Origin: a virus | Length of the DNA: 64,000 bases | Strand: one strand, 5' to 3' | IMG/VR virus record: IMGVR_UViG_3300028394_000034 | Part shown: in pieces, positions 1 through 64,000 of the stretch | Numbering within the stretch: the first letter of the stretch is position 1 | How the letters are laid out: each line of letters starts with the position of its first letter | Translations under genes and position numbers: made by a program | Notes under the pieces: model-generated | The model's database searches: none | What the model saw: only the letters and a program-made list of their open reading frames with translations | Told to the model about the DNA's origin: nothing

Positions 1-87
1 TAGAGAACAGGTGCCATTAGCACATTCACCAGCAAAAGAAGTTGAACCAACAATCATTAGAGCTACCACTAGAGCATACTTAATCAT
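1..87 (-). CDS. Partial small secreted protein (N-terminus only)
   Basis: ATG at 87 after AGGAGA RBS; MIKYALVVALMIVGSTSFAGECANGTCSL is signal-peptide-like and runs off the window. Confidence 0.5.
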   Translation of the reverse strand, partial: MIKYALVVALMIVGSTSFAGECANGTCSL

Positions 88-139
88 AAAATCTCTCCTG
101 TTAAAGTAATGTCGCATCCCTGCGACTGTCGTTTAACCT

Positions 140-167
140 ATAATAGTTTTGGAGGATTTGCGGTCAA
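140..167 (-). promoter_or_regulatory. sigma70-type early promoter
   Basis: TTGACC-16-TATTAT. Confidence 0.5.
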
Positions 168-203
168 GTTGCCACTTCTTACAATCTCACTGACTCCCGA
201 AAA

Positions 204-245
204 CTCGCTGACTATAACCACAAAAACCAAATCCCGCAGATTAGC
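204..245. repeat. Repeat family B copy 1 (42 bp)
   Basis: ctcgctgactataaccacaaaaaccaaatcccgcagattagc. Confidence 0.8.
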
Positions 246-391
246 TGATACTAACCTACCGGACTTAATTAGTAATTATTTAATAGTTGGAGGAGAACAA
301 TGACATGAGTAGTAATATAATGATACTAACGCTATCAATGCTATAACTCCACCAAGACCCCAATACAATAATTGATAATTCATAAATCACC

Positions 392-643
392 TCATTGGTT
401 AATTGTAAAAGTTTCTGTGTCTGCTTTATCGGTTTTTCCGATTTTATTCTTTCGCACTATTTTAGTAATGCGTCCACGACTGTCATCATGAGATGATTCT
501 AGGAAACATTTATCCTCATGATTGTCATGAAATCCTTTAAAGTGCCACTCATAGCTTCTTAGAATATCTTCTGGAGATGTAGAATGGTCATAAAGTTCAC
601 CTTCTACCTCAAAAGAAATTATTCTATGGAATTTTTTAGGCAT
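392..643 (-). CDS. Hypothetical protein
   Basis: ORF in minus-strand gene string; GAGGAG RBS; overlaps upstream gene. Confidence 0.6.
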   Translation of the reverse strand: MPKKFHRIISFEVEGELYDHSTSPEDILRSYEWHFKGFHDNHEDKCFLESSHDDSRGRITKIVRKNKIGKTDKADTETFTINQ

Positions 644-902
644 GATAATGCTCCTCTTCTGTGAGAGTAGCAGGCCCATTAAAATCTTCCCAATTTTCCA
701 CTAGCACTTCTGGTGCTTCTTTTCGTATCTCTGCTTCTAAGGCATAATTAGATTCTTTATCTTTTTCATGTTCAAGATAGTCTCTTAATCTATCTTTGAT
801 TTGCATGAAGTCTAATTCACCCAGAATCTGATCAATATACTTTCTTTGAACTTCCTTACGATTGTTCTCACTAACATATCTAGTACGCATATTACACCTC
901 AT
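636..902 (-). CDS. Hypothetical protein
   Basis: 88-aa ORF downstream of promoter 996-1024. Confidence 0.6.
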   Translation of the reverse strand: MRCNMRTRYVSENNRKEVQRKYIDQILGELDFMQIKDRLRDYLEHEKDKESNYALEAEIRKEAPEVLVENWEDFNGPATLTEEEHYHA

Positions 903-995
903 GGTTAAAAGTTAAAAACAACTCTTTGCCCATGATTCCACTAGTCCTGCATCTGTCTCACCACATGCTTGGCTACTGGCTTCGTTGACTATTGT

Positions 996-1024
996 ATTAT
1001 ACCAGAGAGAGGTGGTGGAGACAA
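996..1024 (-). promoter_or_regulatory. sigma70-type early promoter
   Basis: TTGTCT-17-TATAAT with TG extension. Confidence 0.6.
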
Positions 1025-1052
1025 ATACTATTTCTTATTTGGGCCGCATAAA

Positions 1053-1094
1053 CTCGCTGACTATAGCCACCTTCGCCAAATCTATAGTATTAGG
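1053..1094. repeat. Repeat family B copy 2
   Basis: ctcgctgactatagccaccttcgccaaatctatagtattagg. Confidence 0.75.
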
Positions 1095-1099
1095 TGAGA

Positions 1100-1291
1100 C
1101 TAAAAGCCAAGTCCTGTATCTTCATCATCCATATAATTATCTGCTATGAAATTAGTAAAATTTTCTTGCTGAATTGGTTTCTTAATAAAAACTATTTCTT
1201 CTTCGGTATTAAAAATAATATCACAAACTATACTTCCAATACCAATAAGAAATAAGAATAAGATGCCAACTAGTATGTAATAACCTTCCAT
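1100..1291 (-). CDS. Small membrane protein
   Basis: N-terminal hydrophobic helix YYILVGILFLFLIGIGSIVC. Confidence 0.55.
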   Translation of the reverse strand: MEGYYILVGILFLFLIGIGSIVCDIIFNTEEEIVFIKKPIQQENFTNFIADNYMDDEDTGLGF

Positions 1292-1400
1292 AAGATTTTT
1301 CTTTCTTGACAGACCCCCTTGGAAATGGTATATATTATGCAGGTGCGTATGATTAATAGAGTTAAGAAGTTAGAGAAGAGTATACTACAAGTAGTAGCTT

Positions 1401-1589
1401 CTATGATTCTAGAGTATCTACCTTAACAATATTCTCAGGACCTATCTCACCAAAAAACTCAGGGTCTTCATACATTTTAATATTTAGATAATTGCAAATC
1501 TCATTTCTGCTCAAGCATTCACAATCATCATTTGGTATGGCCAATTCCATTTGTATGGTAACAACCCGGATATTCTGATTTTTATTCAT
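1401..1589 (-). CDS. Hypothetical protein
   Basis: 62-aa ORF on the coding strand of the region. Confidence 0.5.
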   Translation of the reverse strand: MNKNQNIRVVTIQMELAIPNDDCECLSRNEICNYLNIKMYEDPEFFGEIGPENIVKVDTLES

Positions 1590-1730
1590 AGATATTTAGT
1601 TACTAAACCCCTGAGTTACTCCAAAGAAAATAGCGGCACAAAAGAAGATTCCAATCATAATGTTAATCCTAAGAAGAGGAAGTTGACCGCTCGCGCCATC
1701 GACCTTAGTATACCATATCGTCACATTCGA

Positions 1731-1759
1731 CGCAAATCCTTGAGACCAAACAACTTACA
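1731..1759. repeat. Lone family-A box
   Basis: cgcaaat-N15-acttaca. Confidence 0.6.
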
Positions 1760-1942
1760 ATACTAACTGATCTCTCACCGCCAGTTACTATTCTTTGACT
1801 ACCTCCTTTAATTTTTTAGTAATAGTATCGAAAGTTTTATGAACAGGCCCAGTAACAGTATAGTCACTCATATAAGCTTTGATAGCATCCATTAGTTTCC
1901 ATGCTTCTTGTTTTGTAATATCTATTTGCATTAATAGTCTCC

Positions 1943-2137
1943 TTAAAAATTCCTAATATCAATATCCCAATTACTCTTAGCAAATCGTCTAAGAGGATGA
2001 ATAGCCTTTTCACCAATATGTAGTGAATAAAATGGCTTACTCTTATCTGATGGATATAGTTTAGCAATACTACCATCACCATGTTCGATAGTAAAACCTA
2101 GCTTCTTAAACTTCCGCATGATCTTATCAATGTTCAT
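1943..2137 (-). CDS. HicA-like (dsRBD-fold) small protein
   Basis: MNIDKIMRKFKKLGFTIEHGDGSIAKLYP...YSLH resembles the HicA pattern (LxxxGF...GSH...P); canonical His appears as Ile. Confidence 0.4.
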   Translation of the reverse strand: MNIDKIMRKFKKLGFTIEHGDGSIAKLYPSDKSKPFYSLHIGEKAIHPLRRFAKSNWDIDIRNF

Positions 2138-2139
2138 CT

Positions 2140-2337
2140 TTAGTTCTCCAGAAGGTCAGGATAATAATCAACAATCTGTTCTTCCAACATCTTATTAGTC
2201 AACCCACTCTTATTATCCACAAGCATCTGATAAGCAAAAGTATACAGAGTATTAAAGTCCATATCATCTAAAAGCCTATGGCAATAGACTGTTGTAATAT
2301 CACCCCTATTCTCATCAGTAATCTTAGAGCAACTCAT
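2140..2337 (-). CDS. Hypothetical protein
   Basis: Resembles neighbour 2324-2542 (MDFNTL/MDMGTL ... LTNKML/MTNKEL): likely tandem paralogs. Confidence 0.55.
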   Translation of the reverse strand: MSCSKITDENRGDITTVYCHRLLDDMDFNTLYTFAYQMLVDNKSGLTNKMLEEQIVDYYPDLLEN

Positions 2338-2542
2338 TATTAGTCTCCAATACTTGTGGGTTATATTCACTAAATAACTTTTTCAACTCTTTATTAGTCA
2401 TACTAGATAATTTATTCTCAATACCCTCCCTAACAATACTCCTAAGAGTACCCATATCCATCTGATCCACAACAGATTCAGCATGTTTTGATATGAGAAA
2501 ATTCCTGGTATTATTATCTACCTTAATTTTTTCTTTCTGCAT
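2324..2542 (-). CDS. Hypothetical protein
   Basis: GGAGA RBS; paralog-like to 2140-2337. Confidence 0.6.
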   Translation of the reverse strand: MQKEKIKVDNNTRNFLISKHAESVVDQMDMGTLRSIVREGIENKLSSMTNKELKKLFSEYNPQVLETNNELL

Positions 2543-2573
2543 AAATATCTCCTGCCCAAAGGGGTCTGGAATT

Positions 2574-2614
2574 CTCGCTGACTATCGCCACGACCGCAAT
2601 TCTGAAGGATAAGC
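2574..2614. repeat. Repeat family B copy 3 (41 bp)
   Basis: ctcgctgactatcgccacgaccgcaattctgaaggataagc. Confidence 0.7.
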
Positions 2615-2708
2615 TGGTACAGAAGATAGGTCACAAATAAACTGATGATTAATCTCTTTATCACCACTTATATCAATCTGGCTGTTCATAAGTCAAATAT
2701 GATTTTAA

Positions 2709-2737
2709 CGTAAGTCCTTACCAGCACACCACTTACG
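2709..2737. repeat. Lone family-A box
   Basis: cgtaagt-N15-acttacg, perfect arms. Confidence 0.8.
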
Positions 2738-2803
2738 TCTCATTGTATCGTCACTTACGTCAAGTGTCTACACCCTAAGTACGAGATTCTTTGACAAACT
2801 TTC

Positions 2804-2885
2804 CGTAAGTCGTTGGTACCAAATAACTTACAAAAATCGCGGCGGGCCGGGTTTTCCCTAAGTGCTTTATTGATAAGGGTTTACG
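2804..2885. repeat. Family-A 82-bp composite palindrome A1
   Basis: cgtaagt-N15-acttaca, 24-nt GC linker, cctaagt-N15-gtttacg. Confidence 0.9.
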
Positions 2886-2903
2886 TCAAGTGGTCTAGGT
2901 ACA

Positions 2904-2943
2904 AAAAAAGAACCGCCACCCATTGCTGAGTGGCGGCTCCCAA
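2904..2943 (-). terminator. Rho-independent terminator after DUF932 gene
   Basis: gagccgccactca-gcaa-tgggtggcggttc followed by T7 on the minus strand. Confidence 0.85.
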
Positions 2944-2964
2944 GTCAACCCCCATTGCGAGGGA

Positions 2965-3918
2965 TTAGAGTGCCTGAGCGAACTCCATAGCCTTCTCCAA
3001 CGCTTTCGTGTTGTCGTTGGCGTTGAGTCCGAACCACAGGCTGTCGAGACGGTTATCTTCCGTTCGACCCTTGTTGTAATTCAGATACTCGTTGTAGCCG
3101 TTGTACGCGGCCCACCAAGTTCCACGAACACCCGTCGCACTCTGCTTCGGGCCTTCGACCAGATTCAGAATCTCGTCCATAATATTACGGGTACGAGTCT
3201 TGATCTGATCGTCCGGCGTACCGTCAATGTCGAGCATCGCCTTGACATAGCGACGAACGTCGGCCTGATTGAAATTCTTGGACGCAAGGAATTTGAACTG
3301 CTCCGCAGTCGCTTCAAACTCCATGTTGATGTTGTCCATAATATCTCGCACATTTTCCAGATTGGTCTTGCTGGAACGGGTGTGACGAATACGAATCAGC
3401 TTGGAACCACTGCTCTTGCTATGGGCCATTGCCATAGTATTAGCACACACAACGCGGATCGGCGTATAGCCAACCCGAATAGCAGTCGTGCCATCGTGCG
3501 AGTTGCTGAGAAGAATAAACTTCCCAACCTCGTCACCCTTCACGATCTCGCTATTGTCGCGGTTCAGTTGGGCCAGCACCCAAACCTTCTGACCGCTGTG
3601 GAGCGAACCAGCAGTATGCAACGCACACTCGCCAGCGTCCAGAAACGGCTGGAACCAATCGAACGCTTCGCTGTTTTGCAGCGGAGTGTATCGTGGGCCG
3701 ACAACGCCCAGAATACTATCGTCGGTCTTGCGATAGGTTGCACGAGCCGGAACGGGTTGATTCGTTTCCAGCGTGATCAAATCTCGCAGACCAACTTCCC
3801 AATCCAAACCGGCGGCAGTCATCGCCTCCGAAACCGTGGGAGCCTCGTCGAGCTTGTTGCCCAAACCGTGCCACGGGGTCGCACCAACAAACATCATCTG
3901 TTCAACTGCATGAGCCAT
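2965..3918 (-). CDS. DUF932-family phage/plasmid protein
   Basis: PWHGLG, LDWEV, GVVGPRYTPLQN, TAGSL..G.KVWVLA, SHDGT.A, PIRVVCANT, H(T) motifs typical of DUF932; start refined to MAHAVE. Confidence 0.85.
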   Translation of the reverse strand: MAHAVEQMMFVGATPWHGLGNKLDEAPTVSEAMTAAGLDWEVGLRDLITLETNQPVPARATYRKTDDSILGVVGPRYTPLQNSEAFDWFQPFLDAGECALHTAGSLHSGQKVWVLAQLNRDNSEIVKGDEVGKFILLSNSHDGTTAIRVGYTPIRVVCANTMAMAHSKSSGSKLIRIRHTRSSKTNLENVRDIMDNINMEFEATAEQFKFLASKNFNQADVRRYVKAMLDIDGTPDDQIKTRTRNIMDEILNLVEGPKQSATGVRGTWWAAYNGYNEYLNYNKGRTEDNRLDSLWFGLNANDNTKALEKAMEFAQAL

Positions 3919-3961
3919 AATCATCCCTTTCGTGTTACTGTTCAATCGTTCTACTCCACTC

Positions 3962-3990
3962 ATTCTACAGTATGTTATCGTCACTGTCAA
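3962..3990 (-). promoter_or_regulatory. sigma70-type early promoter
   Basis: TTGACA-17(CGATA)-TAGAAT. Confidence 0.85.
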
Positions 3991-4018
3991 GCGAAAACTT
4001 TGGAAAAATTCTTTTTGC

Positions 4019-4100
4019 CGTAAGTCGTTGGTGTGTAAGCACTTGCGTCAAACGCGGCCGGCCGACCTTTCCCTAAGTCTAATCAGGATAAGGGTTTACG
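4019..4100. repeat. Family-A element A2
   Basis: Same 29+24+29 layout; box 2 overlaps the 3' end of the PRTase ORF. Confidence 0.9.
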
Positions 4101-4618
4101 TAAGGGTTTAGAATAACTGTCCCAAACTGCTTCTCAAAAAGTTTAGAATTGGAAGCATTGTAGGCACACTCCTCACCCATGTAGAAATATGCACCAATAC
4201 ACTTTGCTCGTGGAACATCATCATGAATATTATTCATAATGCGTTTGATTGTGCCGCCCGAACAAATCAGATCATCTAAAATAACATAATTAGATGGAGC
4301 AACACCTTCAATAAAAAATTCACTATATCGTCGCTCACCTTTACGAACAACAATAATATTCTTATTTAGAATCTCTGCAATCTGTGGCACTACCATAAGA
4401 CCACTCACCCCACAGCAGGCGATACTATCAAAATCTTTTTCTATCTTACGCAGAGAACAGATAGCCTTGATAATCACACTATTTCTATATTTGTGATTTA
4501 ATACTCTACTAGTATGAGCAGCACCTTGAATGATCTTACCATCTGGGGTACGACGAAAATCATCAAGCTCTTGCTGGAAAGCGTTCATAAAAGTGTGTGG
4601 CCGGATTTGAACCGACAA
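4079..4618 (-). CDS. Type I phosphoribosyltransferase-domain protein
   Basis: PRPP-binding loop YVILDDLICSGGT; IIVVRK. Confidence 0.8.
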   Translation of the reverse strand: MSVQIRPHTFMNAFQQELDDFRRTPDGKIIQGAAHTSRVLNHKYRNSVIIKAICSLRKIEKDFDSIACCGVSGLMVVPQIAEILNKNIIVVRKGERRYSEFFIEGVAPSNYVILDDLICSGGTIKRIMNNIHDDVPRAKCIGAYFYMGEECAYNASNSKLFEKQFGTVILNPYVNPYPD

Positions 4619-4680
4619 TCCCGAGAAGAAGAAAGGAATAAAGAATAGGGTCTAGTCCCACCTAGAAGCACACACAAAAA

Positions 4681-4863
4681 TCAATCTTGTTCATCTTCAA
4701 TACTAGGATAGTAATTCCTACCATATGAAGGAACCTCATCATCTTCCTCAGAATCTTCATAACCATCCATCCAAGGTTCTTCGTCCAGACCAAGATCCTC
4801 GGTATTTTCTACCAATTCATCGTAGTCATAATTATAACCATCGTAGTGATCTTCATATCTCAT
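4681..4863 (-). CDS. Highly acidic small protein
   Basis: About 24 of 60 residues D/E (hand count); own promoter. Confidence 0.6.
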   Translation of the reverse strand: MRYEDHYDGYNYDYDELVENTEDLGLDEEPWMDGYEDSEEDDEVPSYGRNYYPSIEDEQD

Positions 4864-4885
4864 AATCATTCCCTTTCTTACCTCT

Positions 4886-4914
4886 ATTCTACACCAACAA
4901 TCAACAACTGTCAA
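4886..4914 (-). promoter_or_regulatory. sigma70-type early promoter
   Basis: TTGACA-17-TAGAAT. Confidence 0.85.
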
Positions 4915-4915
4915 G

Positions 4916-4988
4916 TGGGCCCTCGGGGATTTGAACCCCGAACCTAAGAGTTAAAAGCTCCTTGCTCTGCCAATTGAGCTAAAGGCCC
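4916..4988 (-). tRNA. tRNA-Lys(UUU)
   Basis: Cloverleaf; loop CTTTTAA; GTTCAAAT T-loop. Confidence 0.9.
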
Positions 4989-4994
4989 ATCTAG

Positions 4995-5168
4995 TTATTC
5001 GTTTACGGTAATTTCCTCGTAAGAATAACTTTGGACACTCTCGGTTGTAAAATCATAGAGCTTATCGAATACATCCGACCATTCAAAATCCTCTTGCATG
5101 GATAGTTGAATGTCTGCCAGAGTTTTACCATCCTCGGTCACAATGTCGTAGATACGAAGATTCTTCAT
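4995..5168 (-). CDS. Hypothetical protein
   Basis: MKNLRIYDI..., AAGGA RBS, behind promoter 5192-5220. Confidence 0.6.
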   Translation of the reverse strand: MKNLRIYDIVTEDGKTLADIQLSMQEDFEWSDVFDKLYDFTTESVQSYSYEEITVNE

Positions 5169-5191
5169 ACAGTTTCCTTTCTTGTTCCAAC

Positions 5192-5220
5192 AGTCTACCA
5201 TACCAATATCGTCCTGTCAA
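5192..5220 (-). promoter_or_regulatory. sigma70-type early promoter
   Basis: TTGACA-17(CGATA)-TAGACT. Confidence 0.8.
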
Positions 5221-5239
5221 CACCCAAAACTTTAGGATT

Positions 5240-5281
5240 CTCGCTGACTATTCCCACAGCTTCCAAATCCGCAGGATTAGC
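5240..5281. repeat. Repeat family B copy 4
   Basis: ctcgctgactattcccacagcttccaaatccgcaggattagc. Confidence 0.85.
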
Positions 5282-5290
5282 AGAAACAAA

Positions 5291-5362
5291 TGACCCCACG
5301 GAGAATCGAACTCCGATCTCCACCGTGAAAGGGTGGCGTACTAGCCGTTATACAATGGGGCC
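5291..5362 (-). tRNA. tRNA-Glu(UUC)
   Basis: Anticodon arm ccacc-CTTTCAC-ggtgg. Confidence 0.9.
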
Positions 5363-5400
5363 ACACTCGCAACTCAACATCAGCCTCCGATTCTTAAAAG

Positions 5401-5485
5401 CGGCTGGAACAGGATTCGAACCTGTGGAGGATTTCTCCTCGTCGGTTTAGTAAACCGGTGCATTAGACCGCTCTGCCATCCAGCC
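5401..5485 (-). tRNA. tRNA-Ser body with ACU anticodon
   Basis: Class II tRNA, long variable arm, G73; anticodon arm ccggt-TTACTAA-accga. Confidence 0.8.
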
Positions 5486-5489
5486 AAAA

Positions 5490-5561
5490 CTGCCCCGGTA
5501 GGATTCGAACCTACAACCTCGATGTTAACAGCATCTTGCACAACCGTTGTGCTACAGGGCA
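5490..5561 (-). tRNA. tRNA-Asn(GUU)
   Basis: Loop CTGTTAA; G73. Confidence 0.9.
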
Positions 5562-5896
5562 TCATGTATTTCTTTATGACAGTTAGAGCATACTAAAATG
5601 CACTTGTCTGCCTCTTCTTTCATTCTATCTAGTTTTAATGTATTGCCAGTGCTTCCAATCCCAAAGTCTTTCTTAGATGGGTCTAAGTGATGAAACTCTA
5701 ATGCGGCTAGACATTTGTTATATCCGCACCTCTCACACTTACCTCCTTTATATTCAACTAATAATGATTTGACTTTTCTTCTTCTTTTAGATACGGCATC
5801 TGAGCGACATTTTGTACAGCGATATGCACCACGACCCTCAAGCACATACTTGCATGAGCCGTGTGTTTTACACTGTTTTTCTATATATTTTTCCAT
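5552..5896 (-). CDS. HNH endonuclease (homing-type) inside the tRNA cluster
   Basis: GGKCERCGY..C..ALEFHH...KCILVCSNCHKEIH. Confidence 0.85.
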   Translation of the reverse strand: MEKYIEKQCKTHGSCKYVLEGRGAYRCTKCRSDAVSKRRRKVKSLLVEYKGGKCERCGYNKCLAALEFHHLDPSKKDFGIGSTGNTLKLDRMKEEADKCILVCSNCHKEIHDAL

Positions 5897-5913
5897 GGTA
5901 TAACTCCGGTTGT

Positions 5914-5931
5914 TATACCATTTAATACACC
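5914..5931 (-). promoter_or_regulatory. Putative phage late promoter for HNH
   Basis: GGTGTAT-N7-TATA, same motif as upstream of structural genes. Confidence 0.55.
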
Positions 5932-5937
5932 AAATAA

Positions 5938-6008
5938 TTCCGGGACTAGGATTCGAACCCAGACAAAGAGAACCAAAATCTCTGGTGCTACCGTTACACT
6001 ATCCCGGA
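5938..6008 (-). tRNA. tRNA-Gln(UUG)
   Basis: agaga-TTTTGGT-tctct. Confidence 0.9.
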
Positions 6009-6009
6009 G

Positions 6010-6081
6010 AGCCGACAACAGGACTTGAACCTGTAACCTACTGATTACAAATCAGTGGCTCTACCATTGAGCTATGTCGGC
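6010..6081 (-). tRNA. tRNA-Thr(UGU)
   Basis: actga-TTTGTAA-tcagt. Confidence 0.9.
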
Positions 6082-6097
6082 AGTCTATGTATTATAA

Positions 6098-6286
6098 TCA
6101 ATAGTCTCCATAATCGCAAGCCCTACGCTTTTCAGCGGATCGGGTTCGCAGACGCTTGGGGCGATTGTCCATAATAGTATTGCGGTGTTCCTTGTGACCC
6201 GTAGGAACTTGCCACTGCGGCCTGACCTTGATCTTGATATGGTTGCGGCGTGGTCTGGTATCGTCGTTGTTGTGGAGCGTAATCAT
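6098..6286 (-). CDS. Small basic hypothetical protein
   Basis: Arg/Lys-rich ...DNRPKRLRTR; overlaps the 6132 ORF in another frame. Confidence 0.45.
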   Translation of the reverse strand: MITLHNNDDTRPRRNHIKIKVRPQWQVPTGHKEHRNTIMDNRPKRLRTRSAEKRRACDYGDY

Positions 6287-6557
6287 GCCATTGTCCGTTT
6301 TCGTGTAGGTAAAAAACTTTGTCAATATTAGGGTCGTAAGCCATCAGACAGTATTGTACCGGATAAGTTGGTTTTGTCAATACCTGTTTTTGTTGAGAGG
6401 GATGACGCAGTGGCGGAATTTTAATATCACCTTTTTGATAATCTTTTACACCAGTATACGCCAAACCAACAATCGTAATCAGAATCCCGATCCATTGTAT
6501 CATAATCTCAGTCCTTGTCAATATCCTTCTCGTTCTCATATCTATATTATCGACCAA
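6132..6557 (-). CDS. Membrane-anchored hypothetical protein
   Basis: TM segment WIGILITIVGLAY; Q/Y/P-rich tail. Confidence 0.55.
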   Translation of the reverse strand: MVDNIDMRTRRILTRTEIMIQWIGILITIVGLAYTGVKDYQKGDIKIPPLRHPSQQKQVLTKPTYPVQYCLMAYDPNIDKVFYLHENGQWHDYAPQQRRYQTTPQPYQDQGQAAVASSYGSQGTPQYYYGQSPQASANPIR

Positions 6558-6593
6558 CCACCACCAAATACTTTAGAAGTTTTTTGGAATTTC

Positions 6594-6675
6594 TCTAAGT
6601 CCTTATGCTGCAACAACTTACGTCAAAACCGGGCGGCCCCGCTTGCCCTAAGTGCTTACGCACCAAGGGTTTGCG
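6594..6675. repeat. Family-A element A3
   Basis: 29+24+29 layout. Confidence 0.9.
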
Positions 6676-6682
6676 GCGAGTC

Positions 6683-6913
6683 TTATTCAATACTCCATCC
6701 TGCGTCTTTTAGAATATGGCTAGTATGCAACACACAAGTTTTACCATCAGCATTTTTATAGTCTCTATATCCACGCTCATCAAGATAGATATACTCATCT
6801 AGTGTATCATTTTCATTTGTTTCCCAGATAGCATCCATAGCAGCATATCGTGGAGCCTTATCACAAGAGTAAATTAGTTCCAGAGTTCCACACTTGATAT
6901 AGTATTTGCTCAT
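6683..6913 (-). CDS. Hypothetical protein
   Basis: TAATG-coupled to the upstream kinase-like gene. Confidence 0.6.
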   Translation of the reverse strand: MSKYYIKCGTLELIYSCDKAPRYAAMDAIWETNENDTLDEYIYLDERGYRDYKNADGKTCVLHTSHILKDAGWSIE

Positions 6914-7506
6914 TATTGTTCCTCCCGGAACTTTTGACATAGAACACAATTACATCCCCCGTAATCATCAAACTCGACAGCATCATCAGCATCATAATCA
7001 AACTTCCCATAAATATCTTCATCCCATTCAGTAAAACTCTCAATACCAAGATCGATAACAACCGCTACCCATTTTCCCTTGCGTCGAATATAACCAAAAT
7101 TACCACTATGGGCATCATTATAGTCTAATCCGTGTTCACTCAAATCATGAACTACTTCAGAGATAGCAGTACCGTTTTTACATTCAGACCACTGAAAACA
7201 ATCACCAGAACAATCTTCATCATTACACTCTGGCATAGGCCGAGCAACTTCGGTCAAATAACCATAAAAAGTCATTTCGCCATCATGTTTACGAATAAAA
7301 CCAACATCCCCATATACCATAGGGGCCAAATCAAACTGAGCCAGATGCTTTTGAACCCGATGGGCAAACTTAGCTTCCTGCTCATTCTCAAACTCTTTGA
7401 AGCCCACACGCTTCCGGCCAATCTTTTTATCTTTGATAATATAGAAAGCGTTCTTGCTTCCTGCATCATCATACAATCCAACGTAGCTCATTTTTATTCC
7501 TTTCAA
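6913..7506 (-). CDS. Protein kinase-like/APH-fold protein
   Basis: VGFK..F...EA (K/E pair), catalytic loop DAHSGN, VVIDLG (DFG-like). Confidence 0.65.
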   Translation of the reverse strand: MKGIKMSYVGLYDDAGSKNAFYIIKDKKIGRKRVGFKEFENEQEAKFAHRVQKHLAQFDLAPMVYGDVGFIRKHDGEMTFYGYLTEVARPMPECNDEDCSGDCFQWSECKNGTAISEVVHDLSEHGLDYNDAHSGNFGYIRRKGKWVAVVIDLGIESFTEWDEDIYGKFDYDADDAVEFDDYGGCNCVLCQKFREEQ

Positions 7507-8207
7507 TGGGCTGGAAACAAGACATTAGCTAAACCACGAACACACAAGTCACATGATATACTATCTTTGGTTCCGGTGCAAGTGATTTCTGCACGACCAC
7601 GACGGATTTCGGGGCATACCACAAACTTTGTAGCATTGAGAACAACCAGCTTGGGCAGTGCTTTTCGCCATGCTTCGGCCTTGACTTTGCTCTTAGGACG
7701 CTTGGGAGCAACTTTCATGTCACTATCGCACCATGCAAACAACTTGAAACCTTGTGCCAATGCTTCGCCCATATCATTATCGTCATGCACACTAGCATAT
7801 ACATTCATATACTTTTCCAGACTCACAAGCCGAGCATCGTAGATATGAGTATAAAACCACATATCGGGCAAAGTATTACCATCGGCCAGAATACTCTCAC
7901 AAGCCCATGTTACATTCGCAACATAGTCTAGGTCAAGTTCTCCATTGAGAAACCAGTCGCCACGTTCATGCCAGCGAATAGACTTCTCACGACGCTTTGC
8001 TTCCAGAATCATAGCACGGATTTTATTCTTCTCCGTGATAACATTAGCAAACCCGGCAGTACGAGCATTTTTATACTGATTCTCGGTCGCTTCGGCATAA
8101 CAGCCGTTACCAAGATAGTCACAATCGGGAGGACAAGTATCGCCAACCGGACGCGAAACTACAATACAACCCTTACCCAACTTATCATTACCATCAGCAG
8201 TTTTCAT
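7503..8207 (-). CDS. Gp88-like Cys-rich phage protein
   Basis: GN.KLG, TCPPDC..CYA, IRWHERGD, WFYTH, YASV, CPE..ITC..CDLC..VLFPAH. Confidence 0.65.
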   Translation of the reverse strand: MKTADGNDKLGKGCIVVSRPVGDTCPPDCDYLGNGCYAEATENQYKNARTAGFANVITEKNKIRAMILEAKRREKSIRWHERGDWFLNGELDLDYVANVTWACESILADGNTLPDMWFYTHIYDARLVSLEKYMNVYASVHDDNDMGEALAQGFKLFAWCDSDMKVAPKRPKSKVKAEAWRKALPKLVVLNATKFVVCPEIRRGRAEITCTGTKDSISCDLCVRGLANVLFPAH

Positions 8208-8228
8208 GTTCTTCTCCTGTGTCTACCG

Positions 8229-8257
8229 ATTCTACACTATAGTATCGGCATAGTCAA
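8229..8257 (-). promoter_or_regulatory. sigma70-type early promoter
   Basis: TTGACT-17(CGATA)-TAGAAT. Confidence 0.85.
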
Positions 8258-8285
8258 GCGAAAAACTTGGAAAAATTATTCTTGA

Positions 8286-8367
8286 TGCAAGTCGTTGGTA
8301 GATAAGGACTTACGACGAACCGGGGCGGCCGGACTTGTCCTAAGTGCTTATGCAGTAAGGGTTTATG
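8286..8367. repeat. Family-A element A4
   Basis: 29+24+29 layout; 5 nt from the tRNA-Arg 3' end. Confidence 0.9.
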
Positions 8368-8372
8368 ACAAA

Positions 8373-8444
8373 TAGCCCCAAGAGGAATCGAACCTCTAAT
8401 AATTCTTTAGAAGAGAATTGTTATGTCCATTTAACTATGGGGCC
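8373..8444 (-). tRNA. tRNA-Arg(UCU)
   Basis: attct-CTTCTAA-agaat. Confidence 0.85.
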
Positions 8445-8510
8445 GTCAATACCGCAAGCCCCCACAGCGTCCTGTGGAGGCTCGCAGTCATTATAACTCC
8501 ATAGAGTCGA

Positions 8511-8765
8511 TCACGCAACCGTCTCGACTTCCTTCTCTACCTTACCATCATGGGCATCACCCGCAGCTTCCGCAGTCACACCCGTAACCCTAGCTCGCCA
8601 CACCTTATACCCCTGCTCACTAAAAGCCTTGATACCAGCGGGCTTGACATTCGCATGAACATCACCAGGAAGCTCATCATTCAACGCCTTGGTCAGCGTA
8701 GCCACAACATCAGCCGAATCAATCTCGTCGCCAACAATATCAACCGCAAAGCTAAACTTCTTCAT
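8511..8765 (-). CDS. Hypothetical protein
   Basis: GGAGA RBS; behind promoters 8812 and 8901. Confidence 0.65.
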   Translation of the reverse strand: MKKFSFAVDIVGDEIDSADVVATLTKALNDELPGDVHANVKPAGIKAFSEQGYKVWRARVTGVTAEAAGDAHDGKVEKEVETVA

Positions 8766-8811
8766 CTTACGTTCTCCAAAAAGTGTTACAGTTACCAATC
8801 GTTCTAGTATC

Positions 8812-8840
8812 AGTATACGTTACTGTTACCCACTTGTCAA
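8812..8840 (-). promoter_or_regulatory. sigma70-type early promoter
   Basis: TTGACA-17-TATACT. Confidence 0.8.
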
Positions 8841-8900
8841 GTCCGTCGTGATGGTTTCTAGTGTTGGCATCATCGCGGAGTCTTGTCTCGTGATACTCCC

Positions 8901-8929
8901 ATTCTACAGTATAGTATCGTCATTGTCAA
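8901..8929 (-). promoter_or_regulatory. sigma70-type early promoter
   Basis: TTGACA-17(CGATA)-TAGAAT. Confidence 0.85.
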
Positions 8930-8968
8930 GCAGGAACTTGAGTGAGCCTCAAAGATTTTTGATTTTGT

Positions 8969-9050
8969 CCTAAGTTCTTTCCAGATAAGGACTTACATCA
9001 AATTCGGCGGGCCGGCCTCTCCCTAAGTTCTTTAGGGACAAGGCTTTAGG
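8969..9050. repeat. Family-A element A5
   Basis: 29+24+29 layout; ORF stop directly abuts it. Confidence 0.9.
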
Positions 9051-9425
9051 TCATGAGAGAAAACCCTCACAACCCAAGGTGGTCAACTCACGCAGCAGTG
9101 CCTCTGCCGCTTCCGGCGTTTTCAGAGTCATGCTGTGCTTAACGCCTGCTGGTGCTGGATGCCACTTGTCGTACTTCCAGCCACCAACCAGATAATCACT
9201 CCAATCCTTGGCTTCCTTCAGACCCCATCCGGTGTGGAGGCGAATAGCCTTGATGCAAGGGATGCGATTGTCCAGATTCATACCACCCGTGATCGTCACA
9301 ACACGTCGCTGGTTCACACCCAGTGCCACCTCCAACGCACACACAATCTTGTCGAACATATCCAGACTGCAACCGTTTGCAATCATGTTCAACGACTCAC
9401 GGACGCTCAGTTCGATCTTGATCAT
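9051..9425 (-). CDS. Protein with ribosomal L7/L12 C-terminal-like domain
   Basis: RIPCIKAIRLHTGWGLKEAKD matches the L7/L12 CTD signature K+.VIK.VR..TGLGLKEAKD. Confidence 0.7.
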   Translation of the reverse strand: MIKIELSVRESLNMIANGCSLDMFDKIVCALEVALGVNQRRVVTITGGMNLDNRIPCIKAIRLHTGWGLKEAKDWSDYLVGGWKYDKWHPAPAGVKHSMTLKTPEAAEALLRELTTLGCEGFLS

Positions 9426-9906
9426 AAATTCCAAAACTTTCTGTATACTTAGGGTCTATCTCGTAAATACCGTCAAAATTTCCGTCACGTTCTTCCAGAA
9501 TATGTACCTGTCGCCCATCGGTAACTAAGGTATCATACTCACTGTTATCCCAAACAAACTCACCACCATCACTCTCCCTACGCCAATGTACGTCTTTGAT
9601 TGGGTTATAATACAACTTCTCAAGATTGTCAATAGGTAAAGAGGGATAAAAATCCTTGCGAAGCATAACCTCCTCGCATTGTACCCAACCACTAACATTC
9701 TTTTTCTGTTTCTTATTGACCCATTTTGCCCTAGCTACCTTATTTACCAGTTTGCAACCACGCATCTCCAACTGGTATTCTGTAGGGTCTACATAAAATT
9801 GGTCAACCCTTTTCTTACCTTGCATCACGTTTACCTGCCATTTTTTATAATTAGGCCCGTTTAGTAGATGAAATCGTACTTCGGCGTGTTTTTCTACCGT
9901 TTTCAT
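9397..9906 (-). CDS. Hypothetical protein
   Basis: 169-aa ORF overlapping neighbours in operon fashion. Confidence 0.65.
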   Translation of the reverse strand: MKTVEKHAEVRFHLLNGPNYKKWQVNVMQGKKRVDQFYVDPTEYQLEMRGCKLVNKVARAKWVNKKQKKNVSGWVQCEEVMLRKDFYPSLPIDNLEKLYYNPIKDVHWRRESDGGEFVWDNSEYDTLVTDGRQVHILEERDGNFDGIYEIDPKYTESFGIYDQDRTERP

Positions 9907-10145
9907 TTACCTCTCCAAAGAACAACACAATGCGTAATCTCATCTTCAGTAGGACCGAAAGACATAGAATGTCGTCCATTATACCAGCTAATCTTCTCTT
10001 GTCCATCCCAATTATCATTTAGACGAACAGCAGTATTAGGTCTAATTTCAACATTATCATATCCACACTCATAACCCGGCACCAGTACAAGCATATCTTG
10101 GGGTAGCTTGTTAAGTTCTTCGATCAATTCAGCAACAGTCATCAT
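9903..10145 (-). CDS. Hypothetical protein
   Basis: MTVAELIEELNKLPQDMLV, a common phage N-terminus. Confidence 0.7.
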   Translation of the reverse strand: MMTVAELIEELNKLPQDMLVLVPGYECGYDNVEIRPNTAVRLNDNWDGQEKISWYNGRHSMSFGPTEDEITHCVVLWRGK

Positions 10146-10166
10146 ATTCCCTTTCGTGTTACCACT

Positions 10167-10195
10167 ATCTTACACTACTATTATCGACAAGTCAA
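10167..10195 (-). promoter_or_regulatory. sigma70-type early promoter
   Basis: TTGACT-17(CGATA)-TAAGAT. Confidence 0.75.
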
Positions 10196-10223
10196 GAGGA
10201 AATCTTGAAAAAATATGGCTAAT

Positions 10224-10305
10224 CGTAAAGTCTTTAGAGATAAGGACTTACGGCAGATTTGGCCGCCCGCCCTTGAGCTAAGTTCTTTAGCACCAAGGAC
10301 TTATG
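10224..10305. repeat. Family-A element A6
   Basis: 29+24+29 layout; ORF stop directly abuts it. Confidence 0.9.
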
Positions 10306-10566
10306 TCAACCACTAGGATAATCGGGTGGAACTGGTCGGCTAGGCTTTTCTGGCTTCTTAGTAATACCTTCCTCATAAGGCATCCACCACGGAGCATCCA
10401 TACGGTCTACAAGACCAATAGATTCATGGCAAATTAAAATATGAGGACTAACAGGATCGTCAGCATGATATTCATAATGACCAAGCCACACACCAATATG
10501 TTGCCCGTAATAGAATATCTCTTGATAATCTTTTGGTTGCTTCTCAAAAAAACTAATCCATTCCAT
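10306..10566 (-). CDS. DUF551-like small phage protein
   Basis: MEWIS..EKQP ... WWMP. Confidence 0.55.
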   Translation of the reverse strand: MEWISFFEKQPKDYQEIFYYGQHIGVWLGHYEYHADDPVSPHILICHESIGLVDRMDAPWWMPYEEGITKKPEKPSRPVPPDYPSG

Positions 10567-10690
10567 TATTTATATACCTCTATTTGCCACCGATCATACT
10601 TCAATTCAGCCGTTACACTCATGCCCAACTTAACCAGTTCAGCCACAATTTCGGCCAAACGCTCAATCTCATTAATATTTAAGTAGATCA

Positions 10691-10855
10691 TTATATCCTC
10701 AATGTCATCTTTTCCCACACTTCGATCAAATCTTTAGCAGTTATACCATGCTCCTCTGCTAAAGTCAATGCTTCATCCCTATTAGGTTTACACATCACCA
10801 TCATGGCGCTTTTCAAAACTTTCAGAATCTTAATAATCGCTTCATCCTTGCTCAT
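10691..10855 (-). CDS. Hypothetical protein
   Basis: GGAGG RBS. Confidence 0.5.
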   Translation of the reverse strand: MSKDEAIIKILKVLKSAMMVMCKPNRDEALTLAEEHGITAKDLIEVWEKMTLRI

Positions 10856-11051
10856 AGAAAGCCTCCCTCTCTGCATATACTTCTGCCACTGCAATTCTAA
10901 CTTCTATCCAATCTTCTAGAGTATCAAAACTCTCAAGGCTTTCGGCCAACTCACTATCCTCATAGCATTCCACTATGTATTGGCCCCAACTCGTATAATT
11001 ATCTTGGGCGAGTTGTTTTGCTTCAGCAATCAGTTCTTTTGTAGCAATCAT
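10842..11051 (-). CDS. Hypothetical acidic protein
   Basis: MIATKELIAEAK...; AGGAGA RBS. Confidence 0.55.
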   Translation of the reverse strand: MIATKELIAEAKQLAQDNYTSWGQYIVECYEDSELAESLESFDTLEDWIEVRIAVAEVYAEREAFYEQG

Positions 11052-11098
11052 TATCTTTCTCCTTTGTATTGTATACCGGGTGTTAATGGATCGACTTA

Positions 11099-11171
11099 TC
11101 GAAGCGACGGGACTTGAACCCGCAACACCGCCACATATAGTGTGGAACTCTACCAATTGAGTTACGCCCGA
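11099..11171 (-). pseudogene. Degenerate tRNA (5-nt anticodon loop, bulged acceptor stem)
   Basis: Intact D arm actc-aattggta-gagt and T arm gcggg-ttcaagt-cccgt; anticodon arm ccaca-CTATA-tgtgg. Confidence 0.55.
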
Positions 11172-11495
11172 CGATAGTTTTACGAATAATGTCCGGTATC
11201 ACGCATTATCCAACCCAGCCAGTAAACTTGGTTTCTATCCGACCCCTGTTTGTAAACGTGGTGAGGACGCGATCCCCCATAGATTGGTACTACTATCCAA
11301 CGTACAGCCCCGTTGGCAACCAACTATAGACATTATCCATAGCCGGTTTATCGTAGTAGGCTATCCCAACCTAGTCCAAGGCATGGACCCACGAGTTTTG
11401 TATTGTAAAGCAGATAGGGTTGAGCCATACTCGACAGCCATTTAACCGTGGCTACTTTGATATCATTCTGCCAGCGGCCGCTATCTGCTTATGTG
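11172..11495 (-). ncRNA. Candidate structured ncRNA
   Basis: About 320 nt with no long ORF directly behind a consensus promoter; 10-bp closing helix aagcagatag/ctatctgctt plus several hairpins. Confidence 0.35.
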
Positions 11496-11498
11496 CTA

Positions 11499-11527
11499 AG
11501 TATACATCTATTATCGTCACTTGTCAA
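11499..11527 (-). promoter_or_regulatory. sigma70-type early promoter
   Basis: TTGACA-17(CGATA)-TATACT. Confidence 0.85.
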
Positions 11528-11566
11528 GAGCTATCTATAGGAATTCCAAAAATTTTTTAGAGTTGA

Positions 11567-11648
11567 TGTAACCCTATGATACACAAGCACTTACGTCAAA
11601 TTCGGCCGCCCCGCCTTACCCTAAGTTCTTTAACTATAAGGGTTTATG
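11567..11648. repeat. Family-A element A7
   Basis: 29+24+29 layout. Confidence 0.85.
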
Positions 11649-11664
11649 TCAAGGGTCCCATGTT

Positions 11665-11706
11665 CTGGCTGACTATACCCACTCAGCCCAAATCCGTAGG
11701 ATTAGG
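11665..11706. repeat. Repeat family B copy 5
   Basis: ctggctgactatacccactcagcccaaatccgtaggattagg. Confidence 0.85.
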
Positions 11707-11851
11707 CGGGACAAACTTTAGAGATTCGCTCAATGAGCAAATTATTTCCATAAAGTTTCTCAGCCTGACGCAAAGCATGGTAGGTACTGTACGCTTGAAC
11801 ATACCCAACAATCTTGCTGCCCTTCATTACCATGTAGGTATCGGTACTCAT
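11702..11851 (-). CDS. Small hypothetical protein (49 aa)
   Basis: MSTDTYMVMKGSKIVGYV...; ATGA-coupled to the upstream gene; stop lies inside repeat B5. Confidence 0.45.
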   Translation of the reverse strand: MSTDTYMVMKGSKIVGYVQAYSTYHALRQAEKLYGNNLLIERISKVCPA

Positions 11852-12120
11852 TCGTCCTCCACTAGTGCAGGAAACATTCTATCCCAAGACTCACTATCAA
11901 TTCCCGTTTTGAGAATCTCACGATCATCAGCATTGAGATACGGGAAAGCAGTTTGAATCAACTCTCCATTGACCCAACGCTGGGCATCTTCAAGCTTAGT
12001 GACTATGGAAAACTCACGAAGGCCAGTAGACAACCCACTGAACTCAATCATATCCACACCGTCCACAGTCTTGATCGTTCGCGTTGTCCGATTTGTCAAA
12101 GCATATGGCGTAAACAGCAT
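11848..12120 (-). CDS. Hypothetical protein
   Basis: GGAGA RBS; W..G.LIQ.AFPYLNADDREIL.TGI. Confidence 0.65.
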   Translation of the reverse strand: MLFTPYALTNRTTRTIKTVDGVDMIEFSGLSTGLREFSIVTKLEDAQRWVNGELIQTAFPYLNADDREILKTGIDSESWDRMFPALVEDE

Positions 12121-12144
12121 CTTTTTCTCCTTTAGGTTCCTCGT

Positions 12145-12173
12145 ATTGTACACTACTAATATCGGCGTGTCAA
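12145..12173 (-). promoter_or_regulatory. sigma70-type early promoter
   Basis: TTGACA-17(CGATA)-TACAAT. Confidence 0.85.
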
Positions 12174-12201
12174 GAGAAAAACTTTGAGAAAAATTATGTG
12201 A

Positions 12202-12283
12202 CGTAAAGTGTTGATGAATAAGGACTTACATCAAACGCGGCCCGCCGGCCTCGCCCTAAGTGCTTTCGCAGCAACGACTTAGG
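12202..12283. repeat. Family-A element A8
   Basis: 29+24+29 layout. Confidence 0.9.
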
Positions 12284-12317
12284 GGTTGGTCAGCTTTTAG
12301 GCAGTACCTGCTATCTT

Positions 12318-12722
12318 TTAGAGCAGGCTAGCGACTCCACTCTTGAACAGAACCTTAGCAAGCAAAGGCTTTCGGCAGTTGCTCACACGCTCTGCATAAA
12401 AGTTACGAATCTTACCGTCAGGAGTCTGGCAAGTCACCAGATTCGCAGTACGAATGAACTCAGGATCACCGATACGATATCGGCTCTTGCGATTCAACCT
12501 CGCAATCTGGTCAGCAGTCAACGTCTGCTTGCCAACAACCTTAGCAAGAAAACGCTCATGCGTTCCATGCAACGGCTGCTGATAAACAAAGTTGTAAACC
12601 TGACCATCCTTAGCATTCGCCAAGCTGGCCTTGCTTCCACCGTAAACGGAATAGAAGACAAACCCTACAACAGCACAAGTAACCGCAAACAGAATACCAG
12701 TCAACACAACAAAATCACTCAT
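12318..12722 (-). CDS. Membrane-anchored hypothetical protein
   Basis: TM segment FVVLTGILFAVTCAVVGFVFY. Confidence 0.65.
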   Translation of the reverse strand: MSDFVVLTGILFAVTCAVVGFVFYSVYGGSKASLANAKDGQVYNFVYQQPLHGTHERFLAKVVGKQTLTADQIARLNRKSRYRIGDPEFIRTANLVTCQTPDGKIRNFYAERVSNCRKPLLAKVLFKSGVASLL

Positions 12723-12767
12723 AAGAAACCCTTTCAAATTGAAAACCAATCTAACATCCATGCCACA

Positions 12768-12796
12768 AGTCTACACTATATATCGACCGTTGTCAA
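12768..12796 (-). promoter_or_regulatory. sigma70-type early promoter
   Basis: TTGACA-17(CGATA)-TAGACT. Confidence 0.8.
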
Positions 12797-13056
12797 GCAG
12801 AAACTTTAGAAAAATTTTCTTCCCAGTATTCTGCCATTTCAGCCATGTTGATACCGCTATCGTTCCAAGCAACTCCATCCGAAGTTTCATATCGGATTCT
12901 GGTCTTTTCAAACATTTCACGAAGAACAATTCTGAAATGACTGAAACATTCGCATTGTTTAGCGATACCGTACAACATTTCATCATTACTGATCCACAAG
13001 CAAACATTCCACGTTTGATAGTTTGCGTAACCGTTATAGCTTCCGTCCGGACTCAT
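12793..13056 (-). CDS. Conserved small phage protein
   Basis: YNGYANYQTWNVCLWISNDE motif common in phage accessory regions. Confidence 0.65.
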   Translation of the reverse strand: MSPDGSYNGYANYQTWNVCLWISNDEMLYGIAKQCECFSHFRIVLREMFEKTRIRYETSDGVAWNDSGINMAEMAEYWEENFSKVSA

Positions 13057-13084
13057 GCTTCACTCTCTCTTTCTTGTATACGTC

Positions 13085-13113
13085 ATTCTACTATACAATA
13101 TCGTCTAATGCAA
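13085..13113 (-). promoter_or_regulatory. sigma70-type early promoter
   Basis: TTGCAT-17(CGATA)-TAGAAT. Confidence 0.75.
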
Positions 13114-13127
13114 GGGCTAAACTTGAA

Positions 13128-13145
13128 TCTTACAAGATTGTAAGG
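13128..13145. promoter_or_regulatory. Motif C palindrome (first of 7 copies)
   Basis: tcttac-aagatt-gtaagg; other copies at 14163, 14858, 15737, 16426, 16750, 17794. Confidence 0.65.
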
Positions 13146-13150
13146 ATCGA

Positions 13151-13232
13151 CGTAAAGCGTTGATACATAAGTACTTACGACGAAGCCGGCCCGCCGCGTC
13201 GGCCCTAAGTGCTTGAACACAAAGGGTTTACG
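13151..13232. repeat. Family-A element A9
   Basis: 29+24+29 layout; left arm is an exact IHF consensus. Confidence 0.9.
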
Positions 13233-13244
13233 ACGAGTGATAGT

Positions 13245-13475
13245 TTACTCAAAATCAACAAAGATAATTTGAGCATAACCGCGAGGCTTGACGGTATATC
13301 CGTCTCCGTAATCGCACGTATCAGCCTTGACCGCTGTCATACCAGCCAGAGCCTTAGCCTTACGAACAACGCTACGCTGGCTAGCATTCTTCTTGGGGAT
13401 AAACTCGTAACGATTCACCCAGCCATAGTTAGCTTCGCCACCAAACGTATCCGTATGAGTCACAACACACTTCAT
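13245..13475 (-). CDS. Hypothetical protein
   Basis: TDTFGGEANY.WV.R motif. Confidence 0.65.
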   Translation of the reverse strand: MKCVVTHTDTFGGEANYGWVNRYEFIPKKNASQRSVVRKAKALAGMTAVKADTCDYGDGYTVKPRGYAQIIFVDFE

Positions 13476-13565
13476 TTTGCCAATTCCTTTGCTTTCATGG
13501 TTTCAAAATACAACTGTTCCAACAACTTAACTCTACTTACTGCACGACCAGCTTCACGATTCATG

Positions 13566-13594
13566 AGTATAACAGCTTTTTCGTGTGCTGTCAA
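13566..13594 (-). promoter_or_regulatory. sigma70-type early promoter
   Basis: TTGACA-17-TATACT. Confidence 0.75.
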
Positions 13595-14123
13595 TACCTT
13601 CTTTTTCGTTTTCATTTCAGTCTCCGTAAGTATCAGAATCGTTCATGTAAATTAATCGACCAACTCGGTTAGAACAATTATATTCCTTATTCCAACCAGC
13701 TTCAATTTCTGGAGACTTTTCAGGCAAGCCTACAGACTTACGATATTCAATCCATTTTTCTTCATTAGTCATTTCTGCTCTTCATCTTTCTTTAATGGGC
13801 CACGATAGCCTTTAAATCTTTTCAACTCACCATAGTAATTACGACCAGCAGAACCGTGTTGAGTCTTTTTCTTTTTAGGCTTTTCGTACATAACCTTCAA
13901 CAAAAATTCATAGTGTAAATCCATTTTATACTCCTAACCAAACATCTCATATTCTTCATCAGTCAATGCTACCTCATCTGGACGATAACAATTGTTGCCA
14001 TACAGATCACGATTCTTAGGACGCTTTTCCCATTCATCCATGAATCGGTTATACTCTTCGATACGCTTTTCTTCTTCACTTTTCATCATTCACTTTTTCT
14101 TTCTCTAATACCTTATATCGACA

Positions 14124-14151
14124 AGTATAGCAGACAATCTTTAGCTGTCAA
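14124..14151 (-). promoter_or_regulatory. sigma70-type promoter, class II
   Basis: TTGACA-16-TATACT-tgtCGATA. Confidence 0.75.
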
Positions 14152-14184
14152 ACAGAAAGTTTTCTTACAATATCGTAAGGTTGG

Positions 14185-14266
14185 CGTAAAGTGTTGGCAT
14201 ATAACGACTTATGTCAAATTCGGCCCGCCGCGCCGGCCCTAAGTGCTTATGCACAAAGGGTTTACG
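14185..14266. repeat. Family-A element A10
   Basis: 29+24+29 layout. Confidence 0.9.
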
Positions 14267-14274
14267 GCGAATTT

Positions 14275-14538
14275 TCAATCGTCGTATGGGCCATCATCAT
14301 TATAATCAACAAATCCGACAGCTTCATCAGCGTGGAAATCTTCCTGGTAATCTAAATCTTCCCCGTAATAGCCGTAGGACTCATCCATTCCATGTCCTGC
14401 GGAAGCCAACGCAGATTCAGCATCACCATCCATACTATCATCAAACGAATCATCCTCAACCTCATAATCGGAAAGGTCAGTGTCCATGCACTCACCGTAG
14501 AAATCTTCAACATCGTCGTATTCGTAGCTCATGGTCAA
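14275..14538 (-). CDS. Extremely acidic small protein
   Basis: 87 aa, D/E/Y-rich, no Lys or Arg. Confidence 0.6.
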   Translation of the reverse strand: MTMSYEYDDVEDFYGECMDTDLSDYEVEDDSFDDSMDGDAESALASAGHGMDESYGYYGEDLDYQEDFHADEAVGFVDYNDDGPYDD

Positions 14539-14598
14539 TCCTTCACAATGGTAGTAATGTAGAGCAGGCCAACATAGGACGCAACGAACGCAATCGCA

Positions 14599-14772
14599 CT
14601 AAGCATCAATATACTCCTCTGGAATGAAATCGTCAACAGCACCCACCACTTCTGCCCAATCCCAAAAATTCACTTCCACGCTGGGATCGTCAATCGGCTC
14701 GACCATCGGTTCCACAATCCCCTTTTCGGCCATGTCGTTCAGAATGTCATTGATCTCGTCGAAGTTCAGCAT
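14599..14772 (-). CDS. Acidic small protein
   Basis: MLNFDEINDIL...; behind promoter 14809. Confidence 0.55.
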   Translation of the reverse strand: MLNFDEINDILNDMAEKGIVEPMVEPIDDPSVEVNFWDWAEVVGAVDDFIPEEYIDA

Positions 14773-14808
14773 GATTCTGTTTCCTATGGGTTTCCTTGTG
14801 ATGCTTCG

Positions 14809-14837
14809 ATTATACACTTATCATCGACATATTGCAA
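14809..14837 (-). promoter_or_regulatory. sigma70-type early promoter
   Basis: TTGCAA-17-TATAAT. Confidence 0.8.
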
Positions 14838-14890
14838 GCCCCCCATAAAATTTCTTTCCTTATATTTTTGTAAGGTTCGCCGGCTATCGT

Positions 14891-14907
14891 TTGGCACGGC
14901 ATTTGCT
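14891..14907 (+). promoter_or_regulatory. sigma54-type -24/-12 site
   Basis: TTGGCACGGCATTTGCT (GG-N10-GC). Confidence 0.65.
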
Positions 14908-14920
14908 GTTGGGGGGTTTT

Positions 14921-15002
14921 CGTAAAGTGTTGCAGGATAAGCACTTATGGCTCGCTGGGCCGGCCGAACTCGACGTAAGTCCTTATGAGTTAAGGAGATA
15001 CG
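14921..15002. repeat. Family-A element A11
   Basis: 29+24+29 layout; box 2 overlapped by a small ORF end. Confidence 0.85.
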
Positions 15003-15376
15003 TCAAGCCACACCCAAGAACAAAAGCTGTACCTAATAGAATATAATCACTAATTTTCATCATTTTCCTCCATATACATGATATGTGACATACTAGCAGA
15101 GAGTAAGATACCGACAATATAACCAAAAGCAACGCTAATAAAATCAAATTGATACATCCCTGTATCTCCAGTGTTATTGGGTCAATCCCCATATCCTACC
15201 CAGAACTCATCACCATTTTCATCTTTCATAAGAGTAAAGCCCCTAGACTTCATCCTCTCATATTCACCAAATCTCTGCCAGACTTCACAAATCGTTTCCA
15301 TACACTTGAGCATCATCCCCATAACCCACACAAACGGATATTGAATCATTCTCATAACCCTCTCCTATTCTGCACC

Positions 15377-15405
15377 ATTCTACACTATTGTTATCGACCC
15401 GTCAA
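15377..15405 (-). promoter_or_regulatory. sigma70-type early promoter
   Basis: TTGACG-17(CGATA)-TAGAAT. Confidence 0.8.
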
Positions 15406-15417
15406 GGGCCCCGACTT

Positions 15418-15459
15418 TAGGCTGACTATACCCACCCTACCCAAATCCGTAGGATTAGC
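15418..15459. repeat. Repeat family B copy 6
   Basis: taggctgactatacccaccctacccaaatccgtaggattagc. Confidence 0.85.
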
Positions 15460-15477
15460 TCGGACAGTTATCTGTCC

Positions 15478-15657
15478 TTACTTGACAGACTCCATGTGTT
15501 CAAACGTGATGCACTTGTCCAGATAGATCGACCGATACCCCTGTTCGGCCTTGACCGTCAGGAGAACACGATCTCCAAACCCACGCACATTGACAACTTC
15601 ACCATTGACGATTTCACCGTTGTCATAATCCGCAAAAACAAAGTCACCGATTTTCAT
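15478..15657 (-). CDS. Small beta-rich protein (59 aa), paralog of 18692-18880
   Basis: MKIGDFVFADYDNGEIVNGEVV...GYRSIYLDKC (translated by hand; below the ORF-track cutoff). Confidence 0.7.
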   Translation of the reverse strand: MKIGDFVFADYDNGEIVNGEVVNVRGFGDRVLLTVKAEQGYRSIYLDKCITFEHMESVK

Positions 15658-15697
15658 TGTTCTACCCTTTTCCTTTTCTCTTACTTGTTATATCGAC

Positions 15698-15725
15698 ATT
15701 ATACCAAAGGATATTTAGCTTGCAA
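15698..15725 (-). promoter_or_regulatory. sigma70-type promoter, class II
   Basis: TTGCAA-16-TATAAT-gtCGATA. Confidence 0.75.
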
Positions 15726-15768
15726 GCGAAAAGTTTCCTTACAATTCCGTAAGGTTCGCGGAGAAAGT

Positions 15769-15785
15769 TTGGCACACCATTTGCT
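15769..15785 (+). promoter_or_regulatory. sigma54-type -24/-12 site
   Basis: TTGGCACACCATTTGCT. Confidence 0.65.
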
Positions 15786-15797
15786 ATAGAGACTCGA

Positions 15798-15879
15798 CGT
15801 AAAGTGTTGGCACATAAGCACTTAGAGCAAATTCGGCCCGCAAAATTCGTCGTAAGTGCTTTAGCAGCAAGGGTTTACG
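15798..15879. repeat. Family-A element A12
   Basis: 29+24+29 layout. Confidence 0.9.
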
Positions 15880-16020
15880 ACAAGTTTTTGAGTTTGCGCC
15901 TGTACACCCGTTTACCATCCACCCAAATGGGGAGGTATAGCTTAGGGTACAACTGAACATATGTATTCTTTACTAGACGCTCAGTCTCTAGTGTAACGTC
16001 GTACACTAGTATACAGTTGT

Positions 16021-16347
16021 TCATTCTTCCCCCTTGAAGCTGAACGGGCTGATTTCGAGATGAGCAACAACACCGTATTGCTTGGTCAGTTCCTCGACAC
16101 GTTCACGGCTACCCGGCTTACCAACCGGAACGATCATGGTATCCTCGCTACCGATCATCCGCGGGTCAACCTTTTCCATCTTGCTCTTGCCCATATTCTT
16201 CAATGCTGTCCGATTGAACTTCAGAACCTTTTCCACTTGGATCATCTCACCGTCGATGTCTTTCACTTCGGTAGGAATCGCCATACCAAGAAAGCACAGA
16301 CGGGCTTGACGCTTGGCAGCTTGAATGATCGGGAACTTGGTAGCCAT
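16021..16347 (-). CDS. Hypothetical protein
   Basis: 108-aa ORF with GAGGA RBS behind promoter 16387. Confidence 0.65.
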   Translation of the reverse strand: MATKFPIIQAAKRQARLCFLGMAIPTEVKDIDGEMIQVEKVLKFNRTALKNMGKSKMEKVDPRMIGSEDTMIVPVGKPGSRERVEELTKQYGVVAHLEISPFSFKGEE

Positions 16348-16386
16348 GTTTCTTATCCTCTAGGGTTATCGTTCTCTTGTGAGTGT

Positions 16387-16414
16387 ATTATACCAAACTG
16401 ATTTTCAATGTCCA
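16387..16414 (-). promoter_or_regulatory. sigma70-type promoter
   Basis: TGGACA-16-TATAAT. Confidence 0.6.
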
Positions 16415-16454
16415 GCAAAATCTTTCCTTACATTTTCGTAAGGTTTCTCGTCTC

Positions 16455-16679
16455 TCACACAGGAGTCGGATTCGACCGGTAGTATTTTGCCCACAGATCA
16501 TCGATCACGAACTGGACAACGCGATCATGTGAACCACGGCAGACATAGTAGCCCATGTGGATATCGAACAGAGCAAACGATCCATCCTCTTTCGGATGAA
16601 ACGTAAACCCACACTTGTAGGCGTAGGCGTTGATCTTACCCTTGACAGTCGAACTTTTCGGAGGCTTTCTCATTTTCAT
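16455..16679 (-). CDS. Hypothetical protein
   Basis: AAGGA RBS; behind promoter 16711. Confidence 0.6.
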   Translation of the reverse strand: MKMRKPPKSSTVKGKINAYAYKCGFTFHPKEDGSFALFDIHMGYYVCRGSHDRVVQFVIDDLWAKYYRSNPTPV

Positions 16680-16710
16680 TCCTTCTTTCTTCTCTTGTTC
16701 TTATATCGAC

Positions 16711-16738
16711 ATTATACCATACCCTCTTTAGGTTGCAA
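16711..16738 (-). promoter_or_regulatory. sigma70-type promoter, class II
   Basis: TTGCAA-16-TATAAT-gtCGATA. Confidence 0.75.
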
Positions 16739-16780
16739 GCAAAATCTTTCCTTACAAAGTCGTAAGGTTTGCCGGCCGTA

Positions 16781-16840
16781 TTGGCACAGCATTTGCTATA
16801 TGCAATTATCATGCCAAACTTTTTTGGCACAGCATTTGCG
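16781..16840. promoter_or_regulatory. Triplet of sigma54-type sites (+,-,+)
   Basis: TTGGCACAGCATTTGC / minus-strand TTGGCATGATAATTGCA / TTGGCACAGCATTTGC. Confidence 0.7.
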
Positions 16841-16851
16841 TTACCGCTTGA

Positions 16852-16933
16852 CGTAAAGTGTTGGTATATAAGCACTTATGGCAAATTCGGCCCCGAAAAT
16901 TCGTCGTAAGTCCTTTGGTATCAAGGGTTTACG
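16852..16933. repeat. Family-A element A13
   Basis: 29+24+29 layout; right arm TATCAAGGGTTTA is an exact IHF consensus. Confidence 0.9.
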
Positions 16934-16957
16934 TCGAATCTTTTGTACACTACTATA

Positions 16958-17275
16958 CTACTGTATAGTCATCCCCTCGATATAGGGGAATACCTTACCA
17001 TTTGTATGTACGTTCCACTCTCCCTTTACTTGTCGAACATATCCCGGAATATACTGATTTATCCTATCCTTAGTCGTTGGGGTATACCATCCCCCTGTTC
17101 GTAGGGTATAGGTATTATCCTCATGGATTGTGACCACATATGTACTGTGGAGCATTACCCCTACGCTACCATCTGGCATAATCTCAGCATATGTATTGTT
17201 ACCAATCTTTCGGGATTGCCGGCCCGTCTTACCATGTACCATCTTTACTGCTTCAGTGTGTGTCATTTTGCTCAC
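16958..17275 (-). CDS. Conserved small phage protein
   Basis: KIGNNT...LH.T.VV...L.TGGWYT.TTKDRIN. Confidence 0.65.
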   Translation of the reverse strand: MSKMTHTEAVKMVHGKTGRQSRKIGNNTYAEIMPDGSVGVMLHSTYVVTIHEDNTYTLRTGGWYTPTTKDRINQYIPGYVRQVKGEWNVHTNGKVFPYIEGMTIQ

Positions 17276-17533
17276 CAGCTTTCGCTGATCATCCCTAGTA
17301 ATTGTTGAAGAAACTGTAGAATCTCTTTTATGTTATATGTGGCATAATCCACATAACCATCGGGCAGATACCTAGACATAATTTTCTCAGTCGTTGTCGT
17401 GAAGGATGGAATGGATAGCGTTACCTACCTCGTGGGCAGTGTAAGACATGAAACCAGCAAAACTAATCAGGGCAAACAGCTGAACGTATTCGATAGGCGT
17501 AATCATTTAGGAGTCTCTCTTTCTTGTTTGTCT

Positions 17534-17563
17534 ATTATACAGTATCGGCTATTCTCTTGTCAA
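17534..17563 (-). promoter_or_regulatory. sigma70-type promoter
   Basis: TTGACA-18(CGATA)-TATAAT. Confidence 0.75.
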
Positions 17564-17567
17564 CCAC

Positions 17568-17726
17568 TTAGAAATTCCAAATGCTTTTTGAATTATAGGG
17601 GAGCAGATCGTCAATCGGGAAGCCCGTAGCTTCTGCAACAATCTTTCGGGCTACCATCCAATCGGCGGCGGATGCTTGACCGATAAACTTGTGATCACCA
17701 TAGCTGAAGAAGTAAAACGTTTTCAT
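17568..17726 (-). CDS. Small hypothetical protein (52 aa)
   Basis: MKTFYFFSYGDHKFIG...; AAGGA RBS behind promoter 17756 (hand translation). Confidence 0.5.
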   Translation of the reverse strand: MKTFYFFSYGDHKFIGQASAADWMVARKIVAEATGFPIDDLLPYNSKSIWNF

Positions 17727-17755
17727 TTTCTTTTTTCCTTTTCTCTTGTTTCTCT

Positions 17756-17785
17756 ATTATACTCTATCGGTTATTGTCTTGTCAA
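17756..17785 (-). promoter_or_regulatory. sigma70-type promoter
   Basis: TTGACA-18(CGATA)-TATAAT. Confidence 0.75.
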
Positions 17786-17812
17786 CTCTTGAACCTTGCA
17801 ATGTCGTAAGGT

Positions 17813-18055
17813 TCAGGCAAAATCCTCTTCACCAAAGAAATCATCGAGCCATTGGTCATCAGTCTCGATATGATCCTCAGTATCCCCCATAATGGGGTCC
17901 CAACCTTCCCCATCGTCAAGGCCCGGAATGTAGTCGGCTTCCATGCTATCGTCTGCAATGATCGTGCAATGCTCACCACACTGGGAGCAAATCTCATGAT
18001 CGACATTGCTTTCAGCATTGCAGCAATCGGAAACGTATAAGGTATTCTTTTCCAT
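17813..18055 (-). CDS. Small Zn-ribbon plus acidic-tail protein
   Basis: SDCCNA...CSQCGEHC then D/E-rich C-terminus. Confidence 0.65.
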   Translation of the reverse strand: MEKNTLYVSDCCNAESNVDHEICSQCGEHCTIIADDSMEADYIPGLDDGEGWDPIMGDTEDHIETDDQWLDDFFGEEDFA

Positions 18056-18101
18056 TTTCTTATCCTCTTTTCTTTCTTGTTCTCTTTTCTCTTATATCGA
18101 C

Positions 18102-18129
18102 ATTATACAGTAGATTCTGAAACATTCAA
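18102..18129 (-). promoter_or_regulatory. sigma70-type promoter, class II
   Basis: TTGAAT-16-TATAAT-gtCGATA. Confidence 0.7.
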
Positions 18130-18192
18130 GCAAAATCCAAAAAGATTTATGTCAAGAGATTTTGACAAAACTTTTCATCATTTTCTATACGA

Positions 18193-18252
18193 TTGGCATA
18201 CCATTTGCTCTATGCAATTATCGTGCCAAACTTTTTTGGCATGAAATTTGCT
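18193..18252. promoter_or_regulatory. Triplet of sigma54-type sites (+,-,+)
   Basis: TTGGCATACCATTTGC / minus-strand TTGGCACGATAATTGCA / TTGGCATGAAATTTGC. Confidence 0.7.
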
Positions 18253-18289
18253 GTGTGTTAAGATAGGTAAGATTGGGCCAAAAACGTGT

Positions 18290-18371
18290 CGTAAGTCATT
18301 GCAGCATAAGCACTTACGACGAGCCGGCCGCCGCGAATTTGACGTAAGTCCTTTATCCATAAGGGTTTGCA
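18290..18371. repeat. Family-A element A14
   Basis: 29+24+29 layout. Confidence 0.9.
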
Positions 18372-18666
18372 TCAAGCCGGCCAGTATACAAGCGTATACC
18401 CTACAGAATAGAGTATAATTCCCCTACGATCACAAAGAACCTATACGCTAGAACAGTTAGCAGTATACAAGCGATCAGGTCTACAATTATCATGATACCA
18501 ATTCCTCTTTTGCTTGAAGTGATTCCACAAGAGCCCAACATTCATTGAACGTAATATGTCGGGCGATTACCACCCCACCATACCATACCTCATACCGATC
18601 CCCTGTCCGATTGGAAGTATTCCAGTAGATCATTTTCTTTTGCATGGCTTGTATCCTCTTTTCCGT

Positions 18667-18695
18667 ATTGTATACGTTGTCCGTTTAGGTGTCAA
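18667..18695 (-). promoter_or_regulatory. sigma70-type promoter
   Basis: TTGACA-17-TACAAT. Confidence 0.75.
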
Positions 18696-18880
18696 GCGGT
18701 AGCCAAATAATTGCAAGAAACACACTTGTCGAGATACATTGAACGATATCCAACATTCTCGATTTTCAACGTGAACAGGAGTCGATACCCTTCCATATAC
18801 TTGACGCTCACGATTTCCCCAACAAACTTTTCACCCGTAGCATATTCGACCGAGACGTTGTATCCGATTTCCATTTTCAT
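18692..18880 (-). CDS. Small beta-rich protein, paralog of 15478-15657
   Basis: MEIGYNVSVEYATGEKFVGEIV...GYRSMYLDKC. Confidence 0.7.
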   Translation of the reverse strand: MKMEIGYNVSVEYATGEKFVGEIVSVKYMEGYRLLFTLKIENVGYRSMYLDKCVSCNYLATA

Positions 18881-18914
18881 TTCCTTTTCTTTATCGTTCG
18901 TTTCTTGTTTCTGT

Positions 18915-18943
18915 ATTATACTGATCGGCTTTTTTGTTGTCAA
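18915..18943 (-). promoter_or_regulatory. sigma70-type promoter
   Basis: TTGACA-17-TATAAT, perfect consensus. Confidence 0.9.
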
Positions 18944-18960
18944 TACCTTAGAAAATATTT

Positions 18961-19194
18961 TTACCGATAGATTCCATCGTTGATAACGTATCCGTCATTA
19001 TCCACTTCGATGAACTCTCCTTCATCACCCATCGGAAAGAAATATTCGATCATGTTTCGATTATTCTTCGCTTCGTCAAGCAGTTCTCCACCGATTGCAT
19101 ATTCGGTACCAACCAGAGTATCCAGTTCAATCGAATTGTTGTAGAGCACTTCGTTCAGTTCTTCCCGATTCATGATGATTTTCGTATTCTTCAT
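18961..19194 (-). CDS. Acidic hypothetical protein
   Basis: MKNTKIIMNREEL...; first gene after promoter 19235. Confidence 0.6.
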   Translation of the reverse strand: MKNTKIIMNREELNEVLYNNSIELDTLVGTEYAIGGELLDEAKNNRNMIEYFFPMGDEGEFIEVDNDGYVINDGIYR

Positions 19195-19234
19195 TTTCTT
19201 ATCCTTTTCTTTCCTTGTTTTCTCTTGTGCTTTC

Positions 19235-19262
19235 ATTATACAGTATTTATCGACCACTTCAA
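19235..19262 (-). promoter_or_regulatory. sigma70-type promoter
   Basis: TTGAAG-16(CGATA)-TATAAT. Confidence 0.7.
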
Positions 19263-19317
19263 TAGGAAAAATAAAAAAATCCAAAATATATTTTCATGCC
19301 AAATAACTTTTTTCTTT

Positions 19318-19334
19318 TTGGCACACCACTTGCG
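19318..19334 (+). promoter_or_regulatory. sigma54-type -24/-12 site
   Basis: TTGGCACACCACTTGCG. Confidence 0.6.
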
Positions 19335-19345
19335 TTAAAACTTGA

Positions 19346-19427
19346 CGTAAACCGTTGGCACATAAGCACTTACGACGAATTTTCGGGAGAGAGATCATCA
19401 TAAGTTGTTTATTTTCATATACTTACA
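19346..19427. repeat. Family-A element A15 (most divergent linker)
   Basis: cgtaaac-N15-acttacg, 24 nt, cataagt-N15-acttaca. Confidence 0.8.
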
Positions 19428-19674
19428 GCTTAGGGGGTTTTTTTGTTTTAAATAGGCTAGGTAAATTGGGGAAGAAAAACCTGGGGTGGTCCAAACATAG
19501 TAAGCGACCTCCAGTATAATTGGCCAGTTTAATGACCACTTATTCTTTATTATATACTGATCCCATTAATCATATATCAAAAGCCCCCAATCTTTCTAGA
19601 ATATCATCGATCAACAGGGGGTATTTTACCAGCTAATTGAAAAACTAGAACGACCCATCTCTGATCCATAAAAT

Positions 19675-19712
19675 AAAAAAAAGAGGCAAGCATTTCTGCC
19701 TGCCCCTTTTAA
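19675..19712 (-). terminator. Rho-independent terminator
   Basis: ggggcaggca-GAAA-tgcttgcctc followed by a T run. Confidence 0.85.
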
Positions 19713-19735
19713 AAGCCAGTAAGCTTTGATAGATT

Positions 19736-20035
19736 TCAGTAATTATAGACTCTATAACTCTGATAATTCACAACCGGAGTTGTTACATATTGAATATTAG
19801 GAACCACCACATCAGTATAATATACTGGTCTAGTAACCATTACCTGAACAGGAACCATAACCACCATTGGAACTTGAACAGCCCCATAATAAACTGGAGG
19901 TTGAGCAACCAATGGAGCAGAGTATACAGGAGGTCTAGGATGATGCTTTTGCCAACAACTTTCAAAACCAAAAGTTTCATTCCCATAACATAACCCACCT
20001 AACACTGCACAAATTAATAAAATCTTTTTAGTCAT
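19736..20035 (-). CDS. Secreted Pro/Val/Tyr-rich small protein
   Basis: Signal-like MTKKILLICAVLGGLCYG. Confidence 0.55.
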   Translation of the reverse strand: MTKKILLICAVLGGLCYGNETFGFESCWQKHHPRPPVYSAPLVAQPPVYYGAVQVPMVVMVPVQVMVTRPVYYTDVVVPNIQYVTTPVVNYQSYRVYNY

Positions 20036-20039
20036 TGTT

Positions 20040-20258
20040 TCAACCTTCTGAGTTGATTTGGATTGTACTATTCTTCCTTGGACGACCACGTTCCTTTTTC
20101 AAACTCAACTTCCTACGTTGACGACGAACCATAGCTGTTGTTACAGATTGTCCCGTCATCTGACTAAGCTTACCAGCTAAAGCCTCATCGTTAAACAAAA
20201 GATGGTTATTTTGAATATAGTCTGTTTCTGTACTTGTCCACTTTTTATAATTGGCCAT
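20040..20258 (-). CDS. Small HTH (Myb-like) DNA-binding protein
   Basis: KKWTSTETDYI...LA.KLS...VTTAMVRRQRRKLSL plus RGRPRK AT-hook-like tail. Confidence 0.55.
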   Translation of the reverse strand: MANYKKWTSTETDYIQNNHLLFNDEALAGKLSQMTGQSVTTAMVRRQRRKLSLKKERGRPRKNSTIQINSEG

Positions 20259-20462
20259 AAATTTTGATCCTTTTCTAAATATTGACTAAAACCATATTGA
20301 CATTATTATATTAGGTATTGACAAGTTTCGCGCAAGGAGATTTTATGACAAGCAACGACCTTAATCTGATAGATTCCATTTTGACAGTAAAGGCTTCTGG
20401 CGTAGAGGATGTTTCTAAGGATTTGAACCTCCCCGAAGGAAAGAGTATAGCAGAACTATTAC

Positions 20463-21155
20463 ATGACCAACAAAAAACCGACAAAATCGACCAAACCTAA
20501 AATATCAGATAAAAATAATAGTGATTTACCAAATGGCGTTTCTCAAGAAGAATTTCTCATAGTATTGGATAACATAAGCAAAAGACTTGGCCACAAATTC
20601 CGCTTCGGTTATCACGACTTTGATGATATGAAACAACAAGCTGCCATATTCGCTATGGAAGGCTTGGAAAAATACGATAATAGTCGCCCATTAGAGAATT
20701 TCTTATGGACCCACGTAAGAAATCGCCTCTTTAATTTTAAACGTAATAATTATCAAAGGCCCGACAAACCCTGTTTTACCTGTCCATTATTTGATAAAGC
20801 CTATAAATGCTCTAACAATCAGTGTTCAAAATACACAGATAAGAGTGAGTGTGAATTATATTCATCTTGGGCAACACGAAATGATGCCAAGAAGAATATT
20901 ATGCAACCTTCCCATATCGAACATGACATCCACCACTGCAAAAACCAAAATTTCACCACATTAATTCAAAATCAAGAGATTATTAAATTTCTAGATCAGA
21001 ATATCCAGTCAGAACATAGAGAATGTTATCTCAAATTGAAGCATGGACACAAAATTCCCAAGCAACAGCTTAATAAATTACAAAAACATATCTCAGAACT
21101 AATGGAGAAAAAAGAGTGGCAACAAATAACGCCCCCCGAAAACGAGGACAATTAA
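20463..21155 (+). CDS. Phage RNA polymerase sigma factor (sigma70-like), probably the late sigma
   Basis: Region 2: DDMKQQAAIFAMEGLEKYD...FLWTHVRNRLFNFKR; Cys-rich insert; C-terminal helix region. Confidence 0.7.
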   Translation: MTNKKPTKSTKPKISDKNNSDLPNGVSQEEFLIVLDNISKRLGHKFRFGYHDFDDMKQQAAIFAMEGLEKYDNSRPLENFLWTHVRNRLFNFKRNNYQRPDKPCFTCPLFDKAYKCSNNQCSKYTDKSECELYSSWATRNDAKKNIMQPSHIEHDIHHCKNQNFTTLIQNQEIIKFLDQNIQSEHRECYLKLKHGHKIPKQQLNKLQKHISELMEKKEWQQITPPENEDN

Positions 21156-21946
21156 GCTTAGAAGAAGAAAAGTTTATAAGAGACCATTTTGACAAGTTAT
21201 CTATTGAACAAATCTCAGAAGTTTTAAATCGAAATCCCCCTCCAATCAAAAGATATATAGAGGAGAGCCGATTAACTGTACCCACCGAAGAAAAGAACGA
21301 CAATGCTTTCTTAAAACAAAAACTCCACACCAAAACATTCTGGACCGAAGTTCAAAGACAATTTGATGAAGAGTCTGGGGAGTTAGCCTATTTTGAAGAT
21401 ACTTGGGTTGGCCTAATTAAACAGTTTAGAGAGGATGTTCTACCCGCCGAAGAACTTCAAATTAAACAATTCATCACTATAGATATTCTTATCAATAGAA
21501 GTATGAAAGAACGTAAACGTCATATTAGCGAAACCGACAAGCTACAACGTTTAGTTGATAAAGAATATGATAAGTCTGAAGACCAAAGAGATGCCGCCAG
21601 ACTCATGAATTTAGAAACTCAATTAAGTTTTGCCCGTAATAGTATAGCCAATTATACAAATGAATATACTAAACTGCTTAACGAACAACAAAAAATAAGC
21701 AAAGACTTAAAGGCCACACGAGAGCAAAGAATTAAAAGAATCGAAGATGGCAAAAGCTCATGGACCGGATTAATAAGAATGTTAGAGGACGAAGTTATTA
21801 GAGAACGTGAAGGCCGTGAGATGGAAATATTAGCATTAGCCACCGACAAAGCCAAGAAAACTCTTCAAGGATATCACTCATACGAAGATCGAACATTAGA
21901 CCGCCCCTTTTTAACCCCCGACAGTGTAGAGGACAATAATGAATAA
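21116..21946 (+). CDS. Putative terminase small subunit (N-terminal HTH plus coiled coil)
   Basis: HTH-like N-terminus, long helical body, upstream of TerL; position-based. Confidence 0.4.
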   Translation: MATNNAPRKRGQLSLEEEKFIRDHFDKLSIEQISEVLNRNPPPIKRYIEESRLTVPTEEKNDNAFLKQKLHTKTFWTEVQRQFDEESGELAYFEDTWVGLIKQFREDVLPAEELQIKQFITIDILINRSMKERKRHISETDKLQRLVDKEYDKSEDQRDAARLMNLETQLSFARNSIANYTNEYTKLLNEQQKISKDLKATREQRIKRIEDGKSSWTGLIRMLEDEVIREREGREMEILALATDKAKKTLQGYHSYEDRTLDRPFLTPDSVEDNNE

Positions 21947-22946
21947 AGTAGCTATGGTAACAGGAGTAACCGGCCAAGACGGATCTTATTTAAGTGAACT
22001 ATTACTTAATCAAAATTATACAGTGATAGGACTTCATCGTAGAAGTAGTGTTAATAACTTTGAAAGAATTAACCACCTATTAAATAATCCCCGTTTTAAG
22101 CTAGAAGAATTTGATCTAACTGACCCTAGCGATTGTTCATATGTTATAGAGTCCTATAGCCCCAACGAGCTTTACAATCTTGCTGCACAAAGCCATGTGG
22201 CCACCAGTTTTAAACAACCCACAACCACCATGGAGATTAATACAATAGGAGTTATCAATCTTCTAGAGACCATAAGAGCCCGATCTCCAAAGACTCGTTT
22301 TTATCAGGCTAGTACTAGTGAGATGTTTGGGGCAAATTATACTTCGGGAGATTTTGGTGGAAAATATCAAAATGAGGATACTCCATTTCTTCCTCAAAGT
22401 CCTTATGCTGTTGGTAAGTTGTCTAGTCATAGGATGGTGCAGATTTATAGAGAGGCATATAATATGTATGCTTGTTCTGGTATTCTATTTAATCATGAAA
22501 GTCCCCGCCGTGGTGAAAACTTTGTTACTCGAAAAATCACGAGATATCTAGGCCGTTTAATTAATGGTGTAATTTCTAAAGAGAATAAACTCAAGCTTGG
22601 TAATTTAGATGCGACAAGAGACTGGGGCCATGCTAAAGATTATGTTGAGGCTATGTATTTAATGATGACTCAACAAAAAGCAGACGATTACGTTATTGCA
22701 ACAGGGTCAGCATATACTGTACGAAACTTTTTAGAAAAAGCTTTTGGTCTTGTTAATCTAGATTATAAAGACTATGTAGAAATTGATCCTGAACTGTATA
22801 GGCCCGCTGAAGTTACTTATCTTAAGGGAGATTATTCCAAAGCTAAAAAACAATTAGGATGGACTCCAACATCTTCTTTGGATGATCTCGTTAAGGATAT
22901 GGTAAATAGTGACATTGAGGCATATTCAAATGCTAAGAAACTTTAA
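21939..22946 (+). CDS. gmd: GDP-mannose 4,6-dehydratase
   Basis: GVTGQDGSYL, YNLAAQSHV, YQASTSEMFG, SPYAVGK, FNHESPRRGENFVTRKI, GNLDATRDWG. Confidence 0.95.
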   Translation: MNKVAMVTGVTGQDGSYLSELLLNQNYTVIGLHRRSSVNNFERINHLLNNPRFKLEEFDLTDPSDCSYVIESYSPNELYNLAAQSHVATSFKQPTTTMEINTIGVINLLETIRARSPKTRFYQASTSEMFGANYTSGDFGGKYQNEDTPFLPQSPYAVGKLSSHRMVQIYREAYNMYACSGILFNHESPRRGENFVTRKITRYLGRLINGVISKENKLKLGNLDATRDWGHAKDYVEAMYLMMTQQKADDYVIATGSAYTVRNFLEKAFGLVNLDYKDYVEIDPELYRPAEVTYLKGDYSKAKKQLGWTPTSSLDDLVKDMVNSDIEAYSNAKKL

Positions 22947-23202
22947 TGATCCAACATATAAAAAATGGCGCAAAGCTGTATATTCTAGAGATGGTCACAA
23001 GTGTCAGTGGCCAGGATGTTCAATTAGGAAAAAGTTAAATGCTCATCATATAAAAACTTGGGCTGAATTTCCAGCATTAAGATACTGTACTCAAAATGGT
23101 ATAACATTATGTTATAATCATCATAAAATGATTAAAGGAATGGAAAGCATCTATGAGGGCATCTTTTTAAAGATTGCAAATGAAAATGACAAATCACTCT
23201 GA
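22909..23202 (+). CDS. HNH endonuclease (packaging-associated type)
   Basis: RDGHKCQWPGC...AHHIK...NGITLCYNHH. Confidence 0.85.
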   Translation: MTLRHIQMLRNFNDPTYKKWRKAVYSRDGHKCQWPGCSIRKKLNAHHIKTWAEFPALRYCTQNGITLCYNHHKMIKGMESIYEGIFLKIANENDKSL

Positions 23203-23665
23203 CTTTACCATCATAATAGATACCCGCGAACAACAACCGTGGACTTTTGATAATTATGCTACAGCCCACAAGAAGCTGGATACTGGGGACTATAGTATTG
23301 AGGGACTAGAAACAATATTAGGCATCGAAAGAAAAAAGAGCGTTAGCGAGTTTGCAAACAATATCATAGAAAGCAGATTTAAAGATGTTGTATTCAGAAT
23401 GAGTCAGCTTAAATACTCATTTTTATTACTTGAATTTGACTTAGAAGATATTCTTATTTATCCAGTAGGATCAACAGTTCCTAAGAAGATGTGGGACAAA
23501 ATTAAAATATCTCCAGCCTTTATTCTTAAACATATTCTAGAGTTGCAGTTAAATCATAACATCAAAGTTTTATTTTGCGGAGATTCTGATAGCGCAAGTA
23601 AAATGGCAGAACATATTCTTAAAAAGGTTCATTACATTGAAAGATTTACAAAAAAAGACATTTGA
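23174..23665 (+). CDS. ERCC4-domain nuclease
   Basis: IIIDTREQQP, KLDTGDYS, GIERKK. Confidence 0.85.
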   Translation: MQMKMTNHSDFTIIIDTREQQPWTFDNYATAHKKLDTGDYSIEGLETILGIERKKSVSEFANNIIESRFKDVVFRMSQLKYSFLLLEFDLEDILIYPVGSTVPKKMWDKIKISPAFILKHILELQLNHNIKVLFCGDSDSASKMAEHILKKVHYIERFTKKDI

Positions 23666-25664
23666 AGATGCATGGTTAGGATTAGGAGATCTGAGCCTAA
23701 TAGACATATCTAAAAACCTTATGATCAATAGATCAGAGGAAGACATAGAGAATCCGGATCTTCATTTGATGAGACTATTACGCAATCCTAAATACTTTGC
23801 TATCTCATGCAAATTACTCTTTAACATAGAACTCCACCCTATACAAGTAGCAGTGTTGCAGGAATTCTGGAATCGACCGTTCCCCATGTTTATAGCCAGC
23901 CGCGGATTCGGTAAGTCTTTTATTCTGGCTCTTTACTCCGTTTTGAAATGTGTTTTCGTCCCTGGCACCAAAATCGTGATTGTTGGTGCTGCCTTCAGAC
24001 AGAGTAAAATTATCTTTGAGTATATGGAGACCATCTGGAGGAATAGTCCAATACTAAGAAGTATTTTTAATGGAAATGATGATGGTCCAAGAAGAGACGT
24101 AGATCGTTGCACTATTAGATTAGGAGATAGTTGGGCATGTGCTATTCCTATGGGTGATGGAAGTAAGATCAGAGGATTGAGAGCACATATTATTATTGCT
24201 GACGAATTTGCATCTATCAGTCCAGATATTTATGAAACAGTAGTCGCCGGGTTCGCGGCTGTTTCTGCTAGTCCAATACAGAATGTAAAAGAACAAGCAA
24301 AGAAAAAAGCAATGACAGAAGCTGGATTATGGAATGAAGAATTAGAAGCTCTAGATACTAAAATGGGAAATCAAGCAATAATATCAGGAACAGCAGACTA
24401 CGCTTTCAAACACTTTGCATCATACTGGAAAAGATACAAGGGAATAATAGAGAGCAAGGGAGAGAAAAGAGTCTTAGAAGATTTATTCAAAGGAGATGTT
24501 CCAGCCAACTTTAATTGGAGAGACTACTCAATCATTAGAATGCCTTATGAATTAATTCCAAAAGGCTTCATGGATGATAAACAGGTAGCTAGAGCCAAGG
24601 CAACAATCCATACAGGCATTTATAATATGGAGTATGCCGCCTGCTTCGTTACAGATAGTGAAGGCTTTTTCAGAAGAAGTTTAATAGAGAACTGTGTTAC
24701 GTCAGACTCCAAACCTATCGTTATCAACGAGAAAAGAATAATATTCGATGTCTCAGTGTCAGGTAATAGCTCTGCACAATATATTTATGGAATTGACCCA
24801 GCCTCAGAGCAAGATAATTTTAGTATTACCGTACTAGAAGTTCATCCAGACCACTCTCGTATCGTCTATTGCTGGACAACTAATAGAAATAACTTTAAAG
24901 AAAGACAAAAAACTGGTCTAGTAAAAGATCATGACTTTTATGGATTCTGTGCTAGGAAAATTAGAAACCTAATGAAAACCTTCCCATGCGCTAGAATAGG
25001 AATGGACGCACAAGGAGGAGGAGTAGCAATAGAAGAAGCTTTGCATGATCCTTCTAAATTGGAAGATGGAGAAAATCTAATTTGGCCAGTAATAGACCCT
25101 AATAAAAAATCTGAAACTGATGACCAAGCTGGCCTTCATTTGATTGAGCTTGTGCAGTTTGCCAAGGCAGATTGGACTAGTCAAGCAAATCATGGATTAA
25201 GAAAAGATTTAGAAGATAAAGTATTATTATTCCCTAGGTTTGATAGTTTAACTCTAGGATTAGCCTTAGATAAAGAAGGTAAAGATATATTAGAAACAGA
25301 TTTAAATCCAATATACGATAGTGTTAGTGAATGTATTTTAGAAATAGAAGAACTAAAGAACGAATTGACCACTATTGTTATGACACAAACAAGTAATGGT
25401 CCTAATGCTAGAGATAGATGGGATACTCCTGAAATCAAATTACAGAATGGCAAAAAGGGAAGACTCAGAAAAGACCGATATAGTTCATTAATAATAGCAA
25501 ACATGCTAGCAAGACAAATGAATAGGACTTTAAAAAATATCTCCTATGATATAGTCGGTGGAAATGCCAGGAATATGGTTGGACAGACAGGAGATATGTA
25601 TAAGGGACCAGAATGGTTTACTTCTTCTGCTAACGATGAGATTTATAAGGGCATTTATAGATAA
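23637..25664 (+). CDS. terL: Terminase large subunit
   Basis: Walker A ASRGFGKS, Walker B IIADEF, RNase H-like YGIDPA...DNF and DRYS. Confidence 0.9.
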   Translation: MKDLQKKTFEDAWLGLGDLSLIDISKNLMINRSEEDIENPDLHLMRLLRNPKYFAISCKLLFNIELHPIQVAVLQEFWNRPFPMFIASRGFGKSFILALYSVLKCVFVPGTKIVIVGAAFRQSKIIFEYMETIWRNSPILRSIFNGNDDGPRRDVDRCTIRLGDSWACAIPMGDGSKIRGLRAHIIIADEFASISPDIYETVVAGFAAVSASPIQNVKEQAKKKAMTEAGLWNEELEALDTKMGNQAIISGTADYAFKHFASYWKRYKGIIESKGEKRVLEDLFKGDVPANFNWRDYSIIRMPYELIPKGFMDDKQVARAKATIHTGIYNMEYAACFVTDSEGFFRRSLIENCVTSDSKPIVINEKRIIFDVSVSGNSSAQYIYGIDPASEQDNFSITVLEVHPDHSRIVYCWTTNRNNFKERQKTGLVKDHDFYGFCARKIRNLMKTFPCARIGMDAQGGGVAIEEALHDPSKLEDGENLIWPVIDPNKKSETDDQAGLHLIELVQFAKADWTSQANHGLRKDLEDKVLLFPRFDSLTLGLALDKEGKDILETDLNPIYDSVSECILEIEELKNELTTIVMTQTSNGPNARDRWDTPEIKLQNGKKGRLRKDRYSSLIIANMLARQMNRTLKNISYDIVGGNARNMVGQTGDMYKGPEWFTSSANDEIYKGIYR

Positions 25665-25665
25665 A

Positions 25666-25683
25666 AGTGTATTTAAAGTTAGT
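25666..25683 (+). promoter_or_regulatory. Putative late promoter
   Basis: AGTGTAT-N7-TAGT. Confidence 0.55.
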
Positions 25684-25722
25684 AATATAAACGTATTCCC
25701 ATTACAATTCTATTGAAATAAT

Positions 25723-27921
25723 ATGGCTAAAAAATATTCGAAAAACGACGTAATCCAGAATGCCCGAACTGTTCCAGAAAATGCTTACGTTACTTGGGGA
25801 GATGATCTTTCCAGCAAGCAGGAGGCCCTAAAAGAATCTTCTGCTTCTTTGGATGAATTTACAATGGTTGAAAAAGCCCAAGGAGGCAGGCGTTTTGGTT
25901 TGGATTATTCCAATCTAGACGGAGTTTCTGGAGGTCGTCCAGGATTAACTCGATCTGATTATTACTACTTTAGACCAGATGAAGCTCCTCCTCAGAAGAT
26001 CAAAGAGATAATTCGTAGATCAGAAGATATTTATCAAAGAGTAGGTCTTGTTAAAAACGTTATAGATCTTATGGGTGATTTTGCAAGTCAGGGAATTCGT
26101 ATAGTTCATAAAAATAAGAGAATAGAGAGATTCTATAGAAGATGGTTTAAAAAGATAGAAGGCAAAGATAGATCAGAAAGATTTCTTAATAATATTTATA
26201 AGACTGGGAATATTGTTATTGATCGAAGAACAGCAAAATTAAGTTTAAAAGTAACAGATAAGCTTTATCAAAGTATGGGATCTGCTGATCTTCAGATTTC
26301 AGATATTGATGTTGTTCCAGTTGTTGAAAAAAGAGAAGTCCCTTGGAAATATACTTTCATAGATCCAGCATATGTAGATGTTGCAGCAGGCTCTTTATCC
26401 TCCTTTGTTTCTAGTTCAAATAAAACATATGAATTACAACTTCCTGCATCTCTTAGAAAAGTTATAAATACTCCAAAAACAGATGCTGAAAAACAAATAG
26501 TAGCATCTCTACCCTTAGAGATTATTCAAGCAGCCAAAAGCAAGAAACCATATTCATTAGACCCAAACAAAACTCTTGTTTTCCATTATAAGAAAGATGA
26601 CTGGCAGGCTTGGGCATATCCTATGATATATGCTATCATGGATGATATTACAGTTATTGAAAAACTAAAATTAGCAGATATGGCAGCTTTAGATGGAGCC
26701 ATATCAAATATTAGAATTTTTAAGTTAGGAAATCTAGAACACAGAATAGCTCCCACAAAAGCAGCTACTGCAAAACTAGCTCAAATTCTAGGAAATAATG
26801 TTGGCGGTGGAACAATGGATCTTGTTTGGGGTCCAGATATTGAGCTTATTGAATCCAAGACCAATGTTCATCAATTCTTGGGTGAAGGTAAGTACGTTCC
26901 TCATATGAATAGCGTCTATGCTGGCTTAGGTATTCCTCCCACATTAACTGGAACATTCGGAGCTGCTGGTACTACAAATAACTTTATTTCTCTTAAGACA
27001 CTAACTCAAAGACTACAGTATGGTAGAGATGTTTTAATTGAATTCTGGGAGCAGGAAATAGCTTTAGTCCAAAAGGCTATGGGATTTAAACATCCAGCTA
27101 AAGTAGAATTTGATAGAATGGATCTTAGTAATGAAGATACTGAAAAAGCTTTGTTGATACAACTTGCTGATAGAAATCTAATTAGTGATGAGCTTATTCA
27201 AACAAGATTTGGTTTTGATCCAGATATGGAGAAGTCTAGACTTAATAGAGAGTATAGAGAAAGAAAAACTGATCGCATGATTAATAAGGCAGGACCATGG
27301 CATGATCCACAATTTACTAATGCTCTTAAAAAGATTGCTCTTCAAGCAGGAGTAGTATCTCCAAGTCAAGTAGGTTTAGATTTAGAAAAGAAAAAGTCTG
27401 GAGAGAAGAGTGCTTTAGAGATGAGACAACAGGCTATTCCTCCAAAATTAGGTACTGGTCCTAACCCTACTCAATCACTACCAAAAGAACCTGGAGAAGG
27501 AAGGCCTAAACTATCCAACGATAAAGAAAAAAGAAAAACAAAAGTTTTCAAACCTCAGACTGGTGCTAGCCTAATGATCTGGGCAAATAAAGCTCAAGAT
27601 AATATTTCAGAGATAATGAATCCAATATTGCTAGAATTTTATAACAAGAAAAACTTAAGAAGCATGTCTTCTTTAGAATCTCAAGAAGCAGAAATTATTA
27701 AAACAAAAATGCTATTCAGTTTTCAACCATATGTAAAAATAGACGAAAATTCAGTATTAGCTGCTTTTAATAATATAGATAAAAAAGAACATAATCATAT
27801 TATTGAAACCTATAAAAATTGGCTAAAAGAAATAGCTAATGAATTAAATACCCAGTTATCCGTAGAAGAACAAAAACAGGCTAAGGCTTCTTTTTACTCA
27901 ATGGTGTATTCATCTACATAA
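25723..27921 (+). CDS. Portal protein
   Basis: Follows TerL; 732 aa; GLGIPPTL clip region; precedes protease and capsid. Confidence 0.75.
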   Translation: MAKKYSKNDVIQNARTVPENAYVTWGDDLSSKQEALKESSASLDEFTMVEKAQGGRRFGLDYSNLDGVSGGRPGLTRSDYYYFRPDEAPPQKIKEIIRRSEDIYQRVGLVKNVIDLMGDFASQGIRIVHKNKRIERFYRRWFKKIEGKDRSERFLNNIYKTGNIVIDRRTAKLSLKVTDKLYQSMGSADLQISDIDVVPVVEKREVPWKYTFIDPAYVDVAAGSLSSFVSSSNKTYELQLPASLRKVINTPKTDAEKQIVASLPLEIIQAAKSKKPYSLDPNKTLVFHYKKDDWQAWAYPMIYAIMDDITVIEKLKLADMAALDGAISNIRIFKLGNLEHRIAPTKAATAKLAQILGNNVGGGTMDLVWGPDIELIESKTNVHQFLGEGKYVPHMNSVYAGLGIPPTLTGTFGAAGTTNNFISLKTLTQRLQYGRDVLIEFWEQEIALVQKAMGFKHPAKVEFDRMDLSNEDTEKALLIQLADRNLISDELIQTRFGFDPDMEKSRLNREYRERKTDRMINKAGPWHDPQFTNALKKIALQAGVVSPSQVGLDLEKKKSGEKSALEMRQQAIPPKLGTGPNPTQSLPKEPGEGRPKLSNDKEKRKTKVFKPQTGASLMIWANKAQDNISEIMNPILLEFYNKKNLRSMSSLESQEAEIIKTKMLFSFQPYVKIDENSVLAAFNNIDKKEHNHIIETYKNWLKEIANELNTQLSVEEQKQAKASFYSMVYSST
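27903..27920 (+). promoter_or_regulatory. Putative late promoter
   Basis: GGTGTAT-N7-CATA. Confidence 0.5.
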
Positions 27922-27935
27922 AATAGGAGTATATA

Positions 27936-29420
27936 ATGCAAATTTTTAAACAAGAAATTGAAGATGGTTTAGAGGCTAAAGTAGCAGCATCTGCATCGAT
28001 AACCTATGCTGCTTTTGCCCAGCCTTGTGATAAAAATACTAAAAATGCTATGAAACATATTAAGAGTTTAGCTTCTCTTAATGATAGTGATTTATACTAT
28101 GTTCAGTCTATTTTAGTTAGTTCATCATGGAATAAAAATGATGACATCTTCGATAAAACCGAAGTTTGGCTAGCTAAAAATACTCCAGAAGATAAGCCCA
28201 CAAATCTAGAGCATGATGAAAATCTTATTATCGGACATATTACATCAAACTGGCCAATCACAGAAGATGGAATACTAATTGATGCAAATACTCCTATGGA
28301 GAATTTGCCAGAAAAGTATCACATTCTAACAGGCTCAGTTATCTATAAGGCTTTTTCTAATCCTGAGCTTAAGGACAGATCAGACAAGCTTATTGCAGAA
28401 ATAGAAAATGGTCAAAAGTATGTTAGTATGGAGTGCTTTTTTAAGGGATTTGATTATGGTGTCCAAGATAAAAGCAGTGGAGAATATAAAGTTTTAGCAA
28501 GAAATGAGGAAACAGCATATCTTACTAAATATTTAAGAGCCTACGGTGGACTAGGCGAACATGATAATTATAAGATTGGTAGAGTATTACGAAATATTAC
28601 GTTTTCTGGTAAAGGCTTTGTTGATAGACCAGCCAATCCAGATAGTATTATTTTTAAGAAAAACATTTTTAGTGAATCACCAGAAAATATTTCTGATGAA
28701 AAAATTGAAGATTTATCAATATCAGGTGTATCAAATAATCAGTCAACCTCTAACGTGGAGAATCATACTATGAGTTTAGAAAAAGAAGTTGTAGAAGCCG
28801 CCGAAATAGTCGCTGAACAACTCACAGAAAATACAAAAGAATTAGAAGCAACAGTACTAGCTAAAGAAGAAGAAATTGCAAAGCTAAAAGCAGAGCTAGA
28901 TCTTCTAAAGAGCGAAAAAGAAGAAGCTGCTAAAAAGATTAAAGAAGATGAAGACTCTAAGGATGAAGAGAACAAGAACCTCAAGGCTGCTTTAGAAGCT
29001 GCTAATGAGACAATTGCTGGCTACAAGATGAAAGAAGAAGAAATGGCTAAAAAAGAAAAAAAGATGAAAAGAGTAGCCTCTCTTGTTGAAGTAGGTGTTG
29101 ATACCGAAACAGCAACATCCACAGTAGAAAAATTTGAATCTCTAGATGATGAAGCTTTTGATGCTATGACTTCACTATTTGCTGGCAAAATGCCACCATG
29201 GTTGGAGAAGATTAAAAAGGGAGATGACGAAGAAGATACAAAGACTAAAGAAAAGAAAAAGGCTTCAGAAGAGATTACTGATCCTTCAATTCTAGAAACA
29301 GCAGAAGTAGAAGAAACAGTTAATCTAAGTGTTGGCGGCGAAACTGCTGAATCAGCTATCGAAGCCACACGTGCAGATTTGGTAGCATTTGTTTATAGCA
29401 GATTAGGCAAGAAACTCTAA
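27936..29420 (+). CDS. Prohead protease/scaffold fusion
   Basis: N-domain with NLEHDE..IIGHI, VSMEC, FSGKGFVDRPAN.D.S (HK97-like protease pattern); acidic coiled-coil C-half. Confidence 0.65.
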   Translation: MQIFKQEIEDGLEAKVAASASITYAAFAQPCDKNTKNAMKHIKSLASLNDSDLYYVQSILVSSSWNKNDDIFDKTEVWLAKNTPEDKPTNLEHDENLIIGHITSNWPITEDGILIDANTPMENLPEKYHILTGSVIYKAFSNPELKDRSDKLIAEIENGQKYVSMECFFKGFDYGVQDKSSGEYKVLARNEETAYLTKYLRAYGGLGEHDNYKIGRVLRNITFSGKGFVDRPANPDSIIFKKNIFSESPENISDEKIEDLSISGVSNNQSTSNVENHTMSLEKEVVEAAEIVAEQLTENTKELEATVLAKEEEIAKLKAELDLLKSEKEEAAKKIKEDEDSKDEENKNLKAALEAANETIAGYKMKEEEMAKKEKKMKRVASLVEVGVDTETATSTVEKFESLDDEAFDAMTSLFAGKMPPWLEKIKKGDDEEDTKTKEKKKASEEITDPSILETAEVEETVNLSVGGETAESAIEATRADLVAFVYSRLGKKL

Positions 29421-29444
29421 AAACCTTTATAAGGGAGAACTGAA

Positions 29445-29903
29445 ATGGCTCTTAAACCACATCGTATCGAATCATACCAAGACGTATCCTTCTTCATGGA
29501 TACAGTAGGCGAAAGAGGCGGTATTGTTGTTCACAATACTTCCGGTAGCGGCGTTGCTATGGATGATGGCAATGCAGTAGTAATGTATCCAACAGGCGTT
29601 GTTTCTGGTACCAAGCCAGCCGGTTTGTTACTAAATGATGTTGTTAGTCTTGATCTAACAAGACAGCACATCAACTGGTTCCGTGACGAAGTACAAGTTG
29701 GCGGCAAGGTCTGCCTACTCCGTCAAGGTCAAGTAACAACCGATAGACTCGCTTCTGGTCAATCACCAACCGCCGGTGTTGACGCTTATTATGATGCCAC
29801 TGGTCTTCTAACAACAGTTAGCACTAACAGTGTTAAGGTTGGCAGATTCCTAGGCGCCAAAGATTCCGACGGCTATGTCAAAGTAGATATCAATATCACC
29901 TGA
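29445..29903 (+). CDS. Head decoration/capsid cement protein
   Basis: Position before MCP; PAGLLL, VGRFLG..D.DG.VKV.INI. Confidence 0.6.
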   Translation: MALKPHRIESYQDVSFFMDTVGERGGIVVHNTSGSGVAMDDGNAVVMYPTGVVSGTKPAGLLLNDVVSLDLTRQHINWFRDEVQVGGKVCLLRQGQVTTDRLASGQSPTAGVDAYYDATGLLTTVSTNSVKVGRFLGAKDSDGYVKVDINIT

Positions 29904-29926
29904 AAACCTGATTAAGGGAGAAAAAA

Positions 29927-30934
29927 ATGTCAGCTAATACTAAATTTCAACCATCGCCCGAACTAACAGATCTTCTTGTTCGTTCAGGCTCGCCAAATCG
30001 TGAAGTTGCTCTAGCAGCCAATGCAGAATTTGCAAAAGCTCTTGAGCTTCCATTGAGAAAAGGTCTACTAAGTGGTGATATTCTTGATGGTATCTTCGAG
30101 CCAATTCAACTTGCTCAAAGTGCCACTCCAGAGTTCCCCTTGGATTTCCTTGCTCCTGGAACTGAAAAAGACTTTGTGGCATATACCATTCCAAACCATG
30201 GATATATTCCAGAACGTCACGTCGAGAGTGATTACGTCATGGTCCCAACATACGACATTGGATCGTCAATTGACTATCTTCTAAAGTATGCTCGTGACGC
30301 TCGCTGGGACGTTGTTGGTCGTGCTATGGAAGTGCTCGAAGGTTCATTCGTCAAGAAGATGAATGATGACGGATGGCACACACTACTAGCCGCTGGTGTT
30401 GACCGCAATATCGTCGTATACGATAGTGATGCTAGCACCAACCAGTTTACAAAGCGTCTAGTAAGTCTAATGAAGACAGTTATGCGTCGCAACGGCGGTG
30501 GTAACAGCGCTTCAAATAACCGTGGTATGCTAACTGATCTCTATGTTTCACCAGAAAGCATGGAAGACATTCGTAACTGGGGTATTGATCAAGTTGACGA
30601 GGTTACTCGTCGTGAGATCTACACTTCCAACGACGGTGTTCTAAACCGCGTTTTCGGCATTAATCTCCACGACCTAGATGAACTAGGTGTCGGTCAAGAG
30701 TACCAACTATTCTATAGTAGTACACTTGCTGGCTCACTACCATCTGGCAAGACAGAGATTGTTGTTGGTCTTGATCAGCGTAAGAGCGATAGCTTCATTA
30801 TGCCAGTCCGTGAGCAAGTTCAAATCTTCGAAGACGACACACTACATCGTCAGAAGAGAGCTGGTTTCTACGGATGGGCAGAGCAAGGCTTTGCAGTTCT
30901 TGACAACCGCAGAGTAATGCTCGGCGCTGTCTGA
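29927..30934 (+). CDS. Major capsid protein (HK97 fold)
   Basis: 335 aa, biased codon usage, followed by terminator; C-terminal GF..W.E.GFAVLD.R. Confidence 0.8.
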   Translation: MSANTKFQPSPELTDLLVRSGSPNREVALAANAEFAKALELPLRKGLLSGDILDGIFEPIQLAQSATPEFPLDFLAPGTEKDFVAYTIPNHGYIPERHVESDYVMVPTYDIGSSIDYLLKYARDARWDVVGRAMEVLEGSFVKKMNDDGWHTLLAAGVDRNIVVYDSDASTNQFTKRLVSLMKTVMRRNGGGNSASNNRGMLTDLYVSPESMEDIRNWGIDQVDEVTRREIYTSNDGVLNRVFGINLHDLDELGVGQEYQLFYSSTLAGSLPSGKTEIVVGLDQRKSDSFIMPVREQVQIFEDDTLHRQKRAGFYGWAEQGFAVLDNRRVMLGAV

Positions 30935-30961
30935 TCTACAATACCACAATCCCAAATAAAA

Positions 30962-30992
30962 GAGGCTAGCCTAACGGCTGGCCTTTTTTTTT
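30962..30992 (+). terminator. Rho-independent terminator after MCP
   Basis: gaggctagcc-taac-ggctggcctt plus T run. Confidence 0.85.
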
Positions 30993-30993
30993 A

Positions 30994-31011
30994 GGTGTAT
31001 TTAATCGTATA
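30994..31011 (+). promoter_or_regulatory. Putative late promoter
   Basis: GGTGTAT-N7-TATA. Confidence 0.6.
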
Positions 31012-31039
31012 CAAACACATTCCATAAGGTATTACTACT

Positions 31040-31447
31040 ATGGCAGCAAGTAAATATGATTTTGCTATAGAACAAGGAACTTCTTTTAGATTAGCTTTAA
31101 TCTATAAAGATTCCTCTGGCAATCCAGTAAATCTAACAAATTGGTGTGCTAGAATAATTTGGAAAACTAATACTAATGATACTCAGATATTTAGTTCTAA
31201 AAATACTGATTATAGTACATATAAATTTACTATAGACGGCCCAAACGCTAAATTGATGCTGTTATTACCAGCTAGCACCACAAATAACTTTAATTTCAAT
31301 ACGGCTAAATATGACTTAGAGTTAAAGTCTCCTGATCTTTTATATTCTGGAAATCCCGATACATATACTACCAGAATTTTATTTGGGACAATTACTATAG
31401 TTAAACGATTTAGTCAATCTAATATAGGATTAGGGTGCTCTTCATGA
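31040..31447 (+). CDS. Virion beta-sandwich (BppU-like) protein
   Basis: YDFAIEQG.SF...VNLT.W...AKYDLEL; paralog of the 43202 N-terminus. Confidence 0.55.
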   Translation: MAASKYDFAIEQGTSFRLALIYKDSSGNPVNLTNWCARIIWKTNTNDTQIFSSKNTDYSTYKFTIDGPNAKLMLLLPASTTNNFNFNTAKYDLELKSPDLLYSGNPDTYTTRILFGTITIVKRFSQSNIGLGCSS

Positions 31448-31707
31448 GTGACTTTACTATAGAAATAACTGATGTTCAGAGTAATATTATACAAATAGAA
31501 ACTAGTTTTGTAGAGAATATTAATAATATTGAAATTGAAAGATATGAAAGCTATAATGTTGAAGTAGTTAATACAGAAAAGATATTACCAAGCGATTTTC
31601 CAGATACTTATCCGATAGATAAGATTATAGGTAATTTACCAGTATCTAGAGTCTCAGGTCTTAATGATTATTTAAACCACTATACTTTTGACTGTGGTAC
31701 CCCATAA
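31435..31707 (+). CDS. Small virion-associated protein
   Basis: Coupled ORF ending DCGTP. Confidence 0.5.
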   Translation: MLFMSDFTIEITDVQSNIIQIETSFVENINNIEIERYESYNVEVVNTEKILPSDFPDTYPIDKIIGNLPVSRVSGLNDYLNHYTFDCGTP

Positions 31708-31730
31708 CTTTTAAACAAGGGCTTATACAG

Positions 31731-33098
31731 ATGCCAGCACTTACTAGAATTCAACTTCGTAGAGGAACAGCAGCTTCCGGAAGTGACCAATGGACTAATC
31801 AAGTTCTATATGCTGGAGAAATCGGATATGAAACAGACACAGGAAAATTTAAGATTGGTAATGGTTCAACAATATGGTCATCTTTACCATACTCTGCTGT
31901 TTTACCTTCTGAATTAAATGAGAGTATTGATGATAGAGTAGCGGCCTTACTATCTGCCGGAACGAATCTTCAAATTACCTATAATGATTCTTCCAACTCC
32001 TTATCGTTAGCTGTTACAGGAGTTAGTTTACCAGGACATACTCATACAGCTTCTAATATAACAGACTTTAATAGTGCTGTTAGACTAAACACTCTTGATC
32101 AATTAGGAGCCCCAACCTCTTCTGTATCACTAAATAGTCAAAGAATAACAAATCTAGCTACTCCCACAGGAGACGCAGACGCTGCAACAAAATCTTATGT
32201 AGATGCTTTTAAGCAAGGATTGGATGTTAAACAAAGCGTGCGGGTTGCTACAACAGAAAATATAACTTTAAGTGGAACTCAAACAATAGATGGAGTTTCC
32301 TTGTCTGTTGGAGATAGAGTTTTAGTTAAAGACCAATCCCTTGCTAATTTAAATGGTATATATGCTGTTGCCTCTGGTTCTTGGTCACGAGATACAGATA
32401 CTGATACTAGTGCCAAAGTTACTGCTGGTATGTTTACTTTTGTTACTGAAGGAACGACCAATGCAGATTCTGGATGGGTACTAACAACTAATGACACTAT
32501 AAACTTAGGATCAACCTTCTTATCTTTTTCTCAATTTAGTGTTGCAGGACAAATAACTCCGGGTGCTGGTCTTACTAAGACTGGTAATACAATAGATATT
32601 GGAACTGCTAGTTCTTCTAGAATAGTAGTAAATGCTGATAGTATAGATTTAGCAACAGTATCTCAAAGCAACTCTACAGGATCTTCTGGAGCATCTTTTG
32701 TACAGAGTGTGGGTGTGGACTCTTATGGAAGAGTAACGGGAATAGTTACTGGTCCTATTAATGTAGTCGATGCTACATCTTCAGTAAAAGGCATAGCTAC
32801 TTTTGATAGTGGTGATTTTGTAGTTACTACTGGTAATGTTTCAATTAAGCTTGGTGGTGTTGATAATCTCCAATTAGCTAATAGTACAGTAACTGTTGGA
32901 TCAACAGCTATTTCGCTGGGAGCTTCTGCTACGACTTTAACTGGGCTTTCTTCAGTTTCAAGTTCATCTTTTGTTGGGGCTTTAACTGGTAATTCTAGTA
33001 GTGCGACTGCACTTCAAACTGCTCGTACAATCAACGGAACTAGTTTTGATGGAACAGCTAATATTACAATAGCTTCTGTTGATGGCGGCACTCCCTGA
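31731..33098 (+). CDS. Tail fibre-like protein with Mtd N-terminal domain
   Basis: RIQLRRGTAA..W...L..GEIGYETDTGKFKIGNG..W..LPY; DAATKSYVD; ends DGGTP. Confidence 0.75.
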   Translation: MPALTRIQLRRGTAASGSDQWTNQVLYAGEIGYETDTGKFKIGNGSTIWSSLPYSAVLPSELNESIDDRVAALLSAGTNLQITYNDSSNSLSLAVTGVSLPGHTHTASNITDFNSAVRLNTLDQLGAPTSSVSLNSQRITNLATPTGDADAATKSYVDAFKQGLDVKQSVRVATTENITLSGTQTIDGVSLSVGDRVLVKDQSLANLNGIYAVASGSWSRDTDTDTSAKVTAGMFTFVTEGTTNADSGWVLTTNDTINLGSTFLSFSQFSVAGQITPGAGLTKTGNTIDIGTASSSRIVVNADSIDLATVSQSNSTGSSGASFVQSVGVDSYGRVTGIVTGPINVVDATSSVKGIATFDSGDFVVTTGNVSIKLGGVDNLQLANSTVTVGSTAISLGASATTLTGLSSVSSSSFVGALTGNSSSATALQTARTINGTSFDGTANITIASVDGGTP

Positions 33099-33117
33099 AT
33101 TTAATTAGGATTTATTA

Positions 33118-33945
33118 ATGACTACATTTAATGTTTATTATTCAGGAGGAGTAGTAAAATTATATAGAGATACTAACTCTAATTATAAAATATTGTCTAT
33201 AAATGATGGAGTTTCTCCAACACCTACTCCAACTAATACTCCAACAGCAGTAGTATCATTTACTCCAATGGCTGTGCTATTAACTAGTGGGTCATCATAT
33301 ACAGTTCCAGCTAATGCAACCACCATGAAAGCGTGGGTAATTGGCGGTGGCGGCTCTAATGGAAGTACAAACTGGGGAGGCGCTGGTGGTTGTGCATATA
33401 AAACATGGTCTGTTACTGGTGGTAGTACTTTAGCAATGACTATAGGTTCTGGAGGACCAAAGTGGGGCGCAAATACATCTGTATCTGGCGCTGGCGGAAA
33501 TACCACTGTTACTTATGGCGGTGTGACAATTACCGGCCAAGGCGGGACGCAAGGCGGTGGCGGCGCAAGCGGCAACAATTACAGCGGTGGTAGTTTTAGC
33601 GGCGGAGACGGTGGTGCTGCTGGTGGAACAGGTAGCGGCAGTATTTACACGGGCGACGGCGACTATTACGGCGGCGCTGTCGGTGGTAATGGAGCATCCA
33701 CGGGGTCTTGCAAGAGAAGAGTTATGACTGATATATCTGGATTAAAAGCAGCATTAACTCTTGCTGGAATATCAACCACAGAAACTTGTGCAGCTTCTGC
33801 TGCTTTTGGTTCTGGGGGTGCTGGTAATAAATATGGGAGTGTTGCGGCTGGCTATGGCGGCGGTGGAGCAATGGATAATACAATCGGCAATTGGGGAACG
33901 GCACAAGCTGGTGGTAATGGAGCTATTGTATTATATTTTACATAG
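33118..33945 (+). CDS. Gly-rich virion protein with TP linker
   Basis: PTPTPTNTPT; KAWVIGGGG; Gly-rich; paralog of 37809. Confidence 0.65.
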   Translation: MTTFNVYYSGGVVKLYRDTNSNYKILSINDGVSPTPTPTNTPTAVVSFTPMAVLLTSGSSYTVPANATTMKAWVIGGGGSNGSTNWGGAGGCAYKTWSVTGGSTLAMTIGSGGPKWGANTSVSGAGGNTTVTYGGVTITGQGGTQGGGGASGNNYSGGSFSGGDGGAAGGTGSGSIYTGDGDYYGGAVGGNGASTGSCKRRVMTDISGLKAALTLAGISTTETCAASAAFGSGGAGNKYGSVAAGYGGGGAMDNTIGNWGTAQAGGNGAIVLYFT

Positions 33946-33955
33946 GAGTAATTTA

Positions 33956-34474
33956 ATGGGCGAAATTTTAAGAACACCTTCTAATAAAGCAATTTTATTA
34001 ATGCCACGATCTGCTAGTCATTCAATTGGATTAGCAGCTTTAGAAGCATTTTGGCCAGATCAGCTATTTCAATACAATCAACAGCTTTCTAATAATATTT
34101 CAACAAAAATTCCACATCCTGCAGCATGTTTTCCACAATATGAAGCATTTATAGGACAAAATGATTTAGCTATAGTGTTAAGAAATCCTATCGAAAGATT
34201 TCGATCCATGTGTTCCCATAGGCCAGATATATCTATTGATCAACATTTATCTAATCCAATGTATGGCCCATTACCAAAAGGTCAATGGTTAAAAGTATTT
34301 TTATTTGAAATTCAGTTACAGGAATGTATTGATTGGTTAGGAATTACTTTACCACTTAAAAAAATAGATCCTACAGAAGAAAGTGATAAACCAATTTTAA
34401 CACCACAGCAAGAAGATAAAATTAGAGAAATATATAATGATGATATAATATTATGGAATTCTTTACAAAATTAG
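33956..34474 (+). CDS. Sulfotransferase-like protein
   Basis: MPRSASHS (PAPS-loop-like), LRNPIERFRS; start refined to MGEIL. Confidence 0.5.
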   Translation: MGEILRTPSNKAILLMPRSASHSIGLAALEAFWPDQLFQYNQQLSNNISTKIPHPAACFPQYEAFIGQNDLAIVLRNPIERFRSMCSHRPDISIDQHLSNPMYGPLPKGQWLKVFLFEIQLQECIDWLGITLPLKKIDPTEESDKPILTPQQEDKIREIYNDDIILWNSLQN

Positions 34475-34526
34475 ATTAATTTTATTATTAGCCTCATTTT
34501 AATGGACAATCATAGTATATTGATTC

Positions 34527-34544
34527 AGTGTATATCATAGTATA
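34527..34544 (+). promoter_or_regulatory. Putative late promoter
   Basis: AGTGTAT-N7-TATA. Confidence 0.55.
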
Positions 34545-34572
34545 CTTGACTACCTTTATAAATGGATCAATT

Positions 34573-37500
34573 ATGCCAGCAATTACGAATATTATTCTAC
34601 GCAAAGGACCAGCCTCTGAGTGGGTATCTGTGGACCCAGTTCTGAATAATGGAGAACCAGGATATGATACTACAAATAATATTCTAAAAATTGGAAATGG
34701 TACTCTTAGATGGTCATTATTGCCAATTGCTGGGGTCCAAGGTATTCAAGGATTGCAGGGTTTACAAGGAATATCTGGAAGTCAAGGCTTGACGGGTCTC
34801 CAGGGAATATCTGGTACTCAAGGAATTACTGGAAGTGGTAGTCAAGGTATATCTGGAAGTAACGGCAGCCAAGGCACACAGGGTATTTCTGGAAATAGCG
34901 GAAACAACGGTAGCCAAGGTACTCAGGGCATTACCGGAAATAGTGGAAGTAATGGAAGTCAAGGAATATCTGGTAGTAACGGTAGTCAAGGCATTTCTGG
35001 AAATAATGGTAGTCAGGGTATTCAGGGAATTACTGGTAATATTGGAAGCAATGGAAGTCAAGGCATAGCAGGAAATGATGGAGCTCAAGGAGCTAATGGA
35101 AGTGCTGGTAGTCAGGGAGCTCAAGGGATTACTGGGAGTCAAGGAACTAGCGGAAGCAATGGAAGTCAAGGCATAGCAGGAAATAATGGTTCCCAAGGCA
35201 TTTCTGGAATCAATGGCAGTCAAGGAACTATCGGAAGTCAAGGGATTACAGGAAGCGGAAGTCAAGGTTTACAAGGTGTCCAAGGATTAGGAGGTAATCA
35301 AGGCGTTCAAGGATTGGAAGGTAGTCAAGGTGTCCAAGGGACAAACTTTACAGGATATGATAATGAAATCCATGTTAGTCAAGTAGATGGAAATGATACT
35401 ACTGGTAATGGTGACTTATTAAATCCAGTTGCTAGTATTACCAAGGCTTTAACTTTAGTAGGATCTCAACGCAAAACAATTATTGTTCATCCCGGTGGTT
35501 ATACTGAAAATCCATCAATAACAGTTCCATATACAACTATAACTGGTCCGGGGCTTATTGGCGGTAATATAGTACTTTATGGAACATTAAGCACAAATAC
35601 TGGTTGTACAATTGCTGGAATAAAGATGACAAACCTGACCATAGCTACGCCAACTGGTGCAGGAAATGTAAATATTTTAAATTGTGAGATTTCTGGCACA
35701 TTTACAAAAAGCAGTAACGCCGACTACACTGTTCTTCGTTTATGTGACTATGGCTCCGCAAGTATTACTGGTGCAGGTTTAGTTGCTATTTTTGGTGGTA
35801 ATCCAAATTTTACAACAGTAAATAATGCTAGCGCAAATATAATTATTAAAAGCGCTGTTACTGTGGCTCCAGTTTTAACTTCTGGAACTTTAAGTCTTGT
35901 AGATTCTGTAGTAGTTGCTGCTGTGACAAATGCTATCACATCAGCCTCTTCAAGTATCATTACTTTAGCCAACTGTCAAATGCTAACTTCGGCATTAAGT
36001 AATGTCGCCCCAGTTGTACTAAGTGGATTTTATTCAATATTAAATTGCGTATATGATAAAACAAACTCAACACTAATAGCATTGTCTGCAACTGGCGGGC
36101 CTACTAATTCTATTGATTACTTTCAATATATTAATGCAGACAAGTTCATTACTCAGGGTGGGTCTTCTACCCAATTTGTGAAGGGAGACGGTTCTCTTGA
36201 TGCTACAGGACCAGTAGGTCCAACAGGATCTCAAGGCATAATGGGCGCTCAAGGTATTACTGGAAATAACGGAAGTCAAGGTGTCACCGGAAGTTCTGGG
36301 AGTCAAGGAATCTCTGGGAATACTGGAAGTCAAGGAATAACGGGTAGTCAAGGTTCTTCTGGAAGCAACGGCAGTCAGGGTATTACTGGAAGTGCTGGTA
36401 GTCAAGGAATAATAGGTAGTCAAGGAACCCAAGGCATTCAAGGATCGTACGCAAATTTAACTACATCTTTAGTTGCAGGAAGTAACATAACATTTACCTA
36501 CAACTCGGGAACAGACACTCTAACACTCAGCACAACAGTAGCACAAGGAACGCAAGGAGTTCAAGGAGTTACTGGTAGTGGCAGTCAAGGTGCCTCCGGT
36601 AGTAATGGTAGTCAAGGAGCACAGGGTATTACAGGTAATAGCGGCAGTAACGGTAGTCAAGGAACAGCTGGTAGTAATGGTAGTCAGGGAATTAGTGGAA
36701 GCAATGGCGTTCAAGGCACCCAAGGTATTACTGGAAATAGTGGAAGTAATGGGAGTCAAGGAGTTCAAGGAGTCACCGGAAATTCTGGTAGTCAAGGGAG
36801 TCAAGGAGTTCAAGGAACACAAGGATCATATGCTAATTTGACAACATCATTGGTAGCAGGAAGCAATATTTCTTTTAGCTATAATTCAGGAACAGATACT
36901 TTAACTCTTAGTACAACGGTAGCTCAAGGAACTCAGGGTATTCAAGGAATTACTGGTAGTGGTAGTCAGGGAACCTCTGGCAGCAACGGGACTCAGGGTA
37001 CAACAGGCAGTCAAGGTACTACCGGAAGTAACGGTAGTCAAGGCACAGCCGGAAGTAACGGCAGTCAAGGAATTACAGGAAGTCAAGGTATCTCTGGCAG
37101 CAACGGCAGTCAGGGAACAACAGGTACTACTGGAAGCCAAGGAACTACTGGTAGTCAAGGTACTACCGGAAGCAACGGTAGTCAAGGCACTTCCGGAAGT
37201 AATGGCAGTCAGGGTACCTCTGGTAGCAATGGCAGTCAAGGTACTATCGGAAGTCAGGGTATATCTGGAAGTAACGGAAGTCAAGGTTTAACTGGTACTC
37301 AGGGAACACAAGGCATTACCGGACCAGTTGCTGGTTCAGCAAATCAGGTTGTTTACAAAAACTCAAGCAATATTGCATCTGGAGTTTCTGATTTTGTGTT
37401 CGATGGAACTAATTTGGGTGTTGGAATAGCTTCACCAACTAGCAAATTACACGTAGTAGGAAATACTAATTTAGCCGGAACTTTAACCTTTAACGATTTT

Positions 37501-37803
37501 ACTGAAAGTGTCGTAGCTATAGGCAACAGCTCTACTGCTAAAACAATAGCTTTAACAAATGGAACTGTTCAAACTTGTACTCTTACTGGTAATTGTACAT
37601 TTACTATGCCAACTGCTACTGCTGGAAAAAGCTTTACCTTATTTCTAAATACTGGATCTGGTTCTTTTACATCGACTTTTACTGGCGTTAAGTGGTCAGG
37701 AGGCGTAGCTCCCACAGTCACTGTAACAGCTAGTAAAGTAGACATTTTAAGTTTTGTTAGTGATGGAACTTCATGGTATGGAGCATATAGTCAAAACTAT
37801 TAA
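34573..37803 (+). CDS. Collagen-like tail fibre (Mtd N domain, G-X-Y repeats, beta-helix-like insert)
   Basis: ILRKG..EW...P.L..GEPGYD; long GSQ/GIT/GSN triplets; C-terminal head. Confidence 0.8.
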   Translation: MPAITNIILRKGPASEWVSVDPVLNNGEPGYDTTNNILKIGNGTLRWSLLPIAGVQGIQGLQGLQGISGSQGLTGLQGISGTQGITGSGSQGISGSNGSQGTQGISGNSGNNGSQGTQGITGNSGSNGSQGISGSNGSQGISGNNGSQGIQGITGNIGSNGSQGIAGNDGAQGANGSAGSQGAQGITGSQGTSGSNGSQGIAGNNGSQGISGINGSQGTIGSQGITGSGSQGLQGVQGLGGNQGVQGLEGSQGVQGTNFTGYDNEIHVSQVDGNDTTGNGDLLNPVASITKALTLVGSQRKTIIVHPGGYTENPSITVPYTTITGPGLIGGNIVLYGTLSTNTGCTIAGIKMTNLTIATPTGAGNVNILNCEISGTFTKSSNADYTVLRLCDYGSASITGAGLVAIFGGNPNFTTVNNASANIIIKSAVTVAPVLTSGTLSLVDSVVVAAVTNAITSASSSIITLANCQMLTSALSNVAPVVLSGFYSILNCVYDKTNSTLIALSATGGPTNSIDYFQYINADKFITQGGSSTQFVKGDGSLDATGPVGPTGSQGIMGAQGITGNNGSQGVTGSSGSQGISGNTGSQGITGSQGSSGSNGSQGITGSAGSQGIIGSQGTQGIQGSYANLTTSLVAGSNITFTYNSGTDTLTLSTTVAQGTQGVQGVTGSGSQGASGSNGSQGAQGITGNSGSNGSQGTAGSNGSQGISGSNGVQGTQGITGNSGSNGSQGVQGVTGNSGSQGSQGVQGTQGSYANLTTSLVAGSNISFSYNSGTDTLTLSTTVAQGTQGIQGITGSGSQGTSGSNGTQGTTGSQGTTGSNGSQGTAGSNGSQGITGSQGISGSNGSQGTTGTTGSQGTTGSQGTTGSNGSQGTSGSNGSQGTSGSNGSQGTIGSQGISGSNGSQGLTGTQGTQGITGPVAGSANQVVYKNSSNIASGVSDFVFDGTNLGVGIASPTSKLHVVGNTNLAGTLTFNDFTESVVAIGNSSTAKTIALTNGTVQTCTLTGNCTFTMPTATAGKSFTLFLNTGSGSFTSTFTGVKWSGGVAPTVTVTASKVDILSFVSDGTSWYGAYSQNY

Positions 37804-37808
37804 TCTTT

Positions 37809-38453
37809 ATGTTTAGCTCTAGATTTAATCACTTTAAGAAAATATCTTTAGTGTCATCACCGACACCAACGCCAACATCTAGTGCTATCCCAGTTACTCC
37901 AACAAAAACACCCACACCAACACCAACACGAGCTGGTTCTTTTACTCCAGTAGCTTTTGTTATAACTACCGGAACTAGTCGATCAGTACCAACAGGAGCC
38001 ACAAGTATGAAAGCTTGGGTTATTGGTGGCGGTGGTGGCGGAGCATATGATCCTAGTGGGTGTGAAGGTAATTCAGATGGATTTTACGGAGGAGAAGCTG
38101 TGAAAACTTATTCTGTGACGGGAGGAGCGACGGTTACTTATGTTGTTGGAGCAGCAGGAGTGGGAGGTGTCACCGATGGAGCAACACAAGGAGGTACCAC
38201 AACATTAACTTATGGAGGAGTTACAATCACAGCAACTGGTGGTGGAACAGGTTGGATAGGATTTGCGGACGGAACAGGCTCTGGTGGTAATTTTAATCGT
38301 TCATTTCTTGCAGGTGGTGTACTGGATTTTCAAGGACGAGTAGCTGCCGTTACTCTTTCTGGAAGTAATCTCAATGCTGGGTTTAAAGGAACTTCAACCT
38401 CAGTATCTGCAACTAACGGTGCAGCTGGTGGTATAGTATTATATTTTACTTAA
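37809..38453 (+). CDS. Gly-rich virion protein with TP linker
   Basis: SFTPVA..TTG.S..VP..ATSMKAWVIGGGG shared with 33118. Confidence 0.65.
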   Translation: MFSSRFNHFKKISLVSSPTPTPTSSAIPVTPTKTPTPTPTRAGSFTPVAFVITTGTSRSVPTGATSMKAWVIGGGGGGAYDPSGCEGNSDGFYGGEAVKTYSVTGGATVTYVVGAAGVGGVTDGATQGGTTTLTYGGVTITATGGGTGWIGFADGTGSGGNFNRSFLAGGVLDFQGRVAAVTLSGSNLNAGFKGTSTSVSATNGAAGGIVLYFT

Positions 38454-39562
38454 TTAGGTAAAGAGACATAATCTGGAACGCTAGTAAAATTATAAATCTT
38501 AACTTCTCTAAAGACATCTTGTAAGATTTGATCATCATATAATTCTACTGCTGCTTGTAGCCATGATCGTGTCATGGCAGAATTATTAGCTTCATCAGAA
38601 GTAGTCCATTCTGTAGGATGGAGATAATAATAGGCTAAATATTTCATAGCTTTCTTAATACTTCCTTTACCTTCGCTATCTTCGTAATTCCAAACGTCGA
38701 TCCCCAAAGATTTTGCTATAGTAGCTAGATTTACTAGTAGTATTAGATTAAAATTACTATAGTGCCTATTTTTTACTCTGTTCATCTCTAAGACCTGTTT
38801 GCCGTCCATGTCTATTTGAGCACTTAATAAAGAGGTTAAATTATTTTCTAGATAAGTTCGTGCTTCAACTTCTTTTCCACAAGCACAAAGATAAGAACAT
38901 AATTGTTTCATATAAGATGTTTTAATATTGTGGCTATAGCTAGCTTGCAATACTCCTCTAGGGTTAGTTTTGAACCAATCACTTAGTGAATCAAACCATG
39001 AAACCATTCCACTTTCTAGTTCATTTTTCCAATGTGAACTAAGTTTGATTAGTTCAATAAAGTCTGGTAATATAGACAGCATATTGCTATCAATAATTGC
39101 TCCTCTAATACGCAGATCATCCATACTATCTCCGATAACTATTCCACTGTATGTCATACTAGGATTCATTTTAGTATTTTCATTAATAAAAAAAGTTTGA
39201 AGAGCTTCCATAGCTTTAATGGCATAGTCTTCAGATTTAGTGTAGTGATACAAAATAGAACATGAAGATACTAAAGATAATAGAGAATTTAAATATGGGC
39301 TATCAGAACTTTTTCTAGATTCAAGATTTCTAGTTCCATCAATTCGAATATAAGGAAATCCTGTTGGAGAGTTTGGATCTGGGTGATAGTATGGAGCTAA
39401 ACTTGTAAAATTATTAACTCCTGTTTTTTGTTTTAGTTCAGCAGAGCTTTGTGTGATACTTGGTAGTGGAGCATTGAGAATGTCTCCGCATTGTCCTTGA
39501 TAAAACGCTATTTGATCCGGGGCTAGTTGGTCCATTCTATTCTTATTTAATATTAATAGCAT
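38450..39562 (-). CDS. Alginate lyase-like protein (PF05426-type)
   Basis: TKMNP...Y, IRGAIID, QIDMDGKQ..E..R...HYSNFNL, LGIDVWNY..S.G.GSIKKA..YL. Confidence 0.65.
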   Translation of the reverse strand: MLLILNKNRMDQLAPDQIAFYQGQCGDILNAPLPSITQSSAELKQKTGVNNFTSLAPYYHPDPNSPTGFPYIRIDGTRNLESRKSSDSPYLNSLLSLVSSCSILYHYTKSEDYAIKAMEALQTFFINENTKMNPSMTYSGIVIGDSMDDLRIRGAIIDSNMLSILPDFIELIKLSSHWKNELESGMVSWFDSLSDWFKTNPRGVLQASYSHNIKTSYMKQLCSYLCACGKEVEARTYLENNLTSLLSAQIDMDGKQVLEMNRVKNRHYSNFNLILLVNLATIAKSLGIDVWNYEDSEGKGSIKKAMKYLAYYYLHPTEWTTSDEANNSAMTRSWLQAAVELYDDQILQDVFREVKIYNFTSVPDYVSLPN

Positions 39563-40275
39563 TATATTATCTCCTCAGATAGTGTAATTTTTTTAGTAAA
39601 ATTGTATTCTAAATCGCAGCTTGTAAATTTTTTATTTGGGCAGTGTATTTTATTCTTTATATTATATTTCATTTTTTCTCCATTCAGATCATTCATATTA
39701 TCCCAATTCAAATCACTACCAGTATTAAGGGTGGTTTCTATTTTAGAGTTTGAGATTGGATTAATCATACATGGAATATGTTTAAAATAATAATTAATTA
39801 ATTTGCATCTAGATATAAAATCAGTATCGTGTTTTCCAGCCGGTAAAAAAGATTCATCATAACCCCCGACTATATTAAAAATTTTTCTAGAACATCCTAT
39901 CCTACCATAAACTCCACGCTTAAAAATATCACAACATACGCCAATTTTTGTTCCCAGGCTTTTTATTTGACTTGTGGCATTTCCAATATAGTTGTCAATA
40001 TCTAAATTAAACACATAATCCCCAGAACTCAACCGCACGGCTAAATTCTTAGCAACTGGAATTGAATAACTATGATAATTTAATGTTCTATGATAATGAA
40101 CTCTATCGGAGATTCCAAATTTTGACATATACTGATACAATCCATCTCTTGAATCACAATCCACAATGATCCATTCAGTGTCTGGATTATTCTTAATATG
40201 ATTTATATTATGAAAAAAAGTTTGTTGAAACTGATAAAATCTATTTTTAACTTGAGAACAATATGAAATAATCAT
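39562..40275 (-). CDS. GT-A fold glycosyltransferase (GT2/GT7-like)
   Basis: WIIVD, AKNLAVR.SSGDYVFNLDID (DxD), GGYDESF..G..DTDF. Confidence 0.75.
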   Translation of the reverse strand: MIISYCSQVKNRFYQFQQTFFHNINHIKNNPDTEWIIVDCDSRDGLYQYMSKFGISDRVHYHRTLNYHSYSIPVAKNLAVRLSSGDYVFNLDIDNYIGNATSQIKSLGTKIGVCCDIFKRGVYGRIGCSRKIFNIVGGYDESFLPAGKHDTDFISRCKLINYYFKHIPCMINPISNSKIETTLNTGSDLNWDNMNDLNGEKMKYNIKNKIHCPNKKFTSCDLEYNFTKKITLSEEII

Positions 40276-41519
40276 AATTCCCCTTTAATCATTAGATCTT
40301 TTGCTAGATTTATTTCTTGTTTTTGATAAGACATTAGATTTTGCAAAGTATTCTGGTCTACAAGATCAGCCTTTACCCACCAATCTTCAAAAGTACATCC
40401 CTCATTAGGGGCTATATCATTAAACACTAGAGTATATCCTATGCTCTTTAAATATCTTCTACTCTTTTCTCGGTATGATCTACTCATATCTACATAATGA
40501 TCATGCTCATAAGTTATTACCCTAAATTGATATTTATCAAAAGGAATCAATAGCAGAGCCTCAAACGTATTACTAGATGGTTCAATATCTAGTTGCAAGT
40601 AATCAATAGTATTATCTGTAAAGTTTTCAACTAATAGCTTTTCATAGTCTATCTTTAGTGCATTCTCACACAAGACAGTATTCTTTCTTTCTTTTTTATG
40701 CATATCTGCTAGCTCTGGATTCATTTCTAGTCCTATGCCTGTCCATCCAAGATTTTCTAATAGCGCCGTGTTGCTATTGTGATAAGAATGAGCAGAACCT
40801 ATTTCCAGGTATGTTCCATTCTTTTTCCCGTTCAGAGCAGAAAGAACGAACAGATCCTGACAAACCTGAGAAAAATTTTCTTCAATATTCTCACAACCCT
40901 CGAACTTAAACCTAAGATCGTACTTTGATTTTTTATATCGAACAGAACTTTCAGCATCTGACCCAGAACCTAAATTTATAAGATTTTTTTCAATTAGTTT
41001 GAAATAGTAATCATTAAGAACATCACCATACTCATCCTTTAATTGTCTAAAAAGCATCCTCGATTCCTTTGGCTTTCCATACCACCATGAACTTACGGCT
41101 TTTTGAAAAAGAAGCATATATTTCGATTCATAACCCAAGTTCTTTTTAAGGTTTGAAGGCTCACAATCAGAAAGCTCTAATCCTAATGATGAGTATAAAT
41201 AGGAGTCCATCCAATTACTTTTATATTCATAGAATTGACTTAGGAAGAAATAAGCTTCTGGTTTTTGTGGACATAAATGAAGAGCACTTTTTAATAAATT
41301 TTCACATGTATAGTCTCTATTAGATAGGTTTCTATAACAGAGATATAATCTCAATAAGCACTCATATGCTAAAGATTTATCTTCTGTTAGTTCTGAGCAT
41401 CTTAGATAATAGCTACAAGCAGGAGAGGCATGGGACTGTTCATCATACCAGTTAGCTAAATAAAAATTAACCAGAGCATTTTTTGGATCATTAATATAAT
41501 CGATTAGTTCTTTATTCAT
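40272..41519 (-). CDS. TPR plus FkbM-like methyltransferase
   Basis: TPR-like N-half; SQ..QDLFV...GTYLEIG...N..LLE..GW.G...IDYLQLDIE. Confidence 0.7.
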   Translation of the reverse strand: MNKELIDYINDPKNALVNFYLANWYDEQSHASPACSYYLRCSELTEDKSLAYECLLRLYLCYRNLSNRDYTCENLLKSALHLCPQKPEAYFFLSQFYEYKSNWMDSYLYSSLGLELSDCEPSNLKKNLGYESKYMLLFQKAVSSWWYGKPKESRMLFRQLKDEYGDVLNDYYFKLIEKNLINLGSGSDAESSVRYKKSKYDLRFKFEGCENIEENFSQVCQDLFVLSALNGKKNGTYLEIGSAHSYHNSNTALLENLGWTGIGLEMNPELADMHKKERKNTVLCENALKIDYEKLLVENFTDNTIDYLQLDIEPSSNTFEALLLIPFDKYQFRVITYEHDHYVDMSRSYREKSRRYLKSIGYTLVFNDIAPNEGCTFEDWWVKADLVDQNTLQNLMSYQKQEINLAKDLMIKGEL

Positions 41520-42495
41520 ATATTTTTAAAAATTGTCCTAAGAGATTTTTAGGCATACCCAAGAGATATGCTGCATTATCTTGAAATCCGAAAGTGATCA
41601 ATAATTTATCAGCAACTTCTGCTAATCCACAACAAAACTCAATCTTGGCCCCCATAAACTTAAATGAGTCAGATACCTCAACTAGTTCAAAACTATCATT
41701 CCAGACAACAAATCTATGACTATAATCAGCATTCTTTCTCCCTGCTTCAGAGTTGTACAAGACCACTTCATGAACTATAGCTAAATAATATCCATTTAAA
41801 AATATAACCTGAGATCCTCCACGTAAATCTAAGTTGGTATCCACAGACTTCCTGTCTGTGATCACAATAGTTTTACAGGTCTTATCTTGTGGATTAACCT
41901 CAACCACTTCTGTAGGATTAGTCCATTTAATATAGGTATATGGCTTATTTAATATTGGCATCCAATTTTTTTCGCAATAACTATCGTTATTTCCCGGTGC
42001 TGGTATTCTCAATCTACTTTTTTCTATGGTTTTATCTTTCTTATGTACTATCTCCGATAGTTCCATTCTTCCAACACCATTAGTTGTAGTATCTCTCCTT
42101 ACTCCACTCAAAAATAATTTATTCTCCCATTCAACTAACCTACCATCCTCTAAGCCAACAAATTCCCACATAGGAGTTTCGTCTAAAAAGGAGGTATCAA
42201 TAGTCTGATGAGATACTATATTGTAGTCAGAATCTAATTTACATAAAATATTATTAGTAACTAGTCTTTGATCATTTTCTTTATGTAAATAGCACAAAGG
42301 CCCCCAGCTATGCTCAAATAGTCCATTTTCACTATGATAAAGAACATAGTTTAAATTTCTGATATTTACAAGAATTTCATCATTTCTAGAAACCAAGATG
42401 CTAGGATTGCTTAAAGAGGGGCCAATAGAATCTGGCAGAGGAACAAGTAAAGGATTAACGAATCCTTGATTTTTTAATGATAGTTGACAAAGCAT
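41512..42495 (-). CDS. Five-bladed beta-propeller glycosidase-like protein (GH130/GH43 clan-like)
   Basis: NPSI, GLEDGRL, EKNWMP, LRGGS, Y.HRF, IEFCCGL. Confidence 0.6.
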   Translation of the reverse strand: MLCQLSLKNQGFVNPLLVPLPDSIGPSLSNPSILVSRNDEILVNIRNLNYVLYHSENGLFEHSWGPLCYLHKENDQRLVTNNILCKLDSDYNIVSHQTIDTSFLDETPMWEFVGLEDGRLVEWENKLFLSGVRRDTTTNGVGRMELSEIVHKKDKTIEKSRLRIPAPGNNDSYCEKNWMPILNKPYTYIKWTNPTEVVEVNPQDKTCKTIVITDRKSVDTNLDLRGGSQVIFLNGYYLAIVHEVVLYNSEAGRKNADYSHRFVVWNDSFELVEVSDSFKFMGAKIEFCCGLAEVADKLLITFGFQDNAAYLLGMPKNLLGQFLKIYE

Positions 42496-42625
42496 ATAGG
42501 TTACTTAAAAGTATTTTTAACATGATCTTTCTTATAGTAGAAAGAAATCAATAAAAAGTCTACCAGATTTTATAAGGAATTCACTATTAGCCAATTAATT
42601 TTAAATAGTACACCAATCATGATCA

Positions 42626-42643
42626 GGTGTATTAAAGACTAGA
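42626..42643 (+). promoter_or_regulatory. Putative late promoter (back-to-back GGTGTAC on the minus strand at 42608-42614)
   Basis: GGTGTAT-N7-TAGA. Confidence 0.6.
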
Positions 42644-42670
42644 GATTATATTACTTAAAAGGGTCAAACC

Positions 42671-43192
42671 ATGAGTTGGCAAATTGAGATCCCTATTATA
42701 GTCAGATCATTAATAAATGACTTAAGTGATCAACCCACATATAGCGACGAAAGAGTTCAGCAATTAATAGTTGTCGCCGCTCAGTATGTAACAAGAGAAA
42801 TAAATTTGGTCAATACTTACATTATAGATATTGCCAATCCTAATATTTCTCCCGACCCAACAACCATGCAAGCCAAAGATGTTGACTTTATTGGTTTCGT
42901 TGCACTCAAAGCTTCGTGTTTGCTAGACCATAGCTCTTTAAGAACCAAAGCAGCAATGGAAGGCATCAGAGCATCTCTAGGATCTGCCAATTTAAGTGTT
43001 GCTGGAAGCTTAAGAGGTTACGAGACTATTATAAACCAAGGCCCCTGCGCCCTGTATCAAGAACTGAGAAGTCAGTATGAATTTGGTAATGCTAATACTG
43101 TCAGATCTATCCTCAGTCCCTTTGTGGGTAATAAGTTTGATCCAAGATCAATACAAATGAGTCCATACCGAAGTAGAGATCTTTATTCTTAA
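42671..43192 (+). CDS. Putative head-tail adaptor
   Basis: IVRSLINDL...YSDE; position. Confidence 0.45.
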   Translation: MSWQIEIPIIVRSLINDLSDQPTYSDERVQQLIVVAAQYVTREINLVNTYIIDIANPNISPDPTTMQAKDVDFIGFVALKASCLLDHSSLRTKAAMEGIRASLGSANLSVAGSLRGYETIINQGPCALYQELRSQYEFGNANTVRSILSPFVGNKFDPRSIQMSPYRSRDLYS

Positions 43193-43201
43193 AGGAAATT
43201 T

Positions 43202-44119
43202 ATGCCAGCTATCAATTATAATTTTGTTATCGAACAAGGATCTGCTTTTGAGATTATCTTTCAGTACTATGATAGTAATGGAGCCTCAGTAGATCTAACA
43301 AACTGGTGTGTTTTACTACAATACAGAACAGATGCTAACAATATCCTCTCTTTCTCCAACAAGTACGACGGTTCTGCTTATAGTATGACCACAGATACTT
43401 TGGGACAAATCATACTCAGGATACCTTCAAAAACAACAACAACATATGCTTTTGGTAGTGCTGTCTATGATTTGGATTTACAAGAGCCAAATGAGCAATA
43501 TCCTAATAGTGGATTAAAAACCTACAGGCTAGCTACAGGAACTATTTCTATTGCAAGAAGAAATATTGATCCAGCATTATCTGACTGTGCCAGTACCACG
43601 GCGGGATTTCAAGCTAATGTTTGTAATATTGAATGTGGTAAATTAGATATCTATTCAGCAGTTTATGATGGTGGTTCTTTAACTATTCCAGATATGGGAG
43701 CTGTGAGCGGAAGCATAAGCACAAATGACACTAGACTTATTGAAAATATAGAGCTTGCTATCAACGGACTAAGACACAATAGTCCACAAGATCTTACTCT
43801 TCTTTTAGCTCCTCCTTCTGGCAATAAAATTTTATTATCGTCTCATAATAAGATAAAAAATTATGCTCCTGGTTTTAGCTTTATGTTTTCTAATAAAGCA
43901 GCATCAGGGACTTACATTAATAATATCAATAGTGGAGCATATTGTAATATTTCTAATAAGACTAATACCACTCGATATAATGGAGAAACACTATTAAGTA
44001 GTTTCGATCATCTTTTTAATAATGCTGTTAATGGACAATGGAAGTTTTGCGTTATTGATGATGATATTGGAACATCTGGTACTATTGACTCTTGGAAATT
44101 AATTATCACCTACAAATAA
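43202..44119 (+). CDS. Virion protein: BppU-like N-domain plus proprotein-convertase P domain
   Basis: YNFVIEQGSAF; H..PQDL.L.L..PSG...; NGQWKF.V.DD..G.SG.IDSW.L. Confidence 0.6.
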   Translation: MPAINYNFVIEQGSAFEIIFQYYDSNGASVDLTNWCVLLQYRTDANNILSFSNKYDGSAYSMTTDTLGQIILRIPSKTTTTYAFGSAVYDLDLQEPNEQYPNSGLKTYRLATGTISIARRNIDPALSDCASTTAGFQANVCNIECGKLDIYSAVYDGGSLTIPDMGAVSGSISTNDTRLIENIELAINGLRHNSPQDLTLLLAPPSGNKILLSSHNKIKNYAPGFSFMFSNKAASGTYINNINSGAYCNISNKTNTTRYNGETLLSSFDHLFNNAVNGQWKFCVIDDDIGTSGTIDSWKLIITYK

Positions 44120-44316
44120 TGAACATATCACAGATTCTTACAACCAATAATCCGATCTCTATACGAGTTAATAGTCTATATATCAAAGAATATAGTACTA
44201 TAAGAAACCATGTTAAAATTCAACAAAGCAATAGTCCGTATAGAACTCCTTCTAATGAAAAACAAAAAATATCAATAAATGACTCAGCCCCGATCTCTGT
44301 AAAAGTAGGTTCATAA
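44119..44316 (+). CDS. Small hypothetical protein
   Basis: Coupled ORF, same position as 31435 relative to its paralogous upstream gene. Confidence 0.4.
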   Translation: MNISQILTTNNPISIRVNSLYIKEYSTIRNHVKIQQSNSPYRTPSNEKQKISINDSAPISVKVGS

Positions 44317-44837
44317 TGAGTAATCTTTTTAGTGGAATAATCTCTTCTGATTTTAAAAAGGTATTTAATGATGCTATTGACAGTCTTTTAGAGCAAAATT
44401 CTCTAACCGTCAAGTGTTCTGTAAAATATAGTAGCACAGAACAGAAGTTATGTAATAATTGTTTATTTGATAGCATTAGTAGACTCTCAGCAAATCTCTA
44501 CAATGGAACAGGACCAGTACGTTTTCCAGATAATACTATTTGTCCAGTATGCGGGGGGATGGGAGTCTCGACAAATGATACTCAAGACATTATATATCTT
44601 GGAGTAATTTTTGATAGTAAGTATTTCTTAAATAATGCTAATGTTAATATTGTAGATGGTATGGTTCAGACTTATTGTAATATTTCATTAATGCCAAAGA
44701 TTCGAGATGCTAATGAAATAGTTTTTGATTCTGCTATTGAAAAATATGGATCTTATGTTTATCAAAGAGCTGGAGATCCTCAACCTTGCGGATTTGGAGA
44801 TAATAGATATATCATTACTCTTTGGAAAAGAAAATGA
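44316..44837 (+). CDS. Putative head-closure/neck protein
   Basis: Position; CNNC...CPVCGG Zn motif. Confidence 0.45.
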   Translation: MSNLFSGIISSDFKKVFNDAIDSLLEQNSLTVKCSVKYSSTEQKLCNNCLFDSISRLSANLYNGTGPVRFPDNTICPVCGGMGVSTNDTQDIIYLGVIFDSKYFLNNANVNIVDGMVQTYCNISLMPKIRDANEIVFDSAIEKYGSYVYQRAGDPQPCGFGDNRYIITLWKRK

Positions 44838-45478
44838 AAATAACAGTTAGCTTATTAGAATCTGATGCTGTTATCAGACAACAAATATTTCAAAGTCTTA
44901 AAAAAGATTTAGATATTGTTATGGCAAAATCTAGACCTGGTATTTTAGATAAAATTAAAATAGCTTTAGCTCAAGCTCTAAAACAAGAACCTGAGTATGA
45001 GTCTTTAGCTCATGGAGATCTTAGACTACAGTTTGGAATACCAGACCCAACTGCTGTAGATCAGGTGGTACAGAAGTTAGCAGAGAGTACTAATATAGAT
45101 ATGATACCGATTGCAATATCTAGTTTAGGACTTAAGGGAGGATTTAAGCTAACTGCTTTGAAGGCTGATGATATGGGAGGAGTAGTATCAGATAATAGCG
45201 CTATAGTAACTGATAATGAAAGAGGATATTCCTTGCCTTGGTTAGAGTGGCTACTATATAAAGGTAATGAAATTATTGTTAGAAAATTCGACGTGGAGCT
45301 TGGACCTAATCCCAATTCTAGAACAGGTATGGCTGTTATGGTTGGGTCTAATAATAACTGGAGAGTTCCACCAGCATTCGTAGGAACCATAACGAATAAC
45401 TGGACAACAAGAGCAATAGACAGGATAGAAAAACAGGTTGGAGATATTATACAAAAAACGATAGAGAATAATATATGA
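44822..45478 (+). CDS. Putative tail-completion/neck protein
   Basis: Position; LPWLEWLL..G. Confidence 0.4.
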   Translation: MEKKMKITVSLLESDAVIRQQIFQSLKKDLDIVMAKSRPGILDKIKIALAQALKQEPEYESLAHGDLRLQFGIPDPTAVDQVVQKLAESTNIDMIPIAISSLGLKGGFKLTALKADDMGGVVSDNSAIVTDNERGYSLPWLEWLLYKGNEIIVRKFDVELGPNPNSRTGMAVMVGSNNNWRVPPAFVGTITNNWTTRAIDRIEKQVGDIIQKTIENNI

Positions 45479-46413
45479 CATCATTCCATAATGTATCAGA
45501 TATAGGACAAAGAAATGTTATTTCTTCATTAGAAGATAATATAAAGAGCTTTTTAGATTGGTCCTTTCTTAATATTGGAGGATTTATCAATGTTAATATT
45601 CCTACTAGTGGTTTTTTAGGTGGTAATTTTCACCAGATGAAAACTGTAGTAGATCCAGCAAAACCAGCAAATAAGGTATGGGAGACACAGAGAAAAGAGT
45701 GGGTTTATGAGAGTGGAGTGGTTCATAACAATTCTTCCCCAGTAAGAATATCGGGAATTTACCTAAATAATACTTTTTTACCAGCACCAACAGGTAGCGG
45801 CAATTATACATATCGCATGAATTATCCTTTGGGTAGAGTAACATTTGATAATCCAGTATCTTCAAATAGTAATGTCTCATTAAATTATTCATATAGATAT
45901 GTTCAAGTATATAAAGCTAATGAATCAGTTTGGTGGAAAGAATTGCAAACAGAAACTTACAATTCGGCTAATTTCAAAACTGATCCTGATCTTAGCATAA
46001 CATCAAATCATAGAATACAATTACCAGCAATCATCATAGAAACCACCCCAAGAACAGTCTTAACCCCATACGAATTAGGAACAACAGAGAATATCATCCA
46101 ACAGGATCTTCTGCTCCATGTTTTTACCGAAAATCCTGTTCATAGAAATTCTATAATAGATACTCTTTTATTACAAAAAGATAAAGTTCTATATCTATAC
46201 AATATAAATAAAGTTATCAAAAATAATGTGAATAGTTTAAACTTTAGCGGAGAACCCAACCCAAATCGGCTAAATTATGATAAGCTATCTACAAATCCTC
46301 TTTATATTCTTAAAAAATGCAATATTAAACAATCATCATTATCAGAACTAAATGCTTTTAGTCATAGTTTGTATAATGGAGTTGTTCGTTGGACTATTGA
46401 AATTTTTCCTTGA
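45475..46413 (+). CDS. Putative tail terminator
   Basis: Directly before the tube gene; QLPAIIIE. Confidence 0.45.
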   Translation: MTSFHNVSDIGQRNVISSLEDNIKSFLDWSFLNIGGFINVNIPTSGFLGGNFHQMKTVVDPAKPANKVWETQRKEWVYESGVVHNNSSPVRISGIYLNNTFLPAPTGSGNYTYRMNYPLGRVTFDNPVSSNSNVSLNYSYRYVQVYKANESVWWKELQTETYNSANFKTDPDLSITSNHRIQLPAIIIETTPRTVLTPYELGTTENIIQQDLLLHVFTENPVHRNSIIDTLLLQKDKVLYLYNINKVIKNNVNSLNFSGEPNPNRLNYDKLSTNPLYILKKCNIKQSSLSELNAFSHSLYNGVVRWTIEIFP

Positions 46414-46427
46414 TCCTTATTAATATT

Positions 46428-46445
46428 GGTGTATCTCTAACTAGA
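46428..46445 (+). promoter_or_regulatory. Putative late promoter
   Basis: GGTGTAT-N7-TAGA. Confidence 0.6.
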
Positions 46446-46514
46446 TGTTTAAACTCAAAATATAAGGCCATATAACCCACATCTTATTCTCAATTTCATT
46501 AACGGAGAAGAGTC

Positions 46515-47621
46515 ATGCCAGCAAATAATAGAATTTATTACGCCAGTCAAGCAGTTCTTTTACAGCCACAAAATAGCGACGGGTCATCTGTCTATAACGG
46601 ATGGGTCGCTCCACAAGGCTTACAAAGCGTAGGTATGACCACAAATTTCAACTTACAGCAAGTTTTCCAGCTTGGTCAGCTAGAACTTTATGACAATCTA
46701 GAAAATGTTCCAGAAGTTGAAGTTACTCTCAATAAGGTTCTTGATGGAACTCCTCCGCTATATTTAATTTGCATGGGAGGAAGCGGCTCTGTTGCCGGAG
46801 CTAATGCGAAGGATATGGCAGAAATTGTTAATAATCGTGTTAATTTCCGTCTTGGTATCTATGCTGATAGTGTTACAGCAGCAACAGGAAATGCTAGTCA
46901 CTATGTTGATTGTAGTGGTATGTATCTTTCAAGATTTAGCTATACACTACCAGTCGAAGGTAATGCCACAGAAGAAGTTACTCTAGTAGGCAATAATAAA
47001 GTATGGAATACTGGAAGTGTTTTTAGTATGTCAGAATTTAATCCAACAGGAACTAATCCAACAAAATGGAGTAAGGCTCCATCAGTTGTTAAGAGATATA
47101 ATGTTAATATTGCTGGTTCAACTCTACCAACTGGTACTGCTGGTATCCCAATTCCATCTGGTCGTAGTGTTAATAGACCATATGTACAACAGGTGACTAT
47201 TAGTTCTGACCTTGGTCGTGAAGCTATCTATGAACTAGGTCGTATGGCTCCATACTTCCGCTATGTTAACTTCCCAGTACAAGTAACATCAGAATTTTCT
47301 GTTACCGCTAGTGATGGAGATTATGTAAATGCTGATGACTTTGCATCGAAGACTGGTTGTGGTCAGACTTATACAAATCTAACTGACAAGACTATCATTA
47401 TTAATCTATGTGGTACCGGAGTAAATGATTATCTAACACTAGATCTTGGAGGCAAGAATAAGCTAACATCAGTAAACTACAGTGGTGGAGATACTGGCGG
47501 TGGCAATGCCACAATCAGCTATAGCTTCCAAACCTTCAATAAGTTTAAGATGACAGCTAGCGGAACATATTCCGAGACCAAGTGGATTGATAATACTGCT
47601 GATGATAATAACTACTTTTAA
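46515..47621 (+). CDS. Major tail tube protein
   Basis: Own promoter; GLQSVG..TNFNL.QVFQLGQ and QQVTISSDLGRE.IYELG tube-like duplication. Confidence 0.65.
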   Translation: MPANNRIYYASQAVLLQPQNSDGSSVYNGWVAPQGLQSVGMTTNFNLQQVFQLGQLELYDNLENVPEVEVTLNKVLDGTPPLYLICMGGSGSVAGANAKDMAEIVNNRVNFRLGIYADSVTAATGNASHYVDCSGMYLSRFSYTLPVEGNATEEVTLVGNNKVWNTGSVFSMSEFNPTGTNPTKWSKAPSVVKRYNVNIAGSTLPTGTAGIPIPSGRSVNRPYVQQVTISSDLGREAIYELGRMAPYFRYVNFPVQVTSEFSVTASDGDYVNADDFASKTGCGQTYTNLTDKTIIINLCGTGVNDYLTLDLGGKNKLTSVNYSGGDTGGGNATISYSFQTFNKFKMTASGTYSETKWIDNTADDNNYF

Positions 47622-47816
47622 TCAGTAGTTGTCAATTATAATTAAAGACCGAGGAATTTTAATAGATAAAGGAAACAGGAATGGAAGATCTATTCAATAT
47701 GATAGGAAAGCTGTACGTTGATGTATATAATAGTCAAAAGATCATAGAGATGCTACAAAAGCAACTCAAGGAAAAAGACCAGGAACTTGCGGAATTAAAA
47801 ATACCCAAGGCTAAGG

Positions 47817-48857
47817 ATGAATGATGCCGAAAAAGAACTTCTTCTTCATAGGATATTATGTGGTTCTTTACTTTTTTACTTTCGTAATGAAAAGTATGAG
47901 CTAAAAAAGATTACTAATCACATAAGGTATGAAGCAGATTTACTTTATAATAGAATTATGAATGATGAAAAATATGAGGAATGGATAAGAGAAGCTAATA
48001 TGGTTCCTCATATGATTAGTTTAGGACTATGGACAAAAGACTCTGACCAAATGATAACACAGATGGAAAAAAGAATAGACAATCTAAAAGTAGAACTTTT
48101 TCAAAACCTAGTATCTTCTGATAATCAAAAGAAAATCAGAAAAAATCTAACTATCGCCAAAAATGCTCTCAATCGAATTCTTAATGCTAGATCTGAATTC
48201 AGAGTTAATACTCTTGAAGGATATGCTGAATCAATTAAGAATGAATACATAATATGTAAAAGTCTATATAAAAAAGGAATGAGGGTTTTTGATGCTGAAG
48301 ATACATCATCATCTTCCTATACTTATTTTAATGATCTTGTCAATATTATAAATCGTCATATTATAAAGCTAGAAGACTTTAAACTTTTATCAAGAAGTAA
48401 TATTTGGAGAGCTTATTGGAATGCTAATAAAGAACATATATTTCCTGGATCTGTAAGTGAGTGGACCGATGATCAAAGAGGATTGGTTAATATTACAAAA
48501 ATGTATGATAGTGTTTATGAACATCCAGAATGTCCAAATGAAAAAGTTATAGAAGATGACGATATGCTGGACGGATGGATGATACTACAAAAAAGAAAAG
48601 CAGATAAAACAAAAAACCAAAAGAGTATTGATGAAATTAATCCAAATTTGAAAAATGCTCAAGAAGTATTTTTAATGAGCAGAAATACCCAAGATTTTGA
48701 AAGTATTATGGATCTTAATAGTGAAGAATCAAAACGAAGATTACAAGAAAAAATGGCAGTTATTAATCGGTCTGGAGAAGTAGAAGATGCTCAACTGCCG
48801 GATGTTCAAAGAGAACTATTAGCACAATCTAATGAATTATTTAAAAATAGGAAATAA
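47817..48857 (+). CDS. Putative tail assembly protein
   Basis: Between tube and tape measure. Confidence 0.45.
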   Translation: MNDAEKELLLHRILCGSLLFYFRNEKYELKKITNHIRYEADLLYNRIMNDEKYEEWIREANMVPHMISLGLWTKDSDQMITQMEKRIDNLKVELFQNLVSSDNQKKIRKNLTIAKNALNRILNARSEFRVNTLEGYAESIKNEYIICKSLYKKGMRVFDAEDTSSSSYTYFNDLVNIINRHIIKLEDFKLLSRSNIWRAYWNANKEHIFPGSVSEWTDDQRGLVNITKMYDSVYEHPECPNEKVIEDDDMLDGWMILQKRKADKTKNQKSIDEINPNLKNAQEVFLMSRNTQDFESIMDLNSEESKRRLQEKMAVINRSGEVEDAQLPDVQRELLAQSNELFKNRK

Positions 48858-48859
48858 CA

Positions 48860-49165
48860 ATGAAAGATAAAGATCAACTAATGTATGATATGGAAAAAAG
48901 ACTAAAGACAACCATGATTGGAGCTATAGCTAAATTTGAAGAATCATTTGGATATTTATGGGAAGAGGAAAGTGATAAAAGATTAATTTATGATAGCTTG
49001 TGGGAACAAACTCGTAATAATATCCTAAATCACGGCAATCACCAAATAAGATTGGCTCTAAAAGAATTAGGAGAAGCTTTATACAACCAACCGGCCTTTA
49101 AAGAAAAATATCACTATAAGTTCTATTTTAACAAGAATGACAGAGGAGACTCATATGAAAACTAA
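48860..49165 (+). CDS. Hypothetical protein
   Basis: Operon position. Confidence 0.5.
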   Translation: MKDKDQLMYDMEKRLKTTMIGAIAKFEESFGYLWEEESDKRLIYDSLWEQTRNNILNHGNHQIRLALKELGEALYNQPAFKEKYHYKFYFNKNDRGDSYEN

Positions 49166-50042
49166 GACATTTACAGCAGAAGTAGGAACAGAGAAGACAG
49201 AGAAGGAATTTTTAGTTCGTTCACCATCATTAACTGATCAAAGAGAAGCCCAGAAGGTTTATAATCAGGCCTTTACAGACGCTATTAAGAGCAAGAGCGT
49301 GGTAAGAGCAAAGCTAGATGATCTTCTTGCAGATCAGGGACTATGGAATGATGAGAAACAGGCTAAGTTCTCTCTTCTGCAAAAAGAACTGCTAGATGGA
49401 GAAAAGCAATTAGCAAAGGGTGGTTTTAGTTTAAATGAGGCCAAAGACCTTGCTATTAAAATGAAAGGTGTACGAGATGAAATCCGAGACCTAATTAGTG
49501 TTCGTACATCATTAGATAATCATAGTGCAGAAGGTCAAGCGGATAATGCTAGATTTAACTATTTAGTCTCAGCTTGCTTGGTGTATAATGATACTAAACA
49601 GCCATACTTTAGTAGTATGGAGGACTACCTTAATAGGGCAACGGAACCGGCAGCAATATTGGGTGCTCAGAATTTGGCTAATATGTTATATGGTTTGGAT
49701 AATGATTACGAAAGTGGATTACCAGAAAACAAATTTTTAAAGAAATATAAGTTTGTTGATGATAAACTAAGGTTGATTGATAAAAAGGGTCGTCTAATTG
49801 ATTCTGAAAATAGACTAGTTGATGATAGTGGTCGTTTTATTGATGAACAAGGTAATTTTGTTGATAAGTACGGCAATAGAGTTGATAAAGAAGGAGATTA
49901 TGTTGTTGAGACTAAACCCTTTTTGGACGATAATGGAAACCCTATTATTCTCGATGAAGAAGCCAATGAAACTAAACAACAGGAACAACCAGCCGAAGCT
50001 CCAGCAGTACCAACACCAGAGCCCAAAGTCTCTGAAGAATAA
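49155..50042 (+). CDS. Putative tail assembly chaperone
   Basis: Immediately upstream of the tape measure; GGAGA RBS. Confidence 0.5.
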   Translation: MKTKTFTAEVGTEKTEKEFLVRSPSLTDQREAQKVYNQAFTDAIKSKSVVRAKLDDLLADQGLWNDEKQAKFSLLQKELLDGEKQLAKGGFSLNEAKDLAIKMKGVRDEIRDLISVRTSLDNHSAEGQADNARFNYLVSACLVYNDTKQPYFSSMEDYLNRATEPAAILGAQNLANMLYGLDNDYESGLPENKFLKKYKFVDDKLRLIDKKGRLIDSENRLVDDSGRFIDEQGNFVDKYGNRVDKEGDYVVETKPFLDDNGNPIILDEEANETKQQEQPAEAPAVPTPEPKVSEE

Positions 50043-50132
50043 TTGGTTTGTTATTTATATCACTCCTAAGAAGTCCCCAGGTATAGAAAATATGCTTGGG
50101 GATTTTCTTTTGGCTACATACTAGGATAAAAT

Positions 50133-53100
50133 ATGGCATCAGCATTTAACTTAACAGCTCAATTAAATCTACGAGGTCCATCTAATGTTAGTGCTATTGT
50201 ATCTAATATTAGAAGACAGCTTGGTACCATTAGTGCAAATGTTAATGTAAATATTAATCCAACAACAACCAGAAATGTAGCACAGCTTAGTGCCTCTTTA
50301 AATAATCTTAATAGAACATTTGGAACTACCACGACATCAGCTAATAATGCTGCAAGAGCACTACAAAATTTTGGCAATTCTGTTGCTCAATTTAGTAATA
50401 ATATCCGCAATGTTCCTCAACAAATCAATAATACTACCAGTTCAATTGCAAGATTAAATGCTGCTATGACTTCCTCTAGAGCCACCTCGGCGGCTGCTGG
50501 AACAGAAATGCAAGAGTTCGGTAGACAAGCAGGATTAGCCGCCAGAAGATTTGCTGCTATTTCAACGGTAACAAGTGTTATCTTTGGATTAACTAGCGCT
50601 ATTAAAGCAGGTGTTCAAGCCTTTATTGACTATGATAGAGAGTTCATTAAGCTGCAACAGGTTACTGGTGAATCTGCTGCTGGACTAAAGGGCCTTAGTG
50701 ATACTATTGGTAGTTTATCTACTAGTCTTGGAGTATCATCTAAAGAATTAGTAGACGTATCTAGTACTTTAGCTCAGGCTGGTTTAAGTGCAAGAGATAC
50801 AGAGAAAGCATTAAAGGCTTTAGCATTAAGTGCATTAGCTCCATCCTTCGATGATATGAATAAAACGGTAGAAGGATCTATTGCTTTGATGAGACAGTTC
50901 GGAATTAGTGCTGGAGATTTAGATAAAGCTTTAGGTTCGGTTAATGCTGTTGCTGCTAAGTTTGCTGTTGAAGCTAGTGATATTATTACTGCCATTCAGC
51001 GTACTGGTGGTGTGTTCGCTACTGCAAGTAAGGGAGTAAGTGAAGGAACAGATGCTTTAAATGAATTTATTTCAGTATTTACTAGCGTAAGAGCAACAAC
51101 TCGTGAAAGCGCTGAAACAATTGCTACCGGTTTAAGAACAATCTTTACCAGAATTCAAAGAGGAGATACAATAGAGGCCCTTAAAGAGTATGGTGTTAAT
51201 TTACAAGATCTAGATGGTAAATTCGTTGGGGCATTTAAGGCTGTTCAGCTTTTAAGTCAGGGATTAAGTAAATTAGATCCTAGAGATTTAAGTTTCTCAA
51301 AAATTGTTGAAGAGCTTGGTGGATTCAGACAGATCGGTAAGGTTATTCCATTAATTCAGCAGTTTGCCACAGCACAAGACGCATTAAAGGTTGCACAAGC
51401 TGGACAAGGCTCGTTAGCCGCCGACGCTGCAAAAGCACAACAATCTTTAGCAAATCAGATTAGTAAAGTTCGAGAAGAATTTTTATCATTGTTTAGAGAG
51501 ATTGGTAGCTCTGACGGTTTTCAAACTATTATTAAAGGAGCATTAACATTAACTAGTACTTTAATTAAAGTAGCAGATAGTGTTAAGGGAATTTTACCCG
51601 CTCTTGCAGCTATGTTGGCTTTTAAAGGAGCTTCTTCATTAGTTCAGTTCGGTGCAGGCTTTGTTGGAGCAGTAAGAGGACAAAGAAGAGCAGAGGGTGG
51701 TACTATCAGAAGATATGCTGCTGGTGGACATGTTCCTGGTTCTGGAGATGGAGATACTGTTCCTGCAATGTTAACTCCTGGCGAATTTGTCATGAGAAAA
51801 CAAGCTGTTCGCAGTATTGGAGTAAATAATCTTCATAGTTTAAATAGGAATGGTGGAGGACTAATACAAAGATTTGCTAATGCTGGAGAAGTATCTGATT
51901 TATCTAAGACAGAAAGGACACACATAGGACCAAAGATCCAGATATCTGCAAAAGAAGCAAAAGAAGCTAGAACTTATGGATACAAACAGGCATATGCATC
52001 TTTAGGAGTAGAAAGACAAATTGATTTTAAGCCTCATCTTCCAGCTGAATGGAATCAAAGATGGAGAAGAATTGGCTCAGGAGAACCAGTCCCGTCTAAA
52101 GATATTATAGACTATGTAGCCTCAAGAACTCCTCCTCAATTATTCGGTAATCAAGGGATCCCTCTGAGACTATATCAAAAACTATCAAGTATAAATAAGC
52201 TATCATCACTTAAACAAACTTTTTTAACTGGTTTGTCTAAACTTCCACCGACGGTATCAAAAGATCCACAATTAGATTTTATTTTACCGCAGTATATTAA
52301 ACCATTTTTAGAATCACTAGATTTATGGGGACAATTATCTAAATCACAGACACTAAGCGTTCCAAAAGAATTCTCTGGAGTTAGTGTTTTTGATAGATTA
52401 AGAATGAAAGGTGTTCCAAGAGAAAAAAGACGAACTACAACTAAGGTACGATCTGCTTTGGCAGAAAAATTTGGTGATACCTTTGCTGATGGTGGTTCGG
52501 TTCGTAAATTCGTTGATGCTGGTATGGTGACACCAACATCAGGCAGAGCAGCTACTTCTACTGATATCTTCAGAGTTCTTACTCTAGATGAAGTTATTAA
52601 AGATACTGGATCAAATCCTGGAGATATACAAAGAATATTAAAGAAAAGAAATGCACTAAGTCCATCAGAACAAGCTATCAAAGATAAAATTTTAGCAAAA
52701 TACACAGAGAAAACTTCTGGTATTAAAAAAGCAAATAATCTTGATATAGAAAAAGCAACTACAGAGGGTCTTTTGTTCGGAGCTGCTGGGTTTAAGGGCA
52801 AAGCTTTTGCTACAACTCCAAGAATAGATATTCCAGGACTACAAAATCCAGTTAAAGTTAGAATTACTAGTGGTGTTTTAGATTCTGAAATGTCAAAGAA
52901 GCTATTAAAGAAGATGAGTGGTGGACTAAATGACATAGCAAATAAAGCCTCAAGAAATATGATGATCAAGGATATCTTGAAGCAAACTGGTCCAATATAT
53001 GCTGATTTTGATAGAACATTAGCTTTCGGTGCTGACAAGATTTTAGCAGATCCAAGAAAACCCAAATATAGTGAGTTCTCTGATAGAAATAAAGTTCAGG

Positions 53101-56100
53101 GAGCCCTAGGAAAAGCCAAACTTAGTGCTCTAGGAGCAGCTATTGTTAGTACAATAAAACAAGCTCCGGAGTTTGCCAATAACCTAAATATTATTTCTGC
53201 TAGACCACAATCTACTATGGATTTGGTGGCCGGATGGTTAGCCCAAAAGGGTATTCCAATTCCTCTTAGTAGAATTAAGGGTGTTGGTGGAGAGAATGTC
53301 ACAGCAGAACAAATTGCCGTTCTCAAAGCAGACTTGATGAATCCAGAGGGAGCTTTTGTTGACGACGATGATAGAAATGTTGCAGAAGCTGAGAAGAGAG
53401 GTATTCGATCATATCTATATAAAAAGAAAAATGTTGGATCGGTATCAAGAAAGAAGCTTGGAGAAGCGAATGCACAAGGTTATTTAGCTGAGAGAATTAT
53501 TCACGAGCTAGGTGGTCCAATAGCTAATAAGGCCACAACAAACTACGGCATAGACTTTCCAGATGGCCTACAAAGTGCTGCTAAATACTTTAATCTTCCT
53601 TCAAATATTCCAACAGACGCTAAATTAACTCTTAATGGCCCAGCAGAACTAAAGGGTCAGATTGGCAATTATCTTAAAGCCAGAGGCTATGCATCAGGTG
53701 GACATGTTCAAGCTATGGTTTCTGCTGGCGAAGCTTTTGTTCCACCAGAAGAAGCAAGGCAAATAGGATATGGCAAATTAAATCGAATGAATCAAGCAGA
53801 TCGTAATGGAATGGGTTCATTTTCGTCCGGAGGCATTAGTGTTTTTAAAGGACCAGGAACAGGAACTAGTGATAGTATCGGACCAGTATCTTTACCAGTA
53901 GGTGGTTTTGTCCTTCGTGAAAAAGCAACAAAGGCTTTAGGTTTACGTTCTGGTGGTTCTGTTGGAGGAGTTAAAAGATTTCTCACTGGAGGAACAATAG
54001 AAGACGCTTCTGATGCGCTAGTTAATGCTAATAATAGAGCTATAAGACCAAGCGTTAGAAGTTTAGATAGTCGTTTAAATATTCCAACAGCACAATTAAA
54101 TGAACTAGGAGCTGCTTTAAGAGCAAGTGGAGTTCAGATGACTCAATTTGCTCAATTAGCAAGTAGAGGAGGAGATGTCTCTGTAGCTGCTGCAAAAAGA
54201 GCAATAGAAGCAGATATTAGACATTCTGCCTCTCTTGGAACAGCAACAGTATCTACAACAGCACTTACAGCAGCTAGAGAAGTATTAACTAGAGTTCAAA
54301 GTGTAGAGGCAGCTTCTGCTGAAAATGTTTCAAGAACAAGACAATCGATAGTTGCTCAAAGATTTCAAAATATAGGAAATACTGTTTCAAACGTCCCTGT
54401 TGTTGGAGGTGCAGTTCGAGGATTAGGTCGTGTTGGAAATGGATTAAACGGTCAAGGAGGATTTATTGCTTCTATGGCAGTAGGAGCTTTGGCTGGACAA
54501 GGGGAAAATATTTTTGGTAAAAAAGACTCAAGCGAAGGAGCAGCTAGAAGTAATGCCAAGCTTGAATCAGGAGCTACTGCATTATCAACAGGATTAGGTT
54601 TAGCTAGTTCAGTAGCTATGATTCCTGGTGTAGGCCCAGCATTAGCTGGAACCATAGCAATAGGAACAGCATTAGCAGTCGCTGCTGATTCTGTTTATGA
54701 CTTCTCAGGAACAGCACAGAAAGCTAGTCAAGAATTTAAACAAGGAAAAAGAACTAAAAATATAGAAGATCTTGGAGAGAGAGTTGGTAAGTCTATGGAG
54801 GCTTATCAAAAAAATCCAAGTGGAGCTAAAGAAAGAGCAGCCCTTATATCTGATTCATTACAACAAAGTAGAGCAATATCAAATGACTCTACAGAAAGAG
54901 TTAAAGACCTAAAAGCTTCAAGAGCACCGAATATCTTCCAAAGAGGACTAATAGGTCTCGGACTATCTTCTGCTAAAGGGATTGGCAATGAAGATTTAAT
55001 GCAGATCTCAAAAGAGAGTGCCAAAAAAGCAGAACCCGCTGCTGATGCTGCTAGAAAAATAATCGAACAAAGAGTAGATTCTGGAGAAAAATTATCAGAT
55101 ATTACTAATCCAGCAAGCAAAGAGTTTCAACAATTAACAGAAATTATCGCCTCTGCTAATCCAGAATTTATTAATGCTAGAGATAGAATCATGGAGATGA
55201 GCGATGCTGCTGTCGCTACCACGGGAAAAACTAAAGAGGGATTAATTGCTGAAAGATTAAGAATTGAAGGAGCAAAAATTGCTAATGATGGCTATTTAAC
55301 AGCTAAGGAAAAAACAGCAGCAGCTGCTAAAGCTATGGAGGAGGCTGATAAGGCCGGACGTCAGCTTGCCCAAAGTTTCCAAAGAATGGTTAATACATTT
55401 AATCAGGCTTTAGGCAAGGTAACATTTAATTTGGAAAAAATGGAAAATGCTAGTCAAGCTAATATAGCAGCTCTTAATGGTAATGCAAAAGTTAGTCAGG
55501 TTGTTTCTAAGAACTTAAATGTACTATCTAATCCTAGAGCTTATTCTCAAAATGAAAGAAATACTGCATACGATAATGTTTCTGCTCCTTTTGGTCAAGA
55601 TAAAGATTCAGTAAGAAAGCTATTAAATTTAGATAGTGAGAATTTAGGATTCTCTGTTAGAAACAATATAAATTCATCTCTACAAGATAGGGCTGGACTA
55701 ACTCTTGATAAAGCAGCATCAAGTAGCAGAAAAAACCTAGAACAAGAAATATCAAATCTTCCAGAGATTGTTAGAAATGAAATTTTAGGTAAATTTGATG
55801 CTATTGCAGGAAAGGTTGCTTCTGATACTACTCCAGGTATGAGTGAACAAGATAAAGTAAATAAATTAGCAAACCTATTAGAAGAAGAACTAGGTAAAGC
55901 GGCCTCAGAATCTGCTCAAAATGTTAGAAATATGGCTATCGAGTTTGAGAAAGCCAGAGTGGGAGCTCTTAATAACTTTATAGATAGTATCAATAATGCA
56001 GCAGAAGCACAAAGAAAAGCACAGAAATCTATGGCTGATGCTAGAGAAACAAGAATTGCTGGAGGAGATGCTATTAATGAAGTTCTTGGTGGTGCTCCAA

Positions 56101-59100
56101 GATCAGTAGCAACTCTACAAGGAAGACAAAACTTTAATATTGGACAATTAACTGGAGGAATAACTGATCCAGTTAAGATTAGAGAAAACATAGAAAGAAA
56201 AAATGCACGAAGAAGCCAACTAGAAGAACAAAAACAACAATTAGCAGAAGCAAAAGGAAATAATGATCCTGGAGTTATACAGCTTAGTGGTCAAATTGCT
56301 GGACTAAATACTGAAATAGCTAATAGTAGTGATGCTCTTGGTCAATTAGCTAATAGTACAGAAATAGCAACAGCTGCTTTGAATAAAATCAAAGATATTC
56401 AACAGCAAATGTCTGCCCAGGGAGATTTCTTAGATCGACTAGCAACCTCAACTCCAGAAGAAGCAGATAAGCTAGCTAAAACTTTCCAAAGACTACAAAA
56501 TAATTTGGCTGGAGGATTTAATGACGCTAGAGGCTCGCAAGCTGCACAAGAAGCATATTCAAACGCATTGCAGTCTGGAAGTAGTCATGATCAGGCAAAA
56601 ATGGCAGGTGATGCTGTTCTTGCCCAAGAGAGAGCAGAAGTATTGTCTCTGTTTAAAGACCTAAAGCCATTATTGTCTCTCTCAGGTAAGTCTGATGCTC
56701 AAATTAATGCAATGCAAGGAACAGTACGACAAGGAGTTTATACTGAAAGTGGACTACTTAATAATCCTATGTTAGGAGGAATAGCTCAAGGACAAATAAA
56801 CTATGATAGAAACCCACTTAATAATCCCGCACTACGCCAAGCGGTCGCCGAACACGATGCCGCAATCGAGAATAGAGCAGTTGCTCAAGAACAAGAAGGA
56901 AAACTTCAACTTAAAGTTGCTTCTGAGACTATGGCCTCTGCCGCCGCCAAATTTGCAGAAGCAACCCAGAATTTTGCAAAAATATTTGAGGAAATGAGAA
57001 ATGGAGATAGAAAGGTTGAACCTCCACAAAGACCCGCGCCAGGACTACCAAGAGTAGCAAATGCTCCAGCAAAAGCAAAGGGAGGATTAATATATGCTAG
57101 TGAAGGCATGTTGGTTAATTTTAAACCAAAAGGTCCAGATGTTATTCCTGCAATGCTAGCTAAGAACGAATATGTAATTAATGCTAAAGATACTATGAGA
57201 AATCTTCCTTTATTAGAAGCTATTAATAGTGGAGAAAAAATACAATATGCATCTAAGGGAGGTAAAGTAGGATATCATGCTAATGGTGGTGGTCCAATTA
57301 GCGCCTCTCGTGAATTTGCTTTACTTGATAAAAACAAAGATGGAATTTTAAGCCTACAAGAAGCTGGCGAGTATATTAAATTTGACACTAATAAAGACAA
57401 AAGAATTACTATAAGCGAATTTAATTCTCAATTTATGGCAGACAAGGAGGAAGGAAATAGAGTTAATAGAGGTGTTTCTGTTCTTAGAAGCAAAGAACAT
57501 TCTAGAAATGAAGCATTTAGAAGAGGAGTATCAGAATCTCAAGTAAGATATGAAAGAAGAGCATTATTTGCTGAGAGTAAACCAGTTAAACCTAATGCTG
57601 CTACTAGACCAGGAATGGATCAAGCTCCACCAAAAGAAAATCCTGTAGATAATGTTCCTCCTGTTCCTAAGCCTTCACCATCTAGTTCTCCACGCGGAGC
57701 TGAAAGAGAAGATCCGGCAGTTACAGCAGCTAAGAGACAACAGAGGGAAATGGATGAAGTAAGAGAAATACAAAGAAAATGGCAGGAGGATCGTGTTCTG
57801 CCTAATGCTAGAGAAGAAGCATTATTAAAAAAATATGAACAGAGACAAAGAGAAGAATCATTAAGTGAAAATCGAAGTAAAAATGAAGAAGGAAGAGTTA
57901 TTGATCAAGGAGGAGCTCCAACAACAGAATGGGGAAGAAAATATAAAGCACAGCAAGATGCAAGAAGACAAAAAAGAGAAGAAAAACTAAGAGAAGAACA
58001 GAAAAAACAAGATGATGATATGGCAGCTAGAAGAAAAGCAACAGAAAAAGCTGCTGAAGCTGCAAATAACGATCCTGAGGTACAAAAAGAAAGAGCAGAA
58101 CGAGATGCTCGCTACAAAGCAGAAGCCGAAGCTGCAAAAGCAGATGCAGCCAAATGGGCAGCAGAGAATCCAGAAGAAGCTAATAAGCTTCTGAAAAGGA
58201 ATCCAGAAACTGGTTTGATAAGTCCAGCAGAAGACAGACCTACTACTGGAGACTCATATACAGATAGATTAAGATACAGAGCTGCTGCTGATGCTCTCTA
58301 TAAAAGAGAAGAAGAAAAGAAACTTCAAAAAGAAGCAGAGGATGCTGATAAAAAAGAAAAAGCTAGTCTTGAGTCTGCATTTAAGATGGGAGAAAAAATT
58401 TACGAGAGAGAGGAAGCAGAAAGAAAACAGAAAGTACAAGAAGCAAGAGATGCAGAAGAAGAAAGACAATATCTTGCAACTCCAGAAGGACAAGAAAGAG
58501 CAAGAAGAAGCCAGGAGCAAGTAGAGCAACAAAATCTTGAGGCTTTTAGAGCAAGAAAACAGAAAGAAAAAGATGATAATGAAGCGGAGCGTGCTCGTCG
58601 TGGAGGCGGATTAGGAGGAATGACACAAAAAGATGTTGATGATGCTAATAAAACATATCAAGAATATACAGATTATGCTGGGGCAGTAGCTGGAGGGTTT
58701 TTTGAGGGATTAACAAATAATCCAATGACAAGAGTTTTATCTGGTGTTGGTTCAGCAGGAAGATATGCTGTTCAAACAGGAGCGGTAGCATTAACTACAG
58801 CAGCATCCCGAGCTATTGATCAACAAGCTAGAACACAGGCTAATTATGGTAGTCTTGGATCTTCTTCTGATGATAAACCATTAGATATTAATGGTCCAGA
58901 ATACAGAGCATATTATGATAGTCTTGGTAAATTACAAGATGCTAGTGCGGCAGGATTACAAGCAGGAGTAGTTGAGACAGCAGGAGGATTAACATCATAT
59001 GTAGATAAAAAAACGGGTAATCAACTCCTAAATTATTCAGATAGACTTAATGCACAAAGACAAGGATTAGAAGATCAATATTTGGAAGGGGCTGATGAAA

Positions 59101-60953
59101 CAACTAGAAGAACATATTCTTATGCTAATGAGGCAGCAAATTATACTCTTGACCCAACTCTTACTGCCGGAGCAGGAGTTGCAGCAAAAGGAGCTAGTAG
59201 AGTAGCTGGAGCAATAGATGCAGCAGATACTGCAAGGAGAGCAGCAGCTGAAGCAGCAGCCAAAGCAGCTGACGACGCAGCTAAAGCAGTAGCAACAAGA
59301 ACAGCAGAAAGAACAGCAGCAGCAGCTAAAGCAGCTGACGATGCAGCTGCAAGAACAGCGGCAGTAGTACGAAAAGAAGAGAAAGCAGCATCAGAAGCAT
59401 TAGCTATGGCTGACAGCACTCCAGATTTCACTCCTCCGAGAGCAACAGATGGAGGCCCCCCACAAGTTCATGGTGAAGATTTTTATGTTAATCCTGGAGA
59501 AGCAGAACAAGCGGCTGTCATGAAGAAAGCGGCAGATGAAGCAGCAGCAAGAACAGCAGCAAGAGCAGCAGAAAAAGAAGCAGCAGAAAAAGCAGCTAGA
59601 CAAGCAGAAACAAAATATCCTGTTAAGAATCCTTCACAAGAATTTAAAGACGCATATGATAAAGCAACAGCTGAAGCAGCAGCAAGGGAAGCTAGTAGAC
59701 CAAAGCCACAGACAGTAACTAATAATCAACCAGATTTAGATAAATCTTTAGATGATTATAGTAAAATTAAAGGAAATGACCCAGCAGCGCCAGCAACAAA
59801 ACCAAGATACGACTTAGACGCAGCTGTAAAACAAGATAAATTTGGCACTACTGCAACCAAAGATCAAACAGGACAAGTAGCTTCTCAACGAGCAATGGAA
59901 GGAACCGCACCAACAGCTCCAACATATCCGGCGACTCCAACAACTTCAACATATCCAAGTCCAACCCCAAGAATAAAACCAGCTGTTCGTCCATTTAGTA
60001 GAAGAGCTGGAGAATTAGCTTTAGTTGGAGGAACAACTTCAGCTGCTACTTATTTTGGAGATACTATGGGTAGGCAGATATTTACCCCGGTAGCAGAGAT
60101 GAATGATGGACTACCTCCTCTTCCTAATACTCCCCCTCAGCCAGCATTTATGCAAAATAGAGTGCCTATGGGACAAGGAGAAGTAGGAAGAGGAGGGGAT
60201 GATCTTCCAAGAGCAAATGAAGAAGACTTAGACAGAAAAAAGAAAAATGCAAAACCTAAATCTTTAGGTGGTTTAATTTATGCTAGTAATGGAGCACTGA
60301 TATCTGCCAAAAAGTCTGGTGCTGATAGGCATTTAGCAATGTTGTCTGATAATGAATATGTGGTCAATAATAAAGATTCACTAAGACACAGAGGATTGTT
60401 AGACGCTATTAATAGTGGTAATTATAGTCGTGGGGGTATAGTTAATTACATGGCTAATGGTGGAGTTGTAGGGGCAAAATATTATCAAAAAGCTGGTTTA
60501 GTAGATCATAGTGGTAATGTTCCTAGTGGAGGATCCTCCGGTGTATCTAGTAATAGTCAAATGTCGGCTGATGCTCTTAGTTCTGTTGTGGATAAATTTG
60601 GACAGCATGTGAATAATATTGCTCCTGCAATTAGCCAATTTGGAGAACACGTTGGTCAAGTATCTCCAGCGTTGATGTCTTTTGGTGGAATGGTTGGTGC
60701 TTTCGGAGGTCATGTAGAAGCTATGAGCGCTGGAGGAACTGTTAGCCATACTCATAGTGTAGAAAATAATCATAGATTTATTGGTGGTGAAAGTATTAAT
60801 AATGTATTGAACACTATGGGTGATGGTCTTAAGATAGCAGCTGATAATAGATTAAAGGATACTCTAAGAAATATTGATACATATAACGAAAATTCACTAT
60901 TAAGAGGCACAGACGCTCAAAGTATTATGGGTAAAAACAATAATATAGCATAA
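50133..60953 (+). CDS. Tape measure protein (3606 aa) with embedded domains
   Basis: TP901-like TMP N-domain (FIDYDREFIKLQQVTG, LAQAG, NAVAAKFA); Ala/Gly-rich helical body; five GG..PAML..E motifs. Confidence 0.9.
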   Translation: MASAFNLTAQLNLRGPSNVSAIVSNIRRQLGTISANVNVNINPTTTRNVAQLSASLNNLNRTFGTTTTSANNAARALQNFGNSVAQFSNNIRNVPQQINNTTSSIARLNAAMTSSRATSAAAGTEMQEFGRQAGLAARRFAAISTVTSVIFGLTSAIKAGVQAFIDYDREFIKLQQVTGESAAGLKGLSDTIGSLSTSLGVSSKELVDVSSTLAQAGLSARDTEKALKALALSALAPSFDDMNKTVEGSIALMRQFGISAGDLDKALGSVNAVAAKFAVEASDIITAIQRTGGVFATASKGVSEGTDALNEFISVFTSVRATTRESAETIATGLRTIFTRIQRGDTIEALKEYGVNLQDLDGKFVGAFKAVQLLSQGLSKLDPRDLSFSKIVEELGGFRQIGKVIPLIQQFATAQDALKVAQAGQGSLAADAAKAQQSLANQISKVREEFLSLFREIGSSDGFQTIIKGALTLTSTLIKVADSVKGILPALAAMLAFKGASSLVQFGAGFVGAVRGQRRAEGGTIRRYAAGGHVPGSGDGDTVPAMLTPGEFVMRKQAVRSIGVNNLHSLNRNGGGLIQRFANAGEVSDLSKTERTHIGPKIQISAKEAKEARTYGYKQAYASLGVERQIDFKPHLPAEWNQRWRRIGSGEPVPSKDIIDYVASRTPPQLFGNQGIPLRLYQKLSSINKLSSLKQTFLTGLSKLPPTVSKDPQLDFILPQYIKPFLESLDLWGQLSKSQTLSVPKEFSGVSVFDRLRMKGVPREKRRTTTKVRSALAEKFGDTFADGGSVRKFVDAGMVTPTSGRAATSTDIFRVLTLDEVIKDTGSNPGDIQRILKKRNALSPSEQAIKDKILAKYTEKTSGIKKANNLDIEKATTEGLLFGAAGFKGKAFATTPRIDIPGLQNPVKVRITSGVLDSEMSKKLLKKMSGGLNDIANKASRNMMIKDILKQTGPIYADFDRTLAFGADKILADPRKPKYSEFSDRNKVQGALGKAKLSALGAAIVSTIKQAPEFANNLNIISARPQSTMDLVAGWLAQKGIPIPLSRIKGVGGENVTAEQIAVLKADLMNPEGAFVDDDDRNVAEAEKRGIRSYLYKKKNVGSVSRKKLGEANAQGYLAERIIHELGGPIANKATTNYGIDFPDGLQSAAKYFNLPSNIPTDAKLTLNGPAELKGQIGNYLKARGYASGGHVQAMVSAGEAFVPPEEARQIGYGKLNRMNQADRNGMGSFSSGGISVFKGPGTGTSDSIGPVSLPVGGFVLREKATKALGLRSGGSVGGVKRFLTGGTIEDASDALVNANNRAIRPSVRSLDSRLNIPTAQLNELGAALRASGVQMTQFAQLASRGGDVSVAAAKRAIEADIRHSASLGTATVSTTALTAAREVLTRVQSVEAASAENVSRTRQSIVAQRFQNIGNTVSNVPVVGGAVRGLGRVGNGLNGQGGFIASMAVGALAGQGENIFGKKDSSEGAARSNAKLESGATALSTGLGLASSVAMIPGVGPALAGTIAIGTALAVAADSVYDFSGTAQKASQEFKQGKRTKNIEDLGERVGKSMEAYQKNPSGAKERAALISDSLQQSRAISNDSTERVKDLKASRAPNIFQRGLIGLGLSSAKGIGNEDLMQISKESAKKAEPAADAARKIIEQRVDSGEKLSDITNPASKEFQQLTEIIASANPEFINARDRIMEMSDAAVATTGKTKEGLIAERLRIEGAKIANDGYLTAKEKTAAAAKAMEEADKAGRQLAQSFQRMVNTFNQALGKVTFNLEKMENASQANIAALNGNAKVSQVVSKNLNVLSNPRAYSQNERNTAYDNVSAPFGQDKDSVRKLLNLDSENLGFSVRNNINSSLQDRAGLTLDKAASSSRKNLEQEISNLPEIVRNEILGKFDAIAGKVASDTTPGMSEQDKVNKLANLLEEELGKAASESAQNVRNMAIEFEKARVGALNNFIDSINNAAEAQRKAQKSMADARETRIAGGDAINEVLGGAPRSVATLQGRQNFNIGQLTGGITDPVKIRENIERKNARRSQLEEQKQQLAEAKGNNDPGVIQLSGQIAGLNTEIANSSDALGQLANSTEIATAALNKIKDIQQQMSAQGDFLDRLATSTPEEADKLAKTFQRLQNNLAGGFNDARGSQAAQEAYSNALQSGSSHDQAKMAGDAVLAQERAEVLSLFKDLKPLLSLSGKSDAQINAMQGTVRQGVYTESGLLNNPMLGGIAQGQINYDRNPLNNPALRQAVAEHDAAIENRAVAQEQEGKLQLKVASETMASAAAKFAEATQNFAKIFEEMRNGDRKVEPPQRPAPGLPRVANAPAKAKGGLIYASEGMLVNFKPKGPDVIPAMLAKNEYVINAKDTMRNLPLLEAINSGEKIQYASKGGKVGYHANGGGPISASREFALLDKNKDGILSLQEAGEYIKFDTNKDKRITISEFNSQFMADKEEGNRVNRGVSVLRSKEHSRNEAFRRGVSESQVRYERRALFAESKPVKPNAATRPGMDQAPPKENPVDNVPPVPKPSPSSSPRGAEREDPAVTAAKRQQREMDEVREIQRKWQEDRVLPNAREEALLKKYEQRQREESLSENRSKNEEGRVIDQGGAPTTEWGRKYKAQQDARRQKREEKLREEQKKQDDDMAARRKATEKAAEAANNDPEVQKERAERDARYKAEAEAAKADAAKWAAENPEEANKLLKRNPETGLISPAEDRPTTGDSYTDRLRYRAAADALYKREEEKKLQKEAEDADKKEKASLESAFKMGEKIYEREEAERKQKVQEARDAEEERQYLATPEGQERARRSQEQVEQQNLEAFRARKQKEKDDNEAERARRGGGLGGMTQKDVDDANKTYQEYTDYAGAVAGGFFEGLTNNPMTRVLSGVGSAGRYAVQTGAVALTTAASRAIDQQARTQANYGSLGSSSDDKPLDINGPEYRAYYDSLGKLQDASAAGLQAGVVETAGGLTSYVDKKTGNQLLNYSDRLNAQRQGLEDQYLEGADETTRRTYSYANEAANYTLDPTLTAGAGVAAKGASRVAGAIDAADTARRAAAEAAAKAADDAAKAVATRTAERTAAAAKAADDAAARTAAVVRKEEKAASEALAMADSTPDFTPPRATDGGPPQVHGEDFYVNPGEAEQAAVMKKAADEAAARTAARAAEKEAAEKAARQAETKYPVKNPSQEFKDAYDKATAEAAAREASRPKPQTVTNNQPDLDKSLDDYSKIKGNDPAAPATKPRYDLDAAVKQDKFGTTATKDQTGQVASQRAMEGTAPTAPTYPATPTTSTYPSPTPRIKPAVRPFSRRAGELALVGGTTSAATYFGDTMGRQIFTPVAEMNDGLPPLPNTPPQPAFMQNRVPMGQGEVGRGGDDLPRANEEDLDRKKKNAKPKSLGGLIYASNGALISAKKSGADRHLAMLSDNEYVVNNKDSLRHRGLLDAINSGNYSRGGIVNYMANGGVVGAKYYQKAGLVDHSGNVPSGGSSGVSSNSQMSADALSSVVDKFGQHVNNIAPAISQFGEHVGQVSPALMSFGGMVGAFGGHVEAMSAGGTVSHTHSVENNHRFIGGESINNVLNTMGDGLKIAADNRLKDTLRNIDTYNENSLLRGTDAQSIMGKNNNIA

Positions 60954-60966
60954 CATAAGGTTCATT

Positions 60967-62349
60967 ATGATAAAATCTCCTATTCATATATTTGATAATA
61001 TTGGTGCAAATTGTTCTATTGATAATAATAGTTTTGTTATAGGACAGAATTTAACAGGATATAAGACCTTATCTAGTGAGCATGTTGGCCACTATGTCTC
61101 CTATCTTGTTAAAAATGGTGGATCATGGGAAGTTGGACTAGGTTTAGTAAAGTATGATAATACAAAAATTGTTGTTGAAAGAACAAAAGTTACCAGATCT
61201 TCTGATAGTGATAATCAAGTAGTATTCTCTGGTAGTATCAACCAGTTTTATGTTTTTGCCAATGAGTATAACTTCAATGTGGGTTTAAATAATTGTATAT
61301 CTCTTAATAAAGATACAGATATAGAGAATATTCGTGCCACCTATCTAGTAGACCTCTCAGATAAAAATATTCAAGTCAACTTACCTTCTGCAACAGAAAA
61401 CCAAGGACTAGTATTAGAATTCAAAGGGTCGGGAAGTAAATATTTACAAGTTAAATCTGATAATACTACAGTATGTATCTTATCTGATCAACAATATATT
61501 AAACTTATTTCTAACGGAGAATCTTGGATCAGTTTAGTTTCAAATTCTCAAAATGATTCTGTTTCATCTCAGGCAGCAATTACGGGAATTAGTACCGATA
61601 TTGCATATAATGCTTTATTAGAAAATATTAGTGGATTAATTAGTGGATCTAATCTTTATCTAGGTAATAATGGAAAGCTATTAATTGGTGCTTCTGGAGA
61701 AGCTGATGCTGCTAATATAATCCCAACATCTGGTAATTATCCAGTAGTCTTTAATAATACAAGAGTTGGTTCTGATTTTTGGGTTAAGGGTAGCGGAGAT
61801 AAGAGTTTATACTTTTCATATACAGGAAAGGTTGGGATTAATGTTCCAACAACAGTGTCTTCTGATTCACTCTCTACTCTTCATGTTGTTAATACTCTTT
61901 GTGGAGAAGGTATTCGTTTAGAAAATAGAAATCAATGTTCTCCAGCAAATATTACTTTATATCATAAGCCCTCCACCGTACCAGCAAATAATGATATAGT
62001 AAGCACAATTAATCTATCTTCTAAAAATTCAACTAATAATCAGATTGATTATGCTCAGATTAGATCACGAGCATTAAATGCTACCTCTCCTTCTACTAGT
62101 GGAGAATTCTCAATAGCTGTTAATAATACTAGTAATAATTTAATAGAAATATTTAAAGCAAATAGAGATGGCTGTTACGTTAGTGGAGTAGTTTCGGCTT
62201 CTTCCTTTAGACTTAGCGTTCCAACAACTAGTGGCAATCTTTTAATGTCAGATAGTAATGGAAATATAATGTTGACAAGTGTTGCAAATAGCCCCATTAT
62301 TAATTTGATAGATGGTGGTGTTGTTGTCTTTACTGGAGTTTTGACATAA
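60967..62349 (+). CDS. Tail/baseplate-associated protein
   Basis: WEVGLG...VERT...SS N-domain; GKVGIN.PT fibre motif. Confidence 0.6.
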   Translation: MIKSPIHIFDNIGANCSIDNNSFVIGQNLTGYKTLSSEHVGHYVSYLVKNGGSWEVGLGLVKYDNTKIVVERTKVTRSSDSDNQVVFSGSINQFYVFANEYNFNVGLNNCISLNKDTDIENIRATYLVDLSDKNIQVNLPSATENQGLVLEFKGSGSKYLQVKSDNTTVCILSDQQYIKLISNGESWISLVSNSQNDSVSSQAAITGISTDIAYNALLENISGLISGSNLYLGNNGKLLIGASGEADAANIIPTSGNYPVVFNNTRVGSDFWVKGSGDKSLYFSYTGKVGINVPTTVSSDSLSTLHVVNTLCGEGIRLENRNQCSPANITLYHKPSTVPANNDIVSTINLSSKNSTNNQIDYAQIRSRALNATSPSTSGEFSIAVNNTSNNLIEIFKANRDGCYVSGVVSASSFRLSVPTTSGNLLMSDSNGNIMLTSVANSPIINLIDGGVVVFTGVLT

Positions 62350-62870
62350 TGAAAATTAAACGAGACATATCATCGACTGCCGCCCCATCTGCCGAACAAT
62401 TAGAAGTTGGAGAATTAGCTATTAATGCTAAAACTGGTATTCTATATACTAAATTAGTAGACGGATCAGTTGTCAAATATCTAGGATCCCCAGTAGGAGC
62501 CTCATCTGCTAACCCTGGTGTTTACTCCCCTACTCCTGTTATAACATTCTCAGATACCACTAGTTTTTGCTGTAATGGTACTAGTTTGATAGTTACTGTT
62601 AATAATCTCTTAGTAGATTCTATTTATTCTTATTCTATAGTTGATCTTACAGGAAACTCTACTGTTTCCTTTAGTCAAACAAGTGCCCAACTATTCCCAT
62701 TAAATAGCTCGCAAAGATCTGCTGTACTAAATATTAGTATAGGAACCTCTCAGCCTAATGCTACTTTAAAATTTAGTATTTATGAAATAGTTACAGTGGG
62801 AAGTTCAACAACCAGCATTATTCGTTCAGAAAAATTATTACCCATTTGTTGTCAGAATTGCACAGGATAA
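62349..62870 (+). CDS. Virion-associated protein
   Basis: MKIKR...P...L.VGELAIN..TG.LY. Confidence 0.55.
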   Translation: MKIKRDISSTAAPSAEQLEVGELAINAKTGILYTKLVDGSVVKYLGSPVGASSANPGVYSPTPVITFSDTTSFCCNGTSLIVTVNNLLVDSIYSYSIVDLTGNSTVSFSQTSAQLFPLNSSQRSAVLNISIGTSQPNATLKFSIYEIVTVGSSTTSIIRSEKLLPICCQNCTG

Positions 62871-62873
62871 ACT

Positions 62874-63665
62874 ATGCCAAATAAGATATACTATGCAGGA
62901 AATCTATGTTCTGGCGGAGTTGTGGTACCCTTCAGTGGCATAAATCTATCTCTTAATCAAACATATAGAATTAACTTTTCTTGTATTAGTACTATTTCTC
63001 CTAATAGTCAGGTTACTTTAAATCCTACTGGATATATGTTAACTCCTTCAGAAAGAGAATTAAAACTACAAACCAATTTATTAGTTAAAAACGGATATAA
63101 TATAGATAACAGTAGCTCTAATATTGTTCAATTATCTATTTTTAATAGTAATAATACTGAAATATATAGAGATTATGTTGCTGTTACTTGTGGAGATTTA
63201 TGTGGGGCTAATGGGATACCAGCTTCTACAGCTACTCCCACCATAACTCCATCACAAACTAGTACTCCTCCTCTAGTTACTCCGTCAGTTACCCCAACAA
63301 TAACTCCAACAATAACACTAACCCCCACCCCAACAAGAACTAGGGCTTTAACCTTCAAAGTAGAGTTTGATAGCAAAGAGTTTATTACAAATCTTCCTGC
63401 TTGTAATCAAGCTATTGTTAAAGCAAATATATATGGCTTAGTAAATGAATACTATCAATATCGTTTTAGTACAGATATGGTTGGAACTGATTTAGGTTTA
63501 TCTAATCCTTCTGGAACCGTCCTCTTGACTAGTAATCCAACAACAGTTGTAACCACCGTTAGTATGCCTCGTCCATGCACCAATTATTCATTAAAATTTG
63601 GAGTTACTAATACTGGCCATACTGTAGAGACCATAGGCTTTTTTAATTGCGGTAATTGTTCATAA
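62874..63665 (+). CDS. Virion-associated protein with Thr/Pro-rich linker
   Basis: TPTITPSQTSTPPLVTPSVTPTITPTITLTPTPT. Confidence 0.6.
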   Translation: MPNKIYYAGNLCSGGVVVPFSGINLSLNQTYRINFSCISTISPNSQVTLNPTGYMLTPSERELKLQTNLLVKNGYNIDNSSSNIVQLSIFNSNNTEIYRDYVAVTCGDLCGANGIPASTATPTITPSQTSTPPLVTPSVTPTITPTITLTPTPTRTRALTFKVEFDSKEFITNLPACNQAIVKANIYGLVNEYYQYRFSTDMVGTDLGLSNPSGTVLLTSNPTTVVTTVSMPRPCTNYSLKFGVTNTGHTVETIGFFNCGNCS

Positions 63666-63675
63666 GTCGTCTTTT

Positions 63676-63693
63676 AGTGTATATTATTTTATA
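63676..63693 (+). promoter_or_regulatory. Putative late promoter
   Basis: AGTGTAT-N7-TATA. Confidence 0.5.
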
Positions 63694-63717
63694 TATTGAC
63701 CTTTTAGGATTTCATTC

Positions 63718-64000
63718 ATGTCCATAACCATTAATCTTGATTTTAGGAACTATACCAAAAAAACGAATCTAGAACAAGTCGTTGTATTAACGGCTAATGA
63801 CTCACTACAAGGATTCTTTATTGCTTCTGTTTATTGTACTAATTTAATTGTAGGAAATAAATATCAAATAAATTATTCAGTATTACAAAATAATAATAAT
63901 GCTATTTTCGACCCAGCTCAACAAACAATATATGCATCTTATCAGACACAAAATTTTGCAACATTAATTAAAGTACCTACCCAAGGACTATATACGTTAT
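63718..64000 (+). CDS. Partial virion-associated protein
   Basis: ATG at 63718, open to the window end. Confidence 0.5.
   Translation, partial: MSITINLDFRNYTKKTNLEQVVVLTANDSLQGFFIASVYCTNLIVGNKYQINYSVLQNNNNAIFDPAQQTIYASYQTQNFATLIKVPTQGLYTL

What the first reader, a model, noticed from the sequence alone, without database searches (positions are those of the whole stretch)
2804..19427. Array of early gene cassettes delimited by 15 copies of an exactly 82-bp four-arm palindrome
Seen: elements start at 2804, 4019, 6594, 8286, 8969, 10224, 11567, 12202, 13151, 14185, 14921, 15798, 16852, 18290 and 19346. Each is box 1 [(TGA)CGTAARK-YGTTG-N5-TAAGS-ACTTAYG(TCA)], a GC-rich linker of invariant 24 nt (core ggccgcc/ggcccgcc), then box 2 [CCTAAGT-SCTTW-N5-YAAGG-GTTTAYG]. 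Primary sequence drifts, but the 7-15-7 / 24 / 7-15-7 geometry never does. The box-to-box period is 53 bp, about 5 helical turns. Outer arms (CGTAAA/TTTACG) and inner arms (ACTTACG/CGTAAGT or CCTAAGT) pair, so the element can fold as two small hairpins or one long one. Read on the coding strand, the usual unit is: gene(s), element, A-rich UP tract, consensus promoter, next 1-5 small unrelated genes. The element is absent from the 44-kb late region. Inference: a modular system for capturing, shuffling or co-regulating accessory (host-takeover/anti-defence) cassettes. It is analogous to T4-type PeSL cassettes and integron arrays, but the site architecture is one I do not recognise. No recombinase is encoded in this window.
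Basis: partly seen in the sequence, partly recalled or inferred. Interest (0 to 1): 0.9.

Follow-up and report, generated by a model that had tools for sequence, protein, structure and literature searches.

The report
Phased double-palindrome operators before phage promoters
Fifteen copies of a fixed 82-bp double palindrome sit between the early gene units of an uncultured 200-kb freshwater phage, each on a set helical face upstream of a host-type promoter. They behave like docking sites for an unidentified DNA-binding regulator and not like a recombinase-driven gene-capture system.

Summary
A weight-matrix scan finds 32 copies of a 29-bp palindromic box in the complete 199,884-bp genome, all at window 1731-19427. 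Thirty form 15 pairs exactly 53 bp apart, and two are single. The element is common in related uncultured freshwater phages: 458 pairs at exactly 53 bp in 118 IMG/VR stretches. It is absent from bacterial genomes apart from four small freshwater MAG contigs of discordant taxonomy, probably mis-binned phage DNA.

Base identity is conserved, but pairing is no better than column shuffles, and neither strand folds better than the other. Copies are polar and co-oriented with the genes. They start a median 8 nt after the upstream stop codon, and a sigma70-type -35 follows at 18, 29, 40, 51 or 61 nt, about one helical turn apart. The two single boxes overlap a -35 and a transcription start.

The genome has no tyrosine or serine recombinase, HUH transposase or IS110 enzyme. 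Cassette order is mostly conserved, yet gains, losses and chimeric elements occur at the element. Sister phages use a different double palindrome (CTGCCAAAATGGCAG twice, 29 bp apart) in the same layout.

Best reading: an operator array that also serves as a homologous-recombination joint. The binder is unknown. This scan read the same element the same way on a related genome (e1-5733042).

The parts
19346..19427 (-). Element 1, first in the direction of transcription. The promoter-proximal box is intact. The distal box and the linker are degenerate.
   Evidence: PWM 33.8 and 8.8 bits. A -35 TTGAAG at 19262 lies 83 nt downstream.
18290..18371 (-). Element 2 (two 29-bp boxes and a 24-nt GC-rich linker)
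   Evidence: PWM 32.8 and 28.8 bits. A triplet of sigma54-like boxes lies between the element and the promoter at 18129.
16852..16933 (-). Element 3
   Evidence: PWM 25.4 and 34.9 bits. -35 TTGCAA at 16738.
15798..15879 (-). Element 4
   Evidence: PWM 26.2 and 34.7 bits. -35 at 15725, 72 nt downstream.
14921..15002 (-). Element 5
   Evidence: PWM 26.7 and 28.0 bits. -35 at 14837, 83 nt downstream. Relative L067 has an extra unit inserted at this element's edge.
14185..14266 (-). Element 6
   Evidence: PWM 25.2 and 33.5 bits. -35 TTGACA at 14151, 33 nt downstream.
13151..13232 (-). Element 7
   Evidence: PWM 27.6 and 31.9 bits. A weak promoter, TTGCAT-17-TAGAAT, lies 37 nt downstream. In relative L063 the element at 8563 is chimeric between this element and element 6.
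12202..12283 (-). Element 8
   Evidence: PWM 27.7 and 33.7 bits. -35 TTGACA at 12173, 28 nt downstream.
11567..11648 (-). Element 9
   Evidence: PWM 19.6 and 25.5 bits. -35 TTGACA at 11527, 39 nt downstream.
10224..10305 (-). Element 10
   Evidence: PWM 31.4 and 26.2 bits. -35 at 10195, 28 nt downstream. The upstream stop codon abuts the element.
8969..9050 (-). Element 11
   Evidence: PWM 29.8 and 30.7 bits. -35 TTGACA at 8929, 39 nt downstream. The upstream stop codon abuts the element.
8286..8367 (-). Element 12, directly after a tRNA gene (8373-8444)
   Evidence: PWM 30.4 and 30.5 bits. tRNA. -35 at 8257, 28 nt downstream.
6594..6675 (-). Element 13
   Evidence: PWM 30.3 and 32.2 bits. -35 TTGACA at 6521, 72 nt downstream.
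4019..4100 (-). Element 14
   Evidence: PWM 32.7 and 17.9 bits. -35 TTGACA at 3990, 28 nt downstream.
2804..2885 (-). Element 15, last pair. A separate canonical intrinsic terminator (2941-2908) precedes it.
   Evidence: PWM 25.9 and 30.8 bits. Terminator and -35 at 2770.
2709..2737 (-). Single box starting 4 nt after the -10 (TACAAT, 2747-2742), so it covers the predicted transcription start. This is a repressor-type position.
   Evidence: PWM 26.9 bits. Sequence read. The same box at the same promoter is kept in sister phages whose arrays use another palindrome.
1731..1759 (-). Single box overlapping the -35 of a promoter with an extended -10 (TGGTATACT)
   Evidence: PWM 26.3 bits. Sequence read. 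The orthologous box is kept in type-2 sister phages.
20040..20258 (-). Weak candidate for the box-binding protein: a 72-aa basic protein (pI 10.5) with a three-helix HTH and an AT-hook (RGRP). It is encoded at the head of the array.
   Evidence: AT_hook at Pfam's cut-off. Model pLDDT 81, with best fold matches to the HTH domain of the G20c small terminase, the GcrA DNA-binding domain and Myb. In 80 loci chosen by this protein, 496 boxes lie downstream and 0 upstream. Binding to the box was not tested.

Best explanation
The 82-bp element is a composite operator. It consists of two 29-bp palindromic boxes held five helical turns apart (53 bp) and is read as double-stranded DNA by a sequence-specific, probably oligomeric DNA-binding protein. 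The protein is most likely phage-encoded and is not yet identified.

Each element starts right after the stop codon of one early unit and sits on a fixed face of the helix upstream of the next unit's sigma70-type promoter. Occupancy would therefore set the activity of about 15 early promoters together. I think the likeliest effect is shut-off or insulation: repression of the downstream promoter, and perhaps a block to read-through from the upstream unit, as with mycobacteriophage stoperators. The reasons are that the promoters are already near consensus, that intrinsic terminators are almost absent, and that the two single boxes overlap a -35 and a start site.

As a by-product, the repeated 82-bp homology serves as a joint for homologous recombination, so whole units (promoter, genes, element) are gained, lost and swapped between related phages.

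Shown: the repeat, its geometry, polarity and phasing, its sequence conservation without covariation, its distribution, and the lack of recombinases. Inferred: protein binding, the sign of regulation, and the identity of the binder.
For: - Confinement and significance: 32 boxes, all in 17.7 kb of a 200-kb genome, scoring far above shuffles.
- Conservation across phages: 1095 boxes and 458 pairs at exactly 53 bp in 986 kb of related IMG/VR DNA.
- Information content: near 2 bits at TAA, TT, AAG and ACTTA, and 0 bits in the central 5 nt.
- No structural selection: 77.2% of cells pair against 77.7 +/- 0.3% in shuffles, and the covariation score is 0.119 against 0.133. Mutual information is highest for neighbouring positions, not symmetric ones. 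The two strands fold equally well, -27.0 and -26.2 kcal/mol.
- Polarity: 292 of 308 confidently oriented copies share the majority orientation of their locus.
- Promoter link: 254 of 372 copies have a strong sigma70-type promoter within 160 nt downstream, against 14 and 30 in controls.
- Phasing: -35 distances cluster at 17-19, 28-30, 39-41, 50-51 and 59-63 nt in 119 independent promoter clusters (Rayleigh R 0.555 at a 10.8-bp period; null 99.9th percentile 0.29).
- Single boxes over a -35 and a start site, kept at the same promoters in sister phages.
- Arrays are uniform within a phage but of another palindrome type in sister phages with the same layout. This is as expected if a regulator and its sites evolve together.
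- Precedents: SPBRE/MrpR (PMC10516654) and stoperators (PMC9283540).
Against: - No binding protein is identified. Pfam finds no HTH_3, HTH_8 or ParB in the genome, and 20 early proteins gave no DNA-binding family.
- The only candidate, the AT-hook HTH protein, is 73-77% identical and has the same recognition helix in sister phages that use a different array palindrome.
- Paired boxes centred at about -68 to -150 are unusual positions for a simple repressor.
- One type-1 contig (L041) carries a type-2 pair at a cassette junction. The two palindrome types may therefore be interchangeable, which would fit a structural role as well.
- The GC-rich linker, conserved in composition in both types, is unexplained.
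- There are no expression or binding data. The host is unknown.
Confidence: 0.55

Rival explanations
1. The element is a PeSL-type stem-loop. Its transcript, or single-stranded DNA, folds into two hairpins or one long hairpin that terminates or attenuates transcription from the upstream unit. It acts without a protein, like the stem-loops of T4-type promoter-early stem-loop cassettes.
For: The layout matches PeSLs: stop codon, palindrome with a GC-rich core, A/T-rich tract, sigma70 promoter, SD. The element begins a median 8 nt after the upstream stop. Only two good intrinsic terminators exist in 20 kb. Predicted folding energies are about -25 kcal/mol. Two unrelated palindrome types occupy the same position in sister phages, and once within one array.
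Against: Pairing is no better than column shuffles, and there are no compensatory changes in 148 diverse copies. The middle of each stem (positions 6-9) pairs in only about 30-65% of copies. No U-tract follows on the coding strand. Element 15 is preceded by its own canonical terminator. Sequence identity is conserved to nearly 2 bits across phages whose coding DNA is only 70-90% identical. The helical phasing to the -35 and the single boxes over core promoters have no role in termination.
Confidence: 0.2
2. The paired boxes are upstream activating sequences (enhancers) for a sigma54 activator that drives the sigma54-type promoters found next to some elements.
For: TGGCAC-N5-TTGC boxes lie between element and sigma70 promoter at five window elements. 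The sense-oriented copies at 16852 and 18290 would put the box centres near -76/-129 and -100/-153 (my count). Type-2 sister phages carry a perfect sense-strand TGGCACGATATTTGCA box after their double palindrome.
Against: Ten of the 15 elements have no sigma54-like box, and most of those boxes point away from the genes. The phage has no HTH_8 protein and only a weak AAA+ match to Sigma54_activat, at 12.7 bits. The phasing is to the sigma70 -35.
Confidence: 0.08
3. The element is the site of a dedicated site-specific or hairpin-specific recombination system (integron-like, REP/RAYT-like) that captures and moves cassettes.
For: Units bounded by elements are gained, lost and replaced between relatives. 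A chimeric element and an insertion exactly at an element edge were seen. Alignment ends are enriched near elements, 29% against 11%.
Against: The complete genome has no Phage_integrase, Resolvase, Y1_Tnp or IS110 match. Order is largely collinear. Some joints lie in the promoter repeats, not in the element. Copies are restricted to one region, polar and promoter-phased. The element is absent from bacterial genomes. All observed joints fit ordinary homologous recombination between 82-bp repeats.
Confidence: 0.05

Closest known systems
PeSL (promoter-early stem-loop) cassettes of T4-type phages (Arbiol 2010, PMC2839356; Comeau 2014, PMC4122927)
   Same: The order of parts between small early genes is the same: palindrome with a GC-rich core, A/T-rich tract, strong sigma70-like promoter, SD. 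The elements lie in a variable region of small accessory genes. Indels and replacements between relatives have joints at the repeats, which fits homologous recombination.
   Different: This phage is not T4-like. Its terminase and portal give only weak generic PHROG matches and the portal has no match in INPHARED. The palindrome is a fixed-length double box with near-invariant bases and no pairing covariation. It is helically phased to the -35, and single boxes overlap core promoters. PeSL stem-loops are described as terminators. Mini-circles were not testable here.
Stoperators and operators of Cluster A mycobacteriophages (L5 gp71; PMC9283540)
   Same: Many copies of one conserved site lie in promoters and in short intergenic gaps. 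Orientation correlates with the direction of transcription. One protein is proposed to stop both initiation and elongation. Site sequences differ between related phages.
   Different: Stoperators are 13-bp asymmetric sites bound by a monomer, spread over the whole genome of temperate phages. Here the sites are 29-bp palindromes, mostly paired at 53 bp, and confined to the first 18 kb of the early block. The phage shows no lysogeny genes. No repressor is known.
SPBRE elements bound by the master repressor MrpR of Bacillus phage SPbeta (PMC10516654)
   Same: A repeated conserved element sits in the intergenic promoter regions of many units of a large phage. It was found in silico long before its binding protein was identified.
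   Different: SPBRE is a single 15-bp motif in a prophage, and MrpR has a tyrosine-recombinase fold. No Phage_integrase-like protein is found here, and the site is a phased double palindrome.
BIME/REP elements of enterobacteria with RAYT transposases (from my own knowledge, not checked in a paper here)
   Same: The build is composite: two imperfect palindromes in a fixed arrangement, separated by a linker of set length, lying outside genes at their 3' ends.
   Different: REPs are scattered over host chromosomes and have a cognate HUH (Y1) transposase. This element is absent from 185,579 species' genomes except for four small MAG contigs that look like phage DNA. No Y1_Tnp gene is present.

Membership tests
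PeSL cassettes (T4-type phages) | Strong sigma70-like early promoter with an A/T-rich upstream tract next to the repeat | tested here: met
   254 of 372 copies have a promoter matching at least 9.5 of 12 positions within 160 nt downstream. The window promoters are listed, and A-rich tracts are seen.
PeSL cassettes (T4-type phages) | A stem-loop that acts as a transcription terminator or attenuator | tested here: inconclusive
   The element can fold, but pairing equals the shuffled expectation and no U-tract follows. Function cannot be tested in silico.
PeSL cassettes (T4-type phages) | Lies in the hyperplastic regions of a T4-like myovirus genome | tested here: not met
   Terminase and portal give only weak generic PHROG matches and the capsid match is marginal. 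The portal has no INPHARED match. A 3606-aa ORF in the tail region, read as a tape-measure protein in an earlier unchecked note, would suggest a long non-T4 tail.
PeSL cassettes (T4-type phages) | Indel and replacement joints between close relatives fall at the repeats | tested here: met
   L067 insertion at the edge of element 14921. Chimeric element in L063. Novel units bounded by elements. Some joints lie in the promoter repeats instead.
Integron attC / cassette array | Adjacent tyrosine recombinase (IntI) | tested here: not met
   No PF00589 match in the complete genome. The control search matched in 14 of 14 reference genomes.
Integron attC / cassette array | Sites conserved in structure but variable in sequence; promoterless cassettes | tested here: not met
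   The sequence is conserved to nearly 2 bits without covariation. Every unit has its own promoter.
REP/BIME with RAYT | Cognate HUH (Y1) transposase and copies dispersed in a bacterial chromosome | tested here: not met
   No PF01797 match. The genome-contig scan gave only four true hits, all small freshwater MAG contigs with discordant taxonomy.
Phage operator arrays (stoperator / SPBRE type) | One conserved motif repeated in promoter and intergenic regions, with orientation tied to transcription | tested here: met
   Single boxes over a -35 and a start site.
Phage operator arrays (stoperator / SPBRE type) | A cognate DNA-binding repressor that binds the motif | not testable with these tools
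   There is only a weak candidate, the 72-aa HTH and AT-hook protein at the array head. Its sharing with type-2 phages counts against a role at the paired boxes and is compatible with a role at the shared single boxes.
sigma54 enhancer (UAS) | A -24/-12 promoter 70-150 bp downstream in the same orientation, and an activator with AAA+ and HTH_8 domains | tested here: not met
   Sense-oriented sigma54-like boxes follow only 2-3 of the 15 elements. There is no HTH_8 match, and Sigma54_activat gives only a 12.7-bit AAA+ match.

The most novel reading that the evidence does not exclude
The double palindrome is the address code of a clade-specific organiser of the early region. One oligomeric protein, docked at every unit boundary, would both stop read-through from the upstream unit (a roadblock in place of the missing intrinsic terminators) and set the next sigma70 promoter from a fixed helical face. 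The whole code can be exchanged between sister phages: type 1, CGTAAGT boxes at 53 bp, against type 2, CTGCCAAAATGGCAG at 29 bp. That exchange would give each lineage a private switch for its early genes and possibly a specificity in competition between co-infecting phages.
Probability: 0.2. Interest if true: 0.75.

Novelty: new variant of a known kind. Interest (0 to 1): 0.55.

Why it matters
Early regions of large uncultured phages are dense with unknown host-takeover and anti-defence genes, and how they are switched is mostly unknown.

This element gives a precise, conserved and abundant handle. More than 450 phased pairs were found in the first 118 IMG/VR stretches alone. A sister lineage with a different palindrome in the same layout offers a natural swap experiment. 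Finding the binder would define the early switch of a widespread clade of freshwater phages of about 200-240 kb. The element also marks the boundaries at which accessory genes are exchanged, which helps annotation and comparative work.

It is not a new class of mobile element.

Tried and rejected
- Named phage relatives: megablast of the region and tblastn of the portal against INPHARED gave nothing.
- Known RNA families: Rfam finds only eight tRNAs in the region.
- RNA structure: rejected on the pair counts, the mutual information and equal folding of both strands. A G.U bias in box 2 on the plus strand is mirrored by the opposite bias in box 1. It therefore reflects outer and inner half-site variants of a dyad-symmetric DNA site, not a strand-specific RNA.
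- Host REP/MITE: rejected. Three of the seven genome hits were chance matches without full boxes.
- Recombinases: none of four families.
- Binder search: Pfam and PHROGs on about 30 early proteins and a Pfam sweep of 139 ORFs found no classical regulator. The two DUF7326 proteins after the operator-covered promoter are near-neutral to acidic (pI 6.6 and 4.2) and unlikely binders. The most widespread array protein (108 aa, 16021-16347) also occurs in type-2 phages at 55-58% identity, so it does not explain site specificity.
- MotA-box and NtcA-site resemblances were judged by eye only and dropped, because the spacing does not fit.
- No dimer prediction was run for the HTH protein, because I do not claim that it binds.

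Full report
**Setting.** The window is the reverse strand of positions 13155-77154 of a single-contig IMG/VR virus record. The record is 199,884 bp, has direct terminal repeats, and is 100% complete by CheckV. Genome GC is 34.6%; the array lies in genome positions 57.7-75.4 kb, where 10-kb windows read 43.5% (60-70 kb) and 39.1% (70-80 kb). Structural genes (terminase, portal, capsid, a 3606-aa ORF) lie on the window's plus strand from about 20.4 kb. From the divergent point at about 19.5-20.4 kb a run of small genes goes leftward on the minus strand. It continues beyond the window for more than 100 kb. The finding covers the first 17.7 kb of that block.

**Observation.**
- Each is a 29-bp palindromic box, a 24-nt linker that is GC-rich in 14 of 15 copies, and a second box.
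- A weight matrix built from the boxes finds 32 boxes in the whole genome, all between window 1731 and 19427. Scores are mostly 25-35 bits, against at most 17 bits in shuffled genomes.
- Thirty boxes form 15 pairs with exactly 53 bp between box starts.
- Two further boxes are single (1731-1759, 2709-2737).
- The distal box of the first element (19346) is degenerate.

**Distribution.** Many come from contigs of 200-240 kb.
- In those 986 kb I count 1095 boxes and 458 neighbouring pairs at exactly 53 bp, with 5 at 52 and 4 at 54.
- Many loci align to the window's early region at 70-95% nucleotide identity.
- The same pattern in one genome per species (185,579 species) gave seven hits. Three were chance matches. 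Four were small contigs of freshwater MAGs (Baikal, Lanier, Mendota) assigned to four unrelated taxa, so they are probably mis-binned phage DNA.
- The element therefore belongs to a clade of uncultured freshwater phages and is not a host repeat.

**Sequence or structure?**
- In 372 non-identical copies the information content is near 2 bits at TAA, TT, AAG and ACTTA of each box and zero in the central five positions.
- On a gapless alignment of 148 diverse copies, 77.2% of cells form a standard pair under the two-hairpin structure. Column shuffles give 77.7 +/- 0.3%, and 486 of 500 shuffles do at least as well. The covariation score is below the shuffled mean.
- Mutual information is highest between neighbouring columns, and no symmetric pair stands out.
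- The middle of each arm (positions 6-9) is often mismatched.
- The two strands fold equally well.
- The palindrome is thus kept by conserving particular bases, not by keeping pairs. That is the signature of a dyad-symmetric protein-binding site on duplex DNA.
- Outer half-sites (CGTAAA..TTG) differ from inner ones (CSTAAGT.CTTA). The whole element therefore has an approximate two-fold axis through the linker.

**Relation to genes and promoters.**
- Elements are polar. 292 of 308 confidently oriented copies share the majority orientation of their locus.
- On the coding strand an ORF ends within 100 nt upstream in 318 of 372 copies. The median gap is 8 nt, and in 76 copies the stop codon abuts the element.
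- Downstream, 254 of 372 copies have a strong sigma70-type promoter within 160 nt. The two control flanks give 14 and 30.
- The distance from the element to the -35 peaks at 17-19, 28-30, 39-41, 50-51 and 59-63 nt. After collapsing to 119 independent promoter clusters the periodicity is strong: Rayleigh R 0.555 at 10.8 bp, with a null 99.9th percentile of 0.29. The large mode at 28-29 nt inflates this statistic, but the successive peaks are plain.
- In the window the distances are 28 (four times), 39 (twice), 72 (twice), 83 (twice), 33 (twice), 37, 113 and about 160 nt.
- Only two good intrinsic terminators exist in the 20 kb. One of them directly precedes element 15, so there the element is not needed as a terminator.
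- The two single boxes lie on core promoters. One starts 4 nt after a -10, and the other overlaps a -35.

**Recombination.**
- Relatives are largely collinear with the window. They differ by units present, absent or replaced between elements.
- In L067 an extra unit of promoter, 826 nt of novel genes and an element is inserted between the edge of element 14921 and its promoter.
- In L063 one element is chimeric between window elements 13151 and 14185.
- One order change has its joint in the promoter-proximal repeats and not in the element.
- Alignment ends lie within 30 nt of an element 29% of the time, against 11% expected.
- The complete genome has no tyrosine or serine recombinase, Y1 HUH transposase or IS110 enzyme.
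- Together this fits homologous recombination between 82-bp repeats, as proposed for PeSLs (PMC2839356, PMC4122927). It does not fit a dedicated capture machine.

**A sister palindrome.** A 72-aa basic protein is encoded at the head of the array (20040-20258). It has a confident three-helix HTH fold and an AT-hook.
- In 80 IMG/VR loci chosen by this protein alone, 496 boxes lie downstream of it and none upstream.
- Some of these loci (L144, L146, L190) carry a different element in the same layout: CTGCCAAAATGGCAG twice at exactly 29 bp with a GC-rich 14-nt linker, then sigma54-like boxes, a T-tract and a sigma70 promoter.
- A scan for this type 2 found 78 loci with 640 palindromes and 238 pairs at 29 bp.
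- Type-2 loci hold only 24 type-1 boxes, nearly all single. Most of those inspected sit at the orthologues of the window's two single-box promoters.
- One type-1 contig (L041) has a type-2 pair at a cassette junction.
- Arrays are thus essentially uniform within a phage and swapped between sister phages, while the single type-1 operators are shared. This fits sites that evolve together with a specific factor.
- It also weakens the HTH/AT-hook protein as binder of the paired boxes, because its recognition helix is the same in both lineages. It remains compatible with a role at the shared single boxes. No other regulator family was found.

**Conclusion.** The element is best read as a phased, composite operator that marks every early unit boundary. 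Control is probably negative or insulating, by analogy with stoperators (PMC9283540) and SPBRE/MrpR (PMC10516654). As a secondary effect the repeats serve as PeSL-like recombination joints. The sign of regulation, the binder and the role of the GC-rich linker are open. An earlier report of this scan on a related genome of about 230 kb (e1-5733042) reached the same reading. My tests were made independently on this window and its relatives.

Noticed in passing
window 14891-19334 (e.g. 16780-16839, 18192-18251); L190:5040-5100: Sigma54-type boxes (TGGCAC-N5-TTGC) lie between the element and the sigma70 promoter at five window elements. They often form a triplet in which the two outer boxes point away from the genes and the middle one points with them. 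The same triplet follows the type-2 double palindrome in sister phages, with a perfect TGGCACGATATTTGCA box on the sense strand.
   Followed up: partly
L144:11315-15684, L190:4995-10229 and 78 IMG/VR loci (L219-L295): A second double-palindrome family (CTGCCAAAATGGCAG twice, exactly 29 bp apart, GC-rich 14-nt linker) takes the place of the 82-bp element in sister phages. There are 238 such pairs in 78 loci.
   Followed up: partly
window 13100-13130, 14160-14180, 14853-14888, 15732-15767, 16421-16456, 16745-16780: A short palindrome, CCTTAC-N6-GTAAGG, lies just upstream of the -35 of several early promoters. Its arms resemble the box arms (GTAAG/CTTAC) in the opposite arrangement.
   Followed up: no
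window 201-254, 1050-1103, 2562-2591, 5237-5290, 11662-11715, 15415-15468: Another repeat family, GCTGACTATAnCCAC...CCAAATCCnnAGGATTAGC, has 5-6 copies in and beyond the array. Its function is unknown. It contains a GGCTGA/TCAGCC hairpin on the coding strand.
   Followed up: no
window 3962-3990, 8229-8257, 8901-8929, 10167-10195, 11499-11527, 12145-12173: The early sigma70-type promoters share a conserved spacer motif (G)ACGATA(a/c)TA between -35 and -10. This is more than host RNA polymerase alone should require.
   Followed up: no
window 4916-6081, 8373-8444, 11099-11170: Eight tRNA genes on the minus strand are embedded among the early units. One tRNA ends directly at element 8286.
   Followed up: no
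window 1943-2137 (minus strand): By eye, a 64-aa basic protein resembles HicA-type toxins (KLGF..EHGDGS...H). It lies in the operon whose promoter carries the single box over its start site, after two DUF7326 paralogues.
   Followed up: no
G000:C1:138991-139125; ORFs within G000:C1:57000-118000 (Pfam sweep, positions not resolved): The phage encodes a sigma70-family protein (199-aa frame, Sigma70_r4 at 48.8 bits). It also encodes a RuvB-like AAA+ protein, an endonuclease VII, a SET-domain protein and a volactin-like actin.
   Followed up: no
G000 positions 60000-80000 against the rest of the genome: The array region is a GC-rich island (43.5% and 39.1% in its two 10-kb windows) in a genome of 34.6% GC.
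   Followed up: no

Follow-up and report, generated by a model that had tools for sequence, protein, structure and literature searches.

What are the nine short boxes that recur between the small early genes of an uncultured, lytic-type freshwater phage, and what does the phage use them for? The window analysed here is a 64,000-nt stretch of the 199,884-bp phage genome. It contains nine exact matches to TGGCAY-N5-TTGC, which span positions 14892–19333, while shuffled sequences contain 0.18 on average and at most 2. In all nine matches GG and GC are exactly 10 nt apart (GG-N10-GC), as expected for the −24 and −12 elements of a sigma-54 promoter. The initial annotation had proposed nine sigma-54 sites, and their number and GG-N10-GC spacing are correct; its literal pattern TTGGCAY-N4-TTGC is not found at all, since the true spacer is N5. 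Box starts are counted from TGGCA in this work and are thus shifted by 1 nt to the right of those reported before. The whole genome has a tenth match to the pattern, which stays below 12 bits when scored with a weight matrix derived from relatives of the phage. This matrix recovers only the nine window boxes from the whole genome, with 19.7–32.8 of possible 34.3 bits.

Table 1. Boxes and associated elements at the boundaries of the early-gene cassettes.
Feature	Position	Strand	Remark
Sigma-54 box TGGCACGGCATTTGC	14892–14906	+	32.8 bits; predicted +1 at 14918 = A element start
Sigma-54 box TGGCACACCATTTGC	15770–15784	+	predicted +1 at 15796 = G of GACGTAAAG
Triplet 1, first box	16782–16796	+	convergent with 16802(−)
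Triplet 1, middle box	16802–16816	−	sense orientation relative to early genes; upstream of the CCTTAC palindrome and sigma-70 promoter of gene 16455–16679(−)
Triplet 1, third box	16825–16839	+	predicted +1 at 16851 = A element base 2
Triplet 2, first box	18194–18208	+	exact pattern match
Triplet 2, middle box	18214–18228	−	sense; upstream of sigma-70 promoter of gene 17813–18055(−)
Triplet 2, third box	18237–18251	+	predicted +1 at 18263, ~25 nt before A element
Outermost box	19319–19333	+	points out of early array; predicted +1 at 19345 on A hairpin
−24-like half-site TGCCAA	19297–19302	−	isolated, no −12 partner
A element	14915–15011		directly downstream of box 14892
A element	15790–15890		downstream of box 15770
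A element	16844–16942		downstream of triplet 1
A element	18281–18380		downstream of triplet 2
A element, second half degenerate	19338–19429		downstream of box 19319
Small palindrome CCTTAT-N6-GTAAGG (family D8)	14858–14875		between sigma-70 −35 and box 14892
Small palindrome CCTTAC-N6-GTAAGG	15737–15754
Small palindrome CCTTAC-N6-GTAAGG	16750–16767
Sigma-70-type promoter TTGCAA-17-TATAAT	14809–14837	−	cassette to the left
Sigma-70-type promoter TTGCAA-16-TATAAT, TG-extended	15698–15725	−	gene 15478–15657(−)
Sigma-70-type promoter	16711–16738	−	gene 16455–16679(−)
Sigma-70-type promoter TTGAAT-16-TATAAT	18102–18129	−	gene 17813–18055(−)
Sigma-70-type promoter, first of early array	19235–19262	−	gene ~18961–19194(−)

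The nine boxes fall into five loci, which are the boundaries of the first five early-gene cassettes (Table 1). The order of elements at a boundary is the A double hairpin, the box or boxes, the small palindrome and the sigma-70 promoter. Every locus is flanked by an A element and a minus-strand −35/−10 pair (5/5), in agreement with the initial annotation, and the distance from box to −35 element is 25–35 bp. An A element is ~97 bp long and consists of two hairpins of ~33 nt each, spaced 53 bp apart. Of 15 copies in total, ten lack a box, so the A element is independent of the boxes. Seven boxes lie on the plus strand and two on the minus strand, which carries the small genes; the previous statement that seven of nine point antisense therefore holds. 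Within each triplet, 5 nt separate the TTGC and GCAA cores, instead of the 4 nt given earlier; the triplet itself is kept across five unrelated flanks. Downstream of the window boxes only hairpin elements or another promoter are found.

With 15 A elements, consensus −35/−10 pairs on the gene strand and repeated modules, these boundaries are similar to the promoter-early stem-loop (PeSL) cassettes of T4-type phages, which mark points of cassette shuffling (PMC2839356). Small early genes, each with a strong sigma-70-type promoter and a stem-loop, and many repeats are common to both systems. In contrast, PeSL cassettes carry no sigma-54 box, and in the phage described here the stem-loop is doubled, its hairpins being phased at 53 bp, and a second, small palindrome accompanies it.

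The identity of the box was examined in 80 terminase-anchored relatives (1.19 Mb). Among all spacings of TGGCA-Nk-TTGC there is a sole spike at k=6, which corresponds to GG-N10-GC, with 146 sites compared to 3–20 at the other spacings. The two halves are heterotypic, with 136 cases of TGGCA-N6-TTGCW and a single TGGCA-N6-TGGCA. Furthermore, positions that were not selected by the search pattern agree with the sigma-54 consensus, namely Y at −21, R at −20 and −19, T at −11 and a T before TGGCA. The initial annotation considered a palindrome bound by another factor as a refuting case. As 81 of the 146 boxes in these unbiased relatives are solitary, we reject such a palindrome as the general unit. 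A 63-fold count of TTGCW-N7-TTGCW turned out to be orthologous coding sequence and not a motif. At the sequence level, the box is kept throughout a very large phage group despite changing flanks.

When 114 kb of E. coli K-12 were searched with the phage-derived matrix, the eight best matches included six known sigma-54 promoters (rtcB, hypA, glnAp2, norV, pspA and hycA), and zraS and zraP occupied ranks 14–15 (sigma-54 operon list from PMC3844500). In the score comparison the window boxes reach 20.9–30.2 of 31.6 bits, and scores across the E. coli test regions, known sigma-54 promoters included, are at most 18.0 bits. The assignment of the boxes as sigma-54 −24/−12 elements is thus well supported by their sequence, spacing and secondary preferences, and the identity proposed at the outset is borne out by the spacing, the heterotypic halves, the unselected positions, the recovery of E. 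coli promoters and the enrichment in the genome and its relatives.

The phage itself seems not to supply the corresponding proteins. Neither a sigma-54 gene (PF04552, PF04963) nor a sigma-54 activator gene (PF00158) was found in the phage or in five large relatives. The sole AAA+ match, a weak one to PF00158, is a RuvB-like protein and not an activator. A search for a T7-type RNA polymerase was uninformative, as it gave no match in any control genome, and inspection by eye upstream of the structural genes revealed no late-promoter motif.

Our best explanation, with a probability of about one half, is that the host sigma-54 holoenzyme binds the nine boxes, that these form an optional module in the early cassette boundaries, and that they act as conditional promoters. 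The holoenzyme would rest there in a closed complex, firing only with an active enhancer-binding ATPase of the host, since the phage encodes none. From four plus-strand boxes, transcription would begin at the first bases of an A element and yield hairpin RNAs that are ~100 nt long and antisense to early transcripts. For two early genes, the minus-strand boxes would provide an additional, sigma-54-dependent start ahead of the sigma-70 promoter. Part of early expression would thereby be coupled to a physiological signal of the host.

Two lines of evidence argue for firing. The first is the layout in relatives. In five of them (L054, L059, L062, L067 and L078) the box is followed by 11 nt, a ATATAAGAAAG leader, a ribosome-binding site and ATG; the same leader with ribosome-binding site and ATG follows the sigma-70 −10 element in other cassettes. 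In these five relatives no −35/−10 pair is visible, which leaves the box as the early gene's sole visible promoter. In about 8 of the 80 relatives an enhancer-like array of three GTAGCA-AAA-TGCTAC palindromes with an A-tract is located 40–170 bp upstream of the box. These palindromes stand between a gene-driving minus-strand box and a plus-strand box that is aimed into an A element.

The second is the position of the boxes relative to the A element. Of the seven plus-strand boxes, five immediately precede an A element, and the other two face a minus-strand box. With the start point placed 12 nt after the C of the −12 element, as in PMC4591121, the predicted +1 of four of these five falls on bases 1–3 of the A element and that of the fifth ~25 nt before it. 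As a point against, in one sub-lineage of relatives the predicted +1 is within the hairpin and not before it. The plus strand of the A element is the more stable one in 44 of 65 copies (p=0.045). On this strand, G.T exceeds A.C by 99:20 in hairpin 2 and by 25:16 in hairpin 1, counts from related copies that are not independent evidence. A first hairpin scan and a G.T versus A.C count by free dynamic programming were too noisy. RNAalifold gave no consensus structure for the A elements, and Rfam has no matching family.

Other observations count against conditional promoters and favor boxes that bind the holoenzyme without firing. Nowhere in the 199,884-bp genome does the GTAGCA-AAA-TGCTAC palindrome occur, no other enhancer-like repeat is found near the nine boxes, and no activator gene was found in the phage or the five large relatives. 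In addition, the overlapping convergent and back-to-back boxes would not all be occupiable at once because of the known footprint of the closed complex, and such layouts look poor for initiation. Non-firing complexes might serve as an insulator or roadblock, occlude the region upstream of the sigma-70 promoter, to whose −35 element the boxes are so close, or form a sink for the small host pool of sigma-54 that blunts stress responses; Psp and Rtc, for example, are sigma-54-dependent (PMC3844500). Closed complexes are stable without activator (PMC4987338), and nothing in the E. coli test regions matches the family consensus as well as the window boxes do. However, a sink does not require the +1 sites to be in register with the A element, intragenic sites of E. 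coli showed no roadblock effect when tested for it (PMC4591121), and the box in relatives has a full promoter layout as the sole visible promoter of a gene. We consider binding without firing rather unlikely. Among the three functions proposed in the initial annotation (decoy, roadblock and antisense promoter), the promoter has the most support, from the leader layout in relatives and the +1 register.

It is improbable that the box is instead an operator for a phage or host protein unrelated to sigma-54, for example a tandem winged-helix dimer, and resembles the consensus by coincidence. The half-sites TTGGCA and TTTGCT are indeed similar and one helical turn apart, like a 7-4-7 direct repeat, and the boxes are located among other operator-like palindromes. 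TGGCA is also present in the hairpins of one sub-lineage (CTGCCATTTTGGCAG) and in A element loops, and the host may have no sigma-54. Against an operator, the halves are never swapped or homotypic as a class, the unselected positions follow sigma-54 preferences, and the matrix recovers real E. coli sigma-54 promoters. Moreover, in the relatives the box occupies a promoter position: its distance to a common leader is fixed, and enhancer-like sites precede it. It is highly improbable that the box is a phage-specific middle promoter read by a sigma-like protein of the phage itself: the first gene of the rightward module adjoining the array (20463–21155 in the window) has a weak Sigma70_r2 match (19.8–22.1 bits, below the Pfam cut-off), but the box elements are ~11 bp apart centre to centre, unlike the roughly 23 bp spanned by regions 4 and 2 of sigma-70-family factors in the holoenzyme, the motif equals the sigma-54 consensus, and a phage sigma factor should serve many genes, yet the box is nowhere else in 200 kb.

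Returning to sigma-54-dependent promoters, the boxes share −24 GG and −12 GC, spacing and secondary preferences with bacterial RpoN promoters such as glnAp2 (NtrC), pspA (PspF) and the divergent hycA-hypA pair (FhlA), and one matrix finds both. The relatives also show three upstream palindromes, an A-tract and divergent boxes with a common enhancer. In contrast to the bacterial promoters, the phage boxes come without their own sigma-54 or activator and with no enhancer seen in the genome, most of them are antisense to the genes, and some are in overlapping convergent or back-to-back triplets.

Sigma-54-dependent small RNA genes are known as well, including the Qrr genes of vibrios controlled by LuxO, and GlmY, whose overlapping sigma-70 and sigma-54 promoters can give the same start point. 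There too, a sigma-54 box precedes a short hairpin-rich non-coding unit, although the RNA product is only predicted for the phage. The enhancer half-site of the relatives, T(T/A)GCA-W3-TGC(T/A)A, resembles the LuxO site TTGCA-N3-TGCAA. The A elements have no sequence relation to these RNAs.

Intragenic and antisense sigma-54 sites of E. coli and Salmonella are mostly silent without activator and were proposed to act via antisense RNA, interference or small RNAs (PMC4591121, PMC3844500). They likewise do not stand in front of a gene, but they are weaker, scattered and mostly intragenic, while the phage boxes are intergenic, near-consensus, clustered and in register with a hairpin. For Pseudomonas phage YuA, a passage in PMC10914365 citing Ceyssens 2008 associates the mapped promoter P015 with a sigma-54-like promoter region. 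By that passage YuA is a precedent for a phage with a host sigma-54-type promoter; it concerns one promoter of a temperate-like siphophage, whereas here nine near-consensus boxes in both orientations occupy repeated cassette boundaries and are conserved in hundreds of uncultured relatives.

To our knowledge, phage transcription programmes are described almost wholly via sigma-70, phage sigma factors and phage polymerases. A host sigma-54 route is hardly described for phages, and our literature search found no paper on such sigma-54 box arrays. It is possible, albeit doubtful, that this phage group uses the host sigma-54 holoenzyme in a way new for viruses: near-consensus boxes that lack an enhancer and are in register with the double hairpin would serve for antisense hairpin RNAs, or as a switchable insulator or sink of poised polymerase, with early output tied to a host ATPase signal that does not come from the phage. 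Near-consensus boxes in the first early cassettes would imply either a link of infection to a host signalling ATPase (e.g. for nitrogen, stress or motility) or the capture of scarce sigma-54 polymerase. The boxes are also a natural set of very strong predicted sigma-54 sites with unusual overlaps for studying the interplay of closed complexes.

Since sigma-54 is missing from several major lake phyla, the box may further help to restrict the range of candidate hosts. Cyanobacteria and Actinobacteria are both common in lakes. Both lack this factor (PMC3162934), which counts against the best explanation. More than 596 related contigs are present in IMG/VR, and the group is widespread in lakes. 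The MAG bins of the relatives are unrelated (Rickettsiales, Flavobacteriales, Silvanigrellaceae, SAR202 and others), so no host can be inferred from them, and the GDP-mannose dehydratase of the phage has mostly viral neighbours in the Atlas and gives no host pointer. Megablast of the region against 50,697 phage records gave no match. In tblastn the terminase reaches only 22–25% identity, to Bacillus, Clostridium and Microcystis phages, and thus the phage has no cultured relative.

At the outer end of the early array, the half-site previously seen near 19295 is the isolated TGCCAA of Table 1. A G5T7 run is located at ~19434–19445, downstream of box 19319(+).

The TGGCAY-N5-TTGC box, a sigma-54 type -24/-12 element, occurs nine times, always within 14892-19333, and the chance expectation is 0.18. 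The initial annotation gave the motif an N4 spacer, which has zero matches, while its GG-N10-GC spacing is correct. A 22-position matrix was built from relatives, with the own sites of this phage left out. Its genome-wide matches above 12 bits are these nine sites and no others (19.7-32.8 of 34.3 bits); shuffled genomes have 0-3 such matches, with almost none above 16 bits. The matrix scan with enrichment proposed in that annotation comes out in its favour. The boxes form three singles and two triplets, 16782(+)/16802(-)/16825(+) and 18194(+)/18214(-)/18237(+). Each of these five loci is flanked, as had been described, by a minus-strand -35/-10 pair and a copy of the A element, and a CCTTAC-N6-GTAAGG palindrome also lies in between at three of them. 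The outermost box, 19319(+), points away from all genes toward a minus-strand terminator at 19679-19710, and any product of it would be non-coding.

Four independent lines of sequence evidence say that the boxes are sigma-54 elements. We counted TGGCA-Nk-TTGC at all spacers of 0-15 nt (k) across the 1.19 Mb of 80 terminase-anchored relatives, a sample skewed to terminase-carrying contigs. The spacing k=6 gives 146 sites and every other k only 3-20. The two halves are heterotypic: TGGCA-N6-TTGCW is found 136 times, TGGCA-N6-TGGCA once and the reversed order four times. An excess of TTGCW-N7-TTGCW was rejected as a motif; it is orthologous coding sequence. From 130 distinct sites the logo is TT-TGGCA-Y-R-R-n-A-T-TTGC-T. 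Its unselected positions match the classical consensus (C, G and r after TGGCA, W after TTGC), and the flanks farther out carry no information. The phage-derived matrix was also run on E. coli K-12, over 114 kb surrounding operons known to depend on sigma-54. Its best matches include sites 54 bp upstream of rtcB (rank 1), 46 bp of hypA (rank 3), 99 bp of glnA (rank 4), 63 bp of norV (rank 5), 67 bp of pspA (rank 6) and 52 bp of hycA (rank 8), and upstream of zraS and zraP (ranks 14 and 15). The operons behind these matches are sigma-54-dependent (PMC3844500, PMC4591121). The window boxes score 20.9-30.2 of 31.6 bits, against a maximum of 18.0 bits at any position of the E. coli test regions.

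Five relatives (L054, L059, L062, L067 and L078) have a minus-strand box and, 11 nt after it, the leader ATATAAGAAAG..., a ribosome-binding site and ATG. This leader is identical to the one after TATAAT-GTCGAT in sigma-70 cassettes; the box-led genes themselves have no visible -35/-10 pair. One of them is the orthologue of the window gene 17813-18055, which is here under a sigma-70 promoter. Three GTAGCA-AAA-TGCTAC palindromes and an A-tract lie 40-170 bp upstream of these relatives' boxes. The enhancer-like block is shared with a divergent plus-strand box aimed straight into an A element. On sequence, this is how an enhancer-dependent promoter is laid out in textbooks. Variants of the palindrome follow T[TA]GCA-W3-TGC[TA]A. 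The LuxO site is TTGCA-N3-TGCAA, which the palindrome half-site resembles. Many other minus-strand boxes stand 6-8 nt ahead of a CCTTAC palindrome and a sigma-70 promoter, so these would be tandem promoters. A strong inverted repeat follows within 45 nt downstream at about two thirds of boxes, versus one third of control positions, and varies by lineage (CGTAAGT...ACTTACG here, CTGCCATTTTGGCAG elsewhere).

The reading that we rank first, with a probability of about one half, is that these are activator-fired promoters. Host sigma-54 holoenzyme would occupy the boxes and initiate when a host activator is active. From the plus boxes, short hairpin RNAs would then arise that are antisense to the early transcripts; the minus boxes would add a conditional start to two cassettes. 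With the usual sigma-54 geometry, the predicted +1 lies 12 nt beyond the C in the -12 GC, which equals 19 bp past the motif centre (PMC4591121). It falls on bases 1-3 of the A element for boxes 14892, 15770, 16825 and 19319, and about 25 nt ahead of it for box 18237. The A element is about 97 bp long with two hairpins 53 bp apart, is present in 15 copies at 2797-19429 and has no Rfam family. Its plus strand folds more stably in 44 of 65 distinct copies (Wilcoxon p=0.045). The 13-pair core of hairpin 2 has 99 G.T pairs, the plus-strand wobble, against 20 A.C over the 65 copies; its two central positions hold either G.T or Watson-Crick pairs and never A.C. Hairpin 1 has no clear bias (G.T 25, A.C 16). 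The folding and pairing results lean toward a plus-strand RNA, the strand that the plus boxes would transcribe, but are only suggestive: the 65 copies share ancestry, and 10 of this phage's 15 A elements carry no box. Hairpin 2 retains a tandem G.T/T.G on the plus strand though the early genes occupy the opposite one.

The same sigma-54 holoenzyme binding could instead leave poised complexes that do not fire and that act as insulators, occlude the adjacent sigma-70 upstream region or serve as a sigma-54 sink. We rank this possibility next and consider it rather unlikely. It is favoured by the overlapping box layouts and by the missing enhancer: the GTAGCA-AAA-TGCTAC palindrome is absent from all 200 kb of this genome, and no other enhancer-like repeat was found near the window boxes. 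No more than about 8 of the 80 relatives were seen to have the palindrome, which makes enhancer-less boxes the norm. As the whole story, poised complexes are opposed by the promoter layout in relatives and by a roadblock test that was negative for E. coli intragenic sites (PMC4591121). No activator gene and no sigma-54 gene (PF04552, PF04963) was found in this phage or five large relatives. The sole weak PF00158 (Sigma54_activat) signal is a RuvB-like AAA+ protein, which has orthologues in L062 and L094.

Reading of the boxes by some other DNA-binding protein fits the data poorly and is improbable. The initial annotation had allowed for a palindrome bound by another factor; 81 of the 146 boxes in the unbiased relatives' set have no partner within 60 bp, which rules out a palindromic operator as the general unit. 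Paired boxes are tandem (++, 26-27 bp apart, 11 cases), convergent (+-, 19-21 bp, 11 cases) or back-to-back (-+, 23-32 bp, 8 cases). The window-type triplet recurs in five unrelated flanking contexts, and nothing stays constant there except the -24 and -12 elements with their immediate junction. Service by the phage's own weak sigma-like ORF, whose product may be a sigma-like factor judging from its domain match, is a poor fit and very improbable.

Sigma-54 promoters as such are already known. A single sigma-54-like promoter is present in Pseudomonas phage YuA (PMC10914365), and in T4-type phages the PeSL cassettes have a frame similar to the one seen here (PMC2839356). No paper that we found describes sigma-54 boxes arrayed in the early region of a phage.

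The window corresponds to bases 13155-77154, read on the reverse strand, of a 199,884-bp virus record in IMG/VR that carries direct terminal repeats; one base differs between window and genome sequence, at position 4192. This very large phage is of the siphovirus type and also encodes collagen-like fibres and a portal. The first 19.2 kb or so of the window are packed with small minus-strand genes, each of which has a promoter of the sigma-70 type and a ribosome-binding site rich in purines; the structural genes run rightward from about 20.3 kb. The GDP-mannose 4,6-dehydratase gene, whose closest Atlas clusters are mostly viral, sits between the sigma-like gene and the terminase; the ERCC4-type nuclease gene overlaps the terminase gene start. 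Terminases about 80% identical are found on at least 596 IMG/VR contigs, and the contig names point to samples from lakes such as Mendota and Lanier. No near relative was found among cultured phages; the closest cultured terminase match with good coverage is Microcystis phage MaeS. Kyano_Gp96, weakly matched by one early protein, is a family named after cyanophages. If the host were a cyanobacterium, the sigma-54 reading would fail. Five of the seven phage tRNAs read A-ending codons, which hints at a host G+C above that of the phage.

Features of the phage and its relatives (window coordinates unless a contig is named; G000, whole phage genome)
Feature	Coordinates	Strand	Remarks
tRNA cluster, seven genes	4915-8444	-	Lys-ttt, Glu-ttc, Ser-act, Asn-gtt, Gln-ttg, Thr-tgt, Arg-tct
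Early protein, weak Kyano_Gp96 match	16958-17275	-	PF23790, 24 bits, below cut-off
Sigma-like gene, first large gene of rightward module	20463-21155	+	Sigma70_r2 19.8-22.1 bits, below cut-off
GDP-mannose 4,6-dehydratase	21939-22946	+	PF16363, E 3.7e-116
ERCC4-type nuclease domain protein	23174-23665	+	PF02732, E 1.2e-8
Large terminase	23637-25664		
Tape-measure protein	50133-60953		3606 aa
RuvB-like AAA+ protein	G000:C1:112623-113540	+	305 aa, outside window
Three-palindrome block between divergent boxes	L054:2510-2715		
Three-palindrome block between divergent boxes	L059:3940-4150		
Three-palindrome block between divergent boxes	L062:4290-4490		
Three-palindrome block between divergent boxes	L067:1400-1800		
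Three-palindrome block between divergent boxes	L078:4260-4460 and 5550-5750		

Several smaller features accompany the boxes. Downstream of the outermost plus-strand box is a GGGGG-TTTTTTT run, here at about 19434-19445 and likewise in L078, L122, L058 and L103; some relatives have it within a terminator-like CCCC-N4-GGGG hairpin with a T run, and no matching stem is seen for it in this phage. The palindrome TGTCAA-N6-TTGACA (18142-18175) lies between the second triplet and the sigma-70 promoter, and its 'TTTTGTCAAAATCTCTTGACATAAA' block also follows convergent boxes in L046, L064, L077 and L102. Two early promoters have their -35 hexamer, TTGCAA, in the middle of the palindrome TTTAGCTTGCAAGCGAAA (15714-15731 and 16727-16744), and the hexamer therefore reads as a -35 in both directions.

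Follow-up and report, generated by a model that had tools for sequence, protein, structure and literature searches.

A giant tape measure protein of an uncultured phage with a predicted HAD phosphatase module and cassettes exchanged at repeated joint motifs

A 64,000-nt stretch of viral DNA, referred to here as the window, encodes a 3,606-residue tape measure protein (TMP). In the interpretation that we favor with moderate confidence, it is a giant modular TMP with an intact HAD phosphatase module and joint-bounded cassettes, whose modules are carried into the host by the tail. TMPs are usually viewed as rulers that also help to build the DNA channel. The phage is uncultured and has a genome of 199.9 kb with terminal repeats.

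The open reading frame at 50133-60953 on the plus strand is a single uninterrupted frame of 3,606 codons. Its original designation as a tape measure gene is borne out by matches to PF10145 (1.3e-22; 81.1 bits against a cut-off of 33.2), to TIGR01760 (2.6e-28; 99 bits against a cut-off of 28.8), and to PHROG TMP families, with phrog_28 at 6e-34. These matches assign the protein (P0001) to the TP901 type of phage TMP. The genomic context is that of structural genes; terminase, portal, capsid, decoration, and fiber genes lie at 23.6-37.8 kb, and the TMP gene, the longest of the tail module, follows downstream on the same strand at 50.1-61.0 kb. A tail-chaperone frameshift upstream (48860-50042) was considered and rejected; the overlap there resembles an ordinary translational restart served by a Shine-Dalgarno sequence of its own. 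Residues 1-580 look like an entire ordinary TMP, with a coiled N-terminus, a TP901-type domain, a hydrophobic segment, and a Gly-rich motif. The core part is present in 90 of 104 relatives.

50133..60953, plus strand: TMP gene, single frame (PF10145, TIGR01760, and PHROG matches; structural-gene context)
50133..51677, plus strand: core TMP part, aa 1-515; TP901-type domain, aa 152-496; hydrophobic segments, aa 140-165 and 477-504

The chain contains a predicted HAD domain followed by a conserved element, termed E. This HAD-E module is common to 104 clusters at 50% identity, nearly all of 2-7.9 kaa, and clustering at 90% yielded 132 family proteins, the majority with PF10145. Family TMPs are 2,000-7,900 aa long and are encoded on large contigs, most of 76-250 kb; a few HAD-E proteins are short (162-420 aa) and may be either whole stand-alone genes or contig fragments. 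Searches of the cultured-phage collection with the whole gene (megablast) or with aa 560-1356 (tblastn) returned no match, and the giant-TMP family appears to be found in uncultured phages only.

Five copies of a Gly-rich motif had been predicted along the chain. All five lie where predicted, and they were scored with a profile of 480 motif units from relatives, from which this protein and its near-identical copies were left out. Four copies score strongly and the third scores weakly; shuffled TMP sequences (n = 200) reach at most 0.7 bits. The weak third copy belongs to a sub-type (GPGTGTSDSIGP..LPVGSF) that is conserved and found again in relatives, where it also follows copy 2. The shorter FA.GG punctuation that had been noted is likewise enriched: the pattern [FY][ASGLT]xGG occurs six times in the TMP, whereas 2,000 shuffles average 0.59 occurrences and never reach six.

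51693..51860, plus strand: joint motif copy 1, type A, aa 521-576, GG..YAAGGHVPGSGDGDTVPAMLTPGEFV..IG..NL..LN; 72.5 bits; aligns with lambda gpH aa 727-782
53688..53813, plus strand: joint YASGG with motif copy 2, shortened type, aa 1186-1227 (profile match from nt 53691, aa 1187-1227); 25.0 bits
53820..53942, plus strand: motif copy 3, divergent sub-type GPGTGTSDSIGP..LPVGGFV found in relatives, aa 1230-1270; -3.1 bits, weak against the main profile
57075..57239, plus strand: joint motif copy 4, type B, aa 2315-2369, GGLIYA..G..VNF.P.G.D.IPAML...EYV; 58.4 bits
60267..60437, plus strand: joint motif copy 5, type B, degenerate, aa 3379-3435; 36.4 bits
52482..52496, plus strand: short joint FADGG, aa 784-788, which bounds cassette B on the right
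53979..53993, plus strand: short joint FLTGG, aa 1283-1287

One to ten copies of the motif are present in 186 of 187 giant relatives, and in the largest group of these (approximately 100 of the 186) the last copy stops 100-250 aa short of the C-terminus. The spacing between copies in giant relatives forms a broad hump at 950-1300 aa rather than a sharp period, and we therefore claim no fixed ruler unit. The core of the motif is highly conserved over 524 units (D 96%, P 97%, A 99%, G 97%, E 99%, and V 99%). At the DNA level, the copies are 71-83% alike across 29-42 nt only, and they appear to be old duplicates.

The motif also occurs in well-studied phages. A profile search of PDB sequences (A6) matched Douge gp16 (8zdo_S) at E 1.8e-5, with two copies, and lambda gpH (8iyk_H) at aa 753-782 with E 0.005; direct reading of gpH aa 727-782 shows the same motif. 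By tblastn, the motif unit matched 173 cultured-phage records, mostly TMPs, and in Achromobacter phage JWF it lies approximately 60 aa before the TMP C-terminus. Judged from these alignments, the joint is the ordinary C-terminal TMP motif of the lambda gpH type, multiplied here; it is neither a new device nor peculiar to this phage. No phage is known in which the function of the motif has been worked out, and the lambda and Douge structures leave the motif unresolved.

The joints could also be proteolytic sites, such that the chain is cut at or next to motif copies after tail assembly or ejection and the modules are freed. This reading appears rather doubtful. Lambda gpH is cut just upstream of its motif, in a Gly-rich region at approximately aa 690-730, with the exact site and the protease not known (PMC12617516), polyvalent injected proteins are believed to be split into their domains (PMC5512222), and the motif core is as strongly conserved as an enzyme site. 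However, the lambda cut precedes the motif instead of falling inside it, the two being linked by inference, and a docking or assembly role would explain the strong conservation equally well. Neither the TMP nor the neighboring genes showed a protease domain, and Pfam scans of the whole protein and of its segments returned no peptidase family. Cutting a ruler before tube assembly would also defeat length measurement, so the timing of any cut would be late. A bolder proposal, which we consider speculative and unlikely, is that the joint is a device common to classical TMPs, directing the cleavage of lambda gpH to gpH* and gpHC, and that it is reused many times in the giant TMPs to divide an ejected polyprotein into enzymes, the phosphatase here and ADP-ribosyltransferases and others in relatives. 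In that case the tail would act as a programmable multi-effector injector whose slots are exchanged by recombination at the joints.

The favored interpretation of the joints as borders of exchangeable modules is supported by comparison with the nearest relatives, in which the segment following motif copy 1, termed cassette B, is replaced by unrelated sequence. Relative to two of these proteins (P0002 and P0108), identity is approximately 20% inside the cassette and 93-100% on both flanks. Identity breaks at "...NRNGGGLIQ" and "FADGG", exactly at GG joints, and DNA homology to loci L002 and L003 breaks at the same borders. A further breakpoint falls at the joint of copy 2, where homology to L003 and P0004 ends at the E/YASGG border. 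The HAD-to-E length is fixed at 219-236 aa, whereas the flanking gaps vary from 297 to 1762 aa and from -8 to 1649 aa. Three relatives (L033, L025, and L040) contain PF03496 ADP-ribosyltransferase domains, above the family cut-off, after E. These alignments show that modules have been exchanged among relatives, with breakpoints exactly at joints, and they uphold the earlier proposal that the motif marks modular insertion points. Inter-motif content is variable rather than invariant, as seen in the cassette B swap and in the ADP-ribosyltransferases after E.

51873..52481, plus strand: cassette B, aa 581-783, replaced by unrelated sequence in the nearest relatives; found in 3 of 104 relatives
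52497..52979, plus strand: segment C, aa 789-949, preceding the HAD domain and conserved among 40 of the 104 relatives

Clean breakpoints are limited to the borders of cassette B and the E/YASGG border. The resumption of homology at a conserved motif is expected in part from conservation alone. Cassette B gave no lead in Pfam, NCBIfam, the PDB, or the ESM Atlas, where only unnamed clusters with low recognition values were returned, and Pfam, NCBIfam, and PDB sequence searches with segment C gave nothing useful.

The best-characterized module is the HAD-like domain. Its motifs occur in the expected order: DFDRT at aa 958-962, ISARP at aa 1021-1025, K1065, and FVDDDD at aa 1075-1080. All four motifs (DxDxT, S/T, K, and DD) are invariant in 13 loci of 36-87% identity. 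Across the wider family, D958, D960, and S/T1022 are each kept in 130 of 130 relatives, K1065 in 125 of 131, and D1077 and D1078 in approximately 95% of approximately 130. That the catalytic residues persist in 130 of 130 relatives, down to approximately 30% identity, speaks for a selected activity.

52989..53420, plus strand: HAD-superfamily phosphatase domain (predicted), aa 953-1096, with D958, D960, T962, S1022, K1065, D1077, and D1078

The AlphaFold model of the domain has a pLDDT of approximately 90, with a helical insert of approximately 55 aa after motif I, and its Foldseek matches are almost entirely HAD-superfamily proteins or HAD-like domains. In VIA comparisons, model residues 1-169 match many HAD phosphatases with Z scores of 9-12, in keeping with a Rossmann-like core. 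The top matches are the T4 Pnkp phosphatase (5uj0; Z 11.9, rmsd 3.0 over 126 aa), Pnkp1 (4xrp; Z 11.0), and AphA (2b82; Z 10.8). For T4 Pnkp and AphA, which share the DxDxT and DD(D)D pattern with the module, rmsd values are 3.0-3.6 over 126-151 aa and identity is 12-14%; the likeness is at the fold level only, and the module here also lacks a kinase domain. Sequence searches were uninformative: no Pfam HAD or PNK3P model was significant, PNK3P gave no match even at E up to 10, and the HAD-E segment gave nothing useful in Pfam, NCBIfam, or PDB sequence searches. The model and the near-invariant motifs thus support the predicted HAD phosphatase fold with its catalytic residues kept. The module is predicted to be a catalytically intact HAD phosphomonoesterase that in its fold most resembles the T4 Pnkp 3'-phosphatase and AphA, a class B acid phosphatase.

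The substrate of this putative phosphatase had been suggested to be RNA undergoing repair, a suggestion that has lost support. No RNA ligase and no Pnk-type (AAA_33) kinase were found in the whole phage genome, and the one RNA_ligase match is an ATP-dependent DNA ligase, the genome's only ligase. The features of a T4 Pnkp-type system, a 5'-kinase domain linked to the phosphatase together with an RNA ligase as its partner, are therefore missing here, and the RNA-repair reading is put low. A second possibility is that the phosphatase acts in the cell envelope rather than the cytoplasm, helping the tail tip to cross wall or membranes, for example by dephosphorylating envelope polymers or lipid carriers. 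The periplasmic enzyme AphA shares the position of best structural match with T4 Pnkp, the HAD module lies between the hydrophobic segments at aa 477-504 and 1483-1518, and the absence of RNA-repair partners fits this placement. Known TMP enzymes, the P23-45 RNA polymerase excepted, target the wall (PMC12617516; PMC1796659). However, no sequence feature identifies an envelope substrate, and the ADP-ribosyltransferase domains that relatives have in the adjoining slot need NAD+, which points to the cytoplasm. We consider an envelope site of action unlikely.

53460..53687, plus strand: E element, aa 1110-1185, with G1116, E1120, D1141-F-P-x-G, and I-P-T-D1162-x-K1164-x-T

The segment with the pattern E...IDF...TDAK (aa 1116-1166) had been described as restriction-endonuclease-like cargo. 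Its signature stands, in that the E element of approximately 80 aa is conserved in approximately 190 relatives with E1120 (E in 176, Q in 14), D1141 (190 of 190), K1164 (177 of 189), and at position 1162 the D/E interchange (D in 111, E in 68) expected at a PD-(D/E)xK site. The proposed fold was not recovered. Two AlphaFold runs (13 and 21 sequences) gave pLDDT values of approximately 50 with helices only and no beta-sheet, and these models are too poor to search with or to exclude the fold. No nuclease family was detected when 21 members were searched against Pfam at E up to 10, a profile search of PDB sequences gave no match, and the ESM Atlas returned unnamed clusters with low recognition values. 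The element is present in approximately 60 relatives that lack the HAD domain, and in two loci (L044 and L046) it directly follows motif 1. E belongs to the core of the family, whether HAD is there or not, and is not the swapped cargo that had been proposed. The element could nevertheless be a minimal PD-(D/E)xK nuclease, so that the TMP would bring a phosphatase-nuclease pair; the four conserved signature residues favor this somewhat unlikely reading. Against it stand the poor, sheetless models and the failure of Pfam and PDB profile searches, and approximately 75 aa is short for an alpha-beta-beta-beta-alpha-beta core. In addition, its status as a core part, with or without HAD, fits a structural TMP role equally.

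The rest of the chain is long and compositionally biased. An Ala-rich stretch after the third motif copy, the second half of which is common to 39 of 104 relatives, is probably a ruler or channel part. It is followed, beyond copy 4, by a candidate EF-hand pair; PF00036 scores 30.6 bits when aa 2370-2480 are scanned alone and 20.3 bits, below the cut-off, over the whole protein. EF-hand families occur in relatives too. The stretch of approximately 1,000 aa between copies 4 and 5 is charged and Ala-rich as predicted; within it, aa 2450-3370 have 27-40% K/R/D/E and 14-20% Ala, with short GCAGCA-type DNA repeats. The C-terminal 167 aa are likely a tail-tip anchor, judging from their position.

54000..57062, plus strand: long Ala-rich stretch, aa 1290-2310, defined by composition and hydropathy, with a strong hydrophobic segment at aa 1483-1518
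57315..57428, plus strand: EF-hand pair (candidate), aa 2395-2432; PF00036 score 30.6 bits (cut-off 25.4), in two stretches
57480..60242, plus strand: charged and Ala-rich low-complexity stretch, aa 2450-3370, common to the closest relatives only
60450..60950, plus strand: C-terminal 167 aa, Gly/Ser-rich, weakly similar to the C-ends of P0012 and P0111

The large share of the chain that is low-complexity or charged and Ala-rich would be expected if nothing is delivered and the protein is simply a very long ruler grown by internal duplication, with the HAD domain acting in the producing cell at tail assembly or persisting as a structural relic. TMPs are known to grow through the duplication of internal units, and the motif copies here appear to be old duplicates. 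This alternative seems distinctly improbable, however, given that the catalytic residues are kept throughout the relatives and that non-homologous cassette replacement and ADP-ribosyltransferase insertions are unlike simple lengthening.

Our analysis allows a mechanism to be proposed for the favored interpretation, in which the tail delivers modules. The HAD domain between joints and the swapping of inter-joint content suggest that the tail probably brings ready-made enzymes into the host. After residue 580 or so, modules follow one another in a string, parted by motif copies and by the short head [FY]AxGG; the joints would serve as flexible linkers that are prone to recombination. A HAD domain of approximately 150 aa cannot stay folded in a tail lumen a few nanometers wide beside sister chains, so storage in an unfolded state and later refolding are assumed. 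The chain would be unfolded or extended in the lumen, as in other TMPs, and would be ejected before the DNA. Once in the host envelope or cytoplasm, the modules would fold and become active prior to any phage gene expression, which here would mean the removal of phosphate from a substrate. One enzyme module, the predicted HAD phosphatase, is supported in this protein, beside the EF-hand pair and the cassettes; the notion of multi-enzyme cargo therefore rests on the relatives.

Delivery is the stage at which a phage is most exposed to host defenses. The clean cassette swap in near-identical phages is a natural experiment on slot function, and tying the joint to the lambda gpH motif opens an old question, the mechanism and purpose of gpH cleavage, to testing in a model phage. 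With more than 100 clusters at 50% identity, none of them in the cultured-phage collection searched, the family is also large.

The same "[FY]AxGG...GEFV...IG..NL" motif is present in lambda gpH, Douge gp16, and many cultured-phage TMPs, and in gpH it follows a hydrophobic Gly-rich segment, as copy 1 does here. Ordinary TMPs differ in having one or two copies near the C-terminus, whereas this protein has five and relatives have up to ten, spaced at intervals of hundreds to approximately 1,300 aa that are occupied by foreign modules. The polyvalent proteins of phages and conjugative elements are also very large polypeptides that string together variable effector domains, including ADP-ribosyltransferases, and they are thought to come into the host along with the DNA and to be active before genes are expressed (Iyer et al. 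2017, PMC5512222). Unlike the present protein, in which the scaffold is the tail ruler itself, they usually include a metallopeptidase for self-cutting; tape measure proteins and phosphatases are both unmentioned in that work (PMC5512222). Enzyme motifs inside a TMP are shared with mycobacteriophage TM4 and T5 pb2, whose embedded cell-wall hydrolases act on the host at infection (PMC12617516; PMC1796659). Those enzymes cut peptidoglycan, whereas Pfam scans of this TMP detect no muralytic domain. The closest known system is gp96 of Thermus phage P23-45 (also P74-26, G20c, and TSP4), a 5,002-aa TMP fused to a virion RNA polymerase (Chaban et al. 2024, PMC10770324). Like the protein described here, gp96 is a giant TMP of a long-tailed phage with an enzyme in the same polypeptide, a working one in gp96, proposed to be active at DNA entry, before phage gene expression (PMC10770324). 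The two have no sequence relation beyond the TMP role, the RNA polymerase of gp96 is N-terminal whereas the predicted HAD phosphatase follows the core TMP part, and repeated joints with cassette exchange are not described for gp96. P23-45 provides one case of a TMP with a polymerase; the family described here would extend that case to general modular enzyme delivery ahead of the genome.

The open reading frame at 50133-60953 (+) is identified as the tape measure protein (TMP) of a large phage because TMP models match its N-terminal part (PF10145, aa 190-384, 1.3e-22; TIGR01760, aa 152-496, 2.6e-28) and head genes lie upstream on the same strand. All 3,606 codons are open, PHROG TMP families cover aa 40-512, and the upstream genes encode a terminase large subunit, a portal, a weak major-head match, a head decoration protein and a collagen-like fibre. 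The virus record containing the window measures 199,884 bp and has direct terminal repeats. The phage is probably long-tailed; no sheath protein was recognised. An assembly chimera is ruled out, as independent assemblies contain the TMP at 100% identity and collinear relatives occur at 77%. Elsewhere in the window, a fibre protein (34528-37803, 1,091 aa) combines long arrays of collagen triple-helix repeats (PF01391, 5e-69) with Mtd_N (PF18454, 9e-11) at its N-terminus, a domain that takes its name from the tropism determinant of a Bordetella phage. The proteins at 43202-44119 and 31040-31447 have an N-terminal phrog_1084 domain in common, and the former also carries a proprotein-convertase P-domain (PF01483, 1.4e-7). 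A cluster at 4915-8444 (-) comprises seven tRNA genes (Lys, Glu, Ser, Asn, Gln, Thr, Arg); G+C there is 42-45% versus 33-38% in the structural region.

Features of the TMP, with one feature of relatives (motif scores are from the 480-unit profile)
aa 521: motif copy 1, 72.5 bits
51873-52481 (+), aa 581-783: cassette B
aa 953-1096: HAD domain
aa 1110-1185: E element
aa 1187: motif copy 2, 25.0 bits
aa 2315: motif copy 4, 58.4 bits
57315-57428 (+), aa 2395-2432: EF-hand pair (DKNKDGILSLQE, DTNKDKRITISE) just after copy 4; PF00036, 30.6 bits, cut-off 25.4, segment scanned alone
aa 3379: motif copy 5, 36.4 bits
L033:6154-7653, L025:6011-7510, L040:6229-7728 (loci of relatives): PF03496 ADP-ribosyltransferase exoenzyme-type domain directly after E; 26-32 bits, cut-off 23.4

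The original prediction counted five copies of a [FY]AxGG...GEFV-type motif, the joints of the chain. Four are strong on a profile of 480 units from relatives, from which this TMP and near-identical copies were left out; 200 shuffles of the TMP gave a top score of 0.7 bits. Copy 3 (aa 1230-1270) is weak on this profile and belongs to a sub-type that recurs after copy 2 in several relatives. The short head, [FY][ASGLT]xGG, occurs six times versus 0.59 expected. The consensus of the unit in 187 giant relatives is GG.vYA..G...n..P.GTDTVPAMLTPGEFVvN..At...L.LL..IN, in which conservation of D, P, A, L, P, G, E and V is 93-99%. One to ten copies are present in 186 of these 187, and in the largest group (~100/186) the last copy ends 100-250 aa before the C-terminus (median 186 aa), counts that are not shares among all giant TMPs since the relatives were collected by similarity to the HAD-E-motif region.

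These joints are Gly-rich and recombination-prone, and alignment of relatives shows that modules are exchanged at them, which bears out the proposal of modular insertion at the motif. The clearest case is cassette B, defined on window coordinates and the nearest relatives. The nearest relative proteins, P0002 and P0108, are 93-100% identical to this TMP over aa 1-578 and only ~20% identical across the cassette; identity of 93-100% resumes from aa 786 in P0108 and, in P0002, not until about aa 840-900. The breakpoints lie precisely at the end of '...NRNGGGLIQ' and at 'FADGG'. DNA homology to two loci of relatives, L002 and L003, stops at both of these joints, and to L003 also at YASGG after E. 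Conservation of the motif would by itself account in part for homology picking up again there; the clean breakpoints are those of cassette B and the E borders. No family was detectable for cassette B, and both nearest relatives have an unrelated cassette of similar length in its place; it could serve well for working out the function of a slot.

The slot after E holds the PF03496 domain, above the family cut-off, in 3 of 10 relatives tested; none was found in the window's TMP, and the source name of one relative is thermonuclease-family endonuclease. HAD-to-E length stays constant (interquartile range 219-236 aa), while motif 1 and HAD are separated by 297 to 1,762 aa and E and the next motif by -8 to 1,649 aa. 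The region separating copies 4 and 5, comprising the EF-hand pair and charged/Ala-rich sequence, is common only to the closest relatives, and EF-hand families are also listed in several giant relatives. Within it, aa 2450-2900 (57480-58832) are 40% K/R/D/E with many E/R/K runs; this segment looks like a single-alpha-helix spacer and would suit a ruler. The strongest hydrophobic segment of the TMP, aa 1483-1518 (54579-54686; Kyte-Doolittle 1.76 over 19 aa), is located a long way C-terminal to the core TMP part and, with aa 477-504, brackets the HAD-E module.

The HAD-like domain was correctly recognised: structural models and conserved residues show a HAD fold with an intact active site at aa 953-1096, a putative phosphatase. 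D958, D960, T962, S/T1022-A-R-P, K1065, D1077, D1078 and N1082 are invariant in 13 loci (36-87% identity). In a wider alignment of ~130 relatives, D958, D960 and S/T1022 are kept in 130/130, K1065 in 125/131 and D1077 and D1078 in ~95%. AlphaFold pLDDT is ~90 across the domain, and Foldseek matches are almost exclusively HAD-superfamily proteins or HAD-like domains. VIA-align gave T4 Pnkp 3'-phosphatase (Z 11.9, rmsd 3.0, 126 aa), Pnkp1 (11.0) and AphA (10.8); these values, all within about 1 of one another, are compatible with more than one sub-class. A ~55-aa helical insert follows motif I in the model, so the domain is not cap-less. The suggested role in RNA repair is weakened because a whole-genome search found no Pnk-type kinase and no RNA ligase, the sole ligase being an ATP-dependent DNA ligase (L048:979-2334, G000:C1, outside the window; PF01068, 4e-22, plus an OB domain).

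The E element had been read as restriction-endonuclease-like. Its E...D...(D/E)xK signature is conserved in ~190 relatives, with E1120 (E in 176, Q in 14), D1141 (190/190), position 1162 (D in 111, E in 68) and K1164 (177/189), the pattern that a PD-(D/E)xK site would show. The fold and family tests did not support this reading: two AlphaFold runs gave pLDDT ~50 and helices only, a Pfam scan of 21 members yielded no family, and no PDB sequence matched the E-element profile. We regard a nuclease as unlikely. A swapped-cargo role was rejected, since ~60 relatives have E without HAD and E lies ~100 aa after motif copy 1 in the relative loci L044 and L046. This distribution makes E a core piece of the giant TMP family.

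The joint motif itself is not new, as known TMPs carry what aligns as the same unit. A 28-unit profile matches the solved-structure sequence of mycobacteriophage Douge TMP gp16 (two copies, E 1.8e-5) and lambda gpH aa 753-782 (E 0.005); the motif region is left unresolved in both structures. By direct reading, lambda gpH aa 727-782 matches the unit over its full length, FATGG head to GEFV...IG..NL tail, and a hydrophobic Gly-rich segment precedes it, as it does copy 1 here. Copy 1 matched 173 cultured-phage records by tblastn, mostly annotated TMPs (Gordonia, Rhodococcus, Clavibacter, Achromobacter and others), and a protein adjoining the baseplate-hub genes (gp26, hub assembly catalyst) in cyanomyophages, S-SM2 among them. 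A lysozyme/endolysin-annotated protein of the cyanomyophage Synechococcus phage S-SCSM1 (MK867354.2 / NC_070962.1, near 164.3 kb) also has the motif, which is thus not restricted to siphophage TMPs. Lambda gpH is cut in a Gly-rich region, ~aa 690-730, with neither site nor protease identified (PMC12617516); a cut just before the shared motif is a suggestive parallel with the joints of this TMP, which may also be cleavage sites.

By analogy with established TMP behaviour and P23-45 gp96 (PMC10770324), the extended chain would fill the tail lumen and exit ahead of the DNA, and its modules would then fold inside the host and act before phage gene expression. Judged by their titles and abstracts, the papers matched by a full-text search on 'tape measure' and 'haloacid dehalogenase' do not concern a TMP-HAD fusion. 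The closest known cases are the 'polyvalent' injected proteins (Iyer et al. 2017, PMC5512222, which mentions neither TMPs nor phosphatases), TMP-embedded wall hydrolases and the TMP-RNA polymerase fusion of P23-45 (PMC10770324).
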